This document shows, piece after piece, positions 1 to 64,000 of a stretch of 64,000 nucleotides of DNA (positions within the stretch are counted from its first letter, which is position 1; each line of letters begins with the position of its first letter). The notes beneath the pieces are model-generated. The model worked only from the letters and a program-made list of their open reading frames with translations. It was not told where the DNA came from and did not search any database. Origin of the DNA: Escherichia coli (GTDB lineage Bacteria; Pseudomonadota; Gammaproteobacteria; Enterobacterales; Enterobacteriaceae). The stretch lies in the NCBI GenBank assembly GCA_023061495.1, contig GCA_023061495.1_3643.1; one strand, 5' to 3'. The position numbers and the translations under genes are program-made.

Positions 1-6776: not shown

Positions 6777-8323
6777 TGTCTAAGATTTACGGACCGTGTT
6801 CTGAAAAGCAGAAGATGATCCTAGAAAACGATGCGGATATTTTGGTAATCGGCGGTGCCGCAGGGTCTGGCAAGTCGTTCCTCCTGCAGTTGATGCCGCT
6901 TAAAATTATTGATGACCCCCACAGCTCTGTGGTTATGTTCCGAAGAACAACCCCACAGTTGGAAGGTGAGGGTGGGCTATGGCCTAAAGCAGTAGCTATT
7001 TATAGTGATCTGCCTGAAAACATTAAGCCAAAGTTCAGAGAGAAGGATCATAAGTTTATTTTCCCACGGTTTGATCCGAGCACTGGCAAGTGGGATAGAA
7101 GCAAAAAGGGAGCTGTTGTAAAATACTGCCACATGGAGTATGTACAGGATAAGCTTAACCATCAAGGTCTTGAGTACACCATGGTTTGCTTCGACGAGGG
7201 CACGCAGTTCGAATGGGAGCAGATAGACTATCTGATGTCTCGTCTGCGATCTCAGTCAAAGTATCCATCAAGAATGGTTATTAGCTGTAACCCCGATTCA
7301 GAACACATGCTTGCCAAACTGGTTAGATGGTGGTTGGACGATGAAGGATATCCAGATCCGGAGAAATGCGGTAAGAAAAGATATTTTATCCGACGCGACG
7401 GTGAATTTATCTGGGGAGACTCTAAAGAAGAGTTGATAGAGAAATACACCACGGTTAACGGACTGGGTGTGGAGATCAAGCCAAGACCGTTGTCATTCTC
7501 ATTTATAGGCGCAACAATATTCGATAATCCTGTCTGCTTAAGAGACAACCCCGAATACCTTGCTTTCCTTGAAGGTCTGCCGGAACTGGAAAAAGCTCAG
7601 CTTCTTCATGGTAACTGGTTTGCAAAGCCTGAGGGTGCAAACTATTTTCAAAGATCTTTCCTTCGTGATGCCGATAGAGTACCCCTTGGATCAGTATCTT
7701 GTAGGGCATGGGATAAGGCAGGAACCGAGAGAACTTCCGGTAATAAATTTCCTGACTTTACCGCCAGTGTTAAGGTAAGTAAGGATAGCGACGGCTTTTA
7801 TTACCTGTCCGGTGATTATTGTCCTGAGAACGTGGATGACGGGAGATATTCCACAGGTCTGGAAGGTAAGTTCTGTAAAAAGGCTGGTGAACGAGATGTG
7901 ATCATCAGGAAACAGGCGCAGTTTGATGGTGATGATTGTATAATCGTATTCTCTGTGGACCCAGGTCAGGCAGGTAAGAGTGAGTTCTTAACCTCCTCCA
8001 GATCCTTACTCGCCGAAGGGTTTAGGGTTGAAGAAGACCCAATGCCTTCCAACAAATCTAAACTAACAAGGTTCTCCCCTTTTGCCAATCTTGCCCAACA
8101 AGGGATGGTGAGGATTGTAAAATCCAGTTTCCATCCTGACACTCTGGAAGCATTTCTGACTGAACTTGAAAAGTTCAACGGGGAAAGATCAACATTTAAC
8201 AGAAAAGACGACTGGGCCGACTGTGTGGCTTCTGCGATTAATTTCCTGGAGAAAGAGGAGGTAGCACTTCCTTGTGTGATTCCATCAATCTCATCACCTT
8301 CTATGTTCAAGCGTTTTATCTAA
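6776..8323 (+). CDS. terL: terminase large subunit
   Basis: 515 aa; Walker A ADILVIGGAAGSGKSF near the N-terminus; Walker B-like MVCFDEGTQF; first gene of the head module. Confidence 0.85.
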   Translation: MSKIYGPCSEKQKMILENDADILVIGGAAGSGKSFLLQLMPLKIIDDPHSSVVMFRRTTPQLEGEGGLWPKAVAIYSDLPENIKPKFREKDHKFIFPRFDPSTGKWDRSKKGAVVKYCHMEYVQDKLNHQGLEYTMVCFDEGTQFEWEQIDYLMSRLRSQSKYPSRMVISCNPDSEHMLAKLVRWWLDDEGYPDPEKCGKKRYFIRRDGEFIWGDSKEELIEKYTTVNGLGVEIKPRPLSFSFIGATIFDNPVCLRDNPEYLAFLEGLPELEKAQLLHGNWFAKPEGANYFQRSFLRDADRVPLGSVSCRAWDKAGTERTSGNKFPDFTASVKVSKDSDGFYYLSGDYCPENVDDGRYSTGLEGKFCKKAGERDVIIRKQAQFDGDDCIIVFSVDPGQAGKSEFLTSSRSLLAEGFRVEEDPMPSNKSKLTRFSPFANLAQQGMVRIVKSSFHPDTLEAFLTELEKFNGERSTFNRKDDWADCVASAINFLEKEEVALPCVIPSISSPSMFKRFI

Positions 8324-8326
8324 GTG

Positions 8327-8355
8327 TTGCCAATCTTAATTAGATGTGGTAGAAT
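8327..8355 (+). promoter_or_regulatory. sigma70-like promoter (TTGCCA-N17-TAGAAT)
   Basis: Read directly between terminase and portal genes. Confidence 0.4.
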
Positions 8356-8425
8356 AGAGTAATCGGAGATACTAGCCCTCTAACACGAGGGCTATTTTGT
8401 TATACTGTTTTGAGGGGTAAAGCTT

Positions 8426-9982
8426 GTGTCCAAAAAGAACCGCAGGAAACACAACGCCACAGCCAAAACTGTGAATAAATCTGGGAACGCAGGCGCACCA
8501 ACTCATAATGTTCGTATGAGTGAGATCGGTTCTGGCGCACTTTCCCAAATTATGGCAGAATCGCAATCTATGATGGTTGAGGAATTGCGTTGGCCTCAGC
8601 TGATTGCCACCGTGGAGACTATGAAATGTGATTCCACAGTTGCCACTGCCTTAGATACAAAATATGTTTTCATCACGAAAGCATTCAATGATTTTAAGAT
8701 CCTTTATAATGTTAAAAGTGAAGACTCTAAGAAAGCTGCCGAGCTTATAGAGTATTCTTTGCGTAATTTGGCAAACCAACAAACTCTTCGAGATATTGCA
8801 AGAAGCGCAGCTACCTTTAACGAGTATGGTTTTTCACTGTTTGAGAAAGTATACCGCAGAGAGAAAGAAGGTAAATATGCCGGGATGCTTCTTATTGATA
8901 AAATTGCATTCCGACCGCAGGCCAGTCTGTCCAGATCAGAGCCGTTTGTCTTTGACAAGAACAGTAGAACACTGACAGGTATTTATCAGTCACCTAATGC
9001 ATTTCTAAACACTCAGAATGCACGCTGGGCTGGACCTCTTGCTGCAATGCCTCCAAAAGGCTTTAATGAGCCTGAAATTTTCATCCCTGCTAAAAAGCTT
9101 ATGCTCATGACCCTGTCAGGAACAGAATCTAACCCTGCAGGTGTGTCACCAATGATAGGTTGCTACAGATCTTTCCGTGAGAAAGTTCTGATTGAAAACC
9201 TTGAGGTTGTTGGCTGCTCCAAAGACCTTGGTGGTGTGCTTGAGCTGAAAATTCCTTCCAATATTTTGAACAAGGCCAGCATTGACCCGAATTCGATGGA
9301 AGGGAGAATGGTTGCAGATCTTATGTTGGACGCAGCAAACGCCCATAGTGGTGAGCAAAGTTTCTTTATACTTCCGTCTGATAGAGATAAGTCTGGTAAA
9401 GAGCTTTACTCCATGACCCTGAAGGGGGTTGACGGTATGGGTAAGCAGTATTCCACTAAAGATTTGATTGATGCCCGTAAGAAGGCGATTCTTGACCGTT
9501 TCGGTGCTGGATTTATTAACCTCGGTAACGATAACGTTGGATCCTTCTCTCTGTCTGAGTCAAAACAGTCTATCCATGGTCATTTTGTTCAGCGTGATAT
9601 AGATATTATCACTGAGGCCTTCAATAAAGATCTTATCCCACAGCTTCTGGCATTGAATGGTATCATCCTTGAAGATGATGATATGCCTAAACTGAAACCT
9701 GGTCTGATTGAAGAAGTGGACATGGAGAGCTTCTCCAAGTTTGTCCAGAGGATCGGTGCTGTAGGTTACTTGCCAAAAACTCCTGCAGTAATTAATAAGA
9801 TTCTTGAAGTAGGTGGGTTTGATGAAAGATTTGACGAGGACATGGATCAGGAAGAGCTGATGAAGCTCTTGGGCCAGGATATCAGTAGGGCTGGTGATGG
9901 AATGGCTGCAGGATCCACTGGTAACGGCACTTCTAAGATGTCATCAACCAGAGATAATTCCATATCCAACATGGAAAATTAA
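8426..9982 (+). CDS. portal protein
   Basis: 518 aa immediately after the large terminase, GTG start with GAGGGG RBS; size and order typical of portals. Confidence 0.7.
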   Translation: MSKKNRRKHNATAKTVNKSGNAGAPTHNVRMSEIGSGALSQIMAESQSMMVEELRWPQLIATVETMKCDSTVATALDTKYVFITKAFNDFKILYNVKSEDSKKAAELIEYSLRNLANQQTLRDIARSAATFNEYGFSLFEKVYRREKEGKYAGMLLIDKIAFRPQASLSRSEPFVFDKNSRTLTGIYQSPNAFLNTQNARWAGPLAAMPPKGFNEPEIFIPAKKLMLMTLSGTESNPAGVSPMIGCYRSFREKVLIENLEVVGCSKDLGGVLELKIPSNILNKASIDPNSMEGRMVADLMLDAANAHSGEQSFFILPSDRDKSGKELYSMTLKGVDGMGKQYSTKDLIDARKKAILDRFGAGFINLGNDNVGSFSLSESKQSIHGHFVQRDIDIITEAFNKDLIPQLLALNGIILEDDDMPKLKPGLIEEVDMESFSKFVQRIGAVGYLPKTPAVINKILEVGGFDERFDEDMDQEELMKLLGQDISRAGDGMAAGSTGNGTSKMSSTRDNSISNMEN

Positions 9983-10049
9983 AAATTATCAACACAGGGG
10001 GTTGCAAAACCTCCTTTGGCGTGATAAAATAATCCACATGGGGAATAAG

Positions 10050-10469
10050 ATGCCACAGGAAGAAATGATTTCCTACGAAATCATCTACGAACCTGACACT
10101 AAAGATGCTCACGGTGAGTGGATGAGTAAAGACACCATCAAAAAGGCTAAAGATAACTGGGACGCAGCATACGCCGCAGGCCTAGTTTCTGAGAACCTTT
10201 TCCACTTGACCTCTACAGATGCTTTCACCATTGAAAAGACGTGGATTCAAGAAGAGTTTGATGTTGTAGTGATTGGCACTGAGCAGGTCATCAAGGCTGG
10301 CTCTTGGGTTGCTAAAGTTAAATACAATAATCCTGAACTATGGGAAGCTAAGAAGGCTGGCATTGTTGGTGGCCTAAGCATTCAGGCAACAGGTAATGTT
10401 GATGAAGAAACTGGTGAAATTACCAACGTAAACTTCGGGATCAGTGTTGTAGAAGAGGGCAATGAATAA
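10050..10469 (+). CDS. head morphogenesis protein (possible prohead protease or accessory head protein)
   Basis: Internal ATG 10050 preferred because track start 9894 overlaps the portal 3' end; sits between portal and scaffold; no catalytic motif identified. Confidence 0.35.
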   Translation: MPQEEMISYEIIYEPDTKDAHGEWMSKDTIKKAKDNWDAAYAAGLVSENLFHLTSTDAFTIEKTWIQEEFDVVVIGTEQVIKAGSWVAKVKYNNPELWEAKKAGIVGGLSIQATGNVDEETGEITNVNFGISVVEEGNE

Positions 10470-11446
10470 TGTCTGAAAAAACGATTACTATTAAAGAGAA
10501 GGGGATTGCCCTGTGCCATAAGGCGCAAGGCTATAGCGCTAACAACAGACCTGTATCTCTTTTGATGAAGAGTGATCTTAAGCCTGAGCAGTTAACAGAC
10601 GATATTGTTAAGGCACTTCGCCAAGTTACTGTGGAGCTTAGTTTTGAAGAATACCTGCGTCGTTTCTTCGATATGTGGTATGATGATGCTAAAGCACTTG
10701 CACACATGCTTGGTTTTGAGATTGAAGAGGAGGCTTGGGCTAAAGAGCATCCTGATTGGGAATGGGCGCAAGCTGACGCAGAGTCTTGTATTGCATGGCT
10801 GGAAGAGCGTTGTGATAACGTGACCATTCATAAAGCTGCAAAAGAAGGTAAGCAGCTTAGTGTGGTAGATCAGTACAGCCTGTTAAAAACACAACAGATT
10901 TTTGAACAAGTAACCGCTGATCTCTTCGATAAAGAAGGGAACCTGATCAAGGCGGTACAGGAACCTGCTGAGGTAGATAAAACTACCGAGGTGGATGATG
11001 TTGCAAAATCCGCAAATACCGAGGAGAATCCGGTGGACGTAACCAAAACTAAAGAGTATCTGGATCTGCTGAAGCAAGTAGAAGAGCTGAAAGCAACCCA
11101 GAGTAAAGCTGAAGAAATCATCAAGGCCCAGGTTGAAGTTGAAAAAGCTAAAATGCTGACTAAAGCTCAAGCTTTAAGCTTTGTTGGTGAAGAAGATCAT
11201 GCAACCCTGGTTGACTTCATGCTGGAAAAAGCTAACGAACCTATTGTAGCTATGCTGGAGAAAGCTCAAGCCAAAATTGAAGAGCTGGAAGCAGAGGTGC
11301 ATAAAACCAAAGAAGAGTTTGCCACCACTGAACATGGTAATGATGGCGAACCTGTTGTGGATGATATTGCAAAATCCGCAGAAGAAATTCTTGCTGAAAA
11401 CGTTGCAAAAGCACTTGCTCGTGCACGTGCAGAATCTACTAAATAA
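10469..11446 (+). CDS. scaffolding protein
   Basis: 325 aa, acidic, alanine/glutamate/lysine-rich coiled-coil-like sequence; located between portal and major capsid genes. Confidence 0.6.
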   Translation: MSEKTITIKEKGIALCHKAQGYSANNRPVSLLMKSDLKPEQLTDDIVKALRQVTVELSFEEYLRRFFDMWYDDAKALAHMLGFEIEEEAWAKEHPDWEWAQADAESCIAWLEERCDNVTIHKAAKEGKQLSVVDQYSLLKTQQIFEQVTADLFDKEGNLIKAVQEPAEVDKTTEVDDVAKSANTEENPVDVTKTKEYLDLLKQVEELKATQSKAEEIIKAQVEVEKAKMLTKAQALSFVGEEDHATLVDFMLEKANEPIVAMLEKAQAKIEELEAEVHKTKEEFATTEHGNDGEPVVDDIAKSAEEILAENVAKALARARAESTK

Positions 11447-11466
11447 GACATTAACGGGGGAAATAA

Positions 11467-11853
11467 ATGATTACCGCTCAATATTCTGATATCGTGCTCG
11501 GCAAAGTTGATTCTAGCGATGCTGGCTACAATTTTAAAGAGATCAAGGTAACACTGACAGAGCATCACCACGCTGGTACTGTTGTAACAAAAACCGGGAC
11601 TATCGCTAACGCAGACGGTTCTGATGTGTACGGCGTTCTTGTTGACCGTGCTCTTGTCAAAGATGCTGGTACGGTTCATCTTGCAAAACCATTAGAAGTG
11701 GGTCAGTCCTATAACCTGGTTGTTGCCGTTCACGGTGTTACCTTTGCAAAAGATATGCTGTTAGGTGCAGACGGAGCTAAAGCAGACCAAAGAATTCTGG
11801 ATAAGTTGGAAGCTTTAGGTAACAAAGTTCACGTCCAGACTATTGGTGAATAA
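11467..11853 (+). CDS. head decoration protein (lambda gpD-like position)
   Basis: 128 aa immediately upstream of the major capsid gene; Gly/Val-rich beta-type composition. Confidence 0.45.
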   Translation: MITAQYSDIVLGKVDSSDAGYNFKEIKVTLTEHHHAGTVVTKTGTIANADGSDVYGVLVDRALVKDAGTVHLAKPLEVGQSYNLVVAVHGVTFAKDMLLGADGAKADQRILDKLEALGNKVHVQTIGE

Positions 11854-11903
11854 TAAGCCCTAAATTGTTCGGGAAATATTTAAGTTTTACTTTGGAGAAA
11901 TAA

Positions 11904-12914
11904 ATGATTACTCGTAAAGATGAATTTGGCATTGTTGATTTAGGTGCTACTCTGGACCTTGTTCCGCGCCAATTCCGACTGATCACTGGTATGGATCTGT
12001 TCGAAACCCGTCTCGGCACCTCAACAATTGCTCAGATCGAGCGTGTTGATGAAGTTGTAACCGACATTCCGGCACGCCGTCGTGGCGGTGAGCGTAACTA
12101 CGTTGGTAGTGAACGTGCTCAGGTTAAAAACCTGAACATCCCGTTCTTCCCTCTGGACAAAGGCATCACTGCCGCAGATGTTCAGAACTTCCGTCGTTAC
12201 TTCACCCCTGATGCTCCGAAAACTGTTCAGGATGTAGTAACCCGCGTTGTTCGCCGTATCCGTGTTTCTCATGAAGCACTGCGTGAGAAAGCGCTGTTCC
12301 AGGCTATTCTGGGTAAATCCTATGCACCTGGTGACGCTACCTGTCAGTATGATTACTACACTCTGTGGGATGTGTCTCAGAAGTCTGTTGAGATTGACCC
12401 TGCAAAAGCAGATCAGGATCCTATGGAGGTTCTGGAAGAAGCTCGTCTGCACATCGCACTGCAAGCTGGCGATAACGCAGCTGGCTATCGTATTGTAGCT
12501 CTGTGCTCACCAGAGTTCTTCAGCGCTATTACCCATCACCCGCTGGTAGAACTGGCATACACCTATTACGGCTCTGCTCAGGAACCTCTGCGTCGCCGTC
12601 TGGGTGCTGGCGGTCAAGACAGCGTATACCGTGTGTTTGAACATAAAGGTATCACCTTTATCGAAGATATCTCTGGCAATATTCCTAAGAAAGAGGCTCG
12701 CATTCTGCCGATGGGTATTGATCAGATGTTCCAGCTGCACTTTGCTCCGGCAGACGATGTTAACGAAGCAAACACTCCAGCACAGGAACTGTACATGTGG
12801 TACAAACACTCTGCATACCTGCGTGAAGAGAAGATTGAATCTGAAACTTCTATGCTGGCAGTTAACACCCGTCCAGAGTTGGTTGTTAAAGTAACTCTGA
12901 AAAACGGTGGCTAA
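11904..12914 (+). CDS. major capsid protein (lambda gpE-like)
   Basis: 336 aa; host-like high-expression codon usage (ctg/cgt/ggt); follows scaffold and decoration genes; strong terminator immediately downstream. Confidence 0.75.
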   Translation: MITRKDEFGIVDLGATLDLVPRQFRLITGMDLFETRLGTSTIAQIERVDEVVTDIPARRRGGERNYVGSERAQVKNLNIPFFPLDKGITAADVQNFRRYFTPDAPKTVQDVVTRVVRRIRVSHEALREKALFQAILGKSYAPGDATCQYDYYTLWDVSQKSVEIDPAKADQDPMEVLEEARLHIALQAGDNAAGYRIVALCSPEFFSAITHHPLVELAYTYYGSAQEPLRRRLGAGGQDSVYRVFEHKGITFIEDISGNIPKKEARILPMGIDQMFQLHFAPADDVNEANTPAQELYMWYKHSAYLREEKIESETSMLAVNTRPELVVKVTLKNGG

Positions 12915-12937
12915 TCACTAAGGTGATTCATCCCATA

Positions 12938-12968
12938 TGGGGAGGGGGTTCTCCCCTCCCCTTTTTTT
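12938..12968 (+). terminator. rho-independent terminator
   Basis: ggggaggggg-ttct-cccctcccc stem followed by TTTTTTT, directly after the capsid gene. Confidence 0.8.
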
Positions 12969-12996
12969 ATTTATTAGGGTTTAACAGGAGTGTCCC

Positions 12997-13842
12997 GTGA
13001 AGAGAGCCGTATATCCAGTTGAGTATGATCCTCTATTAAGAGTTTTCAACAATCAGTTAAGTTTCTATCAATTTTTAGCACAATATAACCCAGAAATCAA
13101 TGTTGGTTTATCAGCCTTGCTACCACCAACAGAATTCGTTATTGGCAGTGTTCACTATCCATGCAGAACTATTGTAGACTTCTTCGAGAAGATTGCAAAA
13201 CATACAGGCCTGCCAATTGATACTGGTATTTCAACCATCCGTATGGGTGTTATTCTTCTGTTCTTCACAGAGAACCTTGATGAAAGCACTTTAACACTGC
13301 AAAGCGGAGATGTCAATATCACACTCACCCCGTCAGTGTTTAAAGAGGTAGATGCTGCTTTCAAAGTTTCCGTGGCAGAGGGACATCTGTGGGACCCTGT
13401 AGGGATGCCTAAAAAAGTGACCATAAACGATGAGCAATGCAGCATTGTTTATGAAGAAGATACCCAAACTTTCACCATCGAATGGCCTAAGAAACGCTCT
13501 CAGGTTGTAAATCTTGGGCTGACCTCTACGATAGCTCCACCGCCTCAACCAGAGCCGGAGCCGCCTGTAGGTCCTACTGAACCTGGTGGTGGTGAAGAAT
13601 CCCAAGGTCCGACTGTACCTGAGGGAGGCACTGAGCAGGATCCTGAACAGACACAAGAATCAAGATCTTCTCGCAGTGATGTTGATGCCCTACTACAGCA
13701 GGCCGCAGCTCTTAACAACGAAGATGACAAAAGTGGTTCAAAAGATGCACTCCAAACCTTCGCCAAAGAGCACGGTGTTACCTTAAGTAAGGCAAAAACT
13801 TTCCAAAATATGATGAAAGATTTTGAGGCTGCACTGGCATAA
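12997..13842 (+). CDS. structural protein with Pro/Glu-rich linker
   Basis: 281 aa, GTG start; low-complexity PPPQPEPEPPVGPTEPGGGEE linker. Confidence 0.4.
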   Translation: MKRAVYPVEYDPLLRVFNNQLSFYQFLAQYNPEINVGLSALLPPTEFVIGSVHYPCRTIVDFFEKIAKHTGLPIDTGISTIRMGVILLFFTENLDESTLTLQSGDVNITLTPSVFKEVDAAFKVSVAEGHLWDPVGMPKKVTINDEQCSIVYEEDTQTFTIEWPKKRSQVVNLGLTSTIAPPPQPEPEPPVGPTEPGGGEESQGPTVPEGGTEQDPEQTQESRSSRSDVDALLQQAAALNNEDDKSGSKDALQTFAKEHGVTLSKAKTFQNMMKDFEAALA

Positions 13843-13849
13843 TTTTGTT

Positions 13850-13885
13850 AAGGCCCCTTCCAAATTAGGAATGGGGCTTTATTTT
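13850..13885 (+). terminator. terminator-like hairpin plus T-run
   Basis: ggcccc...ggggc stem followed by TTTATTTTT. Confidence 0.55.
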
Positions 13886-13901
13886 TACGAGGTATTTTCA
13901 A

Positions 13902-14522
13902 ATGGCATGGTATGAAGATGAAGAGATTATCCCGTCCCCGCCTAACCATGATGGTGCAGTAGATACCCCAGAAGAACCACCAAAAGAAGATCCTGTACCT
14001 CCGGAACCTGATCCAGACCAACCTCTTATTAATATTATGAGGTTGTTGCTTGGCAATGTTGATGAGGAAACCCTCCCTGACGAGGTAATTAAAACATTCC
14101 TTGACATGGAGAAGTTGAAACTAAATTATCCGGCAGATCCTGATAAGCTGCCTCTGCTTAAGTACAATGTGCTTGTGCAGCTTGTGCGGTGGCTGATGAT
14201 GCAGGAAGTGTCCAGCGGTAATGCAAGTATAACTTCCCGTCTGGAAAAAATAGGTGATGAGACCATAGAGATTCGTGGTGGATCTTCCTACGCCCAATGG
14301 AAAGATTTCCTTGATTGGCTGCTGGCACACCCAGACTATGTAGATTCTGAGTTAGATGCTTACAGCAGAATGATTATCATTGGTGGTGTTCGTGTAGACG
14401 AAGGAATTCGGGTTAAATTTAATGAAAACAGCAACGGACCGTTCGATGTCCAGGGGATTACACCTATCAGTGGTCTAAATAACCAACCTCCTCGCCACCC
14501 AAGACGCAAACGCAGTTTTTAA
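13902..14522 (+). CDS. head-tail joining region protein
   Basis: 206 aa; acidic Pro-rich N-terminus; position between capsid and tail genes. Confidence 0.35.
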   Translation: MAWYEDEEIIPSPPNHDGAVDTPEEPPKEDPVPPEPDPDQPLINIMRLLLGNVDEETLPDEVIKTFLDMEKLKLNYPADPDKLPLLKYNVLVQLVRWLMMQEVSSGNASITSRLEKIGDETIEIRGGSSYAQWKDFLDWLLAHPDYVDSELDAYSRMIIIGGVRVDEGIRVKFNENSNGPFDVQGITPISGLNNQPPRHPRRKRSF

Positions 14523-14575
14523 AAATTGTTGCTTTTGATGTATCTTTGTGGTAAAATACATTAGTGAGGGATATA

Positions 14576-15034
14576 ATGCTAAAGGTTAAATGTCAAACAA
14601 GGTTCAACCTAAAGCGTTTAGATCGCTTCTACAAAGAACTTGTGAGACTTGAAAGTAAAACAATAACCTACGGCTTTTATGACGAACCTCACCCGTCAGG
14701 CTTAAATATGGCAACATTGGCAGCCATTCACAACTTCGGTTGGAACGGGCTGCCTGTTCGCAATTTCATGGAGACAGCCTTTGCATTTCACAGCACTCAA
14801 CTACAGACCTTGACAGAAAAATTGTTGAGAGCTATGGCTAGAGGATCAAGTGCAGAGGCTATTCTTAAGCAGATGGGGGACACAGGGGCCAAAGCTATCC
14901 AGTTTGTTATTGAGGCTGGGCAGTTTAGTAATCCTACTGTTAGCGAGCAGTGGGCACAAGAGAAAGGCTTCAACGAGGCTATGCGGCATTACGATGTGCT
15001 GCTTGAATCTGCAACCTTTAAAATCGGACAGTAA
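14576..15034 (+). CDS. head-tail connector/completion protein (by position)
   Basis: ORF with GAGGGA RBS before ATG 14576 (track start 14564 also possible). Confidence 0.35.
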   Translation: MLKVKCQTRFNLKRLDRFYKELVRLESKTITYGFYDEPHPSGLNMATLAAIHNFGWNGLPVRNFMETAFAFHSTQLQTLTEKLLRAMARGSSAEAILKQMGDTGAKAIQFVIEAGQFSNPTVSEQWAQEKGFNEAMRHYDVLLESATFKIGQ

Positions 15035-15049
15035 AAATAAGGGGGTTGA

Positions 15050-15475
15050 GTGGCAGCAGGTTATAAGCTGATAGGAAAGAACAGACTAATACCTCGTAAA
15101 ACATTCAAAGGTCGCCACAGAGTGTATAACAAAACAGTTGGTGGCCCTTTTGCCAACGAGGGGTTAGAACTTGAGTATGAAGAGTTTGATGTCTTAGAGT
15201 GTGTTGTGCAACCGTTGACAGGAAGGGCAGCTAAAGATTACTCCTCTCAAATAAATCCTGAAGGTGACAGACAGTACGAGGCTTTTACAGTTTACTCCTC
15301 AACCAAGTTGTGCAGTCCAGATGAAGGAACATATGCAATGGCTGATCAAATTCAGCTGCCTGACATCCGTGGTGACTTGAAATGGTTTACCGTTTTAAAA
15401 TGCGATGCATATGTCACATCTGGCGGTGGAAGATATAGATTTTTTGTGGTGGAAGAGCCTGAAGGAGAAAACTAA
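15050..15475 (+). CDS. head-tail or tail completion protein (by position)
   Basis: 141-aa ORF, GTG start with AAGGGGG RBS. Confidence 0.35.
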   Translation: MAAGYKLIGKNRLIPRKTFKGRHRVYNKTVGGPFANEGLELEYEEFDVLECVVQPLTGRAAKDYSSQINPEGDRQYEAFTVYSSTKLCSPDEGTYAMADQIQLPDIRGDLKWFTVLKCDAYVTSGGGRYRFFVVEEPEGEN

Positions 15476-16026
15476 TGGAAGCTTTCGAAAAAGTTTTTTC
15501 TGATCTTGAAACAACCATTGCTAAGCTTGTCAAGGTTGCCACAGGAAGAACTGTAGTTCTGGCAGAAAGCTCTACCATACCGAAGCCGGAAGGTGAGTTT
15601 GTACTTTTACAAACCTTGGCGATCAATCCCACCACTTGGGAAGATAATGAGTTTCAAGATGCGGAGGGTAATGCTTACGTAACACACAGTTACACTGTTA
15701 CCTATCTGTTAACAGCTTATCGTGGCAGGGCACATGCTGCACTTGGCAGAGTATTGCAAGCAATAAACCTTCCAATGTTTTATGACAAGTATTTCCCTCT
15801 GGGATCGTGCTTTGCCTACTCTAACAATTCAACAATCTCACCTCAAAGAGTGCCGTTGAATAAGCAGGCGTATGAAAATAGGGCCACGGTAATGCTGACA
15901 TTTAACGTAAGGTTTGTTGAGACAGACATTGGGGCTTTTGAGGATCTTCAGGGAATTAAGGCTGAAATAACCACACACTTCCCTCCACCCAATTCTGATA
16001 AATCGGTTACAGACAGTGGTCAGTAA
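15475..16026 (+). CDS. tail completion/terminator-type protein (by position)
   Basis: 183-aa ORF start-overlapping the previous stop. Confidence 0.35.
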   Translation: MEAFEKVFSDLETTIAKLVKVATGRTVVLAESSTIPKPEGEFVLLQTLAINPTTWEDNEFQDAEGNAYVTHSYTVTYLLTAYRGRAHAALGRVLQAINLPMFYDKYFPLGSCFAYSNNSTISPQRVPLNKQAYENRATVMLTFNVRFVETDIGAFEDLQGIKAEITTHFPPPNSDKSVTDSGQ

Positions 16027-16098
16027 TCGTTATAATTGTGTAGTGTAATGATTACACTGCGTGTTTGATATCCGTGCACAGATATTAAGAGGAAACAA

Positions 16099-17475
16099 AT
16101 GCCATATTTAGATAAAGTGGTAGATGTTACAGTTAACCTCGGAACCCAACCTATTGACACTGTAGGTTTCGAAACTCCGCTGTTCATCGCTATCCACAAC
16201 AACTTTACTGAGCGAGCTCGTGTATATGCTGAGCTGGATCAGATGGTGGAAGACGGTTTCGCACAAGGCTCTGCAGCGTATGAGTTTGCAGCAAAAGCTT
16301 TCGGCGGTGTATTCCCTCCACAGTATGTTATGATCGGCAGACAAGCCAAAGAAAAAACCACTGTAGATTTTAAAGGTATTGCTGCCGCAGCTGATACCGA
16401 TGTCGTAATGACCATTGCAAAAGGTGGCTACAATACTTCTTTGATAGTCCCTATCTCTGGTGGAACAGGTGCAACTCAGATTGCAGAGGCAATGAAGACT
16501 AAAATCGAAGCCGATGATAACTTGGACGATATCACTGTAGAGGCTGCTGAAGGTGTTATCACCATCACTGGTAACTGCACTGTTGGTTATCATACTGGTA
16601 ACTATACAATCAAAAATATCGCCAATGCTGAAAAACCTTCTACAGTAGTTGATAAGATCAATGCTGAGCGGGACAATTGGTACTTCCTGTGCCATGAAGA
16701 CCACACCGACATTGAAGCATGTGCTAAGTGGGCTCAGGCTAACTACAAGCTGCATGTCTACTCTACTGCAGAAGATGTGACTGGCAAAGAAAGTAACATC
16801 GCCACCAAACTGATGGCTGCACAATATGATAGTGTCGGCATGTACGATCCTCGTGCGGATAAAGATTTTCCGGAGGGTGGTATCATAGGTGCTATGGCAT
16901 CCAACGACCCGTCTTACGGTGACAGTTTGCACTTAAAACAGATGCCTGGTGTGATTGCACCATCTCTGACTTTGACTCAGCGTATGGCGATTTGGGAAAA
17001 CCACGTTAACTTCTACAGAATGATTAACGGTGTTGGCGCTTTCTGGGAAGGTAAGTGTGCTTCAGGTCAGTATGCAGACGCTATTCGTTTTGCACACTGG
17101 ATCAAGTTCAGATCTGAAGAATCCATGTTCGGGTACATGCATCGCCGCTCCAATATGGGTTTAAGCATGAAGATGTCTGATGATGATCTTCCGGTTATCA
17201 AGTCTGTTCTGATGAACAACCCGATCAATACTGGCATTAAGAATGGCGCGATCCTGACAGGTTTTGACGAAGACAACAATGTGTTCTACGACCCGATCAT
17301 CACAGTTCCTAAACGTGCAGAAATCCCAACCAATCAGTTGGCTGCTCGTGTTCTGGAAGGTGTGAAAGTAGAACTGGTGTATAACAACGCCTTGCACTTC
17401 GTTCGTATCCGGATCAACGTCCTCCTGGACAAAGTTGGTTCTAAATCCACCAATGCTGTTGCAATGACTGAATAA
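16099..17475 (+). CDS. tail sheath-like major tail protein
   Basis: 458 aa, AAGAGGA RBS, high-expression codon usage; immediately followed by a 157-aa tube-like protein, chaperone and tape measure; family assignment from memory only. Confidence 0.5.
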   Translation: MPYLDKVVDVTVNLGTQPIDTVGFETPLFIAIHNNFTERARVYAELDQMVEDGFAQGSAAYEFAAKAFGGVFPPQYVMIGRQAKEKTTVDFKGIAAAADTDVVMTIAKGGYNTSLIVPISGGTGATQIAEAMKTKIEADDNLDDITVEAAEGVITITGNCTVGYHTGNYTIKNIANAEKPSTVVDKINAERDNWYFLCHEDHTDIEACAKWAQANYKLHVYSTAEDVTGKESNIATKLMAAQYDSVGMYDPRADKDFPEGGIIGAMASNDPSYGDSLHLKQMPGVIAPSLTLTQRMAIWENHVNFYRMINGVGAFWEGKCASGQYADAIRFAHWIKFRSEESMFGYMHRRSNMGLSMKMSDDDLPVIKSVLMNNPINTGIKNGAILTGFDEDNNVFYDPIITVPKRAEIPTNQLAARVLEGVKVELVYNNALHFVRIRINVLLDKVGSKSTNAVAMTE

Positions 17476-17485
17476 GGAAGACTAG

Positions 17486-17959
17486 ATGGAAACTCAAATT
17501 TTAACTCCTTATGCGTATGACCCTAAAAAGGTCAAACTGTATCTGATGCAGCAGCGTGTCACTGGCTTCGCTGCTGACACCAAGATCGTTGTTTCAAGAA
17601 ACGAAGACAACATCTACCCTCACGTTGGTGTGGATGGTGAAATGTCTGCGGCACTGTCTCGTAACCAATCTGGTGTTATGACTGTATCCTTACAGAACAC
17701 TTCTGTATGGAACGCTTACCTTTCTGACTGGCAGAAACAGGCATCGATTACTGGTCTGGTATTCTTCCCGGTTCTGCTGGAAGGTAGCCAGGGTCCAGGC
17801 ATTGCTACAATCGGTTGGATCCAGAAACAGCCTGACCTGACTTACGGAACCGAAGTAGGTCAACTGGACTGGGATATCGGTATTCTGGATGCATGGCTCA
17901 ACCGTGACAACATCACTGGTGCTCTCACTGGCCTCGCAGGTCTTGCAGGTATTATCTAA
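17486..17959 (+). CDS. tail tube-like protein
   Basis: 157 aa directly after the sheath-like gene, AAGGAAG RBS, followed by a terminator. Confidence 0.45.
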   Translation: METQILTPYAYDPKKVKLYLMQQRVTGFAADTKIVVSRNEDNIYPHVGVDGEMSAALSRNQSGVMTVSLQNTSVWNAYLSDWQKQASITGLVFFPVLLEGSQGPGIATIGWIQKQPDLTYGTEVGQLDWDIGILDAWLNRDNITGALTGLAGLAGII

Positions 17960-17974
17960 GAGCACACTCTAGCA

Positions 17975-18003
17975 TAGGCCTCACCTTTGGGTGGGGCTTT
18001 TTG
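17975..18003 (+). terminator. terminator-like hairpin plus T-run
   Basis: gcctcacc-tttg-ggtggggc followed by TTTTTGCTTTT. Confidence 0.55.
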
Positions 18004-18064
18004 CTTTTAGGGTTTTGACATATTTGTTTGTTTTTAGTATCCTATAATAAAGGAGGAGACAGTC

Positions 18065-19690
18065 ATGGCTAAATTGAGTGCAGAAAGGTTTATCGAAAAA
18101 GCTCGTAGGGTTCACGGAGATAAGTACGACTATTCTCTTATAGAATACAAAACATGCAAAGATAAGATAGAAATAGTCTGCAATACCTGTGGTAACCACT
18201 TCAACCAGACACCGGATAACCATATAAATCTAAAAAGAGGATGCCCTGTTTGTGGAGCTGAGAGATCTGCAAAATCAAGAAAGGGTAAGAAATTCCCCCA
18301 TGAGCGTGGTAACAGGTGCACTACAGAAGAGTGGATCAAGAAGGTACTAAAAAGATATCCTGAAAATGCTGAAAAGTATGATTATAGTCATGTAGTGTAC
18401 AAGACCTCTGGAGATAAGGTTGAGATTCATTGCAAAATGTGCGGAAGAATAATGCACCAGAAACCTAGCAAGCATTTGTCAGGGCAAGGATGCAAGACTT
18501 GCGCAGCAAGATCTGTTTCTGCGAAAAAAGTTCCTAGCTTCCAAGAAATAGTTGAGAGATGTGTAGAAGTACATGGTAGTGATTATGAGTATTTTGAAGA
18601 CTCTTATGTGAACACCTCAACACCTATGATGATGCGCCACAAAGAGTGTGGGAATATCTTCATGCAGCGTCCTGAATTCCATTACGGGAAAGGACAAGGA
18701 TGCCCTCGTTGCTGTCGAAATCAGTCTAATGGTGAGAAAGAGATCCTGACGTTCATTAAAAGTGTGTATAGCGGCGATATTGAAGAGAACGTGCGTATTC
18801 TGGGCAACTTTAAGGATCCTTCCAAGAAAAAGATGGAGCTGGACATTTATGTTCCGGAGCTTAAGCTTGCTGTGGAATATAATGGTGCCTACTGGCACTC
18901 TGTAGACAGTAAGGGGAAATGGTACCACATCCTGAAAAGGAAGGCCTGTGAAAAACAAGGTATTCGCATGTTGTCTATCTGGGATTGTGATTGGCAGGAT
19001 GCTCGGAAAAGACCTATCATTGAGAGATATCTCAAGAATGCTTTAGGAGTCAAAGACGAGAAGACCGTCTATGCCAGAAAGTGCACAGTTAAAGATGTGG
19101 ACAATAAAACTTACCGTGACTTTATGGAGAAAAACCACATTCAAGGGTATGCCCCCGCCAAGGAAGTGAAGAAGGGTCTGTTTACATCTGACGGCGAGCT
19201 GGTAGCTTGTATGAGTTTTAAAATACTGAAAAACAGAGATCAAAAGGTAACCCCTTTCGTTATGTGGGACATGGTAAGGTATGCAACAAGCTGTAACGTT
19301 CCTGGTGGGCGTAGTAAGCTGTTTAAGCATATCCGAGAAGAGTTTAAGATGGATCATGTTCAATCCTTCCTTGACAGAGATTACTTCACAGGCGTGTCCT
19401 ATAAGGAGGAGGATGGCTGGATTTTGGCAGAGGACGATCAGGTGTCTACGAGCTTCTGGAGCTACCGTGGTGGCAGAATGCCAAGGCAGGCGTGGTGGAA
19501 GTCAAACATCCCAGAGACACTGAAGCATCTCGGGTTGGACGAGTCCTTATACGATCCTGAGAAAACACAAGAGTGGAATGCCAAAAATGCAGGCTGCTAT
19601 ATCCTTGAAAACAGTGGCAACTCTCGCTTTGAATGGCACAGTGATGAAGGTAAAAATGATCCTGCATACTTGGATTGGTTGAAAGGTTAA
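18065..19690 (+). CDS. endonuclease-like protein with three tandem Zn-ribbon modules (candidate free-standing homing endonuclease)
   Basis: 541 aa, AAAGGAGGAG RBS; three ~90-aa repeats each ending in a C-x2-C...C-x2-C pair (CNTCGNHF...CPVCG; CKMCGRIM...CKTCA; HKECGNIF...CPRCC); then ELDIYVPELKLAVEYNGAYWHS, resembling PD-(D/E)xK/Vsr-like cores; inserted between tube and chaperone genes. Confidence 0.45.
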   Translation: MAKLSAERFIEKARRVHGDKYDYSLIEYKTCKDKIEIVCNTCGNHFNQTPDNHINLKRGCPVCGAERSAKSRKGKKFPHERGNRCTTEEWIKKVLKRYPENAEKYDYSHVVYKTSGDKVEIHCKMCGRIMHQKPSKHLSGQGCKTCAARSVSAKKVPSFQEIVERCVEVHGSDYEYFEDSYVNTSTPMMMRHKECGNIFMQRPEFHYGKGQGCPRCCRNQSNGEKEILTFIKSVYSGDIEENVRILGNFKDPSKKKMELDIYVPELKLAVEYNGAYWHSVDSKGKWYHILKRKACEKQGIRMLSIWDCDWQDARKRPIIERYLKNALGVKDEKTVYARKCTVKDVDNKTYRDFMEKNHIQGYAPAKEVKKGLFTSDGELVACMSFKILKNRDQKVTPFVMWDMVRYATSCNVPGGRSKLFKHIREEFKMDHVQSFLDRDYFTGVSYKEEDGWILAEDDQVSTSFWSYRGGRMPRQAWWKSNIPETLKHLGLDESLYDPEKTQEWNAKNAGCYILENSGNSRFEWHSDEGKNDPAYLDWLKG

Positions 19691-19691
19691 A

Positions 19692-19720
19692 TTGACAATG
19701 CACTATAATCATGGTAAAAT
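19692..19720 (+). promoter_or_regulatory. sigma70-like promoter (TTGACA-N17-TAAAAT)
   Basis: Read directly, about 45 nt upstream of the chaperone gene. Confidence 0.5.
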
Positions 19721-19763
19721 ACACAAATATGGTGCACAACATGACTAATAAGGATGCTATAAA

Positions 19764-20237
19764 ATGGCTATAAACTTTAGACCTACAACAGAGATTGATT
19801 TAGCAGGGCACAACTTTGTGATCACCCACTGGGGACCGATGAAAGCAATGAAAAACATGCCTAAAATCGGTAAGATTGTAGCTGTCCCGCTAGGTGCTAT
19901 CGGTGGATCTATTCTCTCAGGCGGTCAGAATATGGCAGAGGTCCTTCCTACAGCCCTGGCTTACCTGTTCCAAGAACTTGATGATAACTCTATCGAAGAG
20001 TTATTTAAAATCTTGTTTGAAGATATTACCGTGGATGGTGTGGATAAGCTTAACCCTGATGTTGTGTTTGCAGGGCATCTGCTGGAGATGATTAAGCTGG
20101 CAGGTAAGGTTCTGGAGGTTAACTACGGCTGTTTTTTCACACAAGACGGTTTAGGAAGCCTTCTGGAGATGTTACAGCAGATGGGTATGATTCAGCAGGT
20201 GAACAATCTGGATCAGACTCCGGAAGAGCAGGAATAA
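19764..20237 (+). CDS. tail assembly chaperone (G-like)
   Basis: 157-aa acidic protein immediately upstream of the tape measure gene. Confidence 0.5.
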   Translation: MAINFRPTTEIDLAGHNFVITHWGPMKAMKNMPKIGKIVAVPLGAIGGSILSGGQNMAEVLPTALAYLFQELDDNSIEELFKILFEDITVDGVDKLNPDVVFAGHLLEMIKLAGKVLEVNYGCFFTQDGLGSLLEMLQQMGMIQQVNNLDQTPEEQE

Positions 20238-20248
20238 GCAAGGTTGTT

Positions 20249-20497
20249 GTGAGGGCCAGTGAGTGGGCAGCCAAGAACAGTTCACTCAACTGGTTCGACT
20301 TTCTTTGGTGCAGGGTGCTTAAGAATTTCAAAGGGGAAAATTTTGAATCGCTAAATCTTGCAGATATGGCGTATTTCCTGAAGCTCTGTGAGTATCTTGA
20401 TATCGAAGAATTCCTAGATACCGTCCAAAACAGGGAAATGGAGCGGGAGCAGAAGGCTGCCGCAGCTGCTGCGAAAGCTAAGCGCAGGAGAGGATAA
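20249..20497 (+). CDS. possible -1 frame extension of the chaperone (GT-like) or separate small protein
   Basis: ORF in the -1 frame relative to 19764-20237; that frame is open for at least 80 nt upstream of the chaperone stop; GTG start with weak RBS. Confidence 0.3.
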   Translation: MRASEWAAKNSSLNWFDFLWCRVLKNFKGENFESLNLADMAYFLKLCEYLDIEEFLDTVQNREMEREQKAAAAAAKAKRRRG

Positions 20498-20502
20498 TCT
20501 AA

Positions 20503-20540
20503 GGGCCGGATTCCTTTTCTGGGATCTGGCCCTTTTTATT
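20503..20540 (+). terminator. terminator-like hairpin plus T-run
   Basis: gggccgga...tctggccc stem followed by TTTTTATT. Confidence 0.6.
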
Positions 20541-20551
20541 ATGAGGAAAGC

Positions 20552-22891
20552 ATGGCTACAAACAAAATAGTTGCCACAACAGTCAACAAGATTGGCTTTG
20601 AGATAGAGAACTCCTCCTACAAAAAAGCTGTAGAGAAAATTCGCAGTATTGGGAGGGAGTTCAGGAAACTGGGCGAGGATTTTAACTCAGCCAACCCAAT
20701 GAGTAGATGGCAGGCAGTGGCTGTTAAAACCCAGCAAACAATGCAGCGGGTTGCCAGACAGCAATCTCAGGCAAATGCTAAACTGCACAGGGAGAGCGTA
20801 GCACAAGCCAAGAAAGAGGCTGCAGTAAGGGCTGCAATAGAACGTAGGGAGAACGCAAGACGTAAACAAGCTGTGGGTAATCTTACCGCTAAAAATCCAG
20901 AAATGGCTAGGATGCGTAAGTTCTACCAGCAGCAAGCTAAAGAGGCCAAAAAGGCTGCCAAATCTGCACCAGTGTCTTACGGCGGTTATAAGGCACCCAA
21001 GGCAAGAGTTTTGGCTAATGCCAAATCTTTCAAGTATATCCCTGGTAACCCTAATATGGGTGGTGTGGCTTCCGACCCTAACCTTGTGAAAGCTCAGACA
21101 GCTGCTATGAATCGTTATCATAGACAGCTAAGAAGAGACAGTAAAGCTGGTATGGATAATAAGCTTATGTCTGATCGTGAGGCAAGGAGAACCCACCTAT
21201 ACAACTCTGCGATAAGACTTTCTGCCAAGTATGGGGCCGGATTCCGTGGAAGCTTGCCAGGATACTCAGAGTTAGAGTCTAGGTTTGCTCGCGGTGAGAT
21301 GAAAAAGTCAACCTTTAACGCCCACCTGTCAGCTCTGCAGTCTGGATTTAAAAGCGCCACCAGCCAAACGCTTACACTGGGTGATGCCATGAGAGACTTA
21401 CGTAGGTCTGTTATTAATGCAACAGCTGCGTATACAGCTTTCTCTGGATTTGCTGCGGTTAACAGATCCGGTCACATGATGGAGGGGGCAAGTGCTGCTC
21501 TTACTGCTGTTACTGGAGATCCAAACAAAGCCAACAGCGAGGTTGCGTTTGTCCAGCAAGAGGCTATGCGTCTTGGTTTTGATCTCAAATCTGGTCTTCA
21601 AGGTTACGCCCAGATGTCGGTAAACGCCAAAAACCAGATGACAAATCAGGAAGTGCATGAGCTGTTTTCTGCATACTCACAGTATGCTGCTGCTTACGGT
21701 GCCGATGAGGTAAAATACCAGCGTGGTATTATGGCAATCCAGCAAATGCTCGGTAAAGGGCAAGTAATGTCCGAAGAACTGAAGCAACAACTTGCTGAAG
21801 CATTGCCTGGTGCATACGAACCTTTTATCAAGGCCACCAAAGAGGCTTTTGGTCTTTCTGAACTCTCCATGGATCAGTTCATGGACATGATGAAGAAAGG
21901 CGAGGTTAAAACAGCCAAGATCATGAAGTATGTGGCTAAGTACATGAACGAGGCATCTGCAGCTGGTTATGAAAGAATGCAGAAGTCTAACGTACTGGCA
22001 GAAAACAGACTGAAAACCTTCATTGAACTGTCTCGTCAGAAACTATTCACCCGTTGGGCTGATGAACTAACAGAGTTCTATTATACACTGATTCGCACTG
22101 GTGAGACTTTGCAATTTGTGTGGGATGCCTCTGGTGATTTTGTTAGTGGTTTTGTGAGAGGTCTCAACTGGGTAGTTGGTGAACTAAACAATACCATAGT
22201 CAAGATCCGCATGTTTTTCCTTGAATGGGGGATTAAATGGGGACTCATAACAGCTAAGACGAAGGAATATTCTGAAGAGCTTAATGACACCTTTAGCTAT
22301 GCTAAATGGGCAGGGTTTGCTGCTGCCATTATGCTGGTAGTGAACGCCCTGACAAAAGGTTTTGTCATGGCATCTATGCTTGTAAAAACCTTCAAATTCC
22401 TTAGTTCTATAAGAGGTGCAGCTGGAGCAGCAGGTGCAGGTGCAGCTACCACAGAAGGATCTGGTGGTGGTGCGGCAGGAAAAGGGGGAGGTGGCCTCAA
22501 GACACCTGGTGGTAAAGTTGGCCTGCTTGGTAAGCTTGGTATTATCGGTACAATATTAAGCGCCGTGGAGTTATTTAATGACCGTTTCAACCCACTGAGT
22601 GAGAGAAATCAGCAACTGGATACTGTCAGCGATATGATTCGCAAAGATATCATATCTGGAGGTAACGGGTTTGTTGATCCTTTGGACACCTTACCGGGAG
22701 GGACTCTTCCGTTGCCAGGTGGCCCTGGTTTTGCTTCTCAATTAAGAACTATGGAAATGCTCCCTTTAGAGATTAGTGATGGTAAAATCACGATTTCAAT
22801 AGATGAGGGGGAGTTTAGCAAAATACTTGATGCAAAACTTGAGTGGGAGAACAACAAGGATATTAACTTTATGTCAACAGATCTTTGGTAA
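20552..22891 (+). CDS. tail tape measure protein
   Basis: 779 aa; N-terminal charged coiled-coil region, central tape-measure-like segment (LKQQLAEALPGAYEPFIKATKEAFGL...MKKGEV), hydrophobic segment and Gly-rich stretch (GAAGAAGAGAATTEGSGGGAAGKGGGG). Confidence 0.8.
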   Translation: MATNKIVATTVNKIGFEIENSSYKKAVEKIRSIGREFRKLGEDFNSANPMSRWQAVAVKTQQTMQRVARQQSQANAKLHRESVAQAKKEAAVRAAIERRENARRKQAVGNLTAKNPEMARMRKFYQQQAKEAKKAAKSAPVSYGGYKAPKARVLANAKSFKYIPGNPNMGGVASDPNLVKAQTAAMNRYHRQLRRDSKAGMDNKLMSDREARRTHLYNSAIRLSAKYGAGFRGSLPGYSELESRFARGEMKKSTFNAHLSALQSGFKSATSQTLTLGDAMRDLRRSVINATAAYTAFSGFAAVNRSGHMMEGASAALTAVTGDPNKANSEVAFVQQEAMRLGFDLKSGLQGYAQMSVNAKNQMTNQEVHELFSAYSQYAAAYGADEVKYQRGIMAIQQMLGKGQVMSEELKQQLAEALPGAYEPFIKATKEAFGLSELSMDQFMDMMKKGEVKTAKIMKYVAKYMNEASAAGYERMQKSNVLAENRLKTFIELSRQKLFTRWADELTEFYYTLIRTGETLQFVWDASGDFVSGFVRGLNWVVGELNNTIVKIRMFFLEWGIKWGLITAKTKEYSEELNDTFSYAKWAGFAAAIMLVVNALTKGFVMASMLVKTFKFLSSIRGAAGAAGAGAATTEGSGGGAAGKGGGGLKTPGGKVGLLGKLGIIGTILSAVELFNDRFNPLSERNQQLDTVSDMIRKDIISGGNGFVDPLDTLPGGTLPLPGGPGFASQLRTMEMLPLEISDGKITISIDEGEFSKILDAKLEWENNKDINFMSTDLW

Positions 22892-22903
22892 TAAACAGCA
22901 CAC

Positions 22904-22930
22904 AGGGGGCTCCGGCCCCCTTTATTTTAT
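22904..22930 (+). terminator. rho-independent terminator
   Basis: gggggc-tccg-gccccc stem followed by TTTATTTTAT. Confidence 0.75.
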
Positions 22931-22997
22931 CGGTGTTGTAAAAACGGCTATTTTATGATACAATATTTAGATGGTATCGGAGTGTCCTGGAGAGGTT

Positions 22998-23882
22998 ATG
23001 CCAAGTAATATAGTTGATGAAAAAGACCTGTACAAGCCTCAAGAGGTTAAATCTCCAAAGGCTGAAAAGGCAGAGCAACAAACTGAAAGCGATGTAAAGT
23101 ACACTATGTTTGTCAGCGGTCTTAACCATGGTGGTCGCAATACGGAGATGAAGGGCAAAAACTTTACTAACGATCTTGCAATCATCTTCGATCAGATTGA
23201 GAATTACTCTTTCAAACATTCTGTTGATAAGACTGATTTTGCGGTGGAAGATAAATCTACCCTGTCAGACCACGCTGTAATTAAAGATGGTGTATTTTCT
23301 TTTACTGGTAGGGTAAATACATCACCACATATAATCTATGAGCAAAACTACATTGACAGGAATACTGACTCTAAAAACCCTGCAGCATCTATGCGACCAG
23401 GCGCTGCACTGGAGGCTTTGACTGAGATCATTAATAAGCGCCAGTTGGTTTCTTTGGTTACCGAGGAGAGGCTCCTTGAGAACTACATCATAACCAGTCT
23501 TTCTGCCAACAAGTCTGTTGGTGAAGGTGCTGCGATGGTGTTTGATGTAGAACTTACAGAGTTCCGCACATTCTACTTGAACAAGGTTGTTAATGCAACT
23601 GTATACAGCAACCCTAAGAAAGTAGGCAAGACCCAGCAAAAAGGTGCTGTCAACGATTGTAAGAATGGCAGTAACGTAGGTAACAAGAGGGACACAGGGG
23701 CATTTGCAGACACTGCATCCACAAATGCTGCAGAAGAGTGGCAGCCATACAAATCTATGATGTGGACAGATGAAAACGGTGTTACCCAATCTGCTGCGGA
23801 TTGGTATTACCAGGAATATGGAAGACCTTCTACCATAGTCCCATCTGAGCAGGGAAACTACAACAAAGTTAACGGAAAATAA
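22998..23882 (+). CDS. tail/baseplate protein (distal tail-type position)
   Basis: ATG 22998 with GGAGAGG RBS (track start 22971 trimmed); first gene after the tape measure. Confidence 0.4.
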   Translation: MPSNIVDEKDLYKPQEVKSPKAEKAEQQTESDVKYTMFVSGLNHGGRNTEMKGKNFTNDLAIIFDQIENYSFKHSVDKTDFAVEDKSTLSDHAVIKDGVFSFTGRVNTSPHIIYEQNYIDRNTDSKNPAASMRPGAALEALTEIINKRQLVSLVTEERLLENYIITSLSANKSVGEGAAMVFDVELTEFRTFYLNKVVNATVYSNPKKVGKTQQKGAVNDCKNGSNVGNKRDTGAFADTASTNAAEEWQPYKSMMWTDENGVTQSAADWYYQEYGRPSTIVPSEQGNYNKVNGK

Positions 23883-23894
23883 GGGGAGCGTGTA

Positions 23895-24275
23895 ATGGAG
23901 CTTAAAGATTGGTGCATAATCACCTTTGTGTGGGACATTGACGGCTTTCCTGATCAAACCATGCGTGTTGTTTTAGACAATGAGACGTATGAAATGCGTA
24001 TGCAATGGAATGAGAGGGATGAGTCCTGGTGGCTATCTCTTGGTCCGGTAGGTGACAGCCCTTTAGTAACCAGAAAAGTAACAGCTTGTCAAGATATTCT
24101 AGACGGACTGCATTACAGAGACGATTTACCGAAAGGTAGATTGATGGTGCTGTCGTTTAAAGACGATCAATATTGGGGACGGGTTGGAAGATACAACCTT
24201 GGAGCAAGATCTGAGCTGCAACTTGTATACGGTACCCCAGTTGATCTTTACAAGGAACAGCAAGGGTTAGAATAA
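23895..24275 (+). CDS. small tail/baseplate protein
   Basis: 126-aa ORF stop-start coupled to neighbours. Confidence 0.35.
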   Translation: MELKDWCIITFVWDIDGFPDQTMRVVLDNETYEMRMQWNERDESWWLSLGPVGDSPLVTRKVTACQDILDGLHYRDDLPKGRLMVLSFKDDQYWGRVGRYNLGARSELQLVYGTPVDLYKEQQGLE

Positions 24276-25273
24276 TGGCAGAGTACAGACGTAGAACATG
24301 GCGACTGTTGTTTGGTCGTCCTGTAGAGCATGGCGGTAAATCAAAAACCAATATCCCAAAATCTGTTGAAAAGAAAGGAGAGAGTGATTCCGGAGTTTAT
24401 GAGATTAGCTCGGACACTGGTGCTGCCAATATAGAGTTTGACATACAAAAGGACAATACTAAAGAGCCAAACAAAGGCTATGTGACAGTTTACAACTTGT
24501 CTGACGATACAGTTAACTATCTAGATATGCATCAAGCTGATGCTCTTGCAGTTATGTTTGAGGCTGGCTATGATAATGAGAACCAGTTGATATTCTCCGG
24601 AACTGTAGAGTTTGTTGAGGACAGATGGGAAGGCCCGACCAGAAAAACTAAGTTCATCTTTGGTGATGGCACTGAGAACATCATTAAGTGCCAAAGCACA
24701 AGATCTTATCAGAAAGGTACACCTCTGAACTCTGTGCTTAATGACCTGCTGAAGGATATGAACTTGCCAAAAGGTAGGGTTGTTGGTTTTGGAAACCAGA
24801 CTCTGCAATACTCCATGGCTTTCTCTGGAAACACTGCAGAGAACCTCCGCAGGTTTGCAAGGCTGACAAACTCAACATTCAGCGTTCAGGACGGTGCTTT
24901 ATATTGGACCAAGGTTGGAAAAAGGTTCAAGGACTCTGTGTTTGAAATAAGTGCAGAGTCTGGGATGCACGGATCACCTACCCCTAAAAACCCAGAACCT
25001 GCTAAAAAACGAAAAGCTAAAGCTGCTGCGAAAGGTGGCACAAGTAAGAAAAAGAAAAACCCGAGAGAGGATGTTGGTCTTACTGTAACAACATGCCTTA
25101 ACGGAGCTATCCTCCCAGAGTCCACCATTTATCTTAAAAGTAGGCAATACACAGGCTTCTATAAGGTGATCACGGTGCACCATAAGGGCACCATAGAGGG
25201 CGGTGATTACACTACAGAGCTTGGCCTTGGGGAAACAATAGGTGGAGTTGTTGACAAAACTGAGGAGGTATAA
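24275..25273 (+). CDS. baseplate hub-type protein (by position)
   Basis: 332 aa; lysine-rich internal segment AKKRKAKAAAKGGTSKKKKNPRE; directly precedes the spike-like gene. Confidence 0.35.
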   Translation: MAEYRRRTWRLLFGRPVEHGGKSKTNIPKSVEKKGESDSGVYEISSDTGAANIEFDIQKDNTKEPNKGYVTVYNLSDDTVNYLDMHQADALAVMFEAGYDNENQLIFSGTVEFVEDRWEGPTRKTKFIFGDGTENIIKCQSTRSYQKGTPLNSVLNDLLKDMNLPKGRVVGFGNQTLQYSMAFSGNTAENLRRFARLTNSTFSVQDGALYWTKVGKRFKDSVFEISAESGMHGSPTPKNPEPAKKRKAKAAAKGGTSKKKKNPREDVGLTVTTCLNGAILPESTIYLKSRQYTGFYKVITVHHKGTIEGGDYTTELGLGETIGGVVDKTEEV

Positions 25274-25950
25274 TGGCAATAAATAGGAAAGATGCTGCCG
25301 TAAGATCCTTTATAGAAAAAATAATGAGGGACTACCACACCAGTATCAGGGCTAGAGTTGTCAGCGTAGATTACAGTATCCCTTCCGCAGCCGTGCAGCC
25401 AATAGCTGAAACCACGTTTGATGACGGAGATGTTGAGAGATACCCTCTTATCTATGATGTGCCAATCCAGGTGATGTCTGCAAACAGTGGGAAGGCAAGG
25501 TTAACACTCCCTATTAAGGCTGGAGATGTTGTAGGATTGCAGTTTTCAGAGAGAAATGAAAACAACAACGATGATCAACAAACTCACGGCCTGTTTCCGG
25601 GGTGGGCAATAACCTCTGTTCATTCAGACTCTAACGCTCTGCAGATCGATCCTGATAATGTAGAGTTATGGAATGATAAGGTTTATTTTAAGCTGACACC
25701 TTCTGGTGATTTTGAGCTTCAAACACCTGGTGGGACATTACGGTGCGACAGTAGCGGGGAGTTTTCTTTCACCAACGGAGCTGCCAATTTACGAGCTGCT
25801 GTGGATGGAAATATTAGAATGAATGGTGCCACAATAGACCCATCTGGTAGAATCATAACTGCTGCTGGTGTGGATTTGGACTCATTCTATGCAGAATATA
25901 AAGGTCATACCCACTCTTGCCCTGATGGTGAGACAAGTGGACCGCACTAA
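25273..25950 (+). CDS. baseplate central spike protein (gpV/gp5-like)
   Basis: 225 aa; C-terminal KGHTHSCPDGETSGPH resembles the His-containing apex of gpV-type spikes; position after hub-type gene. Confidence 0.5.
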   Translation: MAINRKDAAVRSFIEKIMRDYHTSIRARVVSVDYSIPSAAVQPIAETTFDDGDVERYPLIYDVPIQVMSANSGKARLTLPIKAGDVVGLQFSERNENNNDDQQTHGLFPGWAITSVHSDSNALQIDPDNVELWNDKVYFKLTPSGDFELQTPGGTLRCDSSGEFSFTNGAANLRAAVDGNIRMNGATIDPSGRIITAAGVDLDSFYAEYKGHTHSCPDGETSGPH

Positions 25951-25962
25951 TAGAGGGCTTGC

Positions 25963-26778
25963 ATGGCTACGCTTTATAGTGATATATTGATGGACCCACA
26001 GACAGGCGATTTGGCGATAGACAAAGGTCTTGAGTTGATAGACTCAAACCAAGTAAGTCTGCGCCAGCGCCTGTGGATGAGGTTTAATACCTGGAAAGGG
26101 AGCTGGTACTTTGACGAGTTGTTTGGCTTCCCTTATATGGACTTTCTCAGTAAGAAGGTCATGAAGACTGTTCTTGATAACAAGATTATGGAAGTGGCAA
26201 GACAAGAGCCGGATGTGCTAAACATCATAAACTTCCAATCTACTATGGATCGAAGATCGAGAACATATCAAGCGTTCTTTGAGGTTGTTACCAAGGAGAA
26301 CGAGATTGTAAGACTTGCTTTCGTAGGTCTTGATCAGTTTACCTATCCACAGCCTGATGCTGGGACAACCTCTCTCTGTGATGATGAAGGTTGGATTAAG
26401 TGGGCTAATAAACTGTACTACCTGATCAACTTTAGATTGCCTAGAACCGGGGATGCCACATGGTGGAACCAGTATGCCGGTCCTGAGATGGAAAACCCGA
26501 TCCCTGTAGGCTCTCTGTTGACTCAGGATAAAGATCTGCTGATGACTGAGGCAGAACAAACCATTAACCGCAATACCTGGACGCTTGCTCCAGATGAGCG
26601 CGAATATTCTGGTGTTATTGCTACATCTAATGATGAGGCTATTGCCAACCAGTCTGACGTNNNNNNNNNNNNNNNNNNNNNNNNNNNNNNNNNNNNNNNN
26701 NNNNNNNNNNNNNNNNNNNNNNNNNNNNNNNNNNNNNNNNNNNNNNNNNNNNNNGGTCGTGCTATTGATGTTAACTAA
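25963..26778 (+). CDS. baseplate component (C-terminal part crosses an N block)
   Basis: N-terminus MATLYSDILMDPQTGDLAIDKGLELIDSNQVSLRQRLWMRF resembles small baseplate wedge proteins; the ORF continues through the N run at 26661-26754, so the C-terminus and frame are uncertain. Confidence 0.4.
   Translation: MATLYSDILMDPQTGDLAIDKGLELIDSNQVSLRQRLWMRFNTWKGSWYFDELFGFPYMDFLSKKVMKTVLDNKIMEVARQEPDVLNIINFQSTMDRRSRTYQAFFEVVTKENEIVRLAFVGLDQFTYPQPDAGTTSLCDDEGWIKWANKLYYLINFRLPRTGDATWWNQYAGPEMENPIPVGSLLTQDKDLLMTEAEQTINRNTWTLAPDEREYSGVIATSNDEAIANQSDXXXXXXXXXXXXXXXXXXXXXXXXXXXXXXXXGRAIDVN
26661..26754. other. block of 94 N (masked or unresolved sequence)
   Basis: Read directly; lies inside ORF 25963-26778. 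Confidence 1.
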
Positions 26779-26787
26779 GGGGAAATC

Positions 26788-27456
26788 ATGGCTGTAGCTT
26801 ATCCTACAATACCAATTCCAGATCTTGAAGATGCAGAAACAGTCCTGAGTGATGACTTCTTGGTTGTCAATCAGACTGATGGGACAAGAAAGGCTAAGAT
26901 TGACGATGTTGTCAACGATCTCAGCATTACTAAAATAGTCTATTTCACAGAGGGCGGCTATCTTAAGAGCAAGAAGGACTTTGCTTATGACCCAGAGACC
27001 AAGCGCTACTACACGTGGAACGGGGATTATCCTAAAATAATCCTCCCAGACTCTACTGTAGATGGTGCTGGGGGTGTGTCTGCAAAAGCCTGGTCTGTTT
27101 TTGGAGAGCTTGCTGCAACTTCTTCTGGTAGAATAGTTGATTACGGGTCTATTGGTGGTCAGCTTGATATGGACCTTGAAGTTGCTGACACTTTTAAAGT
27201 TCGACTAACTTCAAATACCACGATCTCTTTTGAGAATCAAACAGAAGGTCTTGAAGGGGTGGCGAGAACTATAACCGTATGCATTACTCAGACATCTGGC
27301 GGCAACAAAGTCTATTGGCCTGATAATGTTAAATGGGCATACGGAAGAGATCCTATCCTAACATTTACAGCTGGTGCAACAGATATTTTCAAGTTAGAAA
27401 CCTACGACAACGGGTTAACTTGGTACGGGGCACTGATTATCGCAGGAGCTATCTAA
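26788..27456 (+). CDS. receptor-binding-protein anchor-domain protein (paralogous to the N-terminus of the 1478-aa fibre)
   Basis: N-terminal ~110 aa share a pattern with ORF 30091 (DD/DY-LVV-Q-D-TR-KI-DVV ... F-EGG-L ... DFAY ... W-G--P ... AW). Confidence 0.45.
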   Translation: MAVAYPTIPIPDLEDAETVLSDDFLVVNQTDGTRKAKIDDVVNDLSITKIVYFTEGGYLKSKKDFAYDPETKRYYTWNGDYPKIILPDSTVDGAGGVSAKAWSVFGELAATSSGRIVDYGSIGGQLDMDLEVADTFKVRLTSNTTISFENQTEGLEGVARTITVCITQTSGGNKVYWPDNVKWAYGRDPILTFTAGATDIFKLETYDNGLTWYGALIIAGAI

Positions 27457-27457
27457 G

Positions 27458-30055
27458 ATGCGTATTCAACACAACATTGATAACGTATTTCAGATGATTG
27501 AGGGGCACAGGAAGTGCCTCGATAATAACACAGGTATTACCAATCTCCCCACGCAGAACAAACTGGTAAACCAGGATGGGCTTATAGCGTCAGGTTGGTC
27601 AGGGAGCAAGATAAATAATGATTGGGCAATGCATGAGTCCCAAGCTGTGTTGATTCTGGGATACATTGAAGCATACAGGGCATCGAAAAGCGATTTCTAC
27701 TTGGATAGGGCAAAAGCTGCTTGGGAAGCTTACAATAGTCATCTTCTAGGTGCATATGCAGTAGAAAGTAAAATGCAAAGATTGTCCCACTACCCATTAT
27801 CCACAGATGGGGTTCCATCGCATGGCGGGTTTAAAGATGTAGTGGTGTCTTTTACCAATGGTAGAGGAAAAATCCCAGCTGGATCTCCGACATGGGGTGA
27901 ATACCTAGACAAGGCATTCCAAGCGTATAACGGTGTGCTAGGAAGAAACACTGTAGACTCTGATGTTTACGGCGGCACGGATGCTAACCCAAATTGGACA
28001 ACATCTGGATTAAGTTGGTGGGTTGAGTGGTATATAGCATGGGATGGTAACCGCTATTGGGCCAACGGTAGCATAGCCGACAGTGGTCATACGTCTGCAG
28101 AGTTCGGCACAATCCAACTGCAGGATAAGGGTGTTACAGGCAGCCACAAGGTAACCTACTGTGTGAGATTGCCACAAGAGCAGGGTGGATCGGTGATATC
28201 TGCTGGATCCCCTGTAATTGTAAACCCTATAAATGTGGTTGCAGACAATCAAGCCCCAGAGTTGGACGGGGAAGAAATGTGGTGTGACGCTTGTTATCAA
28301 CTCTACACTTTGACAGACGAGGAAAAGTATTACACCGCGTTTAAACAGTCTTACAACAAGTTGCTTAATTTCAGTGATATAAATGCCTACGACAAGTTGT
28401 TTAGAAAGACCACGTTGATTAAGGCACCGTTCACAGATGGTACTTGTCTCGTTGCAGGAACAGTTCCTGTCATGAGTAGGGACAGCGACGGGTATATCAA
28501 TTTTAGAATGAACGCACGCCAGCCTTGCGAAATAATCCAAAAAGGGACTACATACAAGATAGGCAGAGATGCTGAAATTGTTATGAATTTCGGAGGAGAG
28601 GGGGTTCTGTTCCAGCCACATTTCATCCTTAATGATGGCAACAATAACAAAAAACAGTATAGGATAGGGGTCCCTTTTGGAGGGTCAGAGGTAACAGAGA
28701 CAGTTGCCAAGGTTACTGATTTCGTAGAGGTGGTTGGTAAAGACGGTAACCCGTATCTTCTGCCAAAAGAGGAAAACATTGCCGTAAGCGGTGGCGCTAG
28801 TGTTAGTATGCAATATGATACCGACATTTACAACCACTCCGACAACTTCACCCGTTGCAACATAGTAAGAGGCAAAGTAACTTTAAATTTTGGAAGGGAG
28901 ATTTCTTTAAACTCAGTAACTTATCGATCAGATGATGAGATGGTAAGGGTCAAATTTCTTGACAAAGACCGTTGGTTATGGTATGCTGATCTATATGCCA
29001 CTAACGGACAATGGATAACAGAAACTCTTACCCTAGGTGATTTTAAACTAGATCCAACACAACTTCATCACACAGAAGATGAGATTAAACCTTTCTTTGC
29101 CAACCCTAAAGGAATTACCTCTGTAGATTTCAGTCTGAGCGACAGGCAGATAGGCAATGGCTTGTTCGATCTGTATTGCGTCAACACTCTGCCGCAATTT
29201 TATGTTGCAGATAGGGATGCTTATCTGATCTGGTTTAGTGTATGGATGGCAAGCAAGACAGAATCAACCGCTAAGGTTGGTGATTGCTATGTCAGAAACT
29301 ACAAGCAAGGTGCCTACAGGCACACCCCAGGTGTGTTCCCTGCCGGAAAGGTGATAGACAAGGAAAATTATCTCTTAGAGGAAAGGCCAAATTGGCCCTA
29401 TCCCGGAATGCAATATCCGGTAGTCTACTGTATGGGTGCGGAAAACATAGATCGTCAAAGATTGGCAAATACAATTGGATTTATGTACGACTCCCAAGTT
29501 TGGTATAATAACACATTTAAAACAGAAGGACCAGTTGCATCCCGCTACGTATGGCAGCGAGGTAATGAGGGGTTGACTGGTTGGTGGGAGATGGTAGATA
29601 ACTCTAAACTCCAATCAAGAGCCTTTGTTGCTGCGTGCCGCACACTATATGAGCTTAAGAAACATAAAGAACCTGTTGATGAAAGACTGTTCCTGTTCTG
29701 CCAGAAATGGGCATGGTTCCTCAACAGATTCCAGTCATCTCATTCCGGAAATCTACCTACAGACTTTAACACCTCTGGTGGATATTCTTATCAAGACAGA
29801 GGGGACAGGATGTGGGTGGTAGGTGAATGGCTTGCAGGTTGCTGCTGGCTAGGTCTGTGCGGGTATTCAGAGACAATACCTCAAATAGATATTGTTGTAG
29901 AAGCCTGTGTGAAGTTACTGCAAAAGCACCACTTCATTAACGGGGATAATGTTTTAAACGGCTGCTGGGCAGTTTCTGATCCGGTAGGCTATCACTCTGG
30001 CGAAATCCTTCGCGGTCTGGGACTTTATGCCCAATACCGTGGATTGTACCTTTAA
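27458..30055 (+). CDS. large tail spike/fibre-associated protein (possible enzymatic tailspike)
   Basis: 865 aa, globular Trp/Tyr-rich sequence; start overlaps the stop of the anchor-domain gene. Confidence 0.4.
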   Translation: MRIQHNIDNVFQMIEGHRKCLDNNTGITNLPTQNKLVNQDGLIASGWSGSKINNDWAMHESQAVLILGYIEAYRASKSDFYLDRAKAAWEAYNSHLLGAYAVESKMQRLSHYPLSTDGVPSHGGFKDVVVSFTNGRGKIPAGSPTWGEYLDKAFQAYNGVLGRNTVDSDVYGGTDANPNWTTSGLSWWVEWYIAWDGNRYWANGSIADSGHTSAEFGTIQLQDKGVTGSHKVTYCVRLPQEQGGSVISAGSPVIVNPINVVADNQAPELDGEEMWCDACYQLYTLTDEEKYYTAFKQSYNKLLNFSDINAYDKLFRKTTLIKAPFTDGTCLVAGTVPVMSRDSDGYINFRMNARQPCEIIQKGTTYKIGRDAEIVMNFGGEGVLFQPHFILNDGNNNKKQYRIGVPFGGSEVTETVAKVTDFVEVVGKDGNPYLLPKEENIAVSGGASVSMQYDTDIYNHSDNFTRCNIVRGKVTLNFGREISLNSVTYRSDDEMVRVKFLDKDRWLWYADLYATNGQWITETLTLGDFKLDPTQLHHTEDEIKPFFANPKGITSVDFSLSDRQIGNGLFDLYCVNTLPQFYVADRDAYLIWFSVWMASKTESTAKVGDCYVRNYKQGAYRHTPGVFPAGKVIDKENYLLEERPNWPYPGMQYPVVYCMGAENIDRQRLANTIGFMYDSQVWYNNTFKTEGPVASRYVWQRGNEGLTGWWEMVDNSKLQSRAFVAACRTLYELKKHKEPVDERLFLFCQKWAWFLNRFQSSHSGNLPTDFNTSGGYSYQDRGDRMWVVGEWLAGCCWLGLCGYSETIPQIDIVVEACVKLLQKHHFINGDNVLNGCWAVSDPVGYHSGEILRGLGLYAQYRGLYL

Positions 30056-30090
30056 CATAGGGGGCTGTTTGCCCCCTTTCAGGAGAAAGA

Positions 30091-33000
30091 ATGGCTGATA
30101 TTAAAGTTGTCAGAATTGAATCTCTTCCTGCCACTACCGCAGTGACAGAGGATGATTACCTGGTTGTTCAACAACCAGACCTGACCCGTCGTGTAAAAAT
30201 TGGCGATGTTGTCCATGTGGATGGGACTGTTTCTCATGTAATCTCCTTTAAGGAAGGTGGTAAGTTAAACGGCCCAATGGATTTTGCCTACTTCGAAGAG
30301 GAAGACCTCTACCTGCGTTGGAAAGGCGAATTTCCGCACACTGTTCCTGCACTGTCTTCACCTTACGCTGATGGTGGGATTACCGATGCTGCATGGATGG
30401 TATATACAGATCCGTCCTTAAGGGAGGAGCTGGAATCTACCATTGGTGCATCTATGATCATGACAGCCGAAGGGCAGTCTGTCCAGGATGTAATGGATGT
30501 TACGGTTCAGACAGCCAACGATGCTAAAGCGCTTGCACAGCGGGTAGATTTTGGTACAGTGCATACTGTAGGCGATGTCATTCACCTTGTCAACTTTGTT
30601 GGTCCTGCAGTTATTGAAGAGGGAAGAACCACTAACTACCCTTCTGAAGCAGCTGGTGAAAAATTTCTGAACGGTGTGGTATCTCGTCGTGATACTACAA
30701 CTGTTGATGGTATTTTCCGTGGCGCTACCTCAGGAGCCATGTATACCATTGCAGTAACCAACGGTGTAGCAACAACAAAAAGAATAGCACTTCGTGATGA
30801 ATTTAAACGCCTGGAGGCAAACAATCCAACAAGAACAGTTATCCGTGCTGGAGATGATTTAAACACAGCAGGGTACTTGCAGCTTGATGCAACAGGCCGT
30901 TGGGGTATGTGGAACCAGCAAACAGCCTCGTGGCAACCTCTTGCTATAGAGCAAGGCGGTACAGGAGCCAGAGATGCCGCTGGAGTCCGTATCAATATCG
31001 GTGCTTTCTATAAGCAACGTGCAGCCCTTGAGGCAAATTTTAATATCAATAACTTGACTGGTAATCAGGACGGCATATACTATCAGCCGATGACTGCTAA
31101 TGCAACTGAGGCAAATGGTTACCCTGCAGGTTCTGGTGCTGGTCACTTGATTGTTTGGCAGAACAATGCTAACGGCGGTACAGGTTGTCGTCAGGAATAC
31201 TATCCATTCTCTAACGTGGATGTTTGGTATTTGAGAACCTATCAGGCTAACACAAACCAGTGGACTGCATGGCAGCCGATGGTCAGACCTCGGAATGATG
31301 ACACCTTCAGATCTCATATCGGCCTTGGTAAAAACAACTCTCCTGCTTTCGGGCACCTTTACTTAGCGCAATACTCAGGAGATGTTAAATCTGCTTCAGG
31401 TATTCTCCATGGAGATAAATATAACACTGATGGTGTTCTAGAGCATGGCTATAGGATCTACTCCGAGGTAAGAAACGACAATAAGGCGTGGTTAACAATC
31501 CACCTGCACAAAGGCGCAAAAGGATCTGAAACTCATAGATATTTAGGCTTCCGTGAGGATGGGGTCTTAGATTGTCCTAAATATATGCAGGTTGGTGATC
31601 TGAACGGTCAGCTGGCAAACTGGGGACTTGGAGAATGGATTCGTAGTTCAGGGGCAGAAAGAGGATTCTGGGGTTCCAAGAAAGCCGCCAAGATGGTAGT
31701 CTGGGATGGAGGGATGGACGAGTCCGGTAATGGTACTCTGGAATGGGGTGTTTATAACAACCGGAAGGCCAAGTGGGAACCTTTACCTCAGGCCGCAGGT
31801 GGCACTGGAGCTACAACTTTAGCAGATGCTCAGAATCTGTTCAAAGTTCCTGTAGCGGCAGGCGTAAAAGATTTCTTAACACTGCCAAGAACTGCAGGAA
31901 TGGAAGATGGGAAATACTACCCAATCATCGTTAGAACAGATCCATACTATGCGCCCACAACTGGTACTGATATTACTATAGTTACCAGATCGTCATCTGG
32001 CAGTGACCCTATGAACTGTGCGACCTTACAGTGTCACTATAGAACTGGTGGGTGGACAGACAGAGGGGATTCTTTCCAAGGGGTTATTAATTTCTACCAA
32101 AACGAGAAAGCAATTCTTGGATGTGTATCCCCAACCAGAGGAAAGCAGGAGTATGTTGCATTCTATGTTGAGTCGCGTGCTTTCCCTGTCAGTGTCTACA
32201 CAAGCAGAAACGTTCTTGAGGTATTTACCAGAGAAAATGACTGGCAGGTAGGAAATGTTACTAATAACCAAGATGGTGTCAAGTTTTGCGCCCCTCTTGC
32301 GTCGGATAATTTAAGCCTTGCAATTAAAGGTGATGATGTAACAAACACTAGGATTCTTGCGGAGTTCAAGGGAACACCTGGGTTCTATACAGGCGGTAGT
32401 ACAGATCGGCACTATATAGGCACACCTGACCGAATGGTTCTGATGAGTAAGACAGAAATGCCCCCTGTAGAGATGTGGTACAACGGTCTTAACTACATTT
32501 GCCCGGGTAGCCAAACCACTAGAAAAGCACTGTTCTCTAACGCAGGGTTCCAAGCTGCATCGGAAGGAACAGGGGATCTGATCAACAATACCTTTACCTC
32601 TAAATGCGGTAATGGCGCAAGACTGCAAGGACAGGCAGAGTTCAGATCTACTCCAGAGGCTGGTCAAGTTATTGTTCGTGATGTTGTAGGTTCTGCTCAC
32701 AGATTCTACAACTTCAACAAAGATGGCACTTTCTCAGCTCCTGGTGGTTTTGTATGCCACACTGGTGCAGACTGGAACAACCAGTTTGGGCCTAATAACC
32801 CGTCCAAAATACTGGCTGGTAACGTCAACGGGCCTGAAGGTTCAATGGTTGTTGGCGGGTTGTCTGTGGCGTTTTCTGGAAACTATGCTTTCCAGATGGC
32901 AGGTAGTTTAGATCAGCTGTACACCCGTTCCATAGAGCGGGGTAACCACAGAGCGTGGAACAAAGTTATTCAGCACCGTGGTCAAGGGTTGGGGACTAGT

Positions 33001-34527
33001 GACCTTAACGATTACAAAGCGGATCGCGAAGGTATTTACCATCAAGAGGCAAATGCCAACGCCACAGCGGAAAGACACTACCCACCAGGGAAGCAGATGG
33101 CTGGTACGCTGATCGTGCTTAGAAACTCTGCCAACGAAGGTACAGGTTGTGTCCAGATATATAAAATGTATCTTGGGGGAACGTGGGAAAGGTACTATAA
33201 TAACACTGGCAGCGGAATGAACTGGAGCCCTTGGAAGAGAACGAGCTTCCCAGAAAGTACAACTGCCCCAGTCATGCCTGACCTGTGGTTGCCTTTAACC
33301 TCTAATCTAAAACCTGTACTAGGTGAAGGTGAGATGGTGTTCTCCAGACCTTCTACAGCAACATATTTCACTAAGCGCGGTGTCATGGCTGTTGCACAGG
33401 CAAACCAACCACGTTTCGAAAGAGATGGTCTGCTCATTGAAGGTCAAAGGACAAATCTGATGCTTAACAGTGAAGACCCGAGCAAATGGGGAGCCCAGTC
33501 ACAGATTACGGTCGGCAACACTGTAACAAACACCAACGGCACAAAAGGTGCAAGATTTACAGTAAGCAACGTATCCGGTGTAGAAACAACGGCGTTAAAC
33601 CTGGCTACAGTTCCAGCCACCCGAGGTGCAGATGTAACAGGTGCTGAGAAATTTTGTACTGGATCTATTATTGCAAGAGGTGGTAAAGCTCACCAGAGAC
33701 TGCGTGTAAGATTCGACATGTATAACGGATCCACCACAGTATTCCAGGGTGATGCCTATGTTAACCTGTCAACACTTGAAGTTAAAACAACAGGTGGTGC
33801 AGCTGGGAGAATTAAAGTAAAAGCTGAGAGATGGCAAACAGCCGGACCTGCTTGGATAAGGGTTGTTGCTACGTTTGAGGCAGTGGCCTCTGACATGAAT
33901 ATTGGGTGCCAGTTCCAGATTGCCCCGCCGGAGGGTTCTCAACACGCCGCAGGGGATTGGATTGACGTCGCAATACCTCAGTTTGAGTTAGGATCTTGTG
34001 AGTCCTCGTTTATCCCTACAGGGTCTTCACCAGTGACTAGGGCAGCAGACCTTTGTAAATTCCCAATGACTGATAATTTAGCACCTAGACCGTTCACCAT
34101 CGCCGCTACTGTGGATGCCAACTGGAGAGGTTGGGGAAAAGCTCCTAACGCAGCTCCTAGGGTTATTGATACAGAGGGTCGCGCTGCATTTATCATGGGG
34201 TTTGGCTCTGCAGCGAATATTGCAGAAGATGGTTATCCATATTGCGATATTGGTGGTTCAAACAGACGTGTTTATGAGATGGCTAAAGCACGTAAGTTGA
34301 AGATGGGGTTCAGGATAAAAGAAGATGGTAAAACCTGCTCTTTTGCCAACGGTCTGGTGAGCACGGAAACACAATCTTCTTGGGAATTCCTGGCAGGAGG
34401 CGCTCTCATCCGTCTCGGCGGTCAAACAGCGACAGGAGAAAGACATTTGTTTGGTCATATTAAAGATGTAAGAGTTTGGAACTCTGCATTGACCGATACC
34501 CAGCTTATGATGGAGAGTGTTGAATAA
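30091..34527 (+). CDS. long tail fibre protein with internal repeats
   Basis: 1478 aa; N-terminal anchor domain shared with 26788; internal repeated modules (NNANGGTGCRQEYYPF and NSANEGTGCVQIYKMY; QGGTGAR and AAGGTGAT). Confidence 0.6.
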   Translation: MADIKVVRIESLPATTAVTEDDYLVVQQPDLTRRVKIGDVVHVDGTVSHVISFKEGGKLNGPMDFAYFEEEDLYLRWKGEFPHTVPALSSPYADGGITDAAWMVYTDPSLREELESTIGASMIMTAEGQSVQDVMDVTVQTANDAKALAQRVDFGTVHTVGDVIHLVNFVGPAVIEEGRTTNYPSEAAGEKFLNGVVSRRDTTTVDGIFRGATSGAMYTIAVTNGVATTKRIALRDEFKRLEANNPTRTVIRAGDDLNTAGYLQLDATGRWGMWNQQTASWQPLAIEQGGTGARDAAGVRINIGAFYKQRAALEANFNINNLTGNQDGIYYQPMTANATEANGYPAGSGAGHLIVWQNNANGGTGCRQEYYPFSNVDVWYLRTYQANTNQWTAWQPMVRPRNDDTFRSHIGLGKNNSPAFGHLYLAQYSGDVKSASGILHGDKYNTDGVLEHGYRIYSEVRNDNKAWLTIHLHKGAKGSETHRYLGFREDGVLDCPKYMQVGDLNGQLANWGLGEWIRSSGAERGFWGSKKAAKMVVWDGGMDESGNGTLEWGVYNNRKAKWEPLPQAAGGTGATTLADAQNLFKVPVAAGVKDFLTLPRTAGMEDGKYYPIIVRTDPYYAPTTGTDITIVTRSSSGSDPMNCATLQCHYRTGGWTDRGDSFQGVINFYQNEKAILGCVSPTRGKQEYVAFYVESRAFPVSVYTSRNVLEVFTRENDWQVGNVTNNQDGVKFCAPLASDNLSLAIKGDDVTNTRILAEFKGTPGFYTGGSTDRHYIGTPDRMVLMSKTEMPPVEMWYNGLNYICPGSQTTRKALFSNAGFQAASEGTGDLINNTFTSKCGNGARLQGQAEFRSTPEAGQVIVRDVVGSAHRFYNFNKDGTFSAPGGFVCHTGADWNNQFGPNNPSKILAGNVNGPEGSMVVGGLSVAFSGNYAFQMAGSLDQLYTRSIERGNHRAWNKVIQHRGQGLGTSDLNDYKADREGIYHQEANANATAERHYPPGKQMAGTLIVLRNSANEGTGCVQIYKMYLGGTWERYYNNTGSGMNWSPWKRTSFPESTTAPVMPDLWLPLTSNLKPVLGEGEMVFSRPSTATYFTKRGVMAVAQANQPRFERDGLLIEGQRTNLMLNSEDPSKWGAQSQITVGNTVTNTNGTKGARFTVSNVSGVETTALNLATVPATRGADVTGAEKFCTGSIIARGGKAHQRLRVRFDMYNGSTTVFQGDAYVNLSTLEVKTTGGAAGRIKVKAERWQTAGPAWIRVVATFEAVASDMNIGCQFQIAPPEGSQHAAGDWIDVAIPQFELGSCESSFIPTGSSPVTRAADLCKFPMTDNLAPRPFTIAATVDANWRGWGKAPNAAPRVIDTEGRAAFIMGFGSAANIAEDGYPYCDIGGSNRRVYEMAKARKLKMGFRIKEDGKTCSFANGLVSTETQSSWEFLAGGALIRLGGQTATGERHLFGHIKDVRVWNSALTDTQLMMESVE

Positions 34528-34859
34528 TGAATACTTTTACCCTTGGGTTTACTGGTAGGGAGGATTTTAACGGTTTCATGGACGAAATCGGCTTTTACGA
34601 GAACGAGGTGTTGCAAAACACCCTTCTTGTAGAGGTTGTCGGGTTTATTTACACAGAAACTGAAGACACTTATGAGGCCGAGGACGAGTTTGGCAACATG
34701 GTTGTCTACCCAGTTTGCGAGAAAAGTAAATTGTTTTATGTCAACGTTCTGGCTCTAGACGAGGATGCAGAAAACATCGTCTCGAAAAGCGGAAAAGTTG
34801 TAGATCCGATAAGGTTGAACATGTTCGACCAATCAGTATCTACCTTGGAAGCACTTTAA
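34527..34859 (+). CDS. small acidic protein after the fibre (possible fibre chaperone)
   Basis: 110 aa, start overlaps the fibre stop; followed by a strong terminator. Confidence 0.3.
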   Translation: MNTFTLGFTGREDFNGFMDEIGFYENEVLQNTLLVEVVGFIYTETEDTYEAEDEFGNMVVYPVCEKSKLFYVNVLALDEDAENIVSKSGKVVDPIRLNMFDQSVSTLEAL

Positions 34860-34865
34860 AGTATT

Positions 34866-34896
34866 GCCCTCGCTTCGGCGGGGGCTTTTTGTTTGT
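34866..34896 (+). terminator. rho-independent terminator
   Basis: ccctcgc-ttcg-gcggggg stem followed by CTTTTTGTTT. Confidence 0.75.
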
Positions 34897-34956
34897 ATTG
34901 CGTATTAACTTAAAATCTGGTAAAATAACTATCATAATTGTTAACCGGGAGGCACA

Positions 34957-35547
34957 ATGTTTTTATGGGAAAGGCCTAGATACCTTCCAGATATTAGACT
35001 GGAGCTACTGGCAGACATCGTTACATTTAAAAGCCCGTTTACAGGTAAGACGCAAAAAGTCACCTATGCCACGCCTAACTGGAAAGGCACTTTGACGGTT
35101 TCCAATATCAGCGAGTCTCAGTTGTTGGAGCTTAAAAGTTTTGTTGATCAGGTTTACAAAGATGGAAATATTTTTCTTATCAAGGCTTATGGGCATTCAG
35201 TGACCTCCAACGAGCCAATCGCTCTTGGACCAACTGGTAACGACGATTTTTTGAAGACGGTTGGTTGGGAGCCTAACAGGGATATAGCCAGAGCTGGGGA
35301 TAAAATATCTGTCAATGATGAGTTGAAAGTGGTGACAGCCTCAGTACGAAGTGATGGTGTTGGGGCCGCTGTTATAAACATATCCCCAAGACTTAGGAAA
35401 CCTATTGCCGCAGGGGATACCATGAAAATAATAACTCAATCTCCGAAGGGTAGATTTCATATCCGAGATCTTTATAAAATTAAGCAAAAGGTTGATGCTA
35501 TGCAGAAAGGTGATAATATAGTTATCAACTTCTTTGAGGATTTCTAA
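34957..35547 (+). CDS. minor tail protein, lambda M-like (tentative)
   Basis: TQKVTYATPNWKGTLTVSNISESQLLELKSFVDQVYKDGN resembles the lambda gpM core as I remember it; first of a run ending in the J-like gene. Confidence 0.4.
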   Translation: MFLWERPRYLPDIRLELLADIVTFKSPFTGKTQKVTYATPNWKGTLTVSNISESQLLELKSFVDQVYKDGNIFLIKAYGHSVTSNEPIALGPTGNDDFLKTVGWEPNRDIARAGDKISVNDELKVVTASVRSDGVGAAVINISPRLRKPIAAGDTMKIITQSPKGRFHIRDLYKIKQKVDAMQKGDNIVINFFEDF

Positions 35548-36100
35548 GATGATAAGAGCGCCATTAGATAATTTATTTCTTGAAAAGCTAGAGCTTGATG
35601 GTGTTGAGATCTTAATTGCTGCAAAGCTAGAGCTGCCAACAGGGACTGTCAGGGTGTGCTCAGGAACTGGTGTTGTGGTTATTGAGGGGCAACATTTTAT
35701 AGGGATAGGTGGATCAGCAACATTGACTGCTGTGTCTGAGAAAGATGCCACCAACTTCGGATCTGTGGTAGCAACATTGAACGGGTTTGATCCTAAATAT
35801 GTTGGCGATCTACTGAAGACGGAGTACTCTGGTTGCCGTGCCACGTTATATATCACCGCTATGGAGAATGGTTTACCTGTCACAACTAATGGCTTGTTTG
35901 ACGGCCTTATAACAGACATGGCTATTCAGACAGGGGAGAATAGTGCTCTGTCCATATCCATCTCTTCCATCTTCAACAGCTGGTTAAGAGGTTTTCCTTA
36001 TCGATACACAGAGGAAAGCCATAGCTCAAGAAACGATAACGACAGATTTTTTAAATATGTGGATCAGGTGGCGAGCCGCCCGATCATTTGGGAGGTTTAA
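35534..36100 (+). CDS. minor tail protein (L-like position)
   Basis: 188-aa ORF overlapping its neighbours; no motif recognised. Confidence 0.3.
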   Translation: MRISKMIRAPLDNLFLEKLELDGVEILIAAKLELPTGTVRVCSGTGVVVIEGQHFIGIGGSATLTAVSEKDATNFGSVVATLNGFDPKYVGDLLKTEYSGCRATLYITAMENGLPVTTNGLFDGLITDMAIQTGENSALSISISSIFNSWLRGFPYRYTEESHSSRNDNDRFFKYVDQVASRPIIWEV

Positions 36101-36525
36101 TGAGCACACATCCTCGTTTAGTAGACTGGCAAGAAAGGTTGTGGAAAGTATTTGACGAAGAAGCCACCGTCCCGTTTGAATGGGGATTCCACGATTGTTG
36201 CACTTTTGCTGCTAAGTGTGTTGATGCCCAATACGGAACAGATTTTCTTTCTAACTTTGAAGGAACGTATAAAACAGAGTTGGAAAGCAAGAGATGGTGC
36301 ATGCTTCGTTTCAAAACCACACACCTACCTACTGTTTTTGATCTCTTTTTGACTCGACTGGATACTCCTAAACAGGTCCAGCGTGGTGATATTGTTATTT
36401 TCGAAGGTCTGAACGGCCTCACCGCTGGTGTGTTTTGGAACAACCAGATTTGGGCGAAAGGTGATAAAGGGATCTTTACGTTCGATATGAAAGATTCTAT
36501 CGTTGTTGATGTCTGGAGGTATTAA
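36088..36525 (+). CDS. tail assembly protein with NlpC/P60-like Cys motif (lambda gpK C-terminal-like)
   Basis: EWGFHDCCTFAAKCV and VQRGDIVIFEG compare with the HGVTDCYTLFRDAY and AQPGDVLLC segments of lambda K as remembered. Confidence 0.5.
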   Translation: MGGLMSTHPRLVDWQERLWKVFDEEATVPFEWGFHDCCTFAAKCVDAQYGTDFLSNFEGTYKTELESKRWCMLRFKTTHLPTVFDLFLTRLDTPKQVQRGDIVIFEGLNGLTAGVFWNNQIWAKGDKGIFTFDMKDSIVVDVWRY

Positions 36526-39500
36526 TGCCAATTGCAATGATTGATAACATCGTTGCTTCTGCAAGATCTTCAAGTTATGACTGGAACGCATCCAAGGCAG
36601 CTCTGGCTGACAGCCTGAACACTGTTACCACCAGAACTCTGGATAAGATTTTCGAGGGCAACAAATCTTACAGAAGTCAGCAAGATAGACAAAAGCTTCT
36701 CAGATCTTCTGCTGCACCTTGCTCTGTAGTATATGGAAAGACACGCACATCTGGATTGCTTGCGTTTTTGGAGCAGGACAGAGACAGAACCCTTCATTGT
36801 GCTATTGTTCTTGCCAATCACCCTCTGGAAGGTATAGAAGATATACTTATCGACGGTAATCCTATTTCCTCGTATGGAGATTTGGTATCGTGGGAGCTGC
36901 ATAACGACAGAAAAACCTCTGATCCTTTCATGGGCACACACTGCCCATCGTGGTCACCGGACATGATAGGTAGAGGGATCAGTTGGCTACGAGTCAGCTT
37001 CAGGTTTGACCCTAACAAGTTTCCTTTTGGGTTGCCAAACGTCACACTCGTCAAGGTTGGTAAAAAATGCNNNNNNNNNNNNNNNNNNNNNNNNNNNNNN
37101 NNNNNNNNNNNNNNNNNNNNNNNNNNNNNNNNNNNNNNNNNNNNNNNNNNNNNNNNNNNNNNNNNNAAAAAAATGCTATGATCCTCGCACCAGTAAAGAG
37201 GTGTATACCAATAACGCTGCCTTGGTGATTCTGGACTATTTAAGAACATACCTTAAATGTCCTGACGAAACCATCAACTGGGAGTCCTTCAAGGAGGCTG
37301 CCAACATATGCGACGAGGCTGTAAGAAACGCAGACGGAACCAGCGAGCGTCGTTACACCATTAATGGTGAGTTTGACATGGATGAAGCACCAGCGAGTAT
37401 TATGGCAGAAATGCTGAAAGCTTGTGGTGCAGATCTTAGCTATGTAGCTGGTAAGTATGGTCTGCTGGTAGGTGCATACTATGGCCCGGCAACAATGACA
37501 CTGAGTGAGGACTGTGTTTGCGGTGAGGTTAAGATCTATCCGGAAGCCTCTTTCGACAAGAGATCGAACACAATAACTGGCAGATTCACTAGTCCAACCA
37601 AAGGGTATTCTGAAACAGATTTTCCATCAGTGTTTGTCCCAGAGTGGATAGAGAAGGATGGAGAAAGAAAGATAATTGATATAGATTATCGTTTTGTTAC
37701 CAGCCCTTATCAAGCTCAGCGTGTTTCTGCAATCTTCTTAAGACGTGCCCGAGCTGGCAGGATTATTGAAGTAACCTGCAATATGCGAGGTTTTAAATTT
37801 AAACCTGGGCGTTACGTTACGATGAATCTTCCAAGTATTGGTATAGTGGGCCAAGAAATGAGGGTTCTTGAATGGGAGTTCACCAAAAAGGGCGGTGTCA
37901 AGGTAAAACTCCGTCAAGATGCTAAAGAGTGGAATGATGCCACAGGGCAACTTCCGGATTCTGGAGATGTGGATATTCCGATATCCCCGTCCGGCGTAGC
38001 TCAACCGCAAAACTTCAGATACTCTGTTCTTCAAGCTGGGGAAGTAACTCATGGTGTTTTGGCTTGGGACAACGTTGGAACTTATGCTCAAAATATTGTG
38101 CAGGTAAGAAAGAACGGAGAGATTATTTGGACAGCACAGACAGTTGAGCAGTTTGTCCGCGTAGAAGGATTGACCAAAGGGTCATACACAGCAACCGTGG
38201 TTGCAACATCTTATAAAGGTGGTGTATCTCCAGAAGCTTACTGCGAGTTTAACATTCAAGCACCTGAAGCTCCTGTTTCTGTAGAAGTTAAGCAGGGATA
38301 CTTTGCTATCACCTTGATTCCGCACAGCAGGGACTTAGCAAGTGTAAGCACCCAGTATGATTTTTGGACATCTGGTATGACAAGGTTGCCGGACACAAGT
38401 GATGCAACCGTTACTTCAAAAGCCACCCGTATGGGTGTTGGTTCAACTTGGACATCTGAAGGTCTGCAGAACGATAAGATTTATTATTGGTATATTCGAA
38501 CCACAAACGCTTTTGGTAGTTCTCAGTTTGTAGAATGCGCTGCACGCTGCTACACCTCTATTGAAGATTTGATGCCTCAGATAGATGCTGAATTTAAAAA
38601 GACAGAAACTTATAAAGAGTTGATGAGCACTTTAGATTCCTCTATCGAGGAGGTTGAAAATCGTGTCACAGAACTTAACAGGTACATGGATGGTAGAGTT
38701 GACGAGGCTTTTGACCGCATGGAAGGTGAGTTCTCTAGAGTAGACAAGCTGTATGCTCAGTTGGGGGATAGGGTTGGAATATTCATCCAAGAAACCCACG
38801 ACAACTTCCAGGACGTTAATGGAACGCTTACCACTCTAGACCAGAAACTGGTAGCCACTCAGAACAAGTTTGCAGATGATCTTTCTAAAGAAAGTGGTAA
38901 GCTGACTTCTCTAATACAGACCACCAACAAAGCTACAACCGATCTGTTAAATCAGAAAACTGAAGCTTTGGACGAGAAGATTGTTTCAACAAGGGGTGAA
39001 TTGGAAGATGCTTTGGCACAGGAAAGCTCTGAGCTGAACTCTCTGATTGTTTCAACCAATAAAACGACTACAGATCTCCTTAATCGGAAAACCGAGGCTT
39101 TAGACAATAAGCTGACAGCAACGAAAGGTGAGTTGACCAACAATCTGCAAAATGAGAGTGCTAAACTATCATCCTTGATTGAGTCAACCAACAAATCCAC
39201 CACTGATCTTCTTAATAAGAAAACAGAGGCGTTGGATGAAAAACTGGTTGCTGCACAGGGCGAGTTGACTGAGCAGATCGGAGATGTTGAAAAAGGCTAT
39301 CTGGCTGGTGATAAGAGCCTAGAGGGCAAGTTGAATACTCAAAGATCTGAGTTGGATGCGAGCATTCTGAGCACTAACCAGGCCACTGTGGACTTGCTGA
39401 ACAGAACTTCTGAGACTCTTGACCAGAAGATTAGCCAGACCAACGCCACAGTGTCCAAAAACTACACCACGCTTGATGGTAAGATAAACACCGCCAAGTC

Positions 39501-40776
39501 TGATCTTAATACGTTGATTTCTACCACCAACAAGGCCACAACTGACCTATTGAATCAGAAAACGGCAGCTTTGACTGAGCAGTTAACCACTGCTAAAGGG
39601 CAGATTACAACCAACACCAATAACATTACCGGGTTGGATAATAAGCTGACTCAGACTAAGAAAGAATTGTCTGCGAATATTTCTGAAACTAATAAGTCTA
39701 CTGTTGACCTTATTAATGGCACAGCGTCAGCTATTCGTCAAGAACTTGCTGTTGCTAAGCAGGAGATTATTGATGATGTTGGAGATGTGACCGAACTCAG
39801 AGCTGCAGTGGCTACAACATCTAAGGCTGTGACCGACTTAGAGGGCAAAGTAAATGCTCAATGGGGCACAAAAATACAGGTAGACTCCGCAGGGAATAAG
39901 TATGTGGCAGGTATCCAGTTAGGCATGGAAGGCTCTGGAGGCCAAGTTCAGTCATATTTCATGGTTAGCGCAAACAACTTTGCGGTATACAACCCAGGCA
40001 ATGGAACAGCAACCCTTGCTTTCGCAATCAAGAACAACCAAGCGTTCTTGAAAGACGCTTTTATAGAGAACGGCACGATCTCTTCTGCCAAGATCGCGCA
40101 AGAAATTTCGTCAAACAACTACGATGGCAACGGGTACCACAAATACGGTTGGTATATTAACAAGAACGGGCACGCCCAGTTTATGGATGTGTGGGTGAAA
40201 GGTAACATCAACGCTAGTGCAGGTAACTTCACAGGGGCAGTTAACGCCACCAGTGGTACCTTCCGTGGAGATGTTTATGCCAACAATGGTAGCTTTAGAG
40301 GGACCATAGATGCAACAGGAGGTACATTCCGTGGACGTGTAGAAGCTTCCGTTATCCGTGCTAACCAGTTCGAAGGTGCGATTGTTGCACACAGGACTTA
40401 CGGAGATTGTGCTCCAGTATATAACTCGCAGCAAAGGGTTTGCCGTTGGAGGTGGAGATATGTGGACAACGTGCAAGGCCAAGGTAAAAACGTAACATTC
40501 TTCTTTAAACTGAACGGTACTCGTGCCAACTCTCAACTAAATGCGTGGATAGCTGGTCACCAACTACTTGCTGGCAAGAAGTACGGAAACGATAACGATG
40601 GCATGTGTGCAGTTGGGATAACAGGTCTAGGTGAACAAACTATAGACATTATTATCGAGATTTACACACCATGGTCAACAGGGAACGTGACAGGCATTAC
40701 AATATCTTGTCCTACAGTCGTTGTAAGTCGTTCTAACTCAAGTTTCCAAGGTCCTTGGAATGAGTCTCACGACTAA
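36525..40776 (+). CDS. central tail fibre / host specificity protein, lambda J-like (spans an N block; carries a coiled-coil repeat array)
   Basis: Several segments match lambda J as remembered: KYVAGIQLGMEG...NNFAVYNPGNG, QAPEAPVSVEVKQGYFAITLIPH, IYYWYIRTTNAFGSSQFVECAA, and an N-terminal PLEGIEDILIDGNPIS. Track ORFs 36525-37181 and 37006-40776 are joined across the N run 37071-37166; the exact junction is unknown. Confidence 0.65.
37071..37166. other. block of 96 N (masked or unresolved sequence)
   Basis: Read directly; lies in the N-terminal region of the J-like gene. Confidence 1.
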
Positions 40777-40782
40777 CAGTAA

Positions 40783-40812
40783 AGCCCCGCTTCGGCGGGG
40801 TTTATTTTTATG
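40783..40812 (+). terminator. rho-independent terminator
   Basis: ccccgc-ttcg-gcgggg stem followed by TTTATTTTTA, directly after the J-like gene. Confidence 0.8.
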
Positions 40813-40880
40813 CTCAGATTGACTATTGTTACAAAATTTGGTAAAATACCTTGTAGAGATTTTCATACCGGAGGAGTGAC

Positions 40881-42371
40881 GTGGCTAAGTATGGATTGAC
40901 AGAGGCTGGTTTCGTTATACCAACCCTAAATGACCTAATCGTTGAAACTAAGCAAAGCCTGATCCGTGCTTTTGGCGAAAACTTCAACGTACAGAGTAAC
41001 TCCGTTGCAGATAAGCTGACCACTATCTTCAACGAGCGAGAGTATCAACTTATTCTTATGGCAGCATCTGTATACGCATCGCAGACGCTGTATGGGGCAG
41101 AAGGTATTTACCTGGATGAGCTTCTTGGAAGACAGGGTATTTACCGAAGAGGCCGTTCTAAATCATCAGGTACCTGCCAGTTGACAATCAACACAACTGT
41201 GCCATACAATATGATTTATGATTCCAAAACTTATACGCTGGACAGTGGCAACTTTGTTCTTAGCAACGATGTGCAGGTGGCGGGAAATCTTATTGCTCAC
41301 AGAATAAACGCTCCAGACCTAAGAATTGGGAAATACAACTTTCAAATTACCAACCAGACAGACGGAAGTATCAAAACAAAAAGTCTGGTTTTAACAGATA
41401 AGGCTCTGGACTCTTCTGATTTGCCAAGCTTTTACGGTGAGATTAAGCAATTCATTGTCGATAATACAACCCTGCTGAATGATGATTTAATTCAGATAGA
41501 TATGTTGACAGGGACGTTGTGGATAGGGTACAATTCGAATCTTGATCAAGTTGGACTTAATAGCAGGGTAGATTTCAGAGTATCCCCGATTGTAGGGGAA
41601 AGAACTATCACCCTAGATGTTATCGCTAACGAGGCTGGTGAGCTGTCAAGAGAGGCAGAAACCGTGACAACAATGTCACCTACTCCCAGTGGATTTATCA
41701 AGCTTACCAACCGAGAAAGATTCAATGAGGGCAGGGATGTTGAGAAAGACTCTGAGTATCGCTTAAGAGCTTCCAGCACTAAACAGCTGACATCTAAAGC
41801 TACCCGTCCTGCAATTCTTAGCGCTGTAAGCGAGGTGAAAGGTGTTGAGAAAGTAAGAGTGTTCTCTAACAACACCGATAAAACGGATGCGAAAGGTATA
41901 CCACCTTATAAGTTTCAAGTGGTGGTGTTTGGTGGTGCAACAGAGGATATCTGTCAGGCGCTGTATCAAACCATAGCTTGCACAAACAGAACTTATGGGA
42001 ATATCTTCTACGATATTACCACATCAGACGGTCAGACTGAAAGGATTTATTACTCCAAGGCAAATACCTACCGCCTAGATGTAAGAATTACCTACTCAGG
42101 TGCTGCGCTTTCCACAACCGAAAAAGATGCCATTGTAGAGGCTCTTTTGCAGGTTGTTAACGGACTGGATGTTGCAGATACGTTGTACAATATCCAATTG
42201 GTTGGTGCTGCATCAGCTGCTGTGTCAATAGGCAGATTTAACAGACTTGTGATTCAAGTAAAACCTGTGGGAGCCTCTGATGAAGCTTACACTACAAACG
42301 ATATTGTTGCAAACATGACTGAGGTGTTTGACCTAGACGAAAGTAATATAACTTTCCAACAAACTATTTAA
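40881..42371 (+). CDS. baseplate wedge protein (Baseplate_J/gp6-like, tentative)
   Basis: 496 aa; N-terminus LTEAGFVIPTLNDLIVETKQSLIRAFGENF resembles the start of Baseplate_J-family proteins. Confidence 0.35.
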   Translation: MAKYGLTEAGFVIPTLNDLIVETKQSLIRAFGENFNVQSNSVADKLTTIFNEREYQLILMAASVYASQTLYGAEGIYLDELLGRQGIYRRGRSKSSGTCQLTINTTVPYNMIYDSKTYTLDSGNFVLSNDVQVAGNLIAHRINAPDLRIGKYNFQITNQTDGSIKTKSLVLTDKALDSSDLPSFYGEIKQFIVDNTTLLNDDLIQIDMLTGTLWIGYNSNLDQVGLNSRVDFRVSPIVGERTITLDVIANEAGELSREAETVTTMSPTPSGFIKLTNRERFNEGRDVEKDSEYRLRASSTKQLTSKATRPAILSAVSEVKGVEKVRVFSNNTDKTDAKGIPPYKFQVVVFGGATEDICQALYQTIACTNRTYGNIFYDITTSDGQTERIYYSKANTYRLDVRITYSGAALSTTEKDAIVEALLQVVNGLDVADTLYNIQLVGAASAAVSIGRFNRLVIQVKPVGASDEAYTTNDIVANMTEVFDLDESNITFQQTI

Positions 42372-42382
42372 GGCGGTGAGAT

Positions 42383-43069
42383 ATGGCAGAGATTAAGTCG
42401 GATGTCAACCACATCCACACTCTGCCAGATTTTGTTCAGGGAGGTCTTGATTACCTGCCTGGAGATTTTCTGGCTGAGAAGGTTAATTTAGTCACATTCT
42501 TAACCGTGTACCTTAAAAGGTTGGAGGATGTTGATAAAATGCTGGTAGGCTTGGCTGAAGGAAGATTGCTTAACAATGCCAGCGGGAGATACCTTGACGA
42601 AGTTGGTAATCAACTCGGTATTCTTCGGAATGGGCTTTCAGATGCGGATTTTCGTGCTACCCTGGTTATTCAGCAAGCAGCAGCATCAAGGGGTGGGACT
42701 CGCGAAGATGTCATCTCCACCTTGCGACAATTGTTCGGAAGAGACAATTTCGATACGTGGAAAGGTGACAATTTCAGGTTTGACATAAACATTAGAAAAA
42801 CTTGCTTTGACATATTGCAGTCTATCGACCAGATCTTAGATATGCTGCCATTGCCTTGTCATTTGCGTCTTACGGAGTCGCAAGGGCAAGCTTTTGGTTT
42901 TGAAGGGGACTCTACAACTCTCGGCTTCGGATCAGTGTGGGAAGAAAACCAGTTCGGGGTTGGTGGGCTGGCTACTTTGTTATATGTTCCTGACGTAAGA
43001 CCTGATTGGGATACCACAACCATTTATTGTGAAAGTATTACAGTAAACGCAACTAGACAGGAGGGTTAA
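42383..43069 (+). CDS. baseplate/tail protein (gpI-like position)
   Basis: 228-aa ORF between the J-family-like gene and a large fibre-type gene. Confidence 0.3.
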   Translation: MAEIKSDVNHIHTLPDFVQGGLDYLPGDFLAEKVNLVTFLTVYLKRLEDVDKMLVGLAEGRLLNNASGRYLDEVGNQLGILRNGLSDADFRATLVIQQAAASRGGTREDVISTLRQLFGRDNFDTWKGDNFRFDINIRKTCFDILQSIDQILDMLPLPCHLRLTESQGQAFGFEGDSTTLGFGSVWEENQFGVGGLATLLYVPDVRPDWDTTTIYCESITVNATRQEG

Positions 43070-45141
43070 TGGCAACAGCTGTTTTTAAACCTTACCGTGA
43101 TTACTCTACAATGGCTGCACGGTTTCATTACCGCACAGTTCAGGATACTGCAGTTCCGGGTAGGGATTATGATCATGTTGAGGGCGATGTAACTATCCCG
43201 GTTGGGGCAACCAGTATTGAGATCCCTGTAGAAATTGTTGACAAATTGCCAAACAGGTTGCCAAGAAGCTTCTTTATGGAGTTTTCATCAAACTCCCAAG
43301 GGGTTATGATTGGAACACAAAGAGCGAAATGTACAATAGTTTCAGATGAGAATCTTGACAGAATATCTTGGGATACCGTTGAGGAGAGAATGTTTCACCC
43401 AAGATACTGGGTTACAACCACACAGCAGACTGAAAGCACCTGTATTGTTGCGGATAATAACTGCTGTATTAACCGTTTAGTGTCAAGAACATATGGGGGC
43501 ATGGCTGGGTGCATTTGGGAAACAGTTGACAAGTATGACCATTTCGGCATTGGATTTGATGATCACTACGAGATGAGAAACACCAAGCTTTGGTTCAGAA
43601 TGTCAATAACCAATGCCAGCAACTTCTCCACCCCTGAAAAGATGATTATGACTGTAGACCTTGTTGATGGTACAATCATCTATGTTCCTTTAGCTCAATA
43701 TGCTGTCAGCATCTCAGAGGATAAGAATGTTGCAGAAATTCATATTGATTTCGAGGACTGCGTCGGGATGGACCAGAACAACAACATGATGGGTGTTGAT
43801 CCTCGGCAGGTGAGAAGGATTCTAATACCACTTATGCCTAAAGATTGGGTAGGTAATAGCACAGACCCGAGAACGGAAAATGTAGAGTGTGAGTTGCGTC
43901 TAGATCTTCTTCAGCCGGATACAGGCTGGAAAATGATGCAACTTAACAATATTCAGGTGAAAGAACACGATGTTGGGATCTGCACAGCATATGACGATAT
44001 GTGGAACGTATCCCCTTTAAGGGTGTTGAGCAATATCAAGCGTCTGGGCTATACAGGAACCATAAACCATTATGTTGGTATGAGCCATTATTATGACTAC
44101 ACATGGTCAGGAACCCAATGGTCTATAAACAAAACAGGAGCTCTAAACGCTGCAGCTTATAAATGGCATGATGATTTTATGTACAATGCCAAACGACATG
44201 ACTTCGACGTTATGCAGTCTGTAAGCTTTGAGCTTTATAGCGATGCCTGTCCGTTGGAATGGACCCAGAGAGACTGGAACGATAACTATGCTAAAACAGG
44301 CTATACGCCTTGTAGTTACCTCCTGTCTCCAACCATTGAAGAGGGCATGAATTTCCTTACTGCAGTATTTAAGAATTTTGCATCAGCCGCTATGAGAAAC
44401 AACCTGCCAGTGATTATGCAGATTGGTGAACCGTGGTGGTGGTTCAATACCGATACTCGTAAGCCTTGTATTTATGACTACCCTACAAAGCAGGCGTTTT
44501 ATGATGAGACTGGTGAATATGCACTAGACATTGGGACTATTGACGATCCTAAAACTGGCGGTGTTTATGACAAGTATGTAGCATTTTGTCGTGGTAAGCT
44601 TGGCGCTCGTATTGCAGCCATTTCAAAGGCAATAAAAGCACACGCTGCATCGGCTCAGATGACAGCTTTACTGTTTTTCCCCACTATTATGGAAACCGAG
44701 CTTACGCAAAAACTGAACCTTGCTGACCAATATAAAAAGGAAGCAGGTGCTCTTGATTTCTTCTGCACTGAGTGCTACGATTGGGTGATGCAGGGAGGTA
44801 TTGAAAAGGCAAAAGAGTCTGTAAACATACCTATCGTTAAGTTAGGTTGGAAACCGTCTGAAATACAATACCTTGCAGGGTTCGTTCCTAGCAAAGAGCT
44901 TGCTCCGGTATATGGCTACGACCCAACCAGGAATTACCAAGAATTTTTATGGAGATGTATTTGCGGAAACATGGCAACCATAGAGTATAGATACCCTGAG
45001 GTAAAACAGTATGTGTGGGCATACCCGCAAGTAATGTCTGACAGCATCACTGTTACCGCCAGAGATTCTACTGTTCTGCATATGGGGCAGGTTGCTCTGA
45101 AAGGGTATGTAGAAGATGTTGTTCCGCCAGACTTCTCATAA
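43069..45141 (+). CDS. large tail structural protein
   Basis: 690-aa ORF start-coupled to the upstream gene; Trp/Tyr-rich globular sequence. Confidence 0.4.
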   Translation: MATAVFKPYRDYSTMAARFHYRTVQDTAVPGRDYDHVEGDVTIPVGATSIEIPVEIVDKLPNRLPRSFFMEFSSNSQGVMIGTQRAKCTIVSDENLDRISWDTVEERMFHPRYWVTTTQQTESTCIVADNNCCINRLVSRTYGGMAGCIWETVDKYDHFGIGFDDHYEMRNTKLWFRMSITNASNFSTPEKMIMTVDLVDGTIIYVPLAQYAVSISEDKNVAEIHIDFEDCVGMDQNNNMMGVDPRQVRRILIPLMPKDWVGNSTDPRTENVECELRLDLLQPDTGWKMMQLNNIQVKEHDVGICTAYDDMWNVSPLRVLSNIKRLGYTGTINHYVGMSHYYDYTWSGTQWSINKTGALNAAAYKWHDDFMYNAKRHDFDVMQSVSFELYSDACPLEWTQRDWNDNYAKTGYTPCSYLLSPTIEEGMNFLTAVFKNFASAAMRNNLPVIMQIGEPWWWFNTDTRKPCIYDYPTKQAFYDETGEYALDIGTIDDPKTGGVYDKYVAFCRGKLGARIAAISKAIKAHAASAQMTALLFFPTIMETELTQKLNLADQYKKEAGALDFFCTECYDWVMQGGIEKAKESVNIPIVKLGWKPSEIQYLAGFVPSKELAPVYGYDPTRNYQEFLWRCICGNMATIEYRYPEVKQYVWAYPQVMSDSITVTARDSTVLHMGQVALKGYVEDVVPPDFS

Positions 45142-45153
45142 TCAGGAGATAAA

Positions 45154-46194
45154 ATGTCAAAACCTAGTTTTCCATTAGAGATTTGGGCAGAGGAGGATCA
45201 GGTTCTGCCTAACACCCACAGACAGAACAGGCTACGCCCGATTGATGATTTGTGGAGAAAAGGTTGGGATCTTGGTCAAAAGCCGTCATGTGAAGAACTT
45301 AACTATATTTTCAATATGCTCGGGACTTGGGCAAAATATATTGCTGACGAGCAGATCCCAGCCCAAGAGGGCCGTTATCTGGTACGTGATAATAACCTGA
45401 GCGATCTTCTGAACATTCCTGTCGCCCGTAGAAACCTTGGGGTTATTACTAAGGAAGAGGCAGACGCCAGGTATGTAAAAGTTACAGGCGATACAATGAC
45501 AGGCCCCTTAGGTTTGCAGCGTATCAACTTTAAAGCTGCCGAGACAGATAAGGCTTGGATAGAGACAACTATTGGTCCAGATAAGACAACTCTCGACTTT
45601 GGGTTAAGTGATAACACTGGGTCGTTTGATGATGGTGGCACATCTACAGTAGATGCGTTTCGTTGGAGATTCCAGCCAACTCAGCCAGACATTAATCCAG
45701 AGTTCACTTTGATGTACCTGAACGCGATCACGGCTAACCGTGCGCTGTTGAAAGTGGTAGGTAATGTTGAAGTTGTCGATAACATGCGGTGTAACAACCT
45801 TACCATTAGCAGCACAGCAACATTCACCAACTGTAATGTGGCTAGTCAGTTGACAGCTGGGTCCGTATATGTTAATGGCGGCGCAAGTTGTGACAGTATG
45901 GTTGTAAGAAGCCAGCATTGTGTTGTAGGTAACAGAAATGTGGTGCGCTCTGTGAATGGAGTGACGGCTAACGGTAACGGCGATGTAACGATCACCATCC
46001 CGCAGACAGGGGTACAGGATATCAGAATCGGTGCAAGACTTGTTGATGGTGTTTCTGAATCTCCAGTTCGCAACGGCTACGTTGTCACAGGTTGGCATTT
46101 TGGTGATAAAAAAGAGATGCGTGGTTCAACCTACTGGGCAGGACCTTTACAAAAACTTGTAAATGGTCAATGGATCACTGTTAATTATGCGTAG
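45154..46194 (+). CDS. tail fibre protein (paralogue of 47207-47665)
   Basis: 346 aa; N-terminus PSFPLEIWAEEDQVLPNT...KGWDLGQKPSCEELNYIFNML and C-terminus LQKLVNGQWITVNYA are shared with ORF 47207; followed by a tail-fibre-assembly-like gene. Confidence 0.5.
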   Translation: MSKPSFPLEIWAEEDQVLPNTHRQNRLRPIDDLWRKGWDLGQKPSCEELNYIFNMLGTWAKYIADEQIPAQEGRYLVRDNNLSDLLNIPVARRNLGVITKEEADARYVKVTGDTMTGPLGLQRINFKAAETDKAWIETTIGPDKTTLDFGLSDNTGSFDDGGTSTVDAFRWRFQPTQPDINPEFTLMYLNAITANRALLKVVGNVEVVDNMRCNNLTISSTATFTNCNVASQLTAGSVYVNGGASCDSMVVRSQHCVVGNRNVVRSVNGVTANGNGDVTITIPQTGVQDIRIGARLVDGVSESPVRNGYVVTGWHFGDKKEMRGSTYWAGPLQKLVNGQWITVNYA

Positions 46195-46208
46195 ATCGGA
46201 GGACTAGC

Positions 46209-46793
46209 ATGAAAATACTTCAAGAGTTTAAACTTTACCAGCCGGGATCTGGCGAATACTACACCAACAAGGAGACCAAGGAGCTGACTCCTCAGGAGGT
46301 TGAGGATTACACAGCATACACTGGATATTTTTTACGTAATGATGATGGCGATTGGTATGTGCAATCACGAACACTGCGACAAGAAAATCCAGGCTGTATC
46401 TTCTTACTTGTTGACGAGAAGGGTATTCTTAAGACATCTACAGAAGAACCTGATGCCTTGTGGCCTGCTCCAGGTCTTCGTGTGGTTATCGCCAAAAAAG
46501 AAGAGGTACCAGAAAACATTATGCTCCACCACGACGCTTTGCGTTTAGTTGGTGATGAATTTGTCACAGACAATGAATTCTTTGTTCAACAGGCAGAGGG
46601 TGTCATAGAGACAGAACTTGCTTGGGCTACTGCTAGAATTGGTGCCTATCAAGACATGATTGACCTTGAATACGATCTTACTGATGACCAAAAACGCAAC
46701 ATCAGGGATTTGAAAATGTACAGGGTAAAACTTCTTGAAATAGATACATCTAAAGCCCCTGACATTTTCTTCCCGGAACGACCTACCCTCTAA
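46209..46793 (+). CDS. tail fibre assembly protein (Tfa-like)
   Basis: 194 aa; C-terminal KMYRVKLLEIDTSKAPDIFFPERP matches the conserved C-terminal motif of Tfa/gpG/gpU-type fibre chaperones. Confidence 0.6.
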   Translation: MKILQEFKLYQPGSGEYYTNKETKELTPQEVEDYTAYTGYFLRNDDGDWYVQSRTLRQENPGCIFLLVDEKGILKTSTEEPDALWPAPGLRVVIAKKEEVPENIMLHHDALRLVGDEFVTDNEFFVQQAEGVIETELAWATARIGAYQDMIDLEYDLTDDQKRNIRDLKMYRVKLLEIDTSKAPDIFFPERPTL

Positions 46794-46804
46794 GAGGAGG
46801 TGTT

Positions 46805-47119
46805 GTGGAGTTGGATTTGGCGGCATTGTACGGTATCTGCATGGGTACCGTTGTCCCGATCTGTGTATGGGCTTTCAACCAGTGGCACACCAAATGGAAA
46901 GGCATTTCCAAGAGGTTGGATGAGCTGGAGAAAGACCTTATTTTAGTGAAAAATAGCATGGTTACAAAAGATAGACTTGATTCCATTATTGAAACCCGGT
47001 TAAGTAAGCTAGAGGCTGATATCAACGACCTTAAGCAAGATGTCAGGACAGATGTCTCCGGTATCAGAGCTGATGTGCAAAAGATTTTACACATGCTTGT
47101 AGAGCATAGTAAAAGGTAA
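46805..47119 (+). CDS. small single-pass membrane protein with coiled coil
   Basis: Hydrophobic N-terminal segment LAALYGICMGTVVPICVWAF followed by charged helical sequence; embedded among fibre genes. Confidence 0.3.
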   Translation: MELDLAALYGICMGTVVPICVWAFNQWHTKWKGISKRLDELEKDLILVKNSMVTKDRLDSIIETRLSKLEADINDLKQDVRTDVSGIRADVQKILHMLVEHSKR

Positions 47120-47127
47120 ACAAAGGC

Positions 47128-47160
47128 CAGAACGGCAAGGATGCCGTTCTTGCATTTTGT
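47128..47160 (+). terminator. terminator-like hairpin plus T-run
   Basis: aacggc-aaggat-gccgtt stem followed by CTTGCATTTTG. Confidence 0.5.
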
Positions 47161-47206
47161 TCTCTAAAGTGTTAAAATAGTCCTTAAGGAATTTTCTCAG
47201 GAGAAC

Positions 47207-47665
47207 GTGATGACTAAACCAGTTATCCCTCTTGATATTTGGGCCAATCAGGATGTTGTGCTTGAAAATACGGGAGAATTGAATAAGTCCCAACCAAAAA
47301 AAGAAGAGAGATTGAAAGGTTGGGATATGACACAAAGAGTGGCATGTGAGGTTGTTAACTTTGAACTTCACATGCTTTCTGCGTGNNNNNNNNNNNNNNN
47401 NNNNNNNNNNNNNNNNNNNNNNNNNNNNNNNNNNNNNNNNNNNNNNNNNNNNNNNNNNNNNNNNNNNNNNNNNNNNNNNNNGGGTGTTGAAGATGTAAGG
47501 ATAGCAAACCGCTTCAGAACCACCTACAGAGAATCAAGAGTATACCCTGGGCATGTAATGTGCTCCGGCAATTACGCCTATAAACACCCGTATCAAGGTG
47601 ACTATTGGACTGGTGCTATTCAAAAATTTGTAAACGGTCAATGGATTACCATATCTTATGCTTAA
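47207..47665 (+). CDS. tail fibre paralogue (middle masked by an N block)
   Basis: N-terminus KPVIPLDIWANQDVVLENT...KGWDMTQRVACEVVNFELHML and C-terminus IQKFVNGQWITISYA parallel ORF 45154; true length unknown because of the N run 47386-47481. Confidence 0.5.
   Translation: MMTKPVIPLDIWANQDVVLENTGELNKSQPKKEERLKGWDMTQRVACEVVNFELHMLSAXXXXXXXXXXXXXXXXXXXXXXXXXXXXXXXXXGVEDVRIANRFRTTYRESRVYPGHVMCSGNYAYKHPYQGDYWTGAIQKFVNGQWITISYA
47386..47481. other. block of 96 N (masked or unresolved sequence)
   Basis: Read directly; inside the fibre paralogue. Confidence 1.
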
Positions 47666-47674
47666 AGAGGGTAA

Positions 47675-47941
47675 ATGAAATTAACTCAGTTTTTATGGGG
47701 GTTGGTTGCGGCATCTGATGACCCTACGAAAGTGTCCCAATCTAAGCTATGGTCAAACATAGGCATGGCAGTGATGACTGGGGTGTTTATTCATATGGGG
47801 TACAATGATACGCTTCCTGAATGGTATGCGTGGATATACGCACCTTCGGTAGCTTGCCCCCAGCTTATTAGCAAATTCATCTCGCTCCGGTGGGGTTGCC
47901 AGCACCCTGACCACGTTAAAAACGAAGAGCAAAAAGCTTAA
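47675..47941 (+). CDS. small membrane protein
   Basis: 88 aa with hydrophobic segments (LWGLVAA, IGMAVMTGVFIHMG). Confidence 0.3.
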   Translation: MKLTQFLWGLVAASDDPTKVSQSKLWSNIGMAVMTGVFIHMGYNDTLPEWYAWIYAPSVACPQLISKFISLRWGCQHPDHVKNEEQKA

Positions 47942-47950
47942 GGAGAAATC

Positions 47951-49696
47951 ATGGCGCAAGACATGACAAGCTTCGAGCAGGCGGTAGATCAAGTAATTGT
48001 TGATTCTGAACGTTTGCACTTGATTGTCAACGGTAACGCTGTGGATGAAGTTGTCGTAGAGGATGGGACCACTATCCCTACGGTACGAAAAGCCATGCTT
48101 GACACCCTTTATTTTAAAACGCCACCAATCCCTTGGGCGTATGGTGCATCCACAACAGTTTTTAACCAGTTGTATGAGTTTAAAGGGGATACAGGCACTC
48201 AGTGGTGGTACGCCCCAGCAGCATCAAAATCTAACCCAGTTAGGATGCCAGCAGATCCTTCACAATCTCCGAACTGGAGATTATATACCGATTCTGCAGT
48301 AATGGCAAAATACTACGCAAAACTTAACAGCCCAAGGTTCGAAGGTGACCCGAGAGTACCTACACCCCCAATGGACGATAAGTCTGAGTCTATAGCAAAC
48401 ACAGAGTTTGTTGTTGACTATGTGGATAGCATATTTAAAGCCATGGAGGGGATGAAAGTTACTGTAGGGTCTTTGGTGGTAAAAGGTCTTACAGAACTAG
48501 CTAACACCATAGTTGGGGGCACCCTTACCTTACATGGGCCTGTTAATGGAGCAGATTCTACTGCACGCTTCAGGAACCTAATCCTCACGGCAAATACTTC
48601 TACACTTACTTTTGCGTGGAGCGATCCTAAGCATGCAGACTGGAGAAGCACAGAGCTGCAACCTCATGAAGTGTCCACCCACAGGGTTATAGCTGACACT
48701 ATAACCTCTGGGAAACCAGTGGCTAATAATAACGATGTACATTTTGATGGTCTTGGTAATAACTTTTTTGACTACGTGTACATTCGTGGTAATGCCATGA
48801 AGGCAGCAACCGAACCTACATTGCAGGTCGATGGGACCGCCAGGGTTAAGAACCTTGAGGTGACAGGCACCGTTACAGGGATAACCTACTCTGTTGATGG
48901 TACCATGATCTACCCTAGCTATATTGAAAGCACGGGTGATGCATTGATAAATGGCGATTTAGAGGTTGGTGGGTCTGTAGTTATTCGAGGTACAGCCTCT
49001 ATCCAAAACATAGCTCTGAACACTCTGAGAGTCAATGAGCGTGCAACTTTTGAAGGGGAAGGGCTTACAGCTAACAAAGGCATAATTACCGAGCTGACAA
49101 CAACTACTTTAACTGCAACAACTGCAAACTCTGAAAACTGCAACGTTACCAGAAACTTGCAGGTAAACGGCGATGTTAGCTTAAATGACAACGGCACAGG
49201 AACAACACGCCTTCATAACCTTGAAATATCCGGCACAGTGACTGGGTGGCTGCCAGACTTCTCTAATGTCAATTTTGTTTGTAATGGTATTAACTCCAGC
49301 GGTAAGATAACCACCTCTCAAGGAATTGAGGCTGGTAAAACCATCACTGCCCCTACTTTCCACGCAGGAAAAGTAGACTTTGACTTAGAGGAGGTTGACG
49401 CATCTAGTGGGACATGGACACCTAACGGGCAGGCCAGTATGTATGTTGTCCACGCTAAAGGGGATTTTACAATAGGGCAGTGGCCTGGGACATCAGCGGA
49501 AGATAAACCTTATCCATTCACTGCAGTTATCTATGTCATTCAGGATGCCGTAGGTCACAACGTGACTTTGCACGATAAGTATGCTATCCTGTCGGCAACA
49601 CCTGTTATTAACAACAAGGCTAACAGTGTTACCCTGCTGCAATTAACATATTGTGGTGTTGGTGATATCGTAGACGTAGTAATTGCACAACGTTAA
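47951..49696 (+). CDS. tail fibre protein
   Basis: 581 aa; N-terminal region SPRFEGDPRVPTPPMDDKSESIANTEFVVDY has the character of fibre shoulder domains; Thr/Gly/Val-rich beta-type sequence; terminator downstream. Confidence 0.5.
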   Translation: MAQDMTSFEQAVDQVIVDSERLHLIVNGNAVDEVVVEDGTTIPTVRKAMLDTLYFKTPPIPWAYGASTTVFNQLYEFKGDTGTQWWYAPAASKSNPVRMPADPSQSPNWRLYTDSAVMAKYYAKLNSPRFEGDPRVPTPPMDDKSESIANTEFVVDYVDSIFKAMEGMKVTVGSLVVKGLTELANTIVGGTLTLHGPVNGADSTARFRNLILTANTSTLTFAWSDPKHADWRSTELQPHEVSTHRVIADTITSGKPVANNNDVHFDGLGNNFFDYVYIRGNAMKAATEPTLQVDGTARVKNLEVTGTVTGITYSVDGTMIYPSYIESTGDALINGDLEVGGSVVIRGTASIQNIALNTLRVNERATFEGEGLTANKGIITELTTTTLTATTANSENCNVTRNLQVNGDVSLNDNGTGTTRLHNLEISGTVTGWLPDFSNVNFVCNGINSSGKITTSQGIEAGKTITAPTFHAGKVDFDLEEVDASSGTWTPNGQASMYVVHAKGDFTIGQWPGTSAEDKPYPFTAVIYVIQDAVGHNVTLHDKYAILSATPVINNKANSVTLLQLTYCGVGDIVDVVIAQR

Positions 49697-49704
49697 TATA
49701 TCTA

Positions 49705-49732
49705 ACCGCTCCTGACGGGGCGGTTTTCTTAT
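49705..49732 (+). terminator. terminator-like hairpin plus T-run
   Basis: ccgctcc-tgac-ggggcgg followed by TTTTCTT. Confidence 0.5.
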
Positions 49733-49744
49733 CTGGAGAACACA

Positions 49745-52700
49745 ATGCTTCCAATCCCTTTGCTAAAACTTGGTCGTCATTTCCTCGATAAGAGGGGTGG
49801 AATTAAGGAACTTGCTGTTCTGTCATACCCAATAGACAACAGTGATGGCACAAGCACTACAGTACCCTATGTAAATAGCTTAGCTATACTTTTTGATGAT
49901 GGTCAACTTAATATCACGGGATATAACAGGTTCGGAGAGTGCCGCACTGGGGATCTTGACACGATAAACTATCCCAACGAGGCTGCCTGGAACGTTGATC
50001 ATGTGTGGAGAGCAGACCGTGCGTTTGTGATCCGAACTTTTGATAACCAGTTTTTCTACATCGGCTGCACTGCAGGGCTTATTGGGTCTGATGCTGCAGG
50101 CGGTAATGATGTTTGTGTAAGAGAGTGGACACCTCTTCCTGAACAGATCGTTAAAGGGTTGCACCTTGACACCCACCCAGAGCGCCTTATTGAGGTGATG
50201 GGTGGTATTAACAACACTGTCTGGGTTATTGCAGAGGCAGAAGGCACAGGCATACTGAATCTGTATGGGTCTGGTAACAACACCTACGGATCTTTGCATG
50301 TAGATAAAAATCAGCATGCAACCCCTGTAAAGATCGGTGAGACATCGGAAAATCCTGAAACAGGCCCTTGGAAAAACCCAAGCATTAACTGCGAGGTGCA
50401 TGACAACTCTGTTATTTTCGGTGGTCCTAGAGGTTTCTGGATTGCTGGATACGACTTTCTGAGAAATAACAGTAGAAACGACCTTGTTTGGCCTCCTGTG
50501 CAGATTACTCGTAACGATTTGAGAGGCATTCCTGCAGATGAGGAGTGGAAAGGGTTTATGTGTGGTCCTAACGGGGCAATAATTGCCACACAGAGGATGC
50601 ACAAACCTAATGACCAGCAGCTTGTTAACGTATTCTACGGGCAAGACGTCTGGGGAGATGACACATGGCGTTCCTTAAATATCACCTACACCCATGAGGT
50701 GATAATGGCTCGTGGATACGGAACAAGTGGCATTTTCTTCAATAATGGCACTAAGCAGTATCGTGGGTTCTCTCGCAACTTGTGTAATGATATTGGTGCA
50801 CAATCTGCAAACAATAGCCCTAGGGCCAATTTTATCCACTATCAAGCTCTTGCTACAGCTAAATATGTTGAGCAACGCCTGCCAGTTAGCTGGACAGAGA
50901 GTGTTTATTTCCAAGGCATCCACAGAGAAGGTTTCTTAGGGACCTTTACTGTTGTTAATGGTAAACTTTGGTGGTCAGGCATCCCGAGGGGAAGTTTTGC
51001 AGGATCTAACAACCTGTTTGGCGGCAGACTTAATAGTCAGGGGTTCACAGAGGTTCCTGAGAATTGGTATAAAAATGTCCCAGTAGACAGTTGGGGTGTT
51101 GATGATATTTTCGATGTTAACGGTGTTAGCAGCGTTAGCAATATCTACATTGGTGACACGGTCAAGATGAAACTGAAGCCTCAGCCAGAGGGGGCTACGT
51201 TCATTATTGACAAAATTGAACTGGTAAATGCTGCAGGCACGGTTGTTACAGATGCAAATTACCAATTCTCCGCCAACTGGAACCACGGTGGGGCCAACGA
51301 AGTTGTTGTTACCCAATATAACAGAAATGTTAACAGACGTGGACTGTACTCTGTAAAAATAACCTATCATGACAAACATGGCACAGGCAGAACCCACACA
51401 ACAAGGACTTTGAACTGGAACACTATCGTCCCAGCGTACCCGTCTGATGGTAAATGGCATACTGTCGGTAGAAACAAACAGTTCCATGTCAACGATACTG
51501 TATACTTTGGGTTGAATGCGGCCCAGCCTGCAGTAGAAGGGGATACATCGTATATGGTCAGACTCCATAGAATGGATGCTGGATCAGTAACTTATGATGT
51601 TACTCAAGAGATTTATAATCAGCGACGAAATACCTATGATAACTTGGTGCAGACACAGGCCTTATGGGAGTTCAACCCAAACGGCAGAGGTGGTAAAATG
51701 TTGCAGGTCAACGAACAAAACGGGACATCGTTGACGGTTCACGAACACCCAAACCCTTGGCCTGATCCTGGAAAACCTAACTCTGGTGCTCGTACATTAA
51801 AAATTGTCAGCCATGACGTAGGATATTTCGGAATACGCTGGGAAGCCACAGTAAGATATGCTGACGGGACGACAAACAATATTGGGATCACCCTTGGTGG
51901 CACTAGTGAGGATAACTCACTGAAAATTGCCTACACTCCTAGAGGCATTTCTATTGATAATATGGATGTTGTTCGCAACGGTTACGGGGATGTGAACATC
52001 AAAGTCACCCTTGGTGAACATCTTGGTGGGGAAAGAATCATCATGTATGCCTTTGATCATGACCCTCGCACCAACGGAACATATGCAGACCAGGCGTGGA
52101 GTTACCTGATAAGTGCACCTGAGCCAAATACTAAAGAATTCTACTACGGTATGAAGCGCAATGTGTGCAAGAAAACAGGGACACATGACTGGATTGCAAT
52201 CTGCGTTAAGGATGAGCGTACTGCTTGGAACGAACCTGTTAATAGATGGTTCGTAGGTATTCCCACCCGAAGTGATAAATACGTTGAAGAATATATTGTG
52301 TGCATGGGCGGCACCAACCTTAATATGTGTTGGAACGAGGATGCAAACAACAAATACTCTGATTATGACTATATGCGGGACTATTCTTGCAATCAGTGGT
52401 TTAACCAACCTGGATATGCTGATCGACAGGCAAGAGTGAATCCTGCAATCTTCACAGATACTCAGGTTTTCTTGACAAAACAGGCTAACGAGGTTCAGAC
52501 CTTCAAGAACAAATACGATCCTAACAAGTGGTTTTATAACTGTTATGGCGCATTTTTCTGGGGTCCTGGCGAACTACCTAATGGAGGATCTTGCTTCGAG
52601 GCTGCAACTTACGCCAGTGACAGGTTTATGGGGCAGGTTAAGAAGTACAAGATAATCCCTGGTCCTGAAACTCTGGGCAATGCCGTTGACCCTTATATCG

Positions 52701-55480
52701 TCATGACCGTGCTGAGATCAAACATGGATGGGACATCCATGTCTATGCAAGTTCCAGTAACAAACGGGTACAAACGTGTTGTGATGATCATTAAGTGCGA
52801 CTTAATAGGTAAGCAAGTTCTTGCAGAAAACGGAACCTCAACACATTTATTCGAGACTGCTCTGCATTATCAGTTTGCTGATTCACCTTTTGCAGGGGAT
52901 AAGAGAATATCTGATACAGACAATGCTCGATGCAAGAAATTTATGCTTGGTGGTGGATGGTGGTGGTATGAATTTGATTTAACAGACAAATTCACCGACA
53001 CGTCTAAAGTGGTGACAGGGCTTCGTCTAGATCTTGGCGAAAACATGCACAAAAGTGTTTGTGATGGCACCTACGGTGACCCAACAATCTACTTAAAGTA
53101 TGTTTCTTTTGAGCACCCAGAGGATGTCGTTTATGGTCCAAAACTGAGACTGTTTGGCAATTGGATTGCTAAAGACAGGGCAGGTATGGGTAAAAAGGTG
53201 AGAGGGTTCTTAGTTGATGCAGGAACAGAAGACATGTTGGTTAATGCAGTGTGGCCTGAATTACCGGGAACTCAGTGGGACAATTCTGCTAAGTCTATAA
53301 ACTGGTTCAATATCCACAGAGCTATGTGGGCAACTAACTGCTATCTGTGGAAAGAGTTGAATGACGGCGCTTTCGGGTTTACTGGTGGCAGAAGAATGGC
53401 AATCATTTGCTGGACAACGCTGCAGAGATGTTATGACCATGACTACGAGATTGGAGGCAGGGCATGGAAAAATATAAGGGATAGAATCATAACTAACTTT
53501 GCAGATCCTAACGGTGGCGGGGCGTATGGTTTCGACTGCAGCAGGCTTATCCATTTGAACGGATCTTCGGCCTATAAGAAAGAAGGCTACTCTGGGGCCA
53601 TGATTGAATGGGGCTTGGTAAAAGATTCTCGTGTGTTGATGGGTCAGCAACTTGCTGCTGCAATAGGACCGAACGCAGTACAATCTGTTAAACCAGCATG
53701 GTTCGATATCCCATTATGGTCCTCTGGAACACCAGGAACTGCTGCAATCAACCCTACCACTGGGGATCTGGAAATCTCCTGGGAGGACCTGAAGCAGGTC
53801 GGTGGCTGGGATAAGGCAGGGTACCAGGTGCAATGGTGGAGATCTGACGGATCATTGGCGGCTGATGAGTTTGTTAAGGACAATTTCTACACCATGTCCT
53901 CTGCAAAAGCACAGCAATTGTTTGGTCAGGCCACTCCGTCAACGATCACCATGTCCATGTGCTGTAAAGACACCAGGACTGGAGCTCTGGGGCCAAGGGT
54001 TGCTAAAGTTTTCTCAGGTATTAAATGGAATCTCCCTGTTCAAAGTGTTTCATGGAAGCAAATAGGTGATAACAAGCTGCTGGTTACCCCAGCTTGTCAG
54101 TTCAGCGCAACTCTTAACGTTGATCCTGCTGTTGCGGCAAACTCAGCTAAAGCTTCTGACTTCTCTGTGTCTAACACTGCTATGGCAGATGTGAGGAAGA
54201 TTGACACGCTGAACGCCAGAATTACCTGTAAAAACACTTATGGCACATTCCAGATCATCAACAACTTCACAGATGCTGATTCTAAGGTAGTGAGGACAGC
54301 AAGCCAAACTCTGAGTTTAGGAACTCTGGCCTACGCGGCCCTGATCACTGAACAGTCGGCAACACTCCAAGGAGGCGGTGTAGGCAAGTCCATTGCAACA
54401 CCTGTGTGGAAGCCAAATGAGTGGGTTGTGTTTGATTTAACTGTGGACTTCTCCAGCGATAATAACTGGACATGGGTAAGGAATTNNNNNNNNNNNNNNN
54501 NNNNNNNNNNNNNNNNNNNNNNNNNNNNNNNNNNNNNNNNNNNNNNNNNNNNNNNNNNNNNNNNNNNNNNNNNNNNNNNNNNNTTCTTGTCACAACTGAT
54601 GGGTGGCCCAAACTCAGTTAGTGATAGCCAAGACTCCACTGACCCGAGTGTGTTTCAGGTGGGTAAAACTCACCCAGAAACTGGGGCACCGTTGCCTGAC
54701 AGGAAGTATGCTTTGGTTTGCATCTCTTACGGAAAAGCAGATGTAACCTTCTCAGGGACACACACATATAACGGCACTTACAACTTCTCTAAAAAGTACA
54801 GCCTCAAGGCAGGTAACATTGTAGACGAGGTTGGTGCGTTGTATAATCCAGGAAACGGGATAGGGATTGTAGGTGGTAAACTGCAGATGCAGGAACCTTC
54901 TATTACCCCTTCCAATGTGCCAGGAATCAGAAAGACTTGGGAAAGTAGTAATACCAACATTGCAACAGTGGATGCTACCACAGGGCTGGTAACATTTAAA
55001 GCTACTGGGAATGTCACTATAAAGTTTGTAGTTACAGATGATGCAGGGCGCAAAACGTCTTCAACATCTTTTACTGTCAAACAGATGGCACCACAGTGGA
55101 GAATGTGGATAGGTACAGCAACAAACGGGGCATATCCTAATCCGGCAGGGACTTCTGGTATGAAGACTTTCTCTACAAGCAAGCCGATGGAGTACGGCAG
55201 CGGTCCTAAGGTAGGGCAGATGGTGTACTTTGGTGCGTATATTCCTGAAATTATAGGGCTTCCGAGAAGTCAGCTTCAGTTGCTGTTTGGGGCTGGTGTT
55301 GACGATCTTGCCACTTTCGGGTATAGAGACAACATCGATGCTGCAAGGAGTTCAGGATGGGTAGGGTTCAGAATGGAGTCTGGAAAGGAAGGCAGGATTC
55401 TAGGGACAGCCTCTATAGGTGTTATGTTCCCTGGTGACCAGCAGTATCGTCTAGAAGCCTACGCAACCTTTTCTCGTTAA
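49745..55480 (+). CDS. giant structural/adhesin-like protein (about 1900 aa; spans an N block)
   Basis: Single ORF ending at a strong bidirectional terminator; Gly/Asn/Thr/Trp-rich; the N run 54486-54583 lies inside, so continuity across it is assumed. Confidence 0.5.
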   Translation: MLPIPLLKLGRHFLDKRGGIKELAVLSYPIDNSDGTSTTVPYVNSLAILFDDGQLNITGYNRFGECRTGDLDTINYPNEAAWNVDHVWRADRAFVIRTFDNQFFYIGCTAGLIGSDAAGGNDVCVREWTPLPEQIVKGLHLDTHPERLIEVMGGINNTVWVIAEAEGTGILNLYGSGNNTYGSLHVDKNQHATPVKIGETSENPETGPWKNPSINCEVHDNSVIFGGPRGFWIAGYDFLRNNSRNDLVWPPVQITRNDLRGIPADEEWKGFMCGPNGAIIATQRMHKPNDQQLVNVFYGQDVWGDDTWRSLNITYTHEVIMARGYGTSGIFFNNGTKQYRGFSRNLCNDIGAQSANNSPRANFIHYQALATAKYVEQRLPVSWTESVYFQGIHREGFLGTFTVVNGKLWWSGIPRGSFAGSNNLFGGRLNSQGFTEVPENWYKNVPVDSWGVDDIFDVNGVSSVSNIYIGDTVKMKLKPQPEGATFIIDKIELVNAAGTVVTDANYQFSANWNHGGANEVVVTQYNRNVNRRGLYSVKITYHDKHGTGRTHTTRTLNWNTIVPAYPSDGKWHTVGRNKQFHVNDTVYFGLNAAQPAVEGDTSYMVRLHRMDAGSVTYDVTQEIYNQRRNTYDNLVQTQALWEFNPNGRGGKMLQVNEQNGTSLTVHEHPNPWPDPGKPNSGARTLKIVSHDVGYFGIRWEATVRYADGTTNNIGITLGGTSEDNSLKIAYTPRGISIDNMDVVRNGYGDVNIKVTLGEHLGGERIIMYAFDHDPRTNGTYADQAWSYLISAPEPNTKEFYYGMKRNVCKKTGTHDWIAICVKDERTAWNEPVNRWFVGIPTRSDKYVEEYIVCMGGTNLNMCWNEDANNKYSDYDYMRDYSCNQWFNQPGYADRQARVNPAIFTDTQVFLTKQANEVQTFKNKYDPNKWFYNCYGAFFWGPGELPNGGSCFEAATYASDRFMGQVKKYKIIPGPETLGNAVDPYIVMTVLRSNMDGTSMSMQVPVTNGYKRVVMIIKCDLIGKQVLAENGTSTHLFETALHYQFADSPFAGDKRISDTDNARCKKFMLGGGWWWYEFDLTDKFTDTSKVVTGLRLDLGENMHKSVCDGTYGDPTIYLKYVSFEHPEDVVYGPKLRLFGNWIAKDRAGMGKKVRGFLVDAGTEDMLVNAVWPELPGTQWDNSAKSINWFNIHRAMWATNCYLWKELNDGAFGFTGGRRMAIICWTTLQRCYDHDYEIGGRAWKNIRDRIITNFADPNGGGAYGFDCSRLIHLNGSSAYKKEGYSGAMIEWGLVKDSRVLMGQQLAAAIGPNAVQSVKPAWFDIPLWSSGTPGTAAINPTTGDLEISWEDLKQVGGWDKAGYQVQWWRSDGSLAADEFVKDNFYTMSSAKAQQLFGQATPSTITMSMCCKDTRTGALGPRVAKVFSGIKWNLPVQSVSWKQIGDNKLLVTPACQFSATLNVDPAVAANSAKASDFSVSNTAMADVRKIDTLNARITCKNTYGTFQIINNFTDADSKVVRTASQTLSLGTLAYAALITEQSATLQGGGVGKSIATPVWKPNEWVVFDLTVDFSSDNNWTWVRNXXXXXXXXXXXXXXXXXXXXXXXXXXXXXXXXXFLSQLMGGPNSVSDSQDSTDPSVFQVGKTHPETGAPLPDRKYALVCISYGKADVTFSGTHTYNGTYNFSKKYSLKAGNIVDEVGALYNPGNGIGIVGGKLQMQEPSITPSNVPGIRKTWESSNTNIATVDATTGLVTFKATGNVTIKFVVTDDAGRKTSSTSFTVKQMAPQWRMWIGTATNGAYPNPAGTSGMKTFSTSKPMEYGSGPKVGQMVYFGAYIPEIIGLPRSQLQLLFGAGVDDLATFGYRDNIDAARSSGWVGFRMESGKEGRILGTASIGVMFPGDQQYRLEAYATFSR
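54486..54583. other. block of 98 N (masked or unresolved sequence)
   Basis: Read directly; inside the giant ORF. Confidence 1.
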
Positions 55481-55492
55481 CAAGGGGGTAAA

Positions 55493-55526
55493 TAAAAAAG
55501 GGGCCAAACGGCCCCTTTCTTTTTAT
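55493..55526. terminator. bidirectional rho-independent terminator between convergent modules
   Basis: A-run, ggggcc-aaac-ggcccc stem, T-run; sits between the plus-strand structural block and the minus-strand operon. Confidence 0.85.
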
Positions 55527-55528
55527 AG

Positions 55529-55729
55529 TTAGTAATACTCCCAACATGCCCCATCTTCAGACGGCTTGACGCGCTTACCTTTATGGTCAACATAGGTATA
55601 GCCACAACCTTCACAAATAACAGGTGCTGCATAGCCTTCCTTCCACTGATCCTCAGTGATCAGACCTTCCAAATCTTTGCAGTCAAAGCCAAACAACTCT
55701 TCAGAGCAATCTTTACAAAAATCAGCCAT
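55529..55729 (-). CDS. small Zn-ribbon protein
   Basis: 66 aa with CKDC...CEGCGYTY cysteine pairs; last gene of the minus-strand operon. Confidence 0.4.
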   Translation of the reverse strand: MADFCKDCSEELFGFDCKDLEGLITEDQWKEGYAAPVICEGCGYTYVDHKGKRVKPSEDGACWEYY

Positions 55730-55732
55730 TTC

Positions 55733-56215
55733 TCAGTCCTCGCATTTAACAAATTTTTCTACAGATCCGCCAAGCACAGCTTGTTGCTTGATGGCACTTC
55801 CTTCATCATGGTGGATAGATTTATGCTCCGTTCCACCAAACTTCCCTGTGTGGAAGGTGTGCACCCAAATCTCTTTGGGAAGGGATTTATTCTCTTCTCC
55901 CACCAATTCCCACATACCCCACAAGTGATCTGTGATATCTCTGATGAAATATCCCTCACCGAGGTTTGTATTCACACTATAGGCCGATTCGTGATCTCCG
56001 TGAGTATAACGGAAGGCAGTGTACTCTTTCCCCGGTGTGAAGTGGGTATCCATCAGTATAGCTGTTAGAGAATTAGGGTCTCGAAAGCCCAAGAACTTTA
56101 GTTTAACAACTTCTACGTTTACACTTGCAAGATTATCCATGACAATCTCCTCTGTTGGGTTGGTGAGATAATCATATATAAATCTGGTGTTAGTGTCAAG
56201 CTTAATTTTAAGCAA
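55733..56215 (-). CDS. hypothetical protein with two H-x-T segments (speculative 2H-phosphoesterase-like)
   Basis: 160 aa; DTHFT and VHTFHTG separated by about 60 aa; assignment is a guess from motif shape only. Confidence 0.25.
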   Translation of the reverse strand: MLKIKLDTNTRFIYDYLTNPTEEIVMDNLASVNVEVVKLKFLGFRDPNSLTAILMDTHFTPGKEYTAFRYTHGDHESAYSVNTNLGEGYFIRDITDHLWGMWELVGEENKSLPKEIWVHTFHTGKFGGTEHKSIHHDEGSAIKQQAVLGGSVEKFVKCED

Positions 56216-56303
56216 TTTGAGAGGGTATTTTATTCAGAAGGGTAATCGCACATAGGTAGGAAGTTTATGAAGGCACAGGCCTCGTTTGAGGCCTTAAAAT
56301 CGA

Positions 56304-56684
56304 TTATGACACTTTGACGTAGCGCTCTGACAAAGCTGGAAAGCCAACAGCAGTACCTATGCTGCCGTATGCTATCCACCATTGAAGTTCATCGTGACAC
56401 CATTTTCCGATCAGAAAGGTGCTGGGGTAGCGAGTCAGTATTTTGGCATAAGCTTTAGGGTCTGCATCCTCTGGGATAATGATGCTTGGAGCATCTTTGT
56501 TATGACCACAGCAGCAGTTTATAGTTTTCAATCCTGCCGCCCATAGACTCATGATAGGCTTAGCCATGCACTTATCAAGGCACACACGTTTTTTGCAGTC
56601 ACGGAGCTTTTTAGGCACATCAACGATAACATTTGGATGCTTGGCACCTTTAACTTTCCAATTATAGGATTTACACTTGCACAT
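56304..56684 (-). CDS. Cys-rich hypothetical protein
   Basis: 126 aa with CKCKSY, CLDKC and CCCGH cysteine clusters. Confidence 0.35.
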   Translation of the reverse strand: MCKCKSYNWKVKGAKHPNVIVDVPKKLRDCKKRVCLDKCMAKPIMSLWAAGLKTINCCCGHNKDAPSIIIPEDADPKAYAKILTRYPSTFLIGKWCHDELQWWIAYGSIGTAVGFPALSERYVKVS

Positions 56685-56902
56685 TTAATCAGTCTCCATT
56701 TAGAAATCCACACTATTACGTTTTTGAGGCATACCTTACTTAAAGTCTTTGTCACCTATTACGATTGCACGAATCCACTCATTGTGATGCTTAATGGCGG
56801 TAAGGTGTAACATAATGTAGTGATTGTCATTACCAAACACGGCGCGATAAGCTTTAGCAGCACCATGGTATAACTTCCACATCAAGTAATGGTATCTTCG
56901 TT

Positions 56903-57382
56903 TCATGGCTCTTTCTCCGGTTCAGGATCTGGGTAATCTTCAATAATAAAGGGCCATCCGTTACGCTTAGCGTCAGACTTATACTCAATTTCCTTCATTG
57001 CAAACTCTAACTGATTCTTAGCCGGAATGCAAGCTGGAGAATCATCAACCCAGATGTCTGGGTAGATATCAAACTGCGCCAGATAAGCGGCCTTCTGAAC
57101 GCCTCCAGTATAAAACACTCCAACATCGAGCTCCTTGCGCCAGTATTCGATGTCCACGTTGTCTTGAGTGATGAATCGGAAAGTCACAAGATAGACTGTC
57201 CACCCCTCCTTCTTCAGGTCCTTAATAAGGCGGGAGAAGATGAAAGGGCTCGCATTAAACGTTCCATCAAAGTCAATAGCAATGATATGCGTGCAGTGAC
57301 GAGTCTCATATGGATTGCTCGTGGTGAGATTGCTGTAGTTAAAAGGTACTTCTTCTCCGCAGTAGCTGTAGTCCATATTCAC
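56903..57382 (-). CDS. HAD-superfamily phosphatase/nucleotidase-like protein
   Basis: HAD motif I IAIDFDGTF near the N-terminus; 159 aa. Confidence 0.5.
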   Translation of the reverse strand: MNMDYSYCGEEVPFNYSNLTTSNPYETRHCTHIIAIDFDGTFNASPFIFSRLIKDLKKEGWTVYLVTFRFITQDNVDIEYWRKELDVGVFYTGGVQKAAYLAQFDIYPDIWVDDSPACIPAKNQLEFAMKEIEYKSDAKRNGWPFIIEDYPDPEPEKEP

Positions 57383-57654
57383 ACCTTCTCGTTGATAAAT
57401 TTACGGGCGGTTTGGTGAGTTGTTTCTGCTGTCTTCAGAATGATATTAATTTTATTGTCAAGATCATTCATCTCAGCAGTTAATTCAGGAATCTCTCCAG
57501 CATGCATGGTGAAATCATACATAGACATACCCAGGATCTCATTGATTCGGCGGTTGCATTCTGCAGCACGTTGGTTCATTTTCCAAGCTAACACTAGAGC
57601 CTCTTGCGTAGCCTCTAGTGCAAAGTCTAATACGTCAGCTTCTTCTTTCGTCAT
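57379..57654 (-). CDS. hypothetical small helical protein
   Basis: 91-aa ORF stop-start coupled with neighbours. Confidence 0.35.
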   Translation of the reverse strand: MTKEEADVLDFALEATQEALVLAWKMNQRAAECNRRINEILGMSMYDFTMHAGEIPELTAEMNDLDNKINIILKTAETTHQTARKFINEKV

Positions 57655-57710
57655 CTCAGTCTCTCTTGTTGTATTGTTGATAGGTGTATGAATGCTTTAT
57701 AACTCACCTT

Positions 57711-58277
57711 TTATTCAAACTGCAATAGCAAATCCACCACCGCGCTAGGTCTGTCAACAAACTCACCGGGCCCACATGCCCACAGAGGGTATCCGTCTAC
57801 ATACCGCCAAATCCAACCTGCAGTGTGGAGTTCTAGCAGGGCAGTACCGTCCTTACTGTCAACCACTCTTTCCCACAGTGTTGGGCAGCGAAGCTTGAGG
57901 ATCGGATCCCCTCCCTTATACCCATCCATGTAGATACCCATTGCAAAGTTCAGCATCATCTTTTTGTGCACTGACCTCTTACTGAGGGTGCTCATCACTT
58001 CCTCTTTGTGGATGTTTGTAAGCTTCTCCTTGGCTACCTGCAGATCGTTGCAGCCATTGTTCAGAAGATCTTCCAGACACTTGACCCGAAGGTCGTGAAT
58101 ATCTTTGTCGTGCACCGTTGGTACAGGGTCGTAGCGATATAGCACTGTTGATACAAGGTTGCTCGGGTGTGGGTCTGACAGCAACCCATAACCCCAATAC
58201 TCCTCTGTATCTGAAAGGACAAGACACCCAATGTCTCTGTCAAGCTTTCCTGTGTTGTAAGCCACATTGACCGCCAT
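57711..58277 (-). CDS. hypothetical protein
   Basis: 188-aa ORF in the operon; no motif recognised. Confidence 0.4.
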   Translation of the reverse strand: MAVNVAYNTGKLDRDIGCLVLSDTEEYWGYGLLSDPHPSNLVSTVLYRYDPVPTVHDKDIHDLRVKCLEDLLNNGCNDLQVAKEKLTNIHKEEVMSTLSKRSVHKKMMLNFAMGIYMDGYKGGDPILKLRCPTLWERVVDSKDGTALLELHTAGWIWRYVDGYPLWACGPGEFVDRPSAVVDLLLQFE

Positions 58278-58279
58278 AA

Positions 58280-58525
58280 TTATAGCTCCACTAGCAAAGT
58301 GCTCTCAAAATGCCTCTCATGCAGACCACTATAAGGAACCACTTCCACAACACCGTCGCGGATGTATGGAGTCATCATGGTGACATAATCACCGAACGGG
58401 TTGGCATTATCACTAACCACGACCACATGCTGCCCCTCCTTGGCAGAGTGCCAGATAGATCTGCACTTCATCATGTGTTCGAGAGCGCCAGGTAAAATCT
58501 TGTTACGTTCTTTACGGGTCTTCAT
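58280..58525 (-). CDS. hypothetical small protein
   Basis: 81-aa ORF overlapping its neighbours by a few nt. Confidence 0.35.
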   Translation of the reverse strand: MKTRKERNKILPGALEHMMKCRSIWHSAKEGQHVVVVSDNANPFGDYVTMMTPYIRDGVVEVVPYSGLHERHFESTLLVEL

Positions 58526-58971
58526 AACAGATATAGCTCCTTATGAAAGTGGGCTTTCAATTTCTCACCGAGAAACTTCTTGATACCTTCCTCTAAAGTG
58601 TTTTCGATGTAGTCCAGCTTAACTGCTTCGATAGACATATCATAGATCGCCAGCTCTAAGCTGTCAAGTCCCATCATAGCATGAACCATAAGATTTTCAT
58701 CTTCAGATACATTCAGGGGACTTCCTATAACATCTGGAGGCAGAATAGTTTCCCAATTATTCTGGGCGGTAGATCTCCCGCCATCCACCTTACGTCTCAG
58801 CTCGAATGTATTCTTAGTGTAGAACACTTCATAAGAAACGATACGACTGTCACTCTCATAATAGACGAAGTTCAAGTAGGAGCCCAGCCGTAGTCGGCAA
58901 ACTTCTACCCCAAACCATTGTTTCTTATAAGAATTCAGGCTAATGCTGTCGCATTCACGTTTGCTCAACAC
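58522..58971 (-). CDS. hypothetical protein
   Basis: 149-aa ORF in the operon. Confidence 0.35.
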   Translation of the reverse strand: MLSKRECDSISLNSYKKQWFGVEVCRLRLGSYLNFVYYESDSRIVSYEVFYTKNTFELRRKVDGGRSTAQNNWETILPPDVIGSPLNVSEDENLMVHAMMGLDSLELAIYDMSIEAVKLDYIENTLEEGIKKFLGEKLKAHFHKELYLL

Positions 58972-58987
58972 GGCTCTCTCCTTCTTG

Positions 58988-59221
58988 TTAATCTTCGTAA
59001 ATAATGATTTCTGCTTTAGGTTTTCGTGCTTTCAGGTCCAGCTCTATCCAGTGCACCATCGCTGTTTCAAGAAAAACAGCCTGGATGCATCCGTCTTCAG
59101 CGTGCCCTACCAGCATAACAAGATCTTCACATTCATCATCTGCATCACGGACATACAAGATCTCTCCAGATTCAAAGTCTTTCACAACCTGATTGCTGGA
59201 TAATTTACGAATTTTTGCCAT
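58988..59221 (-). CDS. small protein, divergent member of a tandem paralogue family
   Basis: 77 aa; shares the general pattern (hydrophobic core GE-LYV ... V-L ... Gxx, acidic tail) with the three 87-aa genes upstream. Confidence 0.4.
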   Translation of the reverse strand: MAKIRKLSSNQVVKDFESGEILYVRDADDECEDLVMLVGHAEDGCIQAVFLETAMVHWIELDLKARKPKAEIIIYED

Positions 59222-59222
59222 A

Positions 59223-59486
59223 TCAGAAACCCTCTAAAAAGCTCTTGTAGAAAATAATCTCAGTATCCACACCAGTCACGATCTTGTCGTTCCTGATTTC
59301 ATCTGTAAGATAGGTGTCAAAACGCAGCACCTGTGTGGTATTGTCACACATCCACTCGGCTGTTACCATGGCAAAAATCTTAGCATCTTCATTATCTGGT
59401 GTAAATGTTACCACCTCACCGCATTTAAACTTTTCGATAGGTTGCGTGTTAGCTTTTGGTTCTGCAATGGTGATTTTCGTGGTCAT
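59223..59486 (-). CDS. small protein, tandem paralogue 3 of 4
   Basis: 87 aa; CGEVVTF...DTEIIF aligns with PGTVVMF/CGTVVSC...ITILGE of its neighbours; start adjoins the previous stop. Confidence 0.45.
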   Translation of the reverse strand: MTTKITIAEPKANTQPIEKFKCGEVVTFTPDNEDAKIFAMVTAEWMCDNTTQVLRFDTYLTDEIRNDKIVTGVDTEIIFYKSFLEGF

Positions 59487-59749
59487 TATTCTCCTCCTTC
59501 TTTTGAATAGCTTGTCTCTCCAAGGATGGTAATTTTGGTGTCAAGCTCTGTAACTTTCATGTTTGGTGGCAGATCGTACAACTCATTATTTTCTAAATCG
59601 AACCCCCATACACAATGTTCCCCTGTTTTGACAATCATAACTATGTTTTGAATGCCGTCTCCGTCACAACTTACCACGGTCCCACATGGAAAACTGTCTG
59701 CACGCTTTTTGTTCTTCACTTTAGAATTGAATACAATGCTAGTAGCCAT
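59486..59749 (-). CDS. small protein, tandem paralogue 2 of 4
   Basis: 87 aa; MATSIVFNSKVKNKK...CGTVVS...FDLENNELYDLP...VTELD..ITILGE parallels paralogue 1. Confidence 0.45.
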   Translation of the reverse strand: MATSIVFNSKVKNKKRADSFPCGTVVSCDGDGIQNIVMIVKTGEHCVWGFDLENNELYDLPPNMKVTELDTKITILGETSYSKEGGE

Positions 59750-60012
59750 TATTGTTCCTCCACCATAACTTCGCCAAGAATTTCTATGCAGGCATCCATT
59801 TCTGTAACAACCAAGGTGTGAGGTAGTTCTGCAAACACCTTTCTGAACAGGTCAAATACCCCAACATATATGTTTGCAGGATGTGATCTCACAACAAGTG
59901 CTGTATTCACATCTCCAAGTTCATCAACAAACATCACCACAGTACCTGGAGCTACTGAAGACAGATACTTCTTAGTTTTACGGTTGGATGCAAATTTTAA
60001 CTCTGTTGCCAT
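59749..60012 (-). CDS. small protein, tandem paralogue 1 of 4
   Basis: 87 aa; MATELKFASNRKTKK...PGTVVMF...FDLFRKVFAELP...VTEMD..IEILGE. Confidence 0.45.
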   Translation of the reverse strand: MATELKFASNRKTKKYLSSVAPGTVVMFVDELGDVNTALVVRSHPANIYVGVFDLFRKVFAELPHTLVVTEMDACIEILGEVMVEEQ

Positions 60013-60027
60013 AAATAATCTCCTCCT

Positions 60028-61488
60028 TTATTTAACGTACTCGATTAATTCCACAGTTTTCCCAAAGCTCGGGATATAATTTTTATTATACCCTTCAGTG
60101 AGAACCCATAAAGTATCGTACTTTTTCCACTTGTTGTCAACAGCCTTTTGTTCAAAGTTATGCTCAAAGTAGAGATCGGTAAGGACGATGACATCTTTTG
60201 CATTCGGTATGTTAGCATCCAGATACTCGAACACGCAGGCGGCTGTTGTGCCCCATGTTGAGTGGACCTCATAGTTGATCATCTCATCGATGTTACCGCG
60301 AGTGTATACTTTAACCTCTCCAACCTCGGTTGACCAACAGAACATCGTAACCTTAAACTCTTTATACAAATTGCACAACCCGGTGATCTCATTAAACATT
60401 TTCTTTAAAGTTCTTTGTGAGATCGATCCAGAAACGTCTAAAGCCACTACAATATCTATAGTGTTTTCCGGATTACGACCAGGAACAATAACGTGTTGAT
60501 TCTTGTTTATAGCTCCAACTTTTCGCATTGTGGTGGTCAAAGACCCAGATCGGCGACCAGGTTTTCTGTAGGTTAACTCAGCCTTTCTTTTAGATAACAT
60601 ACGTTGCTTAATAATATCTATATAATTGATTACAGGCTTGCCTCTGTTTTTGACAAACTCGCGCACCGCCTCGGGGCAACGACCTCCTGAAGCTTGCATT
60701 GCTGCTTCCAACATGTCACCAGAATCCTGCATGGCCTGATCTTTATCAGATTGACTGATTACTGGTTGCGGCTGATCATACCCCATAGCCTTTCCAAGAT
60801 CATCACTAGTGCCACCGTTCCCGCTCATGTGATCATCGGTTTGTCGTTTATCTCCTTGGGAGTTCTCACCTTTACCGTTCTTACTTTTACCGCCATTCTG
60901 ATCTCTTTGTTTATCAAGAACTGCATAGACGTTCTCAGCAATCCATCCATGAAACTTCATGTCGCAGTAGCAATTAGCTAAGAAGCCAAAAGGCTTACCT
61001 TTTACGAACTCAGTGCTTTTCCCCTTCGGGAAGAAAACACAAGGAGGCTTGCTAAAGTCAACCACAAGACCTGTGTTGATAACGTGATCACAAGCAATAT
61101 TGAACAGTTCCGGCTCAAAGCTTTTACCACGGACCAGATGATCACAGATAATATGCCCCACCTCATGTGACAGAAGAAATGCCACCTCTTTCACAGATTT
61201 TGGGGAATAGAAAACCTCAGCCATCTCAAACTGCTTGTCAGTCAGAGATGCTTTAAGAATGGTTTTACGCTCATCTGCCAACCCCATAATGAACTCAGGG
61301 CTGTAGTAGATGCGTTTATGGTCTGTTGCCATAGTGGAGCACCATGTGTGGTTTTCTACGAACTGCAACCCTGACAACAGTGTGCCATAAAACGGCAGCT
61401 TTTCAAGAAGATACATGCGAGCGGCCTGCAGCATTCGCAAGGCATCATCTTTTTGTGCGGTAATGATTTCTGAACTTCTGCTATCCAT
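60028..61488 (-). CDS. VWA-domain protein with N-terminal HExxH metallopeptidase-like domain
   Basis: HEVGHIICDH zinc-peptidase motif in the N-terminal half; Gly/Ser/Asp-rich linker; C-terminal VWA-like region with MIDAS-type DVSGS (IVVALDVSGSIS). Start moved to ATG 61488 (MDSRSS) because the track start 61509 is a TTG inside a hairpin. Confidence 0.6.
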   Translation of the reverse strand: MDSRSSEIITAQKDDALRMLQAARMYLLEKLPFYGTLLSGLQFVENHTWCSTMATDHKRIYYSPEFIMGLADERKTILKASLTDKQFEMAEVFYSPKSVKEVAFLLSHEVGHIICDHLVRGKSFEPELFNIACDHVINTGLVVDFSKPPCVFFPKGKSTEFVKGKPFGFLANCYCDMKFHGWIAENVYAVLDKQRDQNGGKSKNGKGENSQGDKRQTDDHMSGNGGTSDDLGKAMGYDQPQPVISQSDKDQAMQDSGDMLEAAMQASGGRCPEAVREFVKNRGKPVINYIDIIKQRMLSKRKAELTYRKPGRRSGSLTTTMRKVGAINKNQHVIVPGRNPENTIDIVVALDVSGSISQRTLKKMFNEITGLCNLYKEFKVTMFCWSTEVGEVKVYTRGNIDEMINYEVHSTWGTTAACVFEYLDANIPNAKDVIVLTDLYFEHNFEQKAVDNKWKKYDTLWVLTEGYNKNYIPSFGKTVELIEYVK

Positions 61489-61498
61489 TAAAACTCCA

Positions 61499-61520
61499 GA
61501 AGGGGCCAATGGCCCCTGTC
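61499..61520 (-). terminator. intercistronic hairpin (possible attenuator/partial terminator)
   Basis: ggggcc-aat-ggcccc palindrome between the HNH-like gene stop and the VWA gene RBS; weak U-run on the minus-strand transcript. Confidence 0.35.
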
Positions 61521-61521
61521 A

Positions 61522-62565
61522 TTATTTAACGTGCTTGAAAATACCAGCCAACTCGGTCATTGTCATGCGGGTGGTCTTCATAAGGTCTGTCATAGCTTTT
61601 TCCATGATTGGAGATACCACCATGAAGTTACCTTTGGTGAAACCTTTGTTCCAGTCGGTAACTAATAGTGGTTTAAGTCCGGCCCCGAGACGCTCACCAG
61701 TTAAAGCACAACATTTTCGAATGTATGTGCTCTTAAATTGGCTGAACGACAGATCAACTTTCATGCCTACATCGTAGAACGTTTGACAATAGAAGGTGTA
61801 AGCTTTGGCAATCTCAACATCATCAGGTAGTGCAGGAACCTCTTCTGTAAGCCCCTCTTCGACCTCCTGAGTCTCTTTTTCCTCTTCATGTACCTGTTGC
61901 GTCATTTCTTCAATCTCTTCTGCGATAGGTTCGTTTACAATGTCAGAAATGTGCTTCTTGGGTGCACGATAAGTAACTTTAGACATAGGTAGCATATCTT
62001 CCTCCTCTTCTTCGTCAAAGAGTGCTAGTTTATCCTCTTCCGTTCCATATTGCAAGATGAAATCTTCAAAAGTATAATCACCTTTCAATTTCTCCATACG
62101 CTCTTCGCTCAGGTGGAGCATCATCTGCTGGACAATTTTTCGATCAGTTTTGTCTTTAATCAAGACTGCGGTCTTTTTATCTACCAGACAGTCCTTCAGG
62201 GAGTTGCACCTTAACCCAACCACACAACAGTTATCAATTGCGTAAGGACCTTCATCATCTATCCGCTCTAAGGATGGGTAGAAAGGATTCCCCAACCCGT
62301 TTTCATCTGTGTGCATGTCAAAAGGTATAAGGGTATAGTCGCACACCCCCTCTCCTAAAAGTTTTTTACCAAATAGGAGGTATTCTTCCCATGACAGGTT
62401 GAACTCTATATCTCGTTTCCGTGCATTATTTTGTTTGCGTCTGTATTTTTTTAGCAGGCGCTCTAATTCTTCTGGTGTATAATATTTTTCAAGATTCATA
62501 AGTTGTCTCTTGTGCTTTGTAGGTGAAGAAATCTTATCAAGTGCCTCAACAGATGTCAACCTCAA
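61522..62565 (-). CDS. HNH/His-Me-finger-like protein with acidic linker
   Basis: N-terminal CDYT...FDMHTDENG...PSLERIDDEGPYAIDNCCVVGLRCNSLK resembles HNH-type nuclease cores; long poly-Glu linker; first gene of the minus-strand operon. Confidence 0.35.
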   Translation of the reverse strand: MRLTSVEALDKISSPTKHKRQLMNLEKYYTPEELERLLKKYRRKQNNARKRDIEFNLSWEEYLLFGKKLLGEGVCDYTLIPFDMHTDENGLGNPFYPSLERIDDEGPYAIDNCCVVGLRCNSLKDCLVDKKTAVLIKDKTDRKIVQQMMLHLSEERMEKLKGDYTFEDFILQYGTEEDKLALFDEEEEEDMLPMSKVTYRAPKKHISDIVNEPIAEEIEEMTQQVHEEEKETQEVEEGLTEEVPALPDDVEIAKAYTFYCQTFYDVGMKVDLSFSQFKSTYIRKCCALTGERLGAGLKPLLVTDWNKGFTKGNFMVVSPIMEKAMTDLMKTTRMTMTELAGIFKHVK

Positions 62566-62572
62566 AAACGTG

Positions 62573-62601
62573 TTGACTTTACTCTAAATCCACGATATAG
62601 T
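62573..62601 (+). promoter_or_regulatory. sigma70-like promoter (TTGACT-N17-TATAGT) in the divergent intergenic region
   Basis: Read directly; the -10 overlaps track start 62600, supporting ATG 62642 as the true start. Confidence 0.45.
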
Positions 62602-62641
62602 GCACCCATTCGAAAGAAAACGAACACAGGATCACTTAATC

Positions 62642-63541
62642 ATGTCAAATCTTAACAGCTTTAGCACTCGGTGGAAACAAGATATCACAACCAATCTCTC
62701 AGCAGGAGATATCCTTTCTGCAATTTACGAGGCCTTGGATGATAAAGCTACTTCAAAATCGGTCTGTACCAACCCGCTAATTCCTATAGTAATGAAGGTG
62801 ATTGAACGTAGGTTGGTATCCGGATCCGATAAGTGGACATATCTTGATAATGGGGGACACACTTACTCCAACGGATATGTTGATATAAAAGTAGAATACG
62901 CAGTATCATACCGACGGAGCGGTTCTGTAACTTTCAACTTCTCTGGAGGTTTCCGATCTCTGGCAACTTCACCTTTTGTTTCCTCAGAGCAAAAGTTTGA
63001 ACTTCCGTTCCTTTGGATGATGGCTAACGCGACAGGCAAAACCCCTGTAAGCATTCGCGTAAAATACAACTACAACGGATCTAGTAAGATCTATGCCGAG
63101 AGTGTATCAGCAAGTTTTTATTTTGTGATGGGGGATGGAATCCTCAAACATATAAAGATGTGCGATATGCATGATGTTATAAATGAAGTGACTGATAAGA
63201 ATGTCCTAGTGAAAGACCTCAATAATTTTTATACACCTGGAGACTATTACGTCAACCGCCCACTGTGCATCTTTAATGCCGCACACCCTTTAGGTGAGTA
63301 TTTGATCGCCAATAGCGATATTGCCAATAATCGCTTCGAGGTAGCAAGAGTACAGAATGAGGTGTTGACATCTTGCAAGAGCGGTGATAAGTTTACCGAA
63401 GAAGAGATGGGTGTTTTAGAGATGATGGGATATAAGTGTAGCCTTTGGGTAGATGAGGTGTTTAATGACGGCATCTATGGACAGGATATTTACCCACTAA
63501 AGAAGTATACTGATTCCAGTTTAATTTACGCGGAGATTTGA
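62642..63541 (+). CDS. hypothetical protein
   Basis: ORF 62600-63541 trimmed to ATG 62642 (MSNLNS); no motif recognised. Confidence 0.45.
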   Translation: MSNLNSFSTRWKQDITTNLSAGDILSAIYEALDDKATSKSVCTNPLIPIVMKVIERRLVSGSDKWTYLDNGGHTYSNGYVDIKVEYAVSYRRSGSVTFNFSGGFRSLATSPFVSSEQKFELPFLWMMANATGKTPVSIRVKYNYNGSSKIYAESVSASFYFVMGDGILKHIKMCDMHDVINEVTDKNVLVKDLNNFYTPGDYYVNRPLCIFNAAHPLGEYLIANSDIANNRFEVARVQNEVLTSCKSGDKFTEEEMGVLEMMGYKCSLWVDEVFNDGIYGQDIYPLKKYTDSSLIYAEI

Positions 63542-63818
63542 CTATGATGAAGTCATGTGGTAGTGTATATTATGTTGGTGAGAATGTTCAGGCAGATAGT
63601 GTGTGGAAATCACCACCGATGATGCCTTCTTGAGCGGGTTATGTTTCCCCAATCCTGGGGACATTCTCCCTCACCCTGGAGATTTTGTTGTCAACAAGAC
63701 AGACGGTTATACCGTGTGCCTGATGGTTGAAAAAATCTTTTTAGACACTAGACACAATCACCGTCTTGTGCTAAAATTTCAAGAATGTAAAATGACAGTT
63801 GCCTAAGGAGGCCTATCA

Positions 63819-64000
63819 ATGTCTAAAGTTACTTATCGTGCAGCTATTTACTGCAATGAGCAACCAATCAATAGTGATGGTCACTGCTTTTTTAAAGAAA
63901 ATCAGTTGGGCTGTATTGCCCTCCCTGATGAAGGGGAAGGTTATATGATTGCATTGACAGGGTTTGAGCCTGAAGCCTTGGAAGCCAATCTGGACTACAT
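63819..64000 (+). CDS. hypothetical protein (5' part; continues beyond window)
   Basis: AAGGAGG RBS at 63805-63811, ATG 63819, open to the window end (MSKVTYRAAIYCNEQPINSDGHCFF). Confidence 0.35.
   Translation, partial: MSKVTYRAAIYCNEQPINSDGHCFFKENQLGCIALPDEGEGYMIALTGFEPEALEANLDY

Follow-up and report, generated by a model that had tools for sequence, protein, structure and literature searches.

A predicted siphophage tail-tip module in the fibre locus of a contractile-tailed Vequintavirus

The window (the whole 64-kb stretch of DNA that was analysed) is part of the draft genome of an rV5-like Escherichia coli myophage of the genus Vequintavirus. The scaffold contains four runs of N, one of which lies within the J gene. 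All of the genes listed in the first-pass annotation were recovered where it had placed them, with corrections to the start of the K-like gene and to the J reading frame that are described below. The features of the tail region are collected in Table 1.

Table 1. Predicted genes and regulatory features of the tail, fibre and tail-tip regions of the window.
Feature	Coordinates	Strand	Matches or remarks
Contractile tail sheath protein, 458 aa	16099..17475	+	phrog_205 tail sheath E=4.7e-118; DUF3383
Tail tube protein, 157 aa	17486..17959	+	PF11681 KPP10_Orf10 E=4e-9; phrog_280
Inserted HNH homing endonuclease	18065-19690		between tube and chaperone genes
Tail assembly chaperone (157 aa) and downstream 82-aa ORF	19764..20497	+	PF21822 Phage_TAC_15 E=1.1e-23
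Tape measure protein, 779 aa	20552..22891	+	PF20155 TMP_3 E=4e-18
Myophage tube initiator, Dit_like domain, 303 aa	22971..23882	+	PF21821 E=9.8e-23
Baseplate plug/spacer, 126 aa	23895..24275	+	PF22479 Pam3_gp18 E=8.2e-19
Myophage baseplate hub, 332 aa	24275..25273	+	phrog_196 baseplate hub E=2.2e-83
Central spike with HxH apex, 225 aa	25273..25950	+	PF18352 N-terminal domain E=1.4e-9
Sheath initiator (gp25-like)	25963..26778	+	phrog_4233, phrog_120
Three fibre/tailspike genes, 222 + 865 + 1478 aa	26788..34527	+	PF18668; PHROG tail fibre families
110-aa ORF	34527..34859	+	pairs with upstream fibre allele, outside tip operon
Intrinsic terminator closing fibre unit	34866..34885	+	GC stem, TTCG loop, T run
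Promoter-like site upstream of tip operon	34910..34938	+	contains TGGTAAAATA
Siphophage-type distal tail protein (Dit), 196 aa	34957..35547	+	phrog_1302 distal tail protein E=3.7e-49
Putative hub subunit in gpL position, 183 aa	35549..36100	+	phrog_2048 tail protein E=8.9e-68
NlpC/P60-fold (K-like) protein, 141 aa	36100..36525	+	DUF6950
J-type hub/central-fibre protein, 1381 aa gap-free	36525..40776	+	PF24421, PF24489, PF09327
Intrinsic terminator immediately 3' of J	40782..40803	+
Promoter-like site for wedge unit	40819..40847	+	TTGACT-17-TAAAAT, contains TGGTAAAATA
Baseplate wedge protein 1, Baseplate_J, 496 aa	40881..42371	+	PF04865 E=4e-9; phrog_6
Baseplate wedge protein 2, 228 aa	42383..43069	+	phrog_4056 baseplate protein E=6.5e-103
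Fibre with N4 gp65-type NCTSP/TIM-barrel domains, 690 aa	43069..45141	+	PF23845 E=6.7e-80; PF23844

The window is predicted to encode one complete contractile tail and baseplate. The 458-aa protein, which had been proposed as a sheath, matched the sheaths of phiTE (PDB 9cb9_A, E=6.3e-144) and phi92 (gp130, E=5.9e-48), both solved by cryo-EM, and homology to these two contractile sheaths rules out a siphophage major tail protein. The tails of rV5 virions are contractile by electron microscopy (PMC3606486). The proposed tube protein was borne out by its KPP10_Orf10 match; its orthologue in EmilHeitz carries a tail tube annotation, and gp52 of rV5 was previously identified as the tube. We rejected 18065-19690 as a tail gene, as it encodes the inserted endonuclease. 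The chaperone gene itself spans 19764-20237, and the counterpart of the tube initiator in phi92 is gp135. The C-terminus of the spike ends ...KGHTHSCPDGETSGPH; the HxH motifs of the phi92 spike bind Fe. The 3' part of the sheath initiator gene is interrupted by a run of N (26661-26754), and its orthologue in the divergent lineage L008 has PF10934 (Sheath_initiator). Wedge protein 1 was 60% identical to the wedge of Mydovirus KpS8. The contractile pattern that had been described (chaperone, tape measure, HxH-apex spike and Baseplate_J protein) was found in full, as were the genes that mark a myophage: a sheath homologous to established contractile sheaths, a gp25-like initiator, a Baseplate_J wedge, a gp27-like hub and a spike. 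We found no second tube, second tape measure or tape-measure-like fragment in the window.

A conserved late operon of four genes (34957-40776), with a terminator at each end, separates the wedge genes from the fibre genes. It begins 12.07 kb downstream of the tape-measure stop codon, in line with the earlier estimate of about 12 kb. The first-pass annotation had described a lambda-type set of M, K and J. All three genes are present, and a fourth, in the position of gpL, had been overlooked. The comparison with lambda held only for the overall architecture and for J. The operon has the same TGGTAAAATA element as the other structural units, and its two flanking terminators are strong. The element occurs as four exact copies (at 14549, 19712, 34918 and 40839), all on the + strand and all in gaps between called ORFs, just 5' of structural genes.

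The M-like protein is predicted to be a distal tail protein of the T5 pb9 type and not a member of the gpM family. It has 196 aa compared to 109 aa for lambda gpM, none of the 129 members of its family had a Pfam match, and hhalign against lambda M gave a probability of 1.9%. The profile of the same 129 sequences matched, over its full length, the Dit of DT57C (8hqz_H, E=4.8e-7) and T5 pb9 (E=2.4e-4). The protein was 32% identical to the one whose gene immediately follows the tape measure in the Seuratvirus VogelGryff. Its AlphaFold2 model had a pLDDT of 38.

The protein in the gpL position may be a hub subunit, as judged from synteny and weak profile matches. It was 38% identical to the product of the second VogelGryff gene, and hhalign gave a probability of 49% (P=1.7e-4) against the hub of the GTA-like phage vB_MseS-P1 and of 0.1%, no detectable relation, against lambda gpL. 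One member of the family matched PF09931 (baseplate hub N-terminal domain) at E=0.089. The four-cysteine Fe-S cluster of gpL was not found in this protein, which has two Cys in 183 aa, neither of them invariant. Homologues of gpL without the Fe-S domain are known (PMC13243795).

The K-like protein shares the NlpC/P60 fold with gpK but has no conserved Cys-His catalytic pair. Its likely start is the ATG at 36100, which gives 141 aa as in its homologues, and not the TTG at 36088. The structure model had an NlpC/P60 fold, and in an alignment of 54 sequences the Cys of the D-C-C motif was invariant and no His was conserved. The protein is a single domain, whereas lambda gpK (199 aa) has a second, N-terminal domain (MPN/JAB + NlpC/P60), and the match to lambda K was weak (hhalign probability 9.9%, P=0.003). 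Identity to the VogelGryff counterpart was 46%. No counterpart of gpI is present: the K-like reading frame closes at 36525, the base at which J starts, and the same is true of the siphophage relatives.

J is a homologue of lambda J whose reading frame is broken in the window. The frame is shifted by a scaffold gap of 96 N (37071-37166) together with a single additional A and a duplication of 9 bp, so the interval previously listed for J is not a clean ORF as assembled. Removal of all three restored an uninterrupted ORF of 1381 aa, and the apparent break is an artefact of the scaffold gap. The protein matched phrog_31 (central tail fiber J, E=6.5e-163) and lambda J (8iyk, E=1.6e-28), and consists of a hub region followed by Ig_J and Ig_J_second, FN3 repeats and Phage_Tail_Tip. 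Because it scored 152 bits with the NCBIfam model lambda_TipJ, for which the cut-off is 1950, we regard it as a homologue and not an equivalog. Residues 48-721 were 54% identical to the J-like tip protein of VogelGryff, and residues 1-47 are genus-specific. Across the genus, the hub and the C-terminal tip are conserved and only the coiled coil is variable.

The tip module is characteristic of the genus and is under strong purifying selection. It is present in every Vequintavirus, and among 50,697 phage records none was found in other myophages; by tblastn, it was found outside the genus in siphophages only. The J hub was at least 95% identical in 117 records; the next best match (59.5%) was in Queuovirinae, and all remaining matches were in siphophages of 29-83 kb. 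The sister genus Mydovirus (KpS8) shares the backbone and lacks the module, and lineage L008 retains all four genes. The dN/dS values were 0.023 (Dit), 0 (L-position), 0.053 (K-like) and 0.071 (J), compared to 0.007-0.046 for the sheath, tube, hub, spike and wedge genes. The L-position protein was 100% conserved between two phages with a synonymous divergence of 0.29. We rule out a chimeric assembly because the same order recurs in one place, over at least 80% of a 24.7-kb stretch, in 109 independent phage records.

Genes just upstream of the operon also have relatives in Seuratvirus. The 222-aa and 1478-aa fibre proteins carry Tail_spike_N anchors, and the C-terminal ~415 aa of the latter are related to a Seuratvirus lateral tail fibre (VogelGryff residues 291-718 versus window 33274-34521, 43% identity, E=8e-104 by tblastn). 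The 110-aa ORF was 29% identical (E=2e-8) to a 91-aa ORF 3' of the VogelGryff lateral fibre; its homologues adjoin side-tail-fibre genes in lambda-like phages, and it is absent from L008, which keeps the tip operon. In the literature, the NCTSP/TIM-barrel fibre type is tied to recognition of ECA/NGR glycans. The suggestion that adsorption apparatus had been exchanged in modules is strengthened by these fibre relatives, by the absence of the tip module from Mydovirus and by the restriction of its other homologues to siphophages. It appears that an entire adsorption device has passed from one type of tail to another.

Based on these comparisons, we believe, with a probability of roughly 0.6, that this is a myophage with a siphophage tip module that was acquired horizontally and retained as an extra receptor-binding appendage. 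A Vequintavirus ancestor would have acquired the module into its variable fibre locus, which the sheath-initiator and wedge genes flank, where it would have been put under a native late promoter and then kept by selection. In lambda-type tips, the hub fold is divided, with gpL as HD I and gpJ as HD II-IV (PMC13243795). Here, the L-position protein would supply hub domain I and J would supply domains II-IV, three copies of each would make a closed, gp27-like trimeric hub, and a Dit hexamer would cap it; the NlpC/P60-like protein could be an assembly factor or a minor component. We propose that the four genes were co-opted together because J cannot build the hub alone. We infer that the tip complex, with the long coiled coil and genus-specific C-terminal domain of J, is mounted on the baseplate or the fibre network as one more receptor-binding appendage, in addition to the native hub and spike and not in their place. 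The role we favour is that of an accessory fibre for receptor binding, with a hub that requires its own partners for assembly.

J is placed in virions by thin evidence: its orthologue in rV5, gp37, was detected by mass spectrometry (four peptides, one of them strong; 5 spectra). The three small tip proteins were not among the 19 loci detected, in an experiment that yielded only 15 spectra for the sheath. When two Vequintaviruses were imaged by cryo-EM, only three fibres were resolved close to the baseplate, and the J-like protein was not located (PMC12143355).

The complex could instead be axial and present once per virion, with the Dit ring docked beneath the baseplate, either encircling the spike or lying below it, and a siphophage-style central fibre that senses a terminal receptor and would have to open or detach before passage of the tube and spike. 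The module does encode what makes the axial cone of a siphophage (Dit hexamer, trimeric hub and central fibre), the low gp37 signal would fit a low copy number, and a conserved hub and tip on either side of a variable coiled coil are as expected of a conserved terminal-receptor binder. However, the phage has its own hub and iron-tipped spike, relatives that lack the module have working baseplates, and the tip genes are in the lateral-fibre locus. In addition, the two baseplate reconstructions reported no central fibre, and the literature assigns LPS-core glucose as the terminal receptor and links it to the short tail fibres. We consider an axial complex unlikely.

We are equally doubtful that the set is retained for J alone, with J a lateral fibre attached by its own N-terminus and the Dit, L-like and K-like proteins acting as chaperones outside the virion. 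gpK is not known to be part of mature lambda tails. Nor is it among the proteins modelled in the solved lambda-type tail tips (T1 paper), and the genus-specific N-terminus of J and the undetected small proteins in rV5 virions would fit the same role. However, Dit and a gpL-type subunit are stoichiometric parts of the hub in all solved tips of the lambda, T1 and T5 types, the complete conservation of the L-like protein fits a structural interface, and the mass spectrometry was too shallow for small, low-copy proteins.

An artefact or decaying remnant (a chimeric scaffold that fuses a myophage with a siphophage, or a dead insertion), or an ordinary siphophage in which a major tail protein has been taken for a "sheath", might be suspected from the N-runs in the scaffold, but we give this almost no credence given the 109 independent records, the J ORF that is intact without the gap, dN/dS values <=0.07, the match to solved contractile sheaths (E=6e-144) and the contracting tails of rV5.

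There is a small chance that the complete Dit6:L3:J3 complex is a working part of the virion, in the boldest version either as an axial receptor-sensing fibre ahead of the spike or as a hub-shaped branching node for other fibres. If so, a conserved hub/Dit assembly unit would be reusable outside the tail tube.

The baseplate and the tip module resemble different known systems. Solved relatives of the contractile part are the baseplates of phi92 and phiTE, which share with this phage a sheath, tube initiator, plug, hub, HxH spike, sheath initiator, two wedges and several fibre sets; their descriptions include no Dit/L/K/J-type proteins. T5 differs from the module in the window in having a collar and a hub formed by one chain (pb3). 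The GTA-like phage vB_MseS-P1 has the same gene order as the module, with hhalign probabilities of 95.6% (M-like to Dit) and 99.5% (K-like to peptidase). The tips of lambda (gpM, gpL, gpK, gpI, gpJ) and T1 follow the same plan, with a Dit hexamer, a trimeric hub subunit, J and an NlpC/P60-type protein encoded between them. Sequence homology to lambda is through J only (Ig, FN3 and tail-tip domains); gpM and gpL had hhalign probabilities of <=2% with their counterparts in the window, and the relation to gpK is weak.

The closest likeness was to siphophages of the Queuovirinae. In five siphophage lineages, the gene order is tape measure, M-like, L-like, K-like and J, with the same sizes and overlaps, and 77-79 of the 80 IMG/VR loci found via the K-like protein have M-like and L-like genes upstream (L-like in 79). 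The Queuovirinae (Seuratvirus VogelGryff and Seurat, Nonagvirus JenP1/9g-like) carry all four genes in an identical order and at matching sizes (~195, 190 and 140 aa, then J), with overlapping stop and start codons as in the Vequintavirus operon. The alignment with their J proteins extends from the hub to the FN3 domains and resumes at Phage_Tail_Tip; the coiled coil of the Vequintavirus J is 230-330 aa longer and is accompanied by a genus-specific C-terminal domain of ~140 aa. In Queuovirinae, the module is directly 3' of the tape-measure gene and its products terminate the tail tube, whereas here it is 12 kb away in its own terminator-bounded operon. In siphophages, the Dit ring docks on the tail tube, with the C-terminus of the tape measure lying inside the hub lumen. 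We did not find J in the setting of a non-contractile tube that it would close; unlike the genomes of the siphophages, this genome has a sheath and also a separate myophage hub, spike and wedges. Judged by sequence and gene order, the four-gene operon is nonetheless identified as a siphophage tail-tip module, with its nearest relatives in Queuovirinae and not in lambda.

The sequence was identified by its matches as that of an rV5-like Escherichia phage of the genus Vequintavirus. A megablast search with 16099-40776 against 50,697 phage records matched 145 records, and at least 80% of the query was covered at one place in 109 of these, mostly at 90-96% identity; these are rV5-like Escherichia phages. 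From the spanins through to the large fibre genes, the window was collinear with the annotated genome of phage EmilHeitz, which lacks a 1.65-kb segment with an HNH homing endonuclease. The composition of the sequence around the region was genus-typical. Four runs of N (see table) look like joins made in scaffolding a draft assembly, and they give rise to false frameshifts. Judged against the EmilHeitz sequence, nothing is hidden by the first run, the second has a 9-bp duplication and an extra A beside it, and the third stands in for about 690 bp, truncating the second short-tail-fibre paralogue (ORF 47207-47665). Separately, 18 GenBank records (MG0656xx) named 'Campylobacter phage', with Campylobacter jejuni as host, were about 93% identical to this Vequintavirus region, and their host labels look doubtful.

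Features of the tail region and draft-assembly gaps
Feature	Coordinates	Strand	Remark
Tail sheath	16099-17475		458 aa
Tube	17486-17959		family match
HNH homing endonuclease	18065-19690	+	541 aa; phrog_559, E=1.3e-110; between tube and chaperone genes
Chaperone	19764-20237		family match
Tape measure	20552-22891		family match
Tube initiator	22971-23882		Dit_like; family match
Plug	23895-24275		Pam3-gp18-type; family match
Hub (the myophage's own)	24275-25273		family match
Spike	25273-25950		C-terminal end ...KGHTHSCPDGETSGPH
Sheath initiator	25963-26778		gp25-like; family match
N-run	26661-26754		94-98 N each; draft scaffold
Fibre C-terminus and 110-aa ORF	33274-34859	+	siphophage-like
Terminator	34866-34885		strong; GC stem, TTCG loop, T run
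Dit (M-like)	34957-35547		196 aa
L-position	35549-36100		183 aa
K-like	36100-36525		NlpC/P60-like
N-run	37071-37166		draft scaffold
J	36525-40776		interrupted by N-run
Second terminator	40782-40803		directly 3' of J
Wedge	40881-42371		Baseplate_J; family match
Second wedge protein	42383-43069		family match
Fibre	43069-45141	+	690 aa
N-run	47386-47481		draft scaffold
N-run	54486-54583		draft scaffold

The tail encoded in this region is contractile. The first-pass annotation had called the 458-aa protein sheath-like, and this call was borne out: the protein is a member of DUF3383 and of phrog_205 'tail sheath' (E=4.7e-118), and it matched the sheaths solved by cryo-EM of phiTE (E=6.3e-144) and phi92 (gp130, E=5.9e-48). 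The reading of this protein as a siphophage major tail protein fails because of this homology and because the tails of rV5 virions are contractile (PMC3606486). The tube, chaperone, tape measure, spike, and Baseplate_J genes proposed at the same time all proved by family matches to be parts of a contractile tail, and the remaining genes of a simple myophage baseplate were all found, in an architecture that agrees with the solved phi92 and phiTE.

The four genes between the two terminators (Dit, L-position, K-like, and J) have homologues among siphophages. We used the M-like protein, the K-like protein, and the J hub as tblastn queries against all phage records and found two classes of match: Vequintaviruses, nearly all at 90% identity or more, and, below 60% identity, siphophages only, with genomes of 29-83 kb (Seuratvirus, Nonagvirus, and phages of Vibrio, Pseudomonas, Serratia, Providencia, Acinetobacter, and Roseobacter). 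Five of these siphophages are annotated with a tape measure, then proteins of about 195, 193, and 140 aa, and then J, with gene sizes and stop/start overlaps that agree with those in the window. Identities to VogelGryff, a Seuratvirus siphophage (Queuovirinae), were 32% for Dit (E=3e-29), 38% for the L-position protein (E=5e-46), 46% for the K-like protein (E=2e-48), and 54% for J over residues 48-721. In addition, M-like and L-like genes were directly upstream in 77-79 of the 80 IMG/VR loci retrieved with the K-like protein. Based on the shared order, sizes, identities, and synteny, we conclude that a tail-tip module widespread among siphophages has its syntenic homologue here.

The first protein of the module, previously described as M-like, is a distal tail protein by sequence family, with no detectable relation to lambda gpM. 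It belongs to phrog_1302 'distal tail protein', and a 129-sequence profile from an exhaustive HMMER search aligned over its full length with the Dit of DT57C (E=4.8e-7) and with T5 pb9 (E=2.4e-4); among the M-like profiles tried against the PDB, only this one reached T5-type Dit. The family also matched, at 95.6% in hhalign, the Dit of vB_MseS-P1, a GTA-like phage. The hhalign comparison with gpM, like those with other lambda proteins, used a single lambda sequence and is weak negative evidence, since scanning IMG/VR with lambda gpL yielded nothing but copies 99-100% identical and so no gpL profile. Single-query homologue searches with the M-like and K-like proteins found close relatives only, and for the M-, L-, and K-like proteins, phmmer and profiles of 6 and 16 sequences found nothing significant among PDB sequences. 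Neither the M-like nor the L-like protein fell in a Pfam or NCBIfam family when 6-129 relatives were scanned singly. For the M-like protein, an AlphaFold2 model from an alignment of six near-identical sequences had a pLDDT of 38 and was discarded.

The L-position gene, between the M-like and K-like genes, was overlooked in the first-pass annotation. Its product belongs to phrog_2048 'tail protein', and its putative role in the hub rests on synteny, on the annotation of relatives ('minor tail protein L' or 'DUF2163'), and on weak matches to PF09931 (E=0.089) and to a GTA-type hub (hhalign probability 49%). No Fe-S cysteine cluster was found in its sequence. The K-like ORF (DUF6950) is 145 aa when read from 36088; the ATG at 36100, giving 141 aa, is the more likely start. 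The catalytic histidine is not conserved in this NlpC/P60-like family, and the module has no gpI-like gene.

The fourth gene encodes a J-type protein, as had been proposed. It has Ig_J, Ig_J_second, and Phage_Tail_Tip domains and matched phrog_31 'central tail fiber J' (E=6.5e-163) and the solved lambda J (E=1.6e-28). As read in the window, J is two ORFs in different frames, broken exactly at the second N-run, after which come the extra A and the 9-bp duplication. Taking these three out restored one uninterrupted ORF of 1381 aa, and therefore the break arose in the assembly. Most of the variation of J within the genus is in how long its central coiled coil is and in the sequence of that coil (38711-39133 in the window, L001:30762-30878 in EmilHeitz, whose J is 102 aa shorter), and the hub and C-terminal tip are conserved; no homologue of the last ~140 residues was found beyond Vequintavirus. 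This length polymorphism is the 'allelic variation' of the J gene in the BASEL paper. The rV5 orthologue, gp37, was previously noted as COG4733 with hub-like HHpred matches (rV5 paper), and the N-terminus of the J-like fibre of Vequintavirinae has been described as 'common in central tail fibers' (PMC12143355).

By evolutionary criteria, the four tip genes are functional. Between the window and EmilHeitz, dN/dS was 0.023 for Dit, 0 for L, 0.053 for K, and 0.071 for J, and 0.007-0.046 for the sheath, tube, hub, spike, and wedge genes. A divergent metagenomic lineage (L008), with backbone proteins 79-93% identical to those of the window, keeps all four genes (Dit 84%, L 87%, K 58%, and J 74% identity; its J is 1199 aa). 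From the K-like comparison (36100-36525 with L008:10001-10426), this gene appears to evolve much faster than its neighbours. A promoter-like site with TGGTAAAATA follows each of the two terminators. There are four exact copies of TGGTAAAATA (14549, 19712, 34918, and 40839), all on the + strand, between called ORFs, and just 5' of structural genes, and allowing one mismatch gives 21 matches versus 6.2 expected; the motif probably serves as the -10 element in a late promoter of the phage. The flanking terminators and the shared promoter-like sites indicate that the module is a discrete late transcription unit within the phage's own regulon.

Exchange with siphophages, as judged by tblastn matches, is wider than the operon. 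The best J hub after those of Vequintaviruses, at 59.5% identity, was in Queuovirinae, and no J-hub homologue at E<=1e-5 was found by tblastn in the other myophages among all phage records. The last ~415 residues of a 1478-aa fibre were 43% identical to the lateral tail fibre of VogelGryff, and the 110-aa ORF that follows matched a small ORF after that fibre, a second, separate trace. The 110-aa ORF was rejected as a fifth member of the module; it moves with the fibre allele and is absent from the divergent lineage. Weak homologues of it adjoin side-tail-fibre genes of lambda-like phages. The modular exchange suggested earlier is thus upheld by the siphophage-only homologues, the absence from the sister genus Mydovirus, and the Seuratvirus-like fibre C-terminus. 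A different fibre, of 690 aa, has a Calx-beta domain as well as N4 gp65-type domains of the 'non-contractile tail sheath protein' (PF23845, E=6.7e-80); this fits the published connection between Vequintavirus and N4 in recognition of the ECA/NGR glycan.

We infer that Vequintaviruses may assemble a Dit6:L3:J3 tip complex. In the tips of lambda, T1, and T5, a gp27-like hub fold is divided, with a gpL-type subunit supplying domain I and J supplying domains II-IV, and the hub is capped by a Dit hexamer (PMC13243795). We suggest that the genes travel together because J alone, with the hub fold split in this way, cannot form a trimeric hub, and modellers of Vequintavirus fibres likewise suspected that J needs partners (PMC12143355). 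The NlpC/P60-like K protein would be an assembly factor or a minor component, and the complex would be an extra receptor-binding appendage attached to the baseplate or to the fibre network. As to docking of the Dit ring, neither a second tube nor a second tape measure is present, and when every + strand ORF from five siphophage loci was compared with the window by tblastn, no tape-measure- or tube-like fragment of siphophage origin was found. Alternatively, but less probably, the J complex is an axial central fibre. It could also be, with similarly low probability, that J alone is in the virion and the other tip proteins are chaperones: rV5 gp37 was detected in virions, by four peptides only, and the 19 loci detected in that shallow data set did not include the small tip proteins; the divided hub fold speaks for partners of J. 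Readings of the module as an artefact, a pseudogene, or part of an ordinary siphophage are excluded.

We rate the four-gene module as a case of a mosaic adsorption apparatus. Tail-fibre mosaicism is common between phages, and fibre segments are usually what moves. Here, what moved from non-contractile to contractile tails is an entire tip assembly of several proteins, with its ring, hub, accessory protein, and central fibre, and it was kept intact in a large phage genus under exploration for biocontrol and therapy. The genes occur in more than 100 GenBank records, annotated automatically as 'tip attachment protein J', 'central tail fiber J', or 'distal tail protein'. Full-text literature searches turned up no published description of the module, and no paper recognising that it is a complete four-gene siphophage tip, that it has affinity to Queuovirinae, that among myophages it is confined to one genus, or that it poses a problem. 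If on the virion, the complex would be an unrecognised part of the Vequintavirus multi-fibre apparatus, a candidate for fibre density unassigned by cryo-EM of two Vequintaviruses, in which three of nine annotated fibres were located (PMC12143355), and a natural example of a receptor-binding unit that is portable and assembles itself, of use in engineering host range. A further point of structural interest is what a Dit ring docks onto without a tail tube of its own.

The sister genus differs from Vequintaviruses at this position. Mydovirus KpS8 has the same backbone from the sheath to the short fibres, with a wedge 60% identical to that of the window, but has other fibre genes between the sheath initiator and the wedge and lacks Dit, L, K, and J. 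Dit/L/K/J-type proteins are not mentioned in the descriptions of phi92 and phiTE. The first-pass annotation had likened the tip set to that of lambda; the likeness holds for the plan, which the module shares with the lambda and T1 tips (PMC11945409), whereas by sequence the module belongs with the Queuovirinae/T5-Dit/GTA type rather than with lambda.

Follow-up and report, generated by a model that had tools for sequence, protein, structure and literature searches.

The window, a stretch of 64,000 nucleotides of DNA, derives from a Vequintavirus, i.e., an rV5-like coliphage, and carries in its tail operon a gene for a protein of 541 amino acids (Table 1). The first-pass annotation had placed this reading frame between the tail-tube gene, with a terminator of its own, and the promoter of the tail-assembly chaperone, and both signals were located here by the terminator and promoter scans. 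The hairpin behind the tube gene is native DNA, as it is kept in 13/13 relatives, and in EdH4 the equivalent site carries a terminator annotation. On the other side, the rV5 annotation gives promoter P51 as the counterpart of the chaperone promoter, and the stop codon of the gene is located 1 nt 5′ of its −35 hexamer.

The cassette that contains the gene is not present in rV5 and occupies exactly the interval from the tube-gene terminator to P51. At its site, 6 nt of the empty sequence are lost according to blastn, or about 16 nt, CACGTTCTTGAATTGC, according to the multi-genome comparison. The element at the left junction is a hybrid, with the TTGACA hexamer coming from native DNA and the TATCCT hexamer, 17 nt further on, from the insert; judged by its sequence, it may act as a promoter for the gene.

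Table 1. Features of the occupied spacer between the tail-tube and tail-assembly-chaperone genes (positions in the window)
Feature	Position	Strand	Details
Tail-tube gene	17486-17959		upstream neighbour of the cassette
Intrinsic-terminator-like hairpin of the tail-tube gene	17976..17999	+	followed by a T-run; terminator scan
Candidate hybrid sigma-70 promoter	18015..18043	+	promoter scan, 10/12 matches
Inserted cassette	18021..19668	+	1648 bp; local blastn against rV5 1-72000, pairwise alignments, 14-genome junction table
Ribosome-binding site	18050-18056	+	AAGGAGG, 8 nt 5′ of the ATG (sequence)
Probable homing-endonuclease gene	18065..19690	+	ATG start, 541 aa, TAA stop
Zn-ribbon module 1	18065..18304	+	aa 1-80; ligands C39, C42, C60, C63
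Zn-ribbon module 2	18305..18529	+	aa 81-155; ligands C123, C126, C143, C146
Zn-ribbon module 3	18530..18724	+	aa 156 to about 220-222; ligands H192, C195, C213, C216
Vsr-like (EDxHD-type) nuclease domain	18725..19054	+	aa 221-330
Mom-family GNAT-fold domain	19055..19687	+	aa 331-541
Native tail-assembly-chaperone promoter (rV5 P51)	19692..19720	+	TTGACA-17-TAAAAT, extended TG; promoter scan

A search for group I introns or other RNA families around the gene returned two weak matches (E ~0.6), far under the gathering scores, and the gene is therefore considered to be free-standing. No paralogues of the protein were found within the window. The search for transposon-like terminal repeats around the cassette gave short matches only, and an inverted pair (18019-18034 and 19716-19731, 16 nt, 88% complementary) that could be taken for such a repeat was treated as a chance match. 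The empty site contains TTGA(A/C)A-like repeats (TTGACA, cTTGAAt, cTTGAAa, and TTGACA), which could be sub-sites for individual modules of the protein but are without statistical support, and we make no such claim.

The sole argument for considering the product a virion or tail-assembly protein native to the operon is where the gene is located, between those for the tube and the chaperone, and we find this option extremely unlikely. The tube terminator lies on one side of the gene and the chaperone promoter on the other, no structural-protein match was obtained in Pfam, PHROGs, or PDB, and all three parts of the protein fall in DNA-acting domain families. Moreover, the gene is not universally present but missing from most of the relatives, whose tail genes are identical.

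Architecture of the protein

The N-terminal part consists of three tandem modules with a mutual identity of 27-38% (BLASTP), each providing four Zn ligands, one of those in module 3 being a histidine. In the first-pass annotation, these were described as three Zn-ribbon modules of ~90 aa, each ending in paired C-x2-C motifs. The number and the tandem arrangement stand, while the length has to be revised to ~75 aa, as follows from the module bounds (aa 1-80, 81-155, and 156-222). The paired C-x2-C motifs are present in modules 1 and 2, whereas module 3 has H-x2-C and C-x2-C, and it is the second ligand pair that is found at the end of the module, the first being located in the middle.

When the window protein is used alone, Pfam and NCBIfam give nothing above the cut-offs and no match to the C-terminal half. 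For the modules, the Pfam scores are 18.3 bits for DUF4379 (cut-off 24.5) and 13.9 bits for DUF723 (cut-off 20.9), both under the gathering cut-offs, and the best match to the DUF4379 treble clef comes from module 2. Among the close homologues, these two families are matched at E up to 0.01 by 27/30 and 21/30 proteins, respectively, and the CapR profile is also matched among the homologues. On these profile similarities, the modules appear to fall in the DUF723/DUF4379/CapR class, a known type of modular repeat that is described as binding DNA in the homing endonucleases of phages (Barth et al. 2023, PMC10448857), and modules 1-3 are presumed to bind DNA. The arrangement resembles that of the T5orf172/GIY-YIG enzymes with CapR/DUF723/DUF4379 repeats from ICP1 and other phages (Barth et al. 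2023), in which tandem N-terminal Zn-ribbon modules likewise occur in variable number; here, the number differs between two alleles, 3 versus 4. In contrast to those enzymes, the catalytic domain is Vsr-like, and T5orf172, GIY-YIG, or HNH matches were found in 0/90 relatives.

The segment LAVEYNGAYWHS, which had been likened to a Vsr/PD-(D/E)xK nuclease core, corresponds to aa 268-279 and is located inside the catalytic core of a domain with the Vsr-like α/β nuclease fold. The likeness is borne out by the match of the family profile to I-Bth0305I (PDB 3r3p; E 1.1e-5), the prototype of the EDxHD homing endonucleases, which together with E. coli Vsr (PDB 1cw0) is among the closest known systems. 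Significance is reached only with the family profile, the single-sequence phmmer search against PDB giving a marginal 3r3p match (E 0.42). Homologues of the protein match the Pfam families MTES_1575, Vsr, and DUF559.

The conserved residues of this domain are S221, E224, E258, D260, E271, N273, H278, H288, and K291, and those at catalytic positions are invariant or nearly so across 30-90 homologues. Relative to the EDxHD residues of I-Bth0305I (E170, D196, N208, H213, and D222), four of the five are present and conserved (E224, D260, N273, and H278). The fifth position is occupied by H288 rather than Asp (among 83 aligned sequences, H in 73 and D in 4), with K291 being conserved as well. The two proteins also differ in their surroundings. 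I-Bth0305I is intron-encoded, has 266 aa with NUMOD/HTH DNA-binding elements, and is without a C-terminal extension, whereas the present gene is free-standing and the nuclease is followed by a 210-aa Mom-like domain. No NUMOD/HTH match was found at the N-terminus, which is occupied by the three DUF723/DUF4379-type Zn ribbons.

The C-terminal 210 aa, making up 40% of the protein, form a separate domain that was absent from the earlier description of the protein. It adopts the GNAT fold, and its conserved residues are H358, R405, G414, S417, D437, and Y446. Among the closest known systems is Mom of phage Mu (PDB 8bv8, PF25680), which has the GNAT fold and uses Gly-tRNA to place glycine on the N6 of adenine in dsDNA (PMC13219725). 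The profile-profile comparison with Mom gives a probability of 93% and an E of 3.3e-7. The Pfam Mom model does not match the window domain even at E up to 10, but among the relatives 11/89 match it at E up to 1e-3; the homologue P0088 passes with 33.8 bits against a cut-off of 27.1, while P0077, P0065, and P0068 are sub-threshold.

Six key residues of Mom were compared, namely R111, S124, and R151, which are essential in that enzyme, together with H58, D149, and Y159. Five of them have conserved equivalents, including the essential R111 (R405, 90/90) and S124 (S417, S in 69/90); the others are H58 (H358, 90/90), D149 (D437, 66/90), and Y159 (Y446, 88/89). The position of R151 is taken by D439 in the window protein and by R in 40/90 relatives. 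Unlike Mu Mom, the domain has a nuclease as its fusion partner, and this Mom-like branch is not known to have modification activity.

At an E of up to 1e-3, relatives of the Mom-like domain are spread over 8818 clusters (50% identity), and the domain almost always occurs together with the nuclease. Of the apparently stand-alone cases, P0140, P0163, and P0255 start inside the nuclease domain and P0129 is located on a 1-kb contig; those examined thus look like fragments and give no support for a split system.

Concerning family labels, the protein matches PHROG 559 (E 1.3e-110) and phrog_3339, annotated as "homing endonuclease" (E 1.6e-66). The homologues in RefSeq carry the latter name too, and a "homing endonuclease" of Campylobacter phage CP21 is found among the top structural matches. 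The HNH label of PHROG 559 is a misnomer, because neither the protein nor any of 119 homologues gave an HNH family match and the fold of the nuclease domain is Vsr-like. Database entries reading "hypothetical protein" or, through PHROG 559, "HNH endonuclease" can thereby be corrected to a Zn-ribbon, Vsr-like, and Mom-like protein.

The protein of phage JEP1, 99.4% identical, is named "Hef-like homing endonuclease" in UniProt, and Taylor et al. (2011) count the phage enzymes of the Hef type among the Vsr-like EDxHD family (PMC3239194); the Hef-like assignment is made through this name and this statement, not through the sequence of U5 Hef. The prototype of the group is Hef of the T4-like phage U5, which cleaves nrdB (PMC2988022). 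Other members are F-LimIII, VII, VIII, and X of the Dickeya phage LIMEstone1, where Hef-like free-standing genes adjoin tail-tube and baseplate genes (PMC3296691), and enzymes of the Campylobacter phages CP220 and CP21; Dickeya phages are among our tblastn matches. As for these enzymes, the gene is free-standing, intergenic, sporadic, and next to conserved, often structural, genes. What distinguishes it is a new site, the Vequintavirus tube/chaperone spacer, and an N-terminal array of three Zn modules, or four in the sister allele. The protein is an ordinary member of a known family, and the finding itself is routine.

Distribution, alleles, and selection

Among 137 related phage records matching the region, the gene is covered by 5, which means that it is absent from more than 95% of the close relatives. 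The listed records without the gene all have a coverage of 75%, in two pieces. In 14 genomes (6 carriers and 8 non-carriers), the insertion was located at exactly the same point, with a spacer of 1801-2037 bp in the carriers and a uniform 162-bp spacer in the 8/8 relatives whose empty junction was checked directly. The absence of the gene at the same junction in related phages, which the first-pass annotation had proposed as a check, is thus observed.

Three phages share the cassette with an identity of 99-99.5%, HMD-6 differing from the window at 8/1648 nt and JEP1 at 16/1648 nt, while the flanks are 3-7% different. In the adjacent 500-nt flank bins, 14-35 nt differ to the left of the cassette and 5-29 nt to the right, and FV3, which does not have the gene, has flanks as close to those of the window as the flanks of the carriers are. 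This pattern points to a recent spread of the cassette across different phage backbones. Sporadic presence at a fixed site in collinear relatives is here combined with signs of horizontal spread, and the earlier suggestion of a mobile homing endonuclease in the tail operon gains support from the presence/absence pattern and from a cassette far more alike than its flanks.

A second allele with four modules (the PDX allele) is present at the same site. Its nucleotide identity to the window allele is 76.6%, compared to 94-97% in the flanks. Allele-specific SNPs cluster within ~110 nt of the junction, at 17961, 17969, 18010, and 19704 for the three-module allele and at 17914 and 17966 for the four-module one, which fits short co-conversion tracts. 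The two alleles are separated by a dS of ~2 with a dN/dS of 0.067. Taken separately, the nuclease domain has a dN/dS of 0.056 and the Mom-like domain one of 0.029, the latter being the most constrained part of the protein. The Mom-like domain is thus a strongly constrained partner that is almost never found without the nuclease. A free-standing homing endonuclease that is functional would be expected to show such a pattern, with a cassette more alike than its flanks and a diverged allele at the same site with a low dN/dS.

We have also considered whether the gene could be a remnant, either decaying or domesticated, whose product still binds DNA, for example near P51, and acts as a regulator in the way of CapR, a domesticated nuclease of a phage satellite, but has stopped cleaving and moving. 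The relation of the Zn modules to the DNA-binding domain of CapR (PMC10448857), the end of the gene so close to the −35 hexamer of the chaperone promoter, and the non-canonical fifth motif residue would be in line with this. However, the reading frame is intact in 6/6 carriers, the nuclease domain is under the selection given above, and conservation among 90 diverse relatives is 90% or more for D260, E271, H278, and K291. In addition, the recent spread across backbones does not suit such a remnant, and a regulator of the essential tail operon is not expected to be missing from 96% of the relatives. We therefore consider this option very unlikely.

Against the homing assignment stand the His at the fifth motif position, the Zn ribbons in place of NUMOD/HTH elements, and the module scores under the Pfam cut-offs. 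In addition, a well-conserved cassette with this presence/absence pattern would be equally compatible with an accessory gene of benefit to the phage and spread via ordinary recombination.

Proposed homing mechanism and role of the Mom-like domain

Taking these results together, we read the gene in this Vequintavirus spacer between tube terminator and chaperone promoter, with a probability of roughly 80%, as one for a free-standing homing endonuclease, which would belong to the Hef-like branch of the Vsr-like (EDxHD) enzymes. Upon co-infection with a relative that does not have the gene, the three treble-clef Zn-ribbon modules would bind a long asymmetric DNA site, and the Vsr-like domain would cut the DNA, with E224, D260, N273, H278, and H288/K291 as the candidate catalytic residues. 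Repair of the break by recombination from the carrier genome would then copy the 1.65-kb cassette into the empty site, along with some tens of flanking bases.

The target is most likely the empty junction itself, composed of GGTTTTGACA, CACGTTCTTGAATTGC, and TTGAAAGG in this order, since its disruption is the sole change common to the carriers and absent from the non-carriers. The Seg and Mob enzymes of T4 have a distant target site with resistance mutations. Such an arrangement was considered and rejected here, as no flank SNP separating all carriers from all non-carriers was found within ~2.5 kb on either side. The junction-spanning target is accordingly reached by elimination and not from positive evidence. 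Apart from the disruption of the junction, no flank polymorphism accounts for the immunity of the carriers.

The locus provides a clean natural example of a free-standing homing-endonuclease gene, seen both occupied and empty and with a pair of diverged alleles at a single site. It also connects two literatures on one widespread protein family, which is treated as "Hef-like homing endonucleases" in one and as "Mom-REase fusions" acting as restriction-modification systems in the other. The Mom-like domain could contribute either to DNA recognition, by means of an adenine or base-flipping pocket, or to the modification of the target adenine, protecting the carrier genome.

Iyer et al. read the Mom-REase fusions of jumbo phages as restriction-modification-like weapons and cite PA5oct as having five "momylating enzymes". 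Applied to the present protein, the Mom-like domain would modify adenines of the phage's own DNA and the nuclease would degrade unmodified DNA of the host or of a superinfecting phage, all within a single chain. The presence of a PA5oct protein among the top viral matches of the C-terminal model, the conservation of the Mom catalytic equivalents H358, R405, S417, and Y446, the strong constraint on the Mom-like domain, and its nearly constant association with the nuclease speak for such a role. However, more than 95% of otherwise near-identical Vequintaviruses do not have the gene, which is therefore not needed for genome protection, and an array of three to four sequence-reading Zn modules suggests one long, rare site instead of a frequent restriction site. 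Homing is, moreover, signalled by the two diverged alleles at exactly one intergenic point and by a cassette more conserved than its flanks, and the prototype Hef has been reported to act in homing and to cleave nrdB (PMC2988022). A single-chain weapon is thus judged to be improbable. The two readings are not exclusive, as modification could provide a homing enzyme with immunity to its own cutting.

An extension of the homing assignment along these lines, which we put forward as speculative and on balance unlikely, if somewhat less so than the weapon, is that the Hef-like homing endonucleases are obligate two-enzyme machines. An active Mom-like adenine modifier, possibly aminoacyl-tRNA-dependent as in Mu, would mark the carrier copy or the repaired product. 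The Zn-ribbon array would guide the Mom-like domain to the homing site, and the nuclease would then cut naive genomes only. In keeping with this are the near-constant pairing of the two domains, the conserved equivalents of five of the six Mom residues, the low dN/dS of the Mom-like domain, and the finding that, junction disruption aside, no flank polymorphism explains why carriers are immune. If true, this would constitute a homing element with built-in epigenetic self-immunity, in which the logic of homing is merged with that of restriction-modification. Well-matched Vequintaviruses with and without the gene, growing on E. coli K-12, offer a convenient system for studying the role of a Mom-type domain within a homing endonuclease.

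Occupied and empty tube/chaperone junctions

A megablast search with window 15500-22000 matches 137 phage records, nearly all Vequintavirus (rV5-like coliphages), with HMD-6 at the top (98.2%). Only five of the 137 cover the gene, namely HMD-6, JEP1, PDX, and the 'Campylobacter' phages A147 and A135, and all gene-less records among the matches listed give two-piece alignments that cover 75% of the query. The first-pass annotation had asked whether related phages lack the gene at this junction. In a comparison of the window with 13 fetched relatives, all eight non-carriers (rV5, FV3, FFH2, WalterGehring, YP-6, nom, Mangalyan, and EdH4) have a tube/chaperone spacer of 162 bp, compared to 1801-1804 bp in the window, HMD-6, and JEP1, and 2022-2037 bp in PDX, A147, and A135. 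The hairpin after the tube gene and the chaperone promoter, both anticipated at first pass, were located as well (see the table).

All carriers share one insertion point, 3' of GGTTTTGACA and 5' of TTGAAAGGTTAA, where the cassette replaces CACGTTCTTGAATTGC of the empty site; local blastn against rV5 gives insert bounds of 18021-19668. On account of this common point and these bounds, the cassette fits cleanly into the interval from the tube terminator to P51 without disrupting a gene, its stop codon being 1 nt 5' of the P51 -35 hexamer. No intron was found at the cassette with Rfam, and a search for terminal repeats gave nothing meaningful.

A 16-nt inverted repeat (88% complementary, 18019-18034/19716-19731) brackets the cassette. 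The first arm begins at the insert's left boundary, while the second is native DNA within and just 3' of the P51 -10 hexamer, and the repeat is probably due to chance. In the empty spacer (about 3015-3060 of the rV5 record L001; window 18015-18020 plus 19669-19697), the insertion point is flanked by four directly repeated hexamers that resemble TTGA(A/C)A (TTGACA, cTTGAAt, cTTGAAa, and TTGACA), which could conceivably serve as sub-sites for the tandem Zn modules.

Features of the insertion locus and of the 541-aa protein
Feature	Position	Strand	Counterpart	Conserved in relatives
Tail-tube gene	17486-17959			
Terminator-like hairpin	17976-17999			
Ribosome-binding AAGGAGG ahead of the ORF	18050-18056	+		
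Putative homing-endonuclease ORF, 541 aa	18065-19690	+		
Promoter TTGACA-17-TAAAAT	19692-19720		annotated P51 of rV5	
Chaperone gene start	19764			
Module 1 metal-ligand pairs	C39/C42, C60/C63			
Module 2 metal-ligand pairs	C123/C126, C143/C146			
Module 3 metal-ligand pairs	H192/C195, C213/C216			
LAVEYNGAYWHS	aa 268-279			
Nuclease motif	E224		I-Bth0305I E170, Vsr E25	
Nuclease motif	D260		I-Bth0305I D196, Vsr D51	
Nuclease motif	N273		I-Bth0305I N208, Vsr H64	
Nuclease motif	H278		I-Bth0305I H213, Vsr H69	
Nuclease motif	H288		I-Bth0305I D222, Vsr D97	
Mom-like domain	H358		Mom H58	90/90
Mom-like domain	R405		Mom R111	90/90
Mom-like domain	S417		Mom S124	69/90
Mom-like domain	D437		Mom D149	66/90
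Mom-like domain	Y446		Mom Y159	88/89

Zinc modules, nuclease, and Mom-like domain

Self-BLASTP confirms the three tandem modules described at first pass (aa 1-80, 81-155, and 156-222; pairwise identity 27-38%), at a length of about 75 rather than 90 aa; the paired C-x2-C motifs hold for modules 1 and 2, while module 3 opens with H-x2-C. The window protein matches Pfam DUF4379 (treble clef) and DUF723, both weakly, and among 30 close homologues DUF4379 is matched by 27, DUF723 by 21, and CapR by 8. Barth et al. (2023, PMC10448857) describe precisely such repeats as modular domains with which phage homing endonucleases bind DNA.

The Vsr-like nuclease core suggested earlier is borne out by a match of the family profile to the catalytic domain of I-Bth0305I, the EDxHD-family prototype (E 1.1e-5), and by homologues that match Pfam MTES_1575, Vsr, and DUF559. 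AlphaFold models aa 214-332 at a pLDDT of 85.9. With residue roles taken from PMC3239194, the five motif positions can be mapped; the fifth is His here (H288; His in 73 of 83 sequences) but Asp in both I-Bth0305I and Vsr. K291 is likewise conserved.

The first-pass annotation had overlooked a C-terminal domain (model of aa 323-541, pLDDT 89.6), which resembles Mom, the DNA-modifying enzyme of phage Mu. The Pfam Mom profile does not match the window protein; it matches homologues, with P0088 at 33.8 bits, over the cut-off, and it matches 11 of 89 relatives. When the profile is compared with that of 30 aligned Mom sequences, the probability is 93% (E 3.3e-7). In a viral structure library, the top matches of the model are labelled 'endonuclease-like' or 'putative homing endonuclease' and include proteins of PA5oct and Campylobacter phage CP21, and the closest stand-alone protein is a phage Mom (E 5e-9). 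Among the residues important in Mom (H58, R111, S124, D149, R151, and Y159; PMC13219725), only R151 is replaced in the window protein, by D439, Arg being present in 40 of 90 relatives.

With this domain as the query, HMMER retrieves 8818 clusters (E up to 1e-3) from 1.84 billion cluster representatives, and the domain is nearly always C-terminal in proteins of 430-700 aa. In 90 proteins picked by this domain alone, D260, E271, H278, and K291 each retain a conservation of 90% or more and HNH, GIY-YIG, and T5orf172 domains are absent, so that nuclease and Mom-like domain form a fixed pair. The DNA-binding N-terminus is variable among relatives (Zn ribbons, DUF7487, or HTH). The reading of greatest interest, in which the Mom-like domain would confer self-immunity through modification, we consider unlikely.

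The gene is a free-standing Hef-like, Vsr-type putative homing-endonuclease gene. The JEP1 orthologue is named 'Hef-like homing endonuclease' in UniProt, homologues are annotated 'homing endonuclease' in RefSeq, and Hef-type enzymes belong to the Vsr-like EDxHD family (Taylor et al. 2011, PMC3239194). The PHROG 559 label 'HNH endonuclease' is unsupported, with an HNH domain in 0 of 90 relatives. Hef of the T4-like phage U5 cleaves nrdB (PMC2988022), and in phage LIMEstone1 Hef-like genes adjoin tail-tube and baseplate genes (PMC3296691); the Vequintavirus tube/chaperone spacer is a previously undescribed site for such genes. Mom domains fused with REase-fold nucleases in jumbo phages were interpreted as restriction plus protective 'momylation' by Iyer et al. 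(2021), where homing endonucleases go unmentioned. The PA5oct match suggests that the two descriptions cover one family.

Spread and divergence of the cassette

Of the 1648 nt of the insert, 8 differ between the window and HMD-6 and 16 between the window and JEP1, and adjoining 500-nt bins differ at 14-35 nt (left) and 5-29 nt (right). The flanks of FV3, which lacks the gene, are as near to those of the window as the flanks of carriers are. These comparisons imply a recent spread of the cassette across diverged backbones. Sporadic presence, a cassette more nearly identical than its flanks, and the Vsr-like nuclease thus support the first-pass proposal of a putative mobile homing endonuclease in the tail operon.

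Private SNPs of the three-module group (17961, 17969, 18010, and 19704) and of the four-module group (17914 and 17966) are no farther than about 110 nt from the junction, a clustering that fits short co-conversion tracts. No SNP within roughly 2.5 kb on either side of the cassette splits all carriers from all non-carriers. Since the disrupted junction is the sole difference common to all carriers, we place the candidate target there, and the empty junction sequence is the likely homing target. The G+C content of the cassette (0.41, window 18001-19000) is slightly below that of neighbouring tail genes (0.44-0.47), which is consistent with the cassette being foreign DNA.

In PDX (L003 3074-4924), A147 (L004), and A135 (L006), the same junction holds a sister allele that is 611-616 aa long and carries a fourth Zn module at its N-terminus. 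Its DNA identity to the window is 76.6%, versus 94-97% in the flanks, with a dS of about 2 and a dN/dS of 0.067 (nuclease alone, 0.056; C-terminal domain alone, 0.029; the dN of the Zn modules is 0.26). Where the module that aligns to module 2 of the window begins (RCTTEEWIKKVLKRYPENAEKYDYSHVVY), the A147 protein equals the window residue for residue while PDX differs, which indicates that segments were shuffled between alleles.

Other variable loci and record labels

Two rV5 segments, 60128-60447 (about 320 bp) and 58832-59810 (about 980 bp, containing the HNH endonuclease gene gp066), are missing from the window, at 7200-7202 and 7518-7519 in the terminase large-subunit gene. As the rV5 terminase is annotated as three joined pieces, the window phage has an uninterrupted gene at both sites, which hold intervening sequences in rV5; within the window, this is the second locus where a mobile element is present in some phages and absent from others.

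Window 33045-34860 has no rV5 match, 868 bp standing there in place of 1816 bp. It comprises the C-terminal part of a 1478-aa tail-fibre gene (30091-34527) and the next, 110-aa ORF (34527-34859), probably an exchanged receptor-binding tip with its chaperone. On the minus strand at 59223-60012, three adjoining, visibly related 87-aa ORFs (59223-59486, 59486-59749, and 59749-60012) suggest a tandem gene family of variable copy number; 500 nt (59498-59997) have no rV5 match, about 230 nt being found there in rV5. Finally, some 18 'Campylobacter phage' records marked UNVERIFIED, including A147 (MG065644.1) and A135 (MG065690.1), share 93-97% identity with Vequintaviruses of E. coli across this region and are probably mislabelled or contaminant coliphages.

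Follow-up and report, generated by a model that had tools for sequence, protein, structure and literature searches.

[quoted passage not shown]

Do repeated coiled-coil units within a phage tail fibre gene form a DNA array that expands and contracts, changing the length of the fibre, or are they protein modules that were duplicated long ago? The question is raised by the 64,000-nt stretch of DNA analysed here (the window), in which an earlier note had reported tandem repeats in the middle of a protein resembling J of phage lambda. The window belongs to a Vequintavirus, an rV5-like phage of E. coli, the nearest phage being ECP32. Within it, the J-like gene is broken by a run of N (37071-37166) followed by a 10-nt duplicate (37167-37176). 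When positions 37071-37176 were taken out, an intact ORF of 4146 nt was obtained, the 1381-aa product of which is colinear with ECP32 QDB73665 (1381 aa). A real insertion or frameshift site at this position was rejected, since in ECP32 the two sides of the N run adjoin directly and the reconstruction yields an unbroken reading frame.

The repeats do lie within a lambda-J-like protein (Table 1). The PHROG 31 alignment ("central tail fiber J") spans aa ~187-1239, and two Pfam domains frame the repeat region: Ig_J_second (PF24489) scored 106 bits against a cutoff of 27 and Phage_Tail_Tip (PF09327) 132-134 bits against a gathering cutoff of 22. The Ig_J family (PF24421) reached 24 bits, under its cutoff of 29. 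Using phmmer, the Ig region was matched to residues 666-844 of lambda J, and the tail-tip domain matches solved chains of the lambda J C-terminal part and of the F2-pyocin fibre. A Pfam search of aa 1-490 gave no domain match; for rV5 gp37, HHpred similarity to the MuSO2 43 kDa hub protein 3CDD has been described (PMC3606486).

Table 1. Positions in the window of the J-like gene, its domains, its repeat units and its variable segments.
Feature	Position	Strand	Evidence or remarks
J-like tail fibre gene, rV5 gp37 orthologue	36525..40776	+	PHROG 31; 98% nt identity to ECP32
Ig_J_second domain, aa 547-652, final beta-sandwich before the stalk	38269..38586	+	Pfam PF24489, E = 1.6e-30
Alpha-helical coiled-coil stalk, aa 644-1078, ~435 aa	38560..39864	+	AlphaFold2 monomer; hydrophobic periodicity 3.64-3.67 residues
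Hyperdivergent allele cassette, aa ~670-1030, varying in length and sequence between J classes	38638..39720	+	
14-aa segment, two heptads, RMEGEFSRVDKLYA; in the window class, missing from rV5/FV3	38716..38757	+	alignments
Half unit of the 44-aa repeat	38818-38886	+	
Unit U1, 44 aa, SGKLTSLIQTTNKATTDLLNQKTEALDEKIVSTRGELEDALAQE; missing from the rV5/FV3 and FFH2 classes	38893..39024	+	
Unit U2, 44 aa, SSELNSLIVSTNKTTTDLLNRKTEALDNKLTATKGELTNNLQNE; missing from the rV5/FV3 and FFH2 classes	39025..39156	+	
Unit U3, 44 aa; orthologue of the first full unit of rV5/FV3	39157..39288	+	73-76% nt, 80-82% aa identity
Degenerate unit U4, after an 18-aa spacer	39343..39474	+	
Degenerate unit U5, after a 7-aa spacer	39496..39627	+	
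Degenerate unit U6, after a 10-aa spacer	39658..39789	+	
Phage_Tail_Tip domain, aa 1059-1199, distal to the stalk	39805..40227	+	Pfam PF09327, E = 1.8e-38

A profile HMM made from the units detected six of them in the J-like protein. U1-U3 are strictly tandem (38893-39288) and U4-U6 are degenerate and separated by spacers (39343-39789); outside this region, the six-frame translation of the window contains no further copy of the unit motif. The consensus motif given in the earlier note was correct, as was its statement that degenerate copies follow the first three, whereas its period of ~41 aa has to be replaced by one of 44 aa (132 nt). DNA autocorrelation over U1-U3 peaked at lags 132 and 264 (0.63 identity versus a background of 0.29, z ~5.3) and was flat at lag 123 (~41 aa; 0.25-0.28), and protein autocorrelation peaked at lag 44 (0.62). 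The nucleotide-level periodicity on which the note had made its claim depend is thus present. Since Tandem Repeats Finder, run at a minimum score of 30 over 37000-42000, reported no array in the repeat region, periodicity was established by autocorrelation and by the profile HMM.

The first three units had been described as near-identical; three tandem units are there, but they share only 61-64% of their residues and 62-64% of their nucleotides in pairwise comparisons. Identity at third codon positions is 0.36-0.43, and between units pS is saturated (0.72-0.79) while pN is 0.24-0.27. In register, exact DNA matches between units run to 6-9 nt at most, and no exact direct repeat in the coil exceeds 12 nt. 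Eight columns are invariant in all six units (L4, I8, T11, N12, T15, D17, L18 and N20), a signature that the alleles of rV5 and FFH2 also keep although silent sites are saturated. When the unit profile was compared with 1.84 billion representatives two proteins were matched, both of them Vequintavirus J proteins; a 44-position profile has limited power in a library of this size, so that absence elsewhere is weak evidence.

The coiled-coil nature of the repeat region, also put forward previously, was supported by a predicted alpha-helical structure and by a hydrophobic periodicity of 3.64-3.67 residues. Over aa 755-886 the best period is 3.67 residues (11/3), with a power of 3.23 at 11/3 compared to 0.00 at 7/2, and none of 2000 shuffles reached the observed value. 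As hydrophobic residues recur every 11/3 residues, one 44-aa unit corresponds to four hendecads; hydrophobic residues occupy positions a, d, e and h, with L, I or V at a and e in almost all hendecads. In the conserved polar segment TNKxTTDLLN, core positions a and h are taken by Thr, and the segment could be a non-canonical element instead of plain coiled coil. In the AlphaFold2 monomer, aa 644-1078 are helical except for breaks at 806-811, 891-895 and 1051-1053. This model is of low confidence (mean pLDDT 51, pTM 0.25, from a shallow alignment of 6 sequences) and was used for secondary structure alone; the breaks may be artefacts. The spacer between U3 and U4 includes a Gly-containing sequence (GYLAGDK). 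A PDB sequence search with the coil region alone as query returned a single weak match, the P22-type tail needle gp26 (E = 0.0046), which was regarded as a case of generic similarity between coiled coils and not as a homologue.

Repeat number was compared among relatives, as the earlier note had proposed, and was found to differ between diverged classes and to be constant among close relatives. No copy-number variant was found among ~15 phage records with identities of 95% or more, each spanning 1500-1501 nt, nor among 40 members of a 129-member 90%-identity cluster, in which the three tandem units are kept; two short members of the cluster are frameshift truncations 3' of the repeats. The best 120 of 2116 homologues all belong to the 1279-aa class or the 1381-aa class or are truncations. 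Query spans among relatives take three discrete lengths only (1501, 1195 and 955 nt), and the J-like proteins fall into three classes: that of the window has 1381 aa and 6 units, that of rV5 and FV3 has 1279 aa and 4 units, and that of FFH2 has 1199 aa and 3 units. Their helical segments measure ~435, 333 and 253 aa, respectively. The rV5 and FV3 proteins are shorter by exactly 88 aa, that is two units, in register, and U1 and U2 are the extra units because the rV5 unit is orthologous to U3 along its whole length. Some of the gaps in the FFH2 alignment are not multiples of 7 or 11. One phage, V18, has lost the whole coil through a 1039-nt deletion that causes a frameshift; with 1-2 nt of microhomology at its junction the event is not unit-mediated and was rejected as a unit contraction, and it may be an assembly or laboratory artefact.

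Divergence along the gene is mosaic. In the cassette that contains the repeats, nt identity is 54-78% with rV5 and 44-69% with FFH2, and pS is 0.82; the flanks have 92-97% identity and a pS of 0.21-0.25. Coil identity is 98-100% with ECP32 and 54-78% with rV5, whereas the N-terminal third of the gene is about equally far from both (92-97%). Judged by their sequences, the length classes are ancient, deeply diverged alleles; allelic variation of large fibre genes has been noted in the Vequintavirinae (PMC8594841). Synonymous sites being saturated, U1-U2 could have been lost in rV5 or gained in the lineage of the window.

The proposal that the repeats are a recombination-prone DNA array, comparable to a VNTR or contingency locus, whose short-term expansion and contraction would generate fibre-length variants within populations, has in its favour the measurable lag-132 periodicity of the DNA and the existence of relatives that differ by exactly two units in register. 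However, efficient homologous recombination usually needs ~20-30 nt of identity, and the longest in-register exact run between units, 9 nt, is far under this value in units of just 62-64% nt identity that Tandem Repeats Finder did not detect. Furthermore, the three lengths are discrete and their classes are set apart by saturated synonymous divergence, every examined relative with three tandem units keeps all three, the short cluster members result from frameshifts downstream, and the sole large deletion, in V18, removes the whole coil without involving the units. An array of this kind is therefore highly improbable: the copies are too diverged for ongoing slippage, and the repeat region is no DNA array that gains and loses units at present. 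The part of the earlier proposal that stands is that unit number, and stalk length with it, differs between related phages, which have 6, 4 or 3 units. Combined, the ancient allele classes and the constancy of copy number among close relatives indicate that length changed by whole units over evolutionary time.

Two other readings concern what a change in unit number would do. The units might be docking or structural modules marked by TNKxTTDLLN, their number setting valency rather than length; the segment could then serve as a core layer that is polar or binds ions, as a break resembling a beta-layer, or as a site that binds another virion protein or a chaperone. Five of the eight invariant positions are indeed polar (T11, N12, T15, D17, N20), the signature outlasted the saturation of silent sites in rV5 and FFH2, the profile found Vequintavirus J proteins only, and 44 equals 6 x 7 + 2, 2-residue insertions in heptads being able to produce beta-layers (PMC4786415). 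Against this, the hydrophobic periodicity is cleanly 11/3, the K-A-T-T-D-L of the unit does not exactly match the beta-layer consensus [aliphatic]-A-T-K-[polar]-[DE], the AlphaFold2 model, for what its low confidence allows, is helical through the motif in U1 and U3-U6 and broken in U2 only (806-811), and no partner protein was identified. With neither a heptad signal nor a match to the published motif, a beta-layer (Hartmann et al. 2016) was rejected as the primary model, and docking or structural modules as a whole are unlikely. Alternatively, the helical region could double back as hairpins or as an antiparallel bundle, in which case unit number would alter stalk thickness or stability and not reach, as the helix breaks of the monomer model and the Gly-containing U3-U4 spacer would allow. 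The low confidence of that model counts against this, and folding back is a common artefact when trimeric fibres are predicted as monomers. The RBPseg fibre atlas (PMC12143355) presents homologous J-like fibres as elongated coiled-coil trimers, and the thin fibres of rV5, ~70 nm long (PMC3606486), would fit an extended stalk ~50 nm long together with terminal domains. A folded-back stalk thus seems quite improbable.

We consider it reasonably likely that the stalk was lengthened long ago by duplication of the 44-residue module, that its discrete alleles are exchanged as a cassette, and that the reach of the fibre was altered in this way. The stalk would link the Ig/FN3-like domains to the distal tail-tip domain of the lambda-J-like fibre. 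An ancient tandem duplication of the module would have made it longer, and the four hendecads of each module would imply an almost straight, probably trimeric coil. Six copies would have survived, three strictly tandem and three behind spacers of 18, 7 and 10 residues, purifying selection keeping the eight-residue signature in all of them while synonymous sites were randomised. Fully extended at ~0.15 nm per residue, the stalks of the three classes would measure ~65, 50 and 38 nm. Alleles, which differ by whole modules or by whole heptads or hendecads (88 aa, 14 aa), would pass between genomes by homologous recombination in the conserved flanks. The outcome would be a changed reach of the distal tip domain through slow variation at the level of alleles, not through active slippage.

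The position of the J-like protein in the virion bears on this model. In this phage, the genes that directly follow the tape measure gene code for a canonical baseplate hub (24275-25270, phrog_196) and for a protein with a phi92-type spike N-domain (25273-25947, PF18352); in phi92 the hub and spike proteins hold the axis (PMC13450770). For this reason the "central fibre" label is unproven, and it is doubtful that the J-like protein is an axial trimeric central fibre below the distal tail protein. The J-like gene has a Dit-like gene upstream, and phrog_2048 and DUF6950 genes are also among its neighbours. A tentative and unlikely reading is that the J-like protein is not the axial fibre and, with the products of these neighbours, makes up a separate fibre that descends from the tip of a siphovirus, its reach set by interchangeable alleles with 3, 4 or 6 copies of the Vequintavirus-specific module and TNKxTTDLLN being a possibly undescribed core element; the ~70-nm thin fibres of rV5 could be candidates for such a structure.

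The length of the stalk of a receptor-binding fibre sets the reach of its tip through O-antigen or capsule. Phages that are otherwise ~95% identical but carry stalks of 6, 4 or 3 modules would form a natural series for testing reach and would also serve fibre-length engineering. For the scanning of genomes, the lesson is not to take protein repeats for unstable DNA repeats when their silent sites are saturated. With copies too different for ongoing slippage, the repeats are a fairly ordinary fibre feature, and as variable-length coiled-coil stalks are already known in general terms in J-like fibres, the advance is incremental.

The hendecad stalks of trimeric autotransporter adhesins likewise have a 3.67-residue periodicity (PMC4786415); they have no sequence homology to the J-like stalk, the unit of which differs from them in carrying an invariant polar signature. 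Lambda J (PHROG 31; PDB 8iyk, 8xcj) shares the domain order of the window protein, from a putative hub-like N-terminus through Ig/FN3-like and tail-tip domains to a C-terminal region; the sequences match significantly over the Ig domain and the tail-tip domain, and a Dit-like gene upstream is another common feature. The Ig_J_second and tail-tip matches meet at about residue 844 of lambda J, whereas ~400 aa of coiled coil separate the two in the window protein. As the window phage, unlike lambda, is a myovirus that encodes a hub and a spike of its own, the position of its J-like protein in the virion may differ from that of lambda J. The J protein of phage mEp021 (1727 aa) carries tandem helical repeats in the same part of the protein (autocorrelation of 0.53 at lag 36), but their period is 36 instead of 44 aa, their sequence is unrelated and does not match the unit profile, and the array is independent. 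Within the portion of the RBPseg atlas considered here (PMC12143355), J-like fibres of classes TC5 and TC9 have coiled coils "of varying lengths" and a matching architecture (beta-sandwich N-terminus, variable-length coiled coil, beta-helical C-terminus), and one Vequintavirinae fibre with a central-fibre-like N-terminus has "large coiled-coil domains"; that portion describes neither a repeat of 44 residues nor a hendecad periodicity, nor alleles that differ discretely in copy number. A further comparison is with the J protein of Seuratvirus siphoviruses (Queuovirinae), represented by the 1040-aa host specificity protein of vB_Eco_SLUR26. On both sides of the stalk its flanks are clearly homologous to those of the window protein (LMPQID.EFKKTETYKEL ... 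AVVDLEGNVNAQWGAKVQVDS.G.KYVAGIQLGMEGSGG), but in its coil of only ~110 aa none of the 44-aa units could be detected (best domain i-Evalue 0.04). Compared to this Seuratvirus-type coil, the stalk of the Vequintavirus protein is an expansion.

The window is Vequintavirus DNA, from an rV5-like myovirus of E. coli. The region of its lambda-J-like tail fibre gene (J-like gene, orthologue of rV5 gp37) was matched by 117 phage records, and its DNA identity to Escherichia phage vB_EcoM-ECP32 (ECP32) is 98%. The gene is split in the ORF listing into 36525-37181 and 37006-40776. This split is an artefact: after an N run of 96 nt (37071-37166), the 10 nt that precede the run occur a second time, and deleting 37071-37176 generates an intact ORF of 4146 nt, whose 1381-aa product is colinear with the 'tail fiber protein' of ECP32. 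The J-like protein was assigned to PHROG 31 ('central tail fiber J') and matched solved chains of lambda J, the F2-pyocin fibre and other J-like proteins in its Ig and tip domains. Whereas the matched segments of lambda J abut at about residue 844, about 400 residues separate Ig_J_second from Phage_Tail_Tip in the window protein. Directly past the tail-tip domain, 40216-40350 (aa 1196-1240) encodes four tandem short repeats of 11-12 aa (SAGNFTGAVNAT / SGTFRGDVYAN / NGSFRGTIDAT / GGTFRGRVEAS), which look like beta-helix or fibre-tip repeats.

The window carries four N runs of 94-98 nt (26661-26754, 37071-37166, 47386-47481 and 54486-54583). In ECP32, the closest relative, the 300-nt sequences on either side of three of these runs directly abut or share up to ~8-10 nt, and the three runs look like artificial gaps or masks placed within genes that are intact (ORF 25963-26778, the J-like gene and a gene for a 1911-aa Ig-like fibre); the run at 47386-47481 replaces 684 nt of ECP32 sequence. 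Eighteen unannotated MG0656xx records labelled Campylobacter jejuni ('Campylobacter phage A142, A141, C2, D1 ...') are 80-97% identical to the window region and may be wrongly labelled or contaminating coliphages.

An earlier note had described tandem, near-identical coiled-coil repeats of ~41 aa in the J-like protein. Repeats with the proposed consensus motif are present, but their period is 44 aa (132 nt). A repeat search returned a 60-nt family spaced 132 nt with 73% identity, and the anticipated nucleotide periodicity was found over 38893-39288, where DNA autocorrelation reached 0.63 at both lag 132 and lag 264, against a background of 0.29 (z about 5.3), but 0.25 at lag 123; protein autocorrelation peaked at lag 44 (0.62). 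A profile HMM recovered six units (U1-U6) and a half unit, and no further copy in a six-frame translation of the window. U1-U3 are strictly tandem, and spacers of 18, 7 and 10 residues precede U4, U5 and U6; eight columns (L4, I8, T11, N12, T15, D17, L18, N20) are invariant in all six units. The units are far from near-identical: U1-U3 share just 61-64% protein and 62-64% DNA identity, third codon positions agree at 0.36-0.43, and the same codon is used in only 10-12 of the 27-28 residues conserved among them. Synonymous sites are saturated (synonymous differences, pS, 0.72-0.79; nonsynonymous, pN, 0.24-0.27). The longest exact DNA run in register between units is 6-9 nt, the longest exact direct repeat within the coil is 12 nt, and Tandem Repeats Finder reported no tandem array in the repeat region. 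An antisense ORF of 83 aa (38952-39203, minus strand) overlaps U1-U3; we attribute it to the codon composition of the repeat and do not regard it as a gene.

Repeat units and domains of the J-like protein, and tail genes of the window
Feature	Window position (nt)	J-like protein (aa)	Basis
Half unit	38818-38886		profile HMM
U1	38893-39024		profile HMM
U2	39025-39156		profile HMM
U3	39157-39288		profile HMM
U4	39343-39474		profile HMM
U5	39496-39627		profile HMM
U6	39658-39789		profile HMM
Ig_J		493-545	Pfam, under gathering score
Ig_J_second		547-652	Pfam
Phage_Tail_Tip		1059-1199	Pfam
Tape measure protein	20552-22888		
Canonical baseplate hub	24275-25270		phrog_196
Protein with phi92 spike N-terminal domain	25273-25947		PF18352

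The hydrophobic period is 3.67 residues over aa 755-886 and 3.64-3.65 across the whole coil; over aa 755-886, periodicity power was 3.23 at 11/3, a value reached by 0 of 2000 shuffles, and 0.00 at 7/2. When unit position 4 is placed at a, the a positions (4, 15, 26, 37) hold L, T, L and L/V/I, the d positions (7, 18) mostly L, and the e positions (8, 19, 30, 41) I, L, I/L and, at 41, mostly L/I/V, but Y in U4 and T in U5. This period and the a/d/e occupancy show that one 44-aa unit is four hendecads. The coil segment gave a weak Pfam match (29-30 bits; gathering score 90) to Apolipoprotein A1/A4/E, proteins built of 11/22-residue helical repeats. An AlphaFold2 monomer model, used for secondary structure only because of its low confidence (mean pLDDT 51), contained a helix at aa 644-1078 with three short breaks. 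Coiled coils of the hendecad type are almost straight, with a slight right-handed twist (PMC4786415), and homology to J-like fibres suggests that the stalk is trimeric.

To compare relatives, a 1501-nt query across the stalk was run against phage records, and the spans fell at three discrete lengths: 1500-1501 nt (about 15 records, all at least 95% identical, including ECP32, ECML-10, BP9 and YN3), 1195 nt (about 54 records, including rV5 and FV3) and 955 nt (several dozen, including FFH2, Murica and CM1). The corresponding J-like proteins are 1381, 1279 and 1199 aa long and contain 6, 4 and 3 units by profile HMM. Repeat number among relatives, to which the earlier note had drawn attention, therefore differs between classes, but no copy-number variant was found within the 6-unit class, all sampled phage records of which have the same span. 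In the 90%-identity cluster (129 members, 40 read and 15 of those listed), 13 of the 15 listed members are 1381 aa long; the remaining two are shorter because a frameshift truncates them, but they keep all three tandem units. Compared with the window protein, those of rV5 and FV3 are missing precisely two units (88 aa) in register, together with a 14-aa segment (two heptads) upstream of these units. U1 and U2 are the extra units, as U3 is the full-length orthologue of the first unit in rV5 (73-76% nt, 80-82% aa), a unit that is only 59-64% identical to U1 and U2; the U5 orthologues of the window and rV5 are similarly related (72% nt). As U1 and U2 have diverged from U3 more than the orthologues have from each other, the duplication would predate the split of the alleles, which suggests that two units were lost in rV5-type alleles, although synonymous saturation makes the direction, loss or gain, uncertain. 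In Escherichia phage V18 (NC_041937, 1182-3925) the J-like gene lacks 1039 nt, the whole coiled coil, with a frame shift and a junction microhomology of just 1-2 nt, and another 55 nt downstream; either this isolate can do without its distal fibre or the record contains assembly errors.

The earlier note had proposed that the array could expand or contract by recombination. Between the window and rV5, sliding-window identity is 92-97% at aa 1-660 and aa 1040-1260 and falls to 54-78% over aa ~670-1030, the coil cassette (44-69% in the coil against FFH2). Coil pS is 0.82 and dN 0.15 (aa 670-1030), compared to 0.21-0.25 and 0.002-0.006 in the flanks, and the length classes are thus ancient alleles and not products of recent slippage. 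The coil is 98-100% identical to that of ECP32, ECP32 and rV5 are about equally distant in the N-terminal third, and the NHEP1 protein combines a 6-unit stalk with an FV3-like C-terminus, so that the C-terminal allele assorts independently. This mosaic indicates that the cassette is probably exchanged by homologous recombination in the conserved flanks. Combined, the best-supported reading is that a four-hendecad module was amplified in tandem long ago and kept by selection, would set the length of the coiled-coil stalk, and is swapped among Vequintaviruses as discrete length alleles through flanking recombination. Extended at ~0.15 nm per residue, helical segments 435, 333 and 253 aa long would measure roughly 65, 50 and 38 nm. 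Expansion and contraction are right as history, whole units having been gained or lost, but are not supported for the DNA today; the structural observation was modest but correct, and its mechanism over-interpreted.

The name 'central fibre' derives solely from homology. The J-like gene lies downstream of the tape measure, hub and spike genes, in the order Dit-like gene (34957-35547), phrog_2048 tail protein gene, DUF6950 gene, J-like gene and wedge genes. Hub and spike proteins of these kinds occupy the tail axis in phi92 (PMC13450770), and BASEL annotations label the J-like protein a lateral tail fibre. Given the homology-based name, the separate hub and spike genes and this label, the protein may sit elsewhere in the virion than its name implies. 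Mass spectrometry identified rV5 gp37 as a virion protein (PMC3606486), and the same paper mentions thin fibres ~70 nm long for rV5, which a ~50 nm extended stalk plus terminal domains might fit. The segment 34957-36522, adjoining the J-like gene upstream, is a second, siphovirus-tip-like module (Dit-like, phrog_1302; phrog_2048; DUF6950). Further upstream, 30091-34527 encodes a large fibre of 1478 aa, compared to ~1269 aa for ECP32DNA_00038 (3810 nt) and 1272 aa for rV5 gp41, and is a further length-variable or allelic fibre gene at this locus.

The general picture of variable coiled-coil J-like stalks is already in the literature: PMC12143355 describes a fibre from the Vequintavirinae that has large coiled-coil domains and whose N-terminus is central-fibre-like, as well as J-like fibres whose coiled coils differ in length, and PMC8594841 reports allelic variation in three large Vequintavirinae fibre genes. 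In the portions of these papers and of PMC3606486 drawn on here, no description of the 44-residue unit, the hendecad register or the 6/4/3 copy classes was found. Against 1.84 billion representative proteins, where a 44-position profile has limited power, the six-unit profile gave two matches, both Vequintavirus J (5 and 4 matched stretches). The J proteins of Seuratvirus siphoviruses share conserved stalk flanks with the window protein, but their coil is merely ~110 aa and lacks 44-aa units; that of vB_Eco_SLUR26 (LR025198) has clear homology on either side of the stalk, at ~47% aa identity overall. This homology on both sides suggests that siphoviruses and Vequintaviruses have exchanged J modules. 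The J protein of phage mEp021 (MH706966, 1727 aa) carries in its stalk, at aa ~1000-1300, a 36-aa tandem helical array (…RLDQAIADETxARTxAISGVNASISxLDKKTDASVK…; autocorrelation 0.53 at lag 36). As this array is unrelated to the 44-aa unit, repeat-built J stalks have more than one origin, and tandem helical repeats are shared by J proteins beyond those of Vequintavirus.

Follow-up and report, generated by a model that had tools for sequence, protein, structure and literature searches.

The locus in an rV5-like coliphage

The window, i.e. the whole stretch of 64,000 nucleotides that was analysed, belongs to Vequintavirus, the rV5-like coliphages. Megablast gave 96.8% identity to phage ECP26 along with 119 related records, and comparison of the window with ECP26 revealed that the two are collinear up to base 63998. 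The genes and signals of the region are as follows.

55497 to 55518, no strand assigned: terminator-like hairpin at the point of convergence of the vWA-containing minus-strand unit and the plus-strand tail-fibre gene
60028 to 61488, minus strand: gene for a 486-aa metallopeptidase-vWA protein starting at ATG 61488, of the rV5 gp12 / N4 gp25 family (DUF2201_N and DUF2201)
60424 to 60438, minus strand: DVSGS, aa 351-355 of the translation, first MIDAS motif (DxSxS) of the vWA domain
61153 to 61167, minus strand: HEVGH, aa 108-112 of the translation, predicted zinc-binding/catalytic motif of the peptidase domain
61501 to 61517, minus strand: GC-rich hairpin with a 7-bp stem and a 3-nt loop, lying after the stop codon of the neighbour and ahead of the ribosome-binding site of the vWA gene
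61509, minus strand: alternative TTG start of the vWA gene (the ORF 60028-61509 then codes for 493 aa)
61522 to 62499, minus strand: gene for a 325-aa Srd-like protein (rV5 gp11) with its likely start at ATG 62499, as annotated in relatives
61522 to 62565, minus strand: the same neighbour as a mechanical ORF, extending to TTG 62565
62531 to 62559, minus strand: sigma70-like promoter TTGACA-17-TAAGAT with an extended-10 TG, before the Srd-like/vWA unit (consensus match only)
62573 to 62601, plus strand: sigma70-like promoter TTGACT-17-TATAGT of the divergent unit (consensus match only)

The start at ATG 61488 has GGAG 8 nt upstream and is the one annotated in relatives. The resulting protein shares 97.5-99.4% identity with its annotated counterparts in EmilHeitz and ECP26 and matches PHROG 1314 at 5.5e-123. 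A preliminary description of the locus had proposed that a zincin-like HEVGH motif is combined here with a C-terminal vWA/MIDAS domain carrying DVSGS, and this was borne out by Pfam, by the conservation of the motifs and, for the vWA domain, by fold matches. DUF2201_N (PF13203) scored 101.1 bits against a cut-off of 23.2 and is followed by the vWA-like DUF2201 (PF09967) with 43.7 bits against 26.4, so that both lie above their gathering scores. In an alignment of 26 family sequences H108, H112, D134 and N138 are invariant, and E109 and H117 are kept in at least 90%; E109 is found in 25 of the 26, down to 23% identity, HExxH being replaced by HAVCH in one distant member, P0027. The MIDAS residues D351, S353, S355, T414 and D438 are all invariant, T414 and D438 completing the site begun by DVSGS. 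Thus, to judge from the aligned residues, both the HExxH and the MIDAS sites are intact.

HEVGH falls inside a predicted helix (99-118) and D134 inside another (126-144), and there is a weak Pfam M48 match (0.025) at the HExxH. Two fold searches matched the modelled C-terminal domain to vWA folds, including the vWA domains of NorD, BchD and Midasin. These searches, run with a two-domain model, were both dominated by the vWA domain and returned vWA matches only; the zincin fold of the N-terminal domain is putative. No PDB relative of the protein was detected by sequence, either with the single sequence or with a profile, the profile search returning integrin MIDAS strands alone at E of at least 0.016.

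Back-to-back sigma70-like promoters, predicted from consensus, give the region the look of an early unit. The PVP-SE1 record has a promoter annotated at the place equivalent to 62531-62559. EmilHeitz and ECP26 keep the hairpin of 61501-61517 in the corresponding position, and its core, GGGGCC-N3/4-GGCCCC, occurs only twice in the window against 0.01 expected. Tandem paralogues had been proposed downstream of the vWA gene. This holds for two of the three small 87-aa ORFs, which are 38% identical (E 1.6e-11), and not for the third, which has no detectable relation to them.

The Srd-like upstream neighbour

The neighbour was correctly described earlier as a protein with a poly-Glu linker and no Walker A motif: the linker is one-third Asp/Glu with an EEEEED run, and it joins two putative, degenerate HNH-like modules. 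The description of its N-terminus as HNH-like stands loosely, in that the fold matches are HNH-like, but the protein is a homologue of T4 Srd and has no catalytic His. It matches PHROG 3118 and, more weakly, PHROG 4592 (4e-13), PHROG 1400 'Srd' (9e-11) and endonuclease VII PHROGs. By BLASTP its N-terminal module matches T4 Srd at 8e-8 and its C-terminal module matches the N-terminal module of Srd at 5e-4; rV5 gp11 was earlier reported as an Srd homologue by PSI-BLAST (Kropinski et al. 2013). Since the two halves gave no direct BLASTP match to each other, the putative internal duplication rests only on both of them aligning to the same T4 Srd module.

Foldseek returned weak matches, none with E below 0.03, and most of the 36 listed, the best included, are HNH domains; PacI (probability 1.0, TM 0.51), the Cas9 HNH domain and Hpy99I are among those listed. 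In the alignment of the neighbour family an invariant ERI triad (SLERID in the neighbour) stands instead of the catalytic D-H, and the protein has no CxxC pairs and no Pfam match, HNH included. No PDB relative was found by sequence. The homologous N-terminal module of T4 Srd has SLERFD in place of SLERID and is likewise without the HNH catalytic His. Unlike T4 Srd, the neighbour has the module twice, the second copy being more degenerate, together with the acidic linker, and the binding and stimulation of host RNase E are known for T4 Srd alone; T4 Srd is presented as a host-takeover protein with this activity in the part of PMC7430671 that cites Qi et al. 2015. In phiTE and A7_1 an HNH_3 homing endonuclease gene sits between the ATPase and vWA genes considered below. 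Derivation of the neighbour from this endonuclease was considered and rejected, as the two show no similarity (E 4.0).

The MoxR-type ATPase and its linkage to the vWA gene

It had been claimed that the vWA-peptidase lacks an adjacent AAA+ partner. Taken literally, this holds within the 64-kb window: the ATPase of relatives gave no match there by tblastn, the upstream neighbour carries no Walker A, and in window ORFs of at least 150 aa the only two Walker A motifs lie near positions 993 and 6854. However, the partner lies just beyond the window end in the closest relatives. In ECP26, EmilHeitz and rV5 a 394-aa 'MoxR ATPase' is annotated 3.66 kb from the vWA gene on the opposite strand, and the 394-aa ATPase is also found in PVP-SE1 (annotated MoxR) and K54_rec4. 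Its position corresponds to about 65.1-66.3 kb in window-equivalent coordinates, i.e. about 1.13 kb outside the window; in the relatives the divergent unit runs through six small genes before it reaches the ATPase gene. The vWA gene is thus ordinary and not an orphan. For the present genome itself the ATPase gene is inferred from these relatives, at 93-97% identity.

The rV5-type ATPase has no Pfam domain at gathering threshold, and its assignment was made by transitive homology and profile search. Pfam AAA_3, AAA_5 and bpMoxR are matched by homologues at 35% identity, and the family profile matches Midasin AAA domains at 3e-20 and Clp at 5e-8. The conserved residues are G37/K40 of Walker A, D108/E109 of Walker B, N146, R164 and R220, sensor 1 and the arginines being kept across the family alongside Walker A and B. 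By this homology it belongs to the MoxR/AAA_3/AAA_5 clade, and its catalytic motifs are intact.

Linkage of the two genes was compared in 21 other loci from unrelated lineages. Sixteen of these 21, including N4 (gp24/gp25), jumbo, Bacillus and Aeromonas phages and one bacterial contig, have a co-directional ATPase homologue immediately before the vWA gene. Among the loci examined, the two genes are on opposite strands only in Vequintavirus, Seunavirus and one Klebsiella relative, and it is only in these split loci that the Srd-like gene precedes the vWA gene; in all other lineages that gene is absent or distant. The number of phage records per host genus is nearly equal for the ATPase and the vWA-peptidase, showing that their phyletic distributions match. 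We read the split, divergent order as a lineage-specific rearrangement, which placed the Srd-like gene ahead of the vWA gene, and not as loss of the partner. In many public records the vWA-peptidase is mislabelled as 'HNH endonuclease' or 'anti-sigma factor'.

Existing annotations of rV5-type genomes already cover the vWA gene, its domains and the MoxR partner, and the pair has been described in N4-like and jumbo phages. N4 gp24 and gp25 (Schitoviridae) are pairwise homologous to the rV5-type proteins: gp24 aligns to the ATPase at 1e-28 and gp25 matches the 486-aa protein at 8e-21 (BLASTP), with the same DUF2201_N (3e-87) and DUF2201 (1e-46) domains. In both N4 and the rV5-type genome rIIA/rIIB lie downstream of the ATPase. 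The N4 genes are adjacent and co-directional, whereas the rV5-type genes are split; the rV5-type vWA protein also exceeds its N4 counterpart by about 100 aa, having an insert that follows the helix pair of the HExxH and a low-complexity Gly/Lys/Asp loop at aa 199-228.

The same MoxR/vWA-metallopeptidase architecture and family occur in group 2.2 jumbo phages (Iyer et al. 2021, Viruses 13:63), where the MoxR AAA+/vWA pair was described as chaperone and cochaperone with an N-terminal zincin peptidase (PMC7824862). 121Q, Munch, RaK2 and relatives were matched by both the ATPase and the vWA queries. In these phages the pair is adjacent and among structural genes, whereas the rV5-type pair is split and in an early region. 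In rV5 itself gp4 (MoxR ATPase), gp11 (Srd homologue) and gp12 (conserved hypothetical, DUF2201_N) are orthologous, with the gene order unchanged; the rV5 table gives gp12 as 441 aa with an overlapping 81-aa gp13, whereas the window ORF is an intact 486 aa (Kropinski et al. 2013). The logic of an AAA+ ring with a MIDAS-bearing vWA adaptor is shared with RavA-ViaA, NorQ-NorD, CbbQ-CbbO, BchI-BchD and Midasin. The vWA partners of these cellular systems, whose clients are metalloenzymes or ribosome assembly factors, are without the zincin peptidase domain.

Possible functions of the pair

Our data indicate, with a probability that we put at roughly 0.8, that the gene supplies the vWA-metallopeptidase member of a two-gene system conserved in phages, of the N4 gp24/gp25 type, and would work with the MoxR ATPase. 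The ATPase ring would use ATP to remodel a client protein, the MIDAS site of the vWA domain would hold this client through an acidic residue, and the fused zincin domain could then cut the client so held; remodelling, holding and cutting would therefore make up an adaptor-coupled, ATP-dependent processing machine. Such a machine may act before the late phase and would not be a component of the virion, its client most likely being a phage-encoded protein or complex. N4 gp24/gp25 belong to the core gene set of N4-like phages and are transcribed as middle genes (PMC4193335, PMC7650795, PMC2784036), and in the rV5 paper no mass-spectrometry virion evidence is listed for gp4, gp11 or gp12 (Kropinski et al. 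2013). The literature searched on phage DUF2201, MoxR and vWA-metallopeptidase proteins yielded annotation and comparative papers, with no functional study, biochemical data, substrate or phenotype.

It is possible, if on the whole unlikely, that the clients of the same pair are virion proteins, the pair serving as an assembly chaperone and in the proteolytic processing of structural proteins. This was proposed for group 2.2 jumbo phages (PMC7824862), the archaeal virus ATV has an analogous MoxR/vWA system for tail development, and in the window the vWA unit abuts the tail-fibre module. Structural genes flank the pair in 121Q and Munch, and its placement among structural genes in Rak2-like jumbo phages fits the published assembly proposal better than it fits a role before the late phase. 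Against this, the N4 genes are middle and not late transcripts, and in N4-like, Aeromonas and rV5-like phages and in environmental contigs the pair is near DNA-metabolism and rIIA/rIIB genes. Moreover the virions of the carriers are of very different types (podoviruses, myoviruses, jumbo phages), so that a shared structural client is not obvious. The absence of reports of these genes in rV5 virions is weak evidence, because a chaperone need not be packaged.

A more doubtful reading is that the pair is directed at the host, as a protease driven by ATP that would clear a host protein early in infection, for takeover or counter-defence. The consensus matches to early-type promoters and the Srd homologue adjoining the vWA gene in the Vequintavirus/Seunavirus clade are consistent with it, as is a bacterial homologue pair that lies in an island with SNF2 helicase, Ser/Thr kinase, PP2C, vWA and JAB genes. 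However, no match to a defence or anti-defence family was found, and the pair shows core, syntenic conservation in phages whose hosts differ widely, from Proteobacteria to Bacillus, which favours a client internal to the phage. In a still less probable form of host-directed proteolysis, the clade-specific move of the vWA gene behind the Srd-like gene and its early promoter could couple the peptidase to the host target of the Srd-like protein, such as RNase E or a sigma factor.

A scaffold role without catalysis for the HExxH domain, the protein then being only a vWA adaptor for the ATPase, is improbable: HAVCH in P0027 would suit such a role, and other MoxR-vWA systems commonly have inactive peptidase domains joined to their vWA components (PMC7159879), but the near-universal retention of E109 among invariant H108, H112, D134 and N138 argues against it. 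Hardly tenable is the earlier proposal of an uncharacterised host-takeover or anti-defence module, in which an orphan vWA-peptidase would act with its HNH-like neighbour and the small downstream genes: the window has no AAA+ gene, co-transcription of the vWA gene with an Srd-like gene is predicted from an early-type promoter, and T4 Srd is itself a takeover protein, but a MoxR-class partner is nearby in all close relatives, the neighbour accompanies the vWA gene in one clade only, PADLOC on the vWA protein, the neighbour and five nearby ORFs gave no match except one that was non-significant (an NCBIfam search gave nothing useful), and an accessory role in anti-defence sits poorly with a pair that is core in N4-like phages.

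The interpretation that we prefer is the phage two-gene system of the N4 type. The pair of ATPase and vWA-peptidase occurs in hundreds of virulent phages of several families, belongs to the core set of N4-like phages and is core or near-core also in rV5-like, Rak2-like and other large virulent phages. To this the present survey adds that the pair can be split without loss of either member, and that the split coincides with the arrival of the Srd-like gene before the vWA gene.

Phage identity and the putative metallopeptidase-vWA protein

Both the vWA gene and the phage family that carries it are already known; the gene order here separates the gene from its known partner. Megablast of window 59000-63600 matched 119 phage records (80% or more of the region covered in 117), with Escherichia phage vB_EcoM-ECP26 as the top match (96.8%). 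Every annotated match falls in Vequintavirus (rV5-like coliphages, ~137 kb), and window 54586-63998 is collinear with ECP26 (96.8%) as far as the window end. Sixteen records are titled 'Campylobacter phage' (MG065644, MG065646, MG065662, MG065682 and others) with C. jejuni as the stated host, an odd one for Vequintavirus; over the examined genes they share 90-99% identity with E. coli rV5-like phages. Four runs of 94-98 N each (26661-26754, 37071-37166, 47386-47481 and 54486-54583, the last breaking a 1911-aa tail-fibre ORF) look like masked stretches of the supplied sequence and not biology.

Features of the vWA gene
60028-61509 (-): ORF from a TTG start, 493 aa
60028-61488 (-): ORF from ATG 61488, 486 aa, with GGAG 8 nt upstream; the start annotated in relatives
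61153-61167 (-): HEVGH, from translation
60424-60438 (-): DVSGS, from translation

The preliminary description proposed an HExxH peptidase domain joined to a vWA/MIDAS domain, which is borne out by the translated motifs, Pfam scores and conserved residues. With cut-offs of 23.2 and 26.4, respectively, the protein scored 101.1 bits for DUF2201_N ("putative metallopeptidase domain") and 43.7 bits for DUF2201 ("VWA-like domain"). Across 26 aligned family members, with identity down to 23%, H108, H112, D134, N138 and the full MIDAS set (D351, S353, S355, T414, D438) are invariant, and E109 and H117 are kept in at least 90% of members. The residues show both predicted active sites to be intact. The AlphaFold2 model (pLDDT 80) places HExxH within helix 99-118 and D134 within helix 126-144. 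Both fold searches with the model were dominated by the vWA domain, the N-terminal zincin fold being putative, and no solved structure related by sequence was found. Public labels for the protein vary ('HNH endonuclease', which covers N4 gp25 in NC_008720 and PHROG 1314, 'anti-sigma factor', 'homing endonuclease', 'Zn-dependent hydrolase'); the sequence gives no support to the first three. The rV5 counterpart, gp12, is given as 441 aa overlapping an 81-aa gp13 that spans the vWA C-terminus of the window ORF (PMC3606486, Table S3), a layout that suggests either an error in the reference (frameshift or sequencing) or a gene genuinely truncated in rV5.

The MoxR ATPase and its linkage to the vWA gene

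It had been proposed that this vWA-peptidase has no AAA partner beside it. No AAA+ gene is present in the 64-kb window and none lies beside the vWA gene there, as described. However, relatives encode a 394-aa protein annotated as "MoxR ATPase" on the strand opposite to the vWA gene. In EmilHeitz and ECP26 a distance of 3,663-3,664 bp separates it from the start codon of the vWA gene; it comes last in a divergent unit of six small genes, and after it stand a hydrolase gene, rIIA and rIIB. Projected through the ECP26-collinear alignment, its start maps ~1.13 kb past base 64000. A MoxR gene just outside the window, named beforehand as the finding that would refute the proposal, is placed there by the alignment to ECP26, and the orphan reading was rejected. 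In the first annotation of rV5, gene 4 is already named "MoxR - ATPase" and gene 12 is entered as a conserved hypothetical protein with PF13203 (PMC3606486, Table S3).

The rV5-type ATPase alone falls below every Pfam threshold, and its PDB matches are confined to the Walker A regions of Clp proteins. Among homologues at ~35% identity (E ~1e-45), the Pfam matches are AAA_3 (MoxR family) and AAA_5, in some also bpMoxR. A profile built from 26 members of the family matched the Midasin AAA ring at 3e-20, the next class being at 5e-8, and Walker A G37 and K40, Walker B D108 and E109, N146, R164 and R220 are conserved. By these sequence criteria the proposed partner is a competent MoxR-class ATPase.

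The decisive evidence for partnership is the gene order across 21 loci with a vWA homologue, in 16 of which the vWA gene is immediately preceded by a co-directional gene for an ATPase homologue. This order is found in a bacterial contig, a 578-kb jumbo-phage contig, Munch, 121Q, N4, ECBP1, PS28, Vibrio phi 1, Aeromonas 2L372D, Bacillus Goe21 and three environmental contigs whose ATPases carry AAA_3; also counted are the Vequintavirinae phiTE and A7_1, with an HNH_3 homing endonuclease gene between the two (phiTE 9472-9984, Pfam 1e-24; A7_1 8480-8974, 3e-23). In Pseudomonas phage Ettore the two are co-directional, with the ATPase 3 kb upstream. Genes on opposite strands, with 3.5-4.4 kb between them, are confined to Vequintavirus, Seunavirus PVP-SE1 and Klebsiella phage K54_rec4. 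The HNH_3 genes are wedged exactly at the ATPase/vWA junction, which therefore seems to be a recurrent point of insertion or rearrangement. Phage records matched per host genus by the vWA protein and the ATPase are almost equal (Escherichia 214 vs 216; Pseudomonas 104 vs 108; Pectobacterium 26 vs 26; Cronobacter and Achromobacter 17 vs 17), and the two proteins align with N4 gp25 (8e-21) and gp24 (1e-28), respectively. The linkage is thus shown to be conserved.

Genes for thymidylate synthase, dCTP deaminase and rIIA/rIIB are recurrently linked to the pair in unrelated phages (N4 and loci L002, L009, L010, L013 and L016-L018); in rV5-like genomes the place beside rIIA/rIIB is kept by the ATPase, not the vWA gene. 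The island that holds the bacterial pair (GCA_045600625.1) also encodes an AAA protein, a large SNF2/DEAD helicase, a Ser/Thr kinase, a PP2C phosphatase, a second vWA and a JAB-like protein, a context that resembles conflict systems.

The Srd-like neighbour and the surrounding unit

Features around the vWA gene
61522-62565 (-): upstream neighbour, mechanical ORF; 325 aa from ATG 62499, the likeliest start and the one used in annotated relatives
62531-62559 (-): sigma70-like promoter, 10/12 consensus positions, in the 142-bp gap between the two units
62573-62601 (+): sigma70-like promoter, 10/12, same gap, back to back with the former
61501-61517: hairpin between the Srd-like stop and the vWA ribosome-binding site, conserved there in EmilHeitz and ECP26
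59749-60012, 59486-59749, 59223-59486: three 87-aa ORFs in a row, downstream of the vWA gene
56903-57382 (-): 159-aa ORF, DFDGT motif typical of HAD phosphatases, no Pfam match
56304-56684 (-): 126-aa ORF, Cys-rich, no CxxC pairs
55529-55729 (-): 66-aa ORF, two CxxC pairs, zinc-ribbon candidate
55497-55518: terminator-like hairpin where the minus-strand unit ends, at a convergent junction

The neighbour's strong PHROG match is PHROG 3118; weaker ones are to PHROGs for endonuclease VII, Srd and "decoy of sigma70". By BLASTP its N-terminal (8e-8) and C-terminal (5e-4) modules align to the same T4 Srd module, which suggests a degenerate duplication, the halves giving no direct match to each other. 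Kropinski et al. considered the rV5 counterpart, gp11, a probable Srd homologue, and T4 Srd stimulates host RNase E according to PMC7430671, citing Qi et al. 2015. The neighbour had also been called HNH-like. Its model (pLDDT 76; disordered acidic linker 166-222) has no significant match among known structures; the weak matches are nearly all HNH domains (among them PacI, probability 1.0, TM 0.51). No Pfam family matched, the invariant motif is SLERID where HNH has D-H, and CxxC pairs are absent; if an HNH derivative, it is predicted not to be a nuclease. Its public labels are anti-sigma factor, anti-termination protein, HNH endonuclease and type II restriction endonuclease. The gene is found only in Vequintavirinae relatives and Aeromonas Plateaulakevirus, and of the 21 loci only the four with the split arrangement have it just ahead of the vWA gene, either adjoining or separated by one small gene.

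The back-to-back promoters suggest that the two divergent units could be co-expressed early in infection by host RNA polymerase. The GGGGCC-N3/4-GGCCCC hairpin occurs twice in 64 kb (0.01 expected), and the copy at 61501-61517 may attenuate or stabilise the transcript. Tandem paralogy downstream holds for the first two 87-aa ORFs (38% identity, both PHROG 10698) but not for the third, which has a different PHROG and no similarity. One gene of the PVP-SE1 locus bears the annotation of a putative phosphatase resembling T4-type Tk.4.

Possible function of the pair

The ATPase/vWA-peptidase pair is already known: N4 gp24 (AAA+ ATPase) and gp25 (vWFA) are middle transcripts and belong to the 14-gene core of N4-like phages (PMC4193335, PMC7650795, PMC2784036). 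No experimental study of the pair was found in the literature searched. By analogy with MoxR-vWA systems (PMC7159879), the ATPase ring would remodel a client protein gripped by the MIDAS site via an acidic residue, and the fused putative zincin domain would then cleave it. The pair may serve virion assembly, proposed with proteolytic processing for jumbo phages by Iyer et al. (PMC7824862), and it does sit among structural genes in Rak2-like phages; gp4, gp11 and gp12 are not listed in rV5 virion mass spectrometry. A host protein may also be the target. Since the pair is a conserved core across phages with unlike virions and is syntenic with DNA-metabolism and rII genes, we lean towards a pre-late, phage-internal client.
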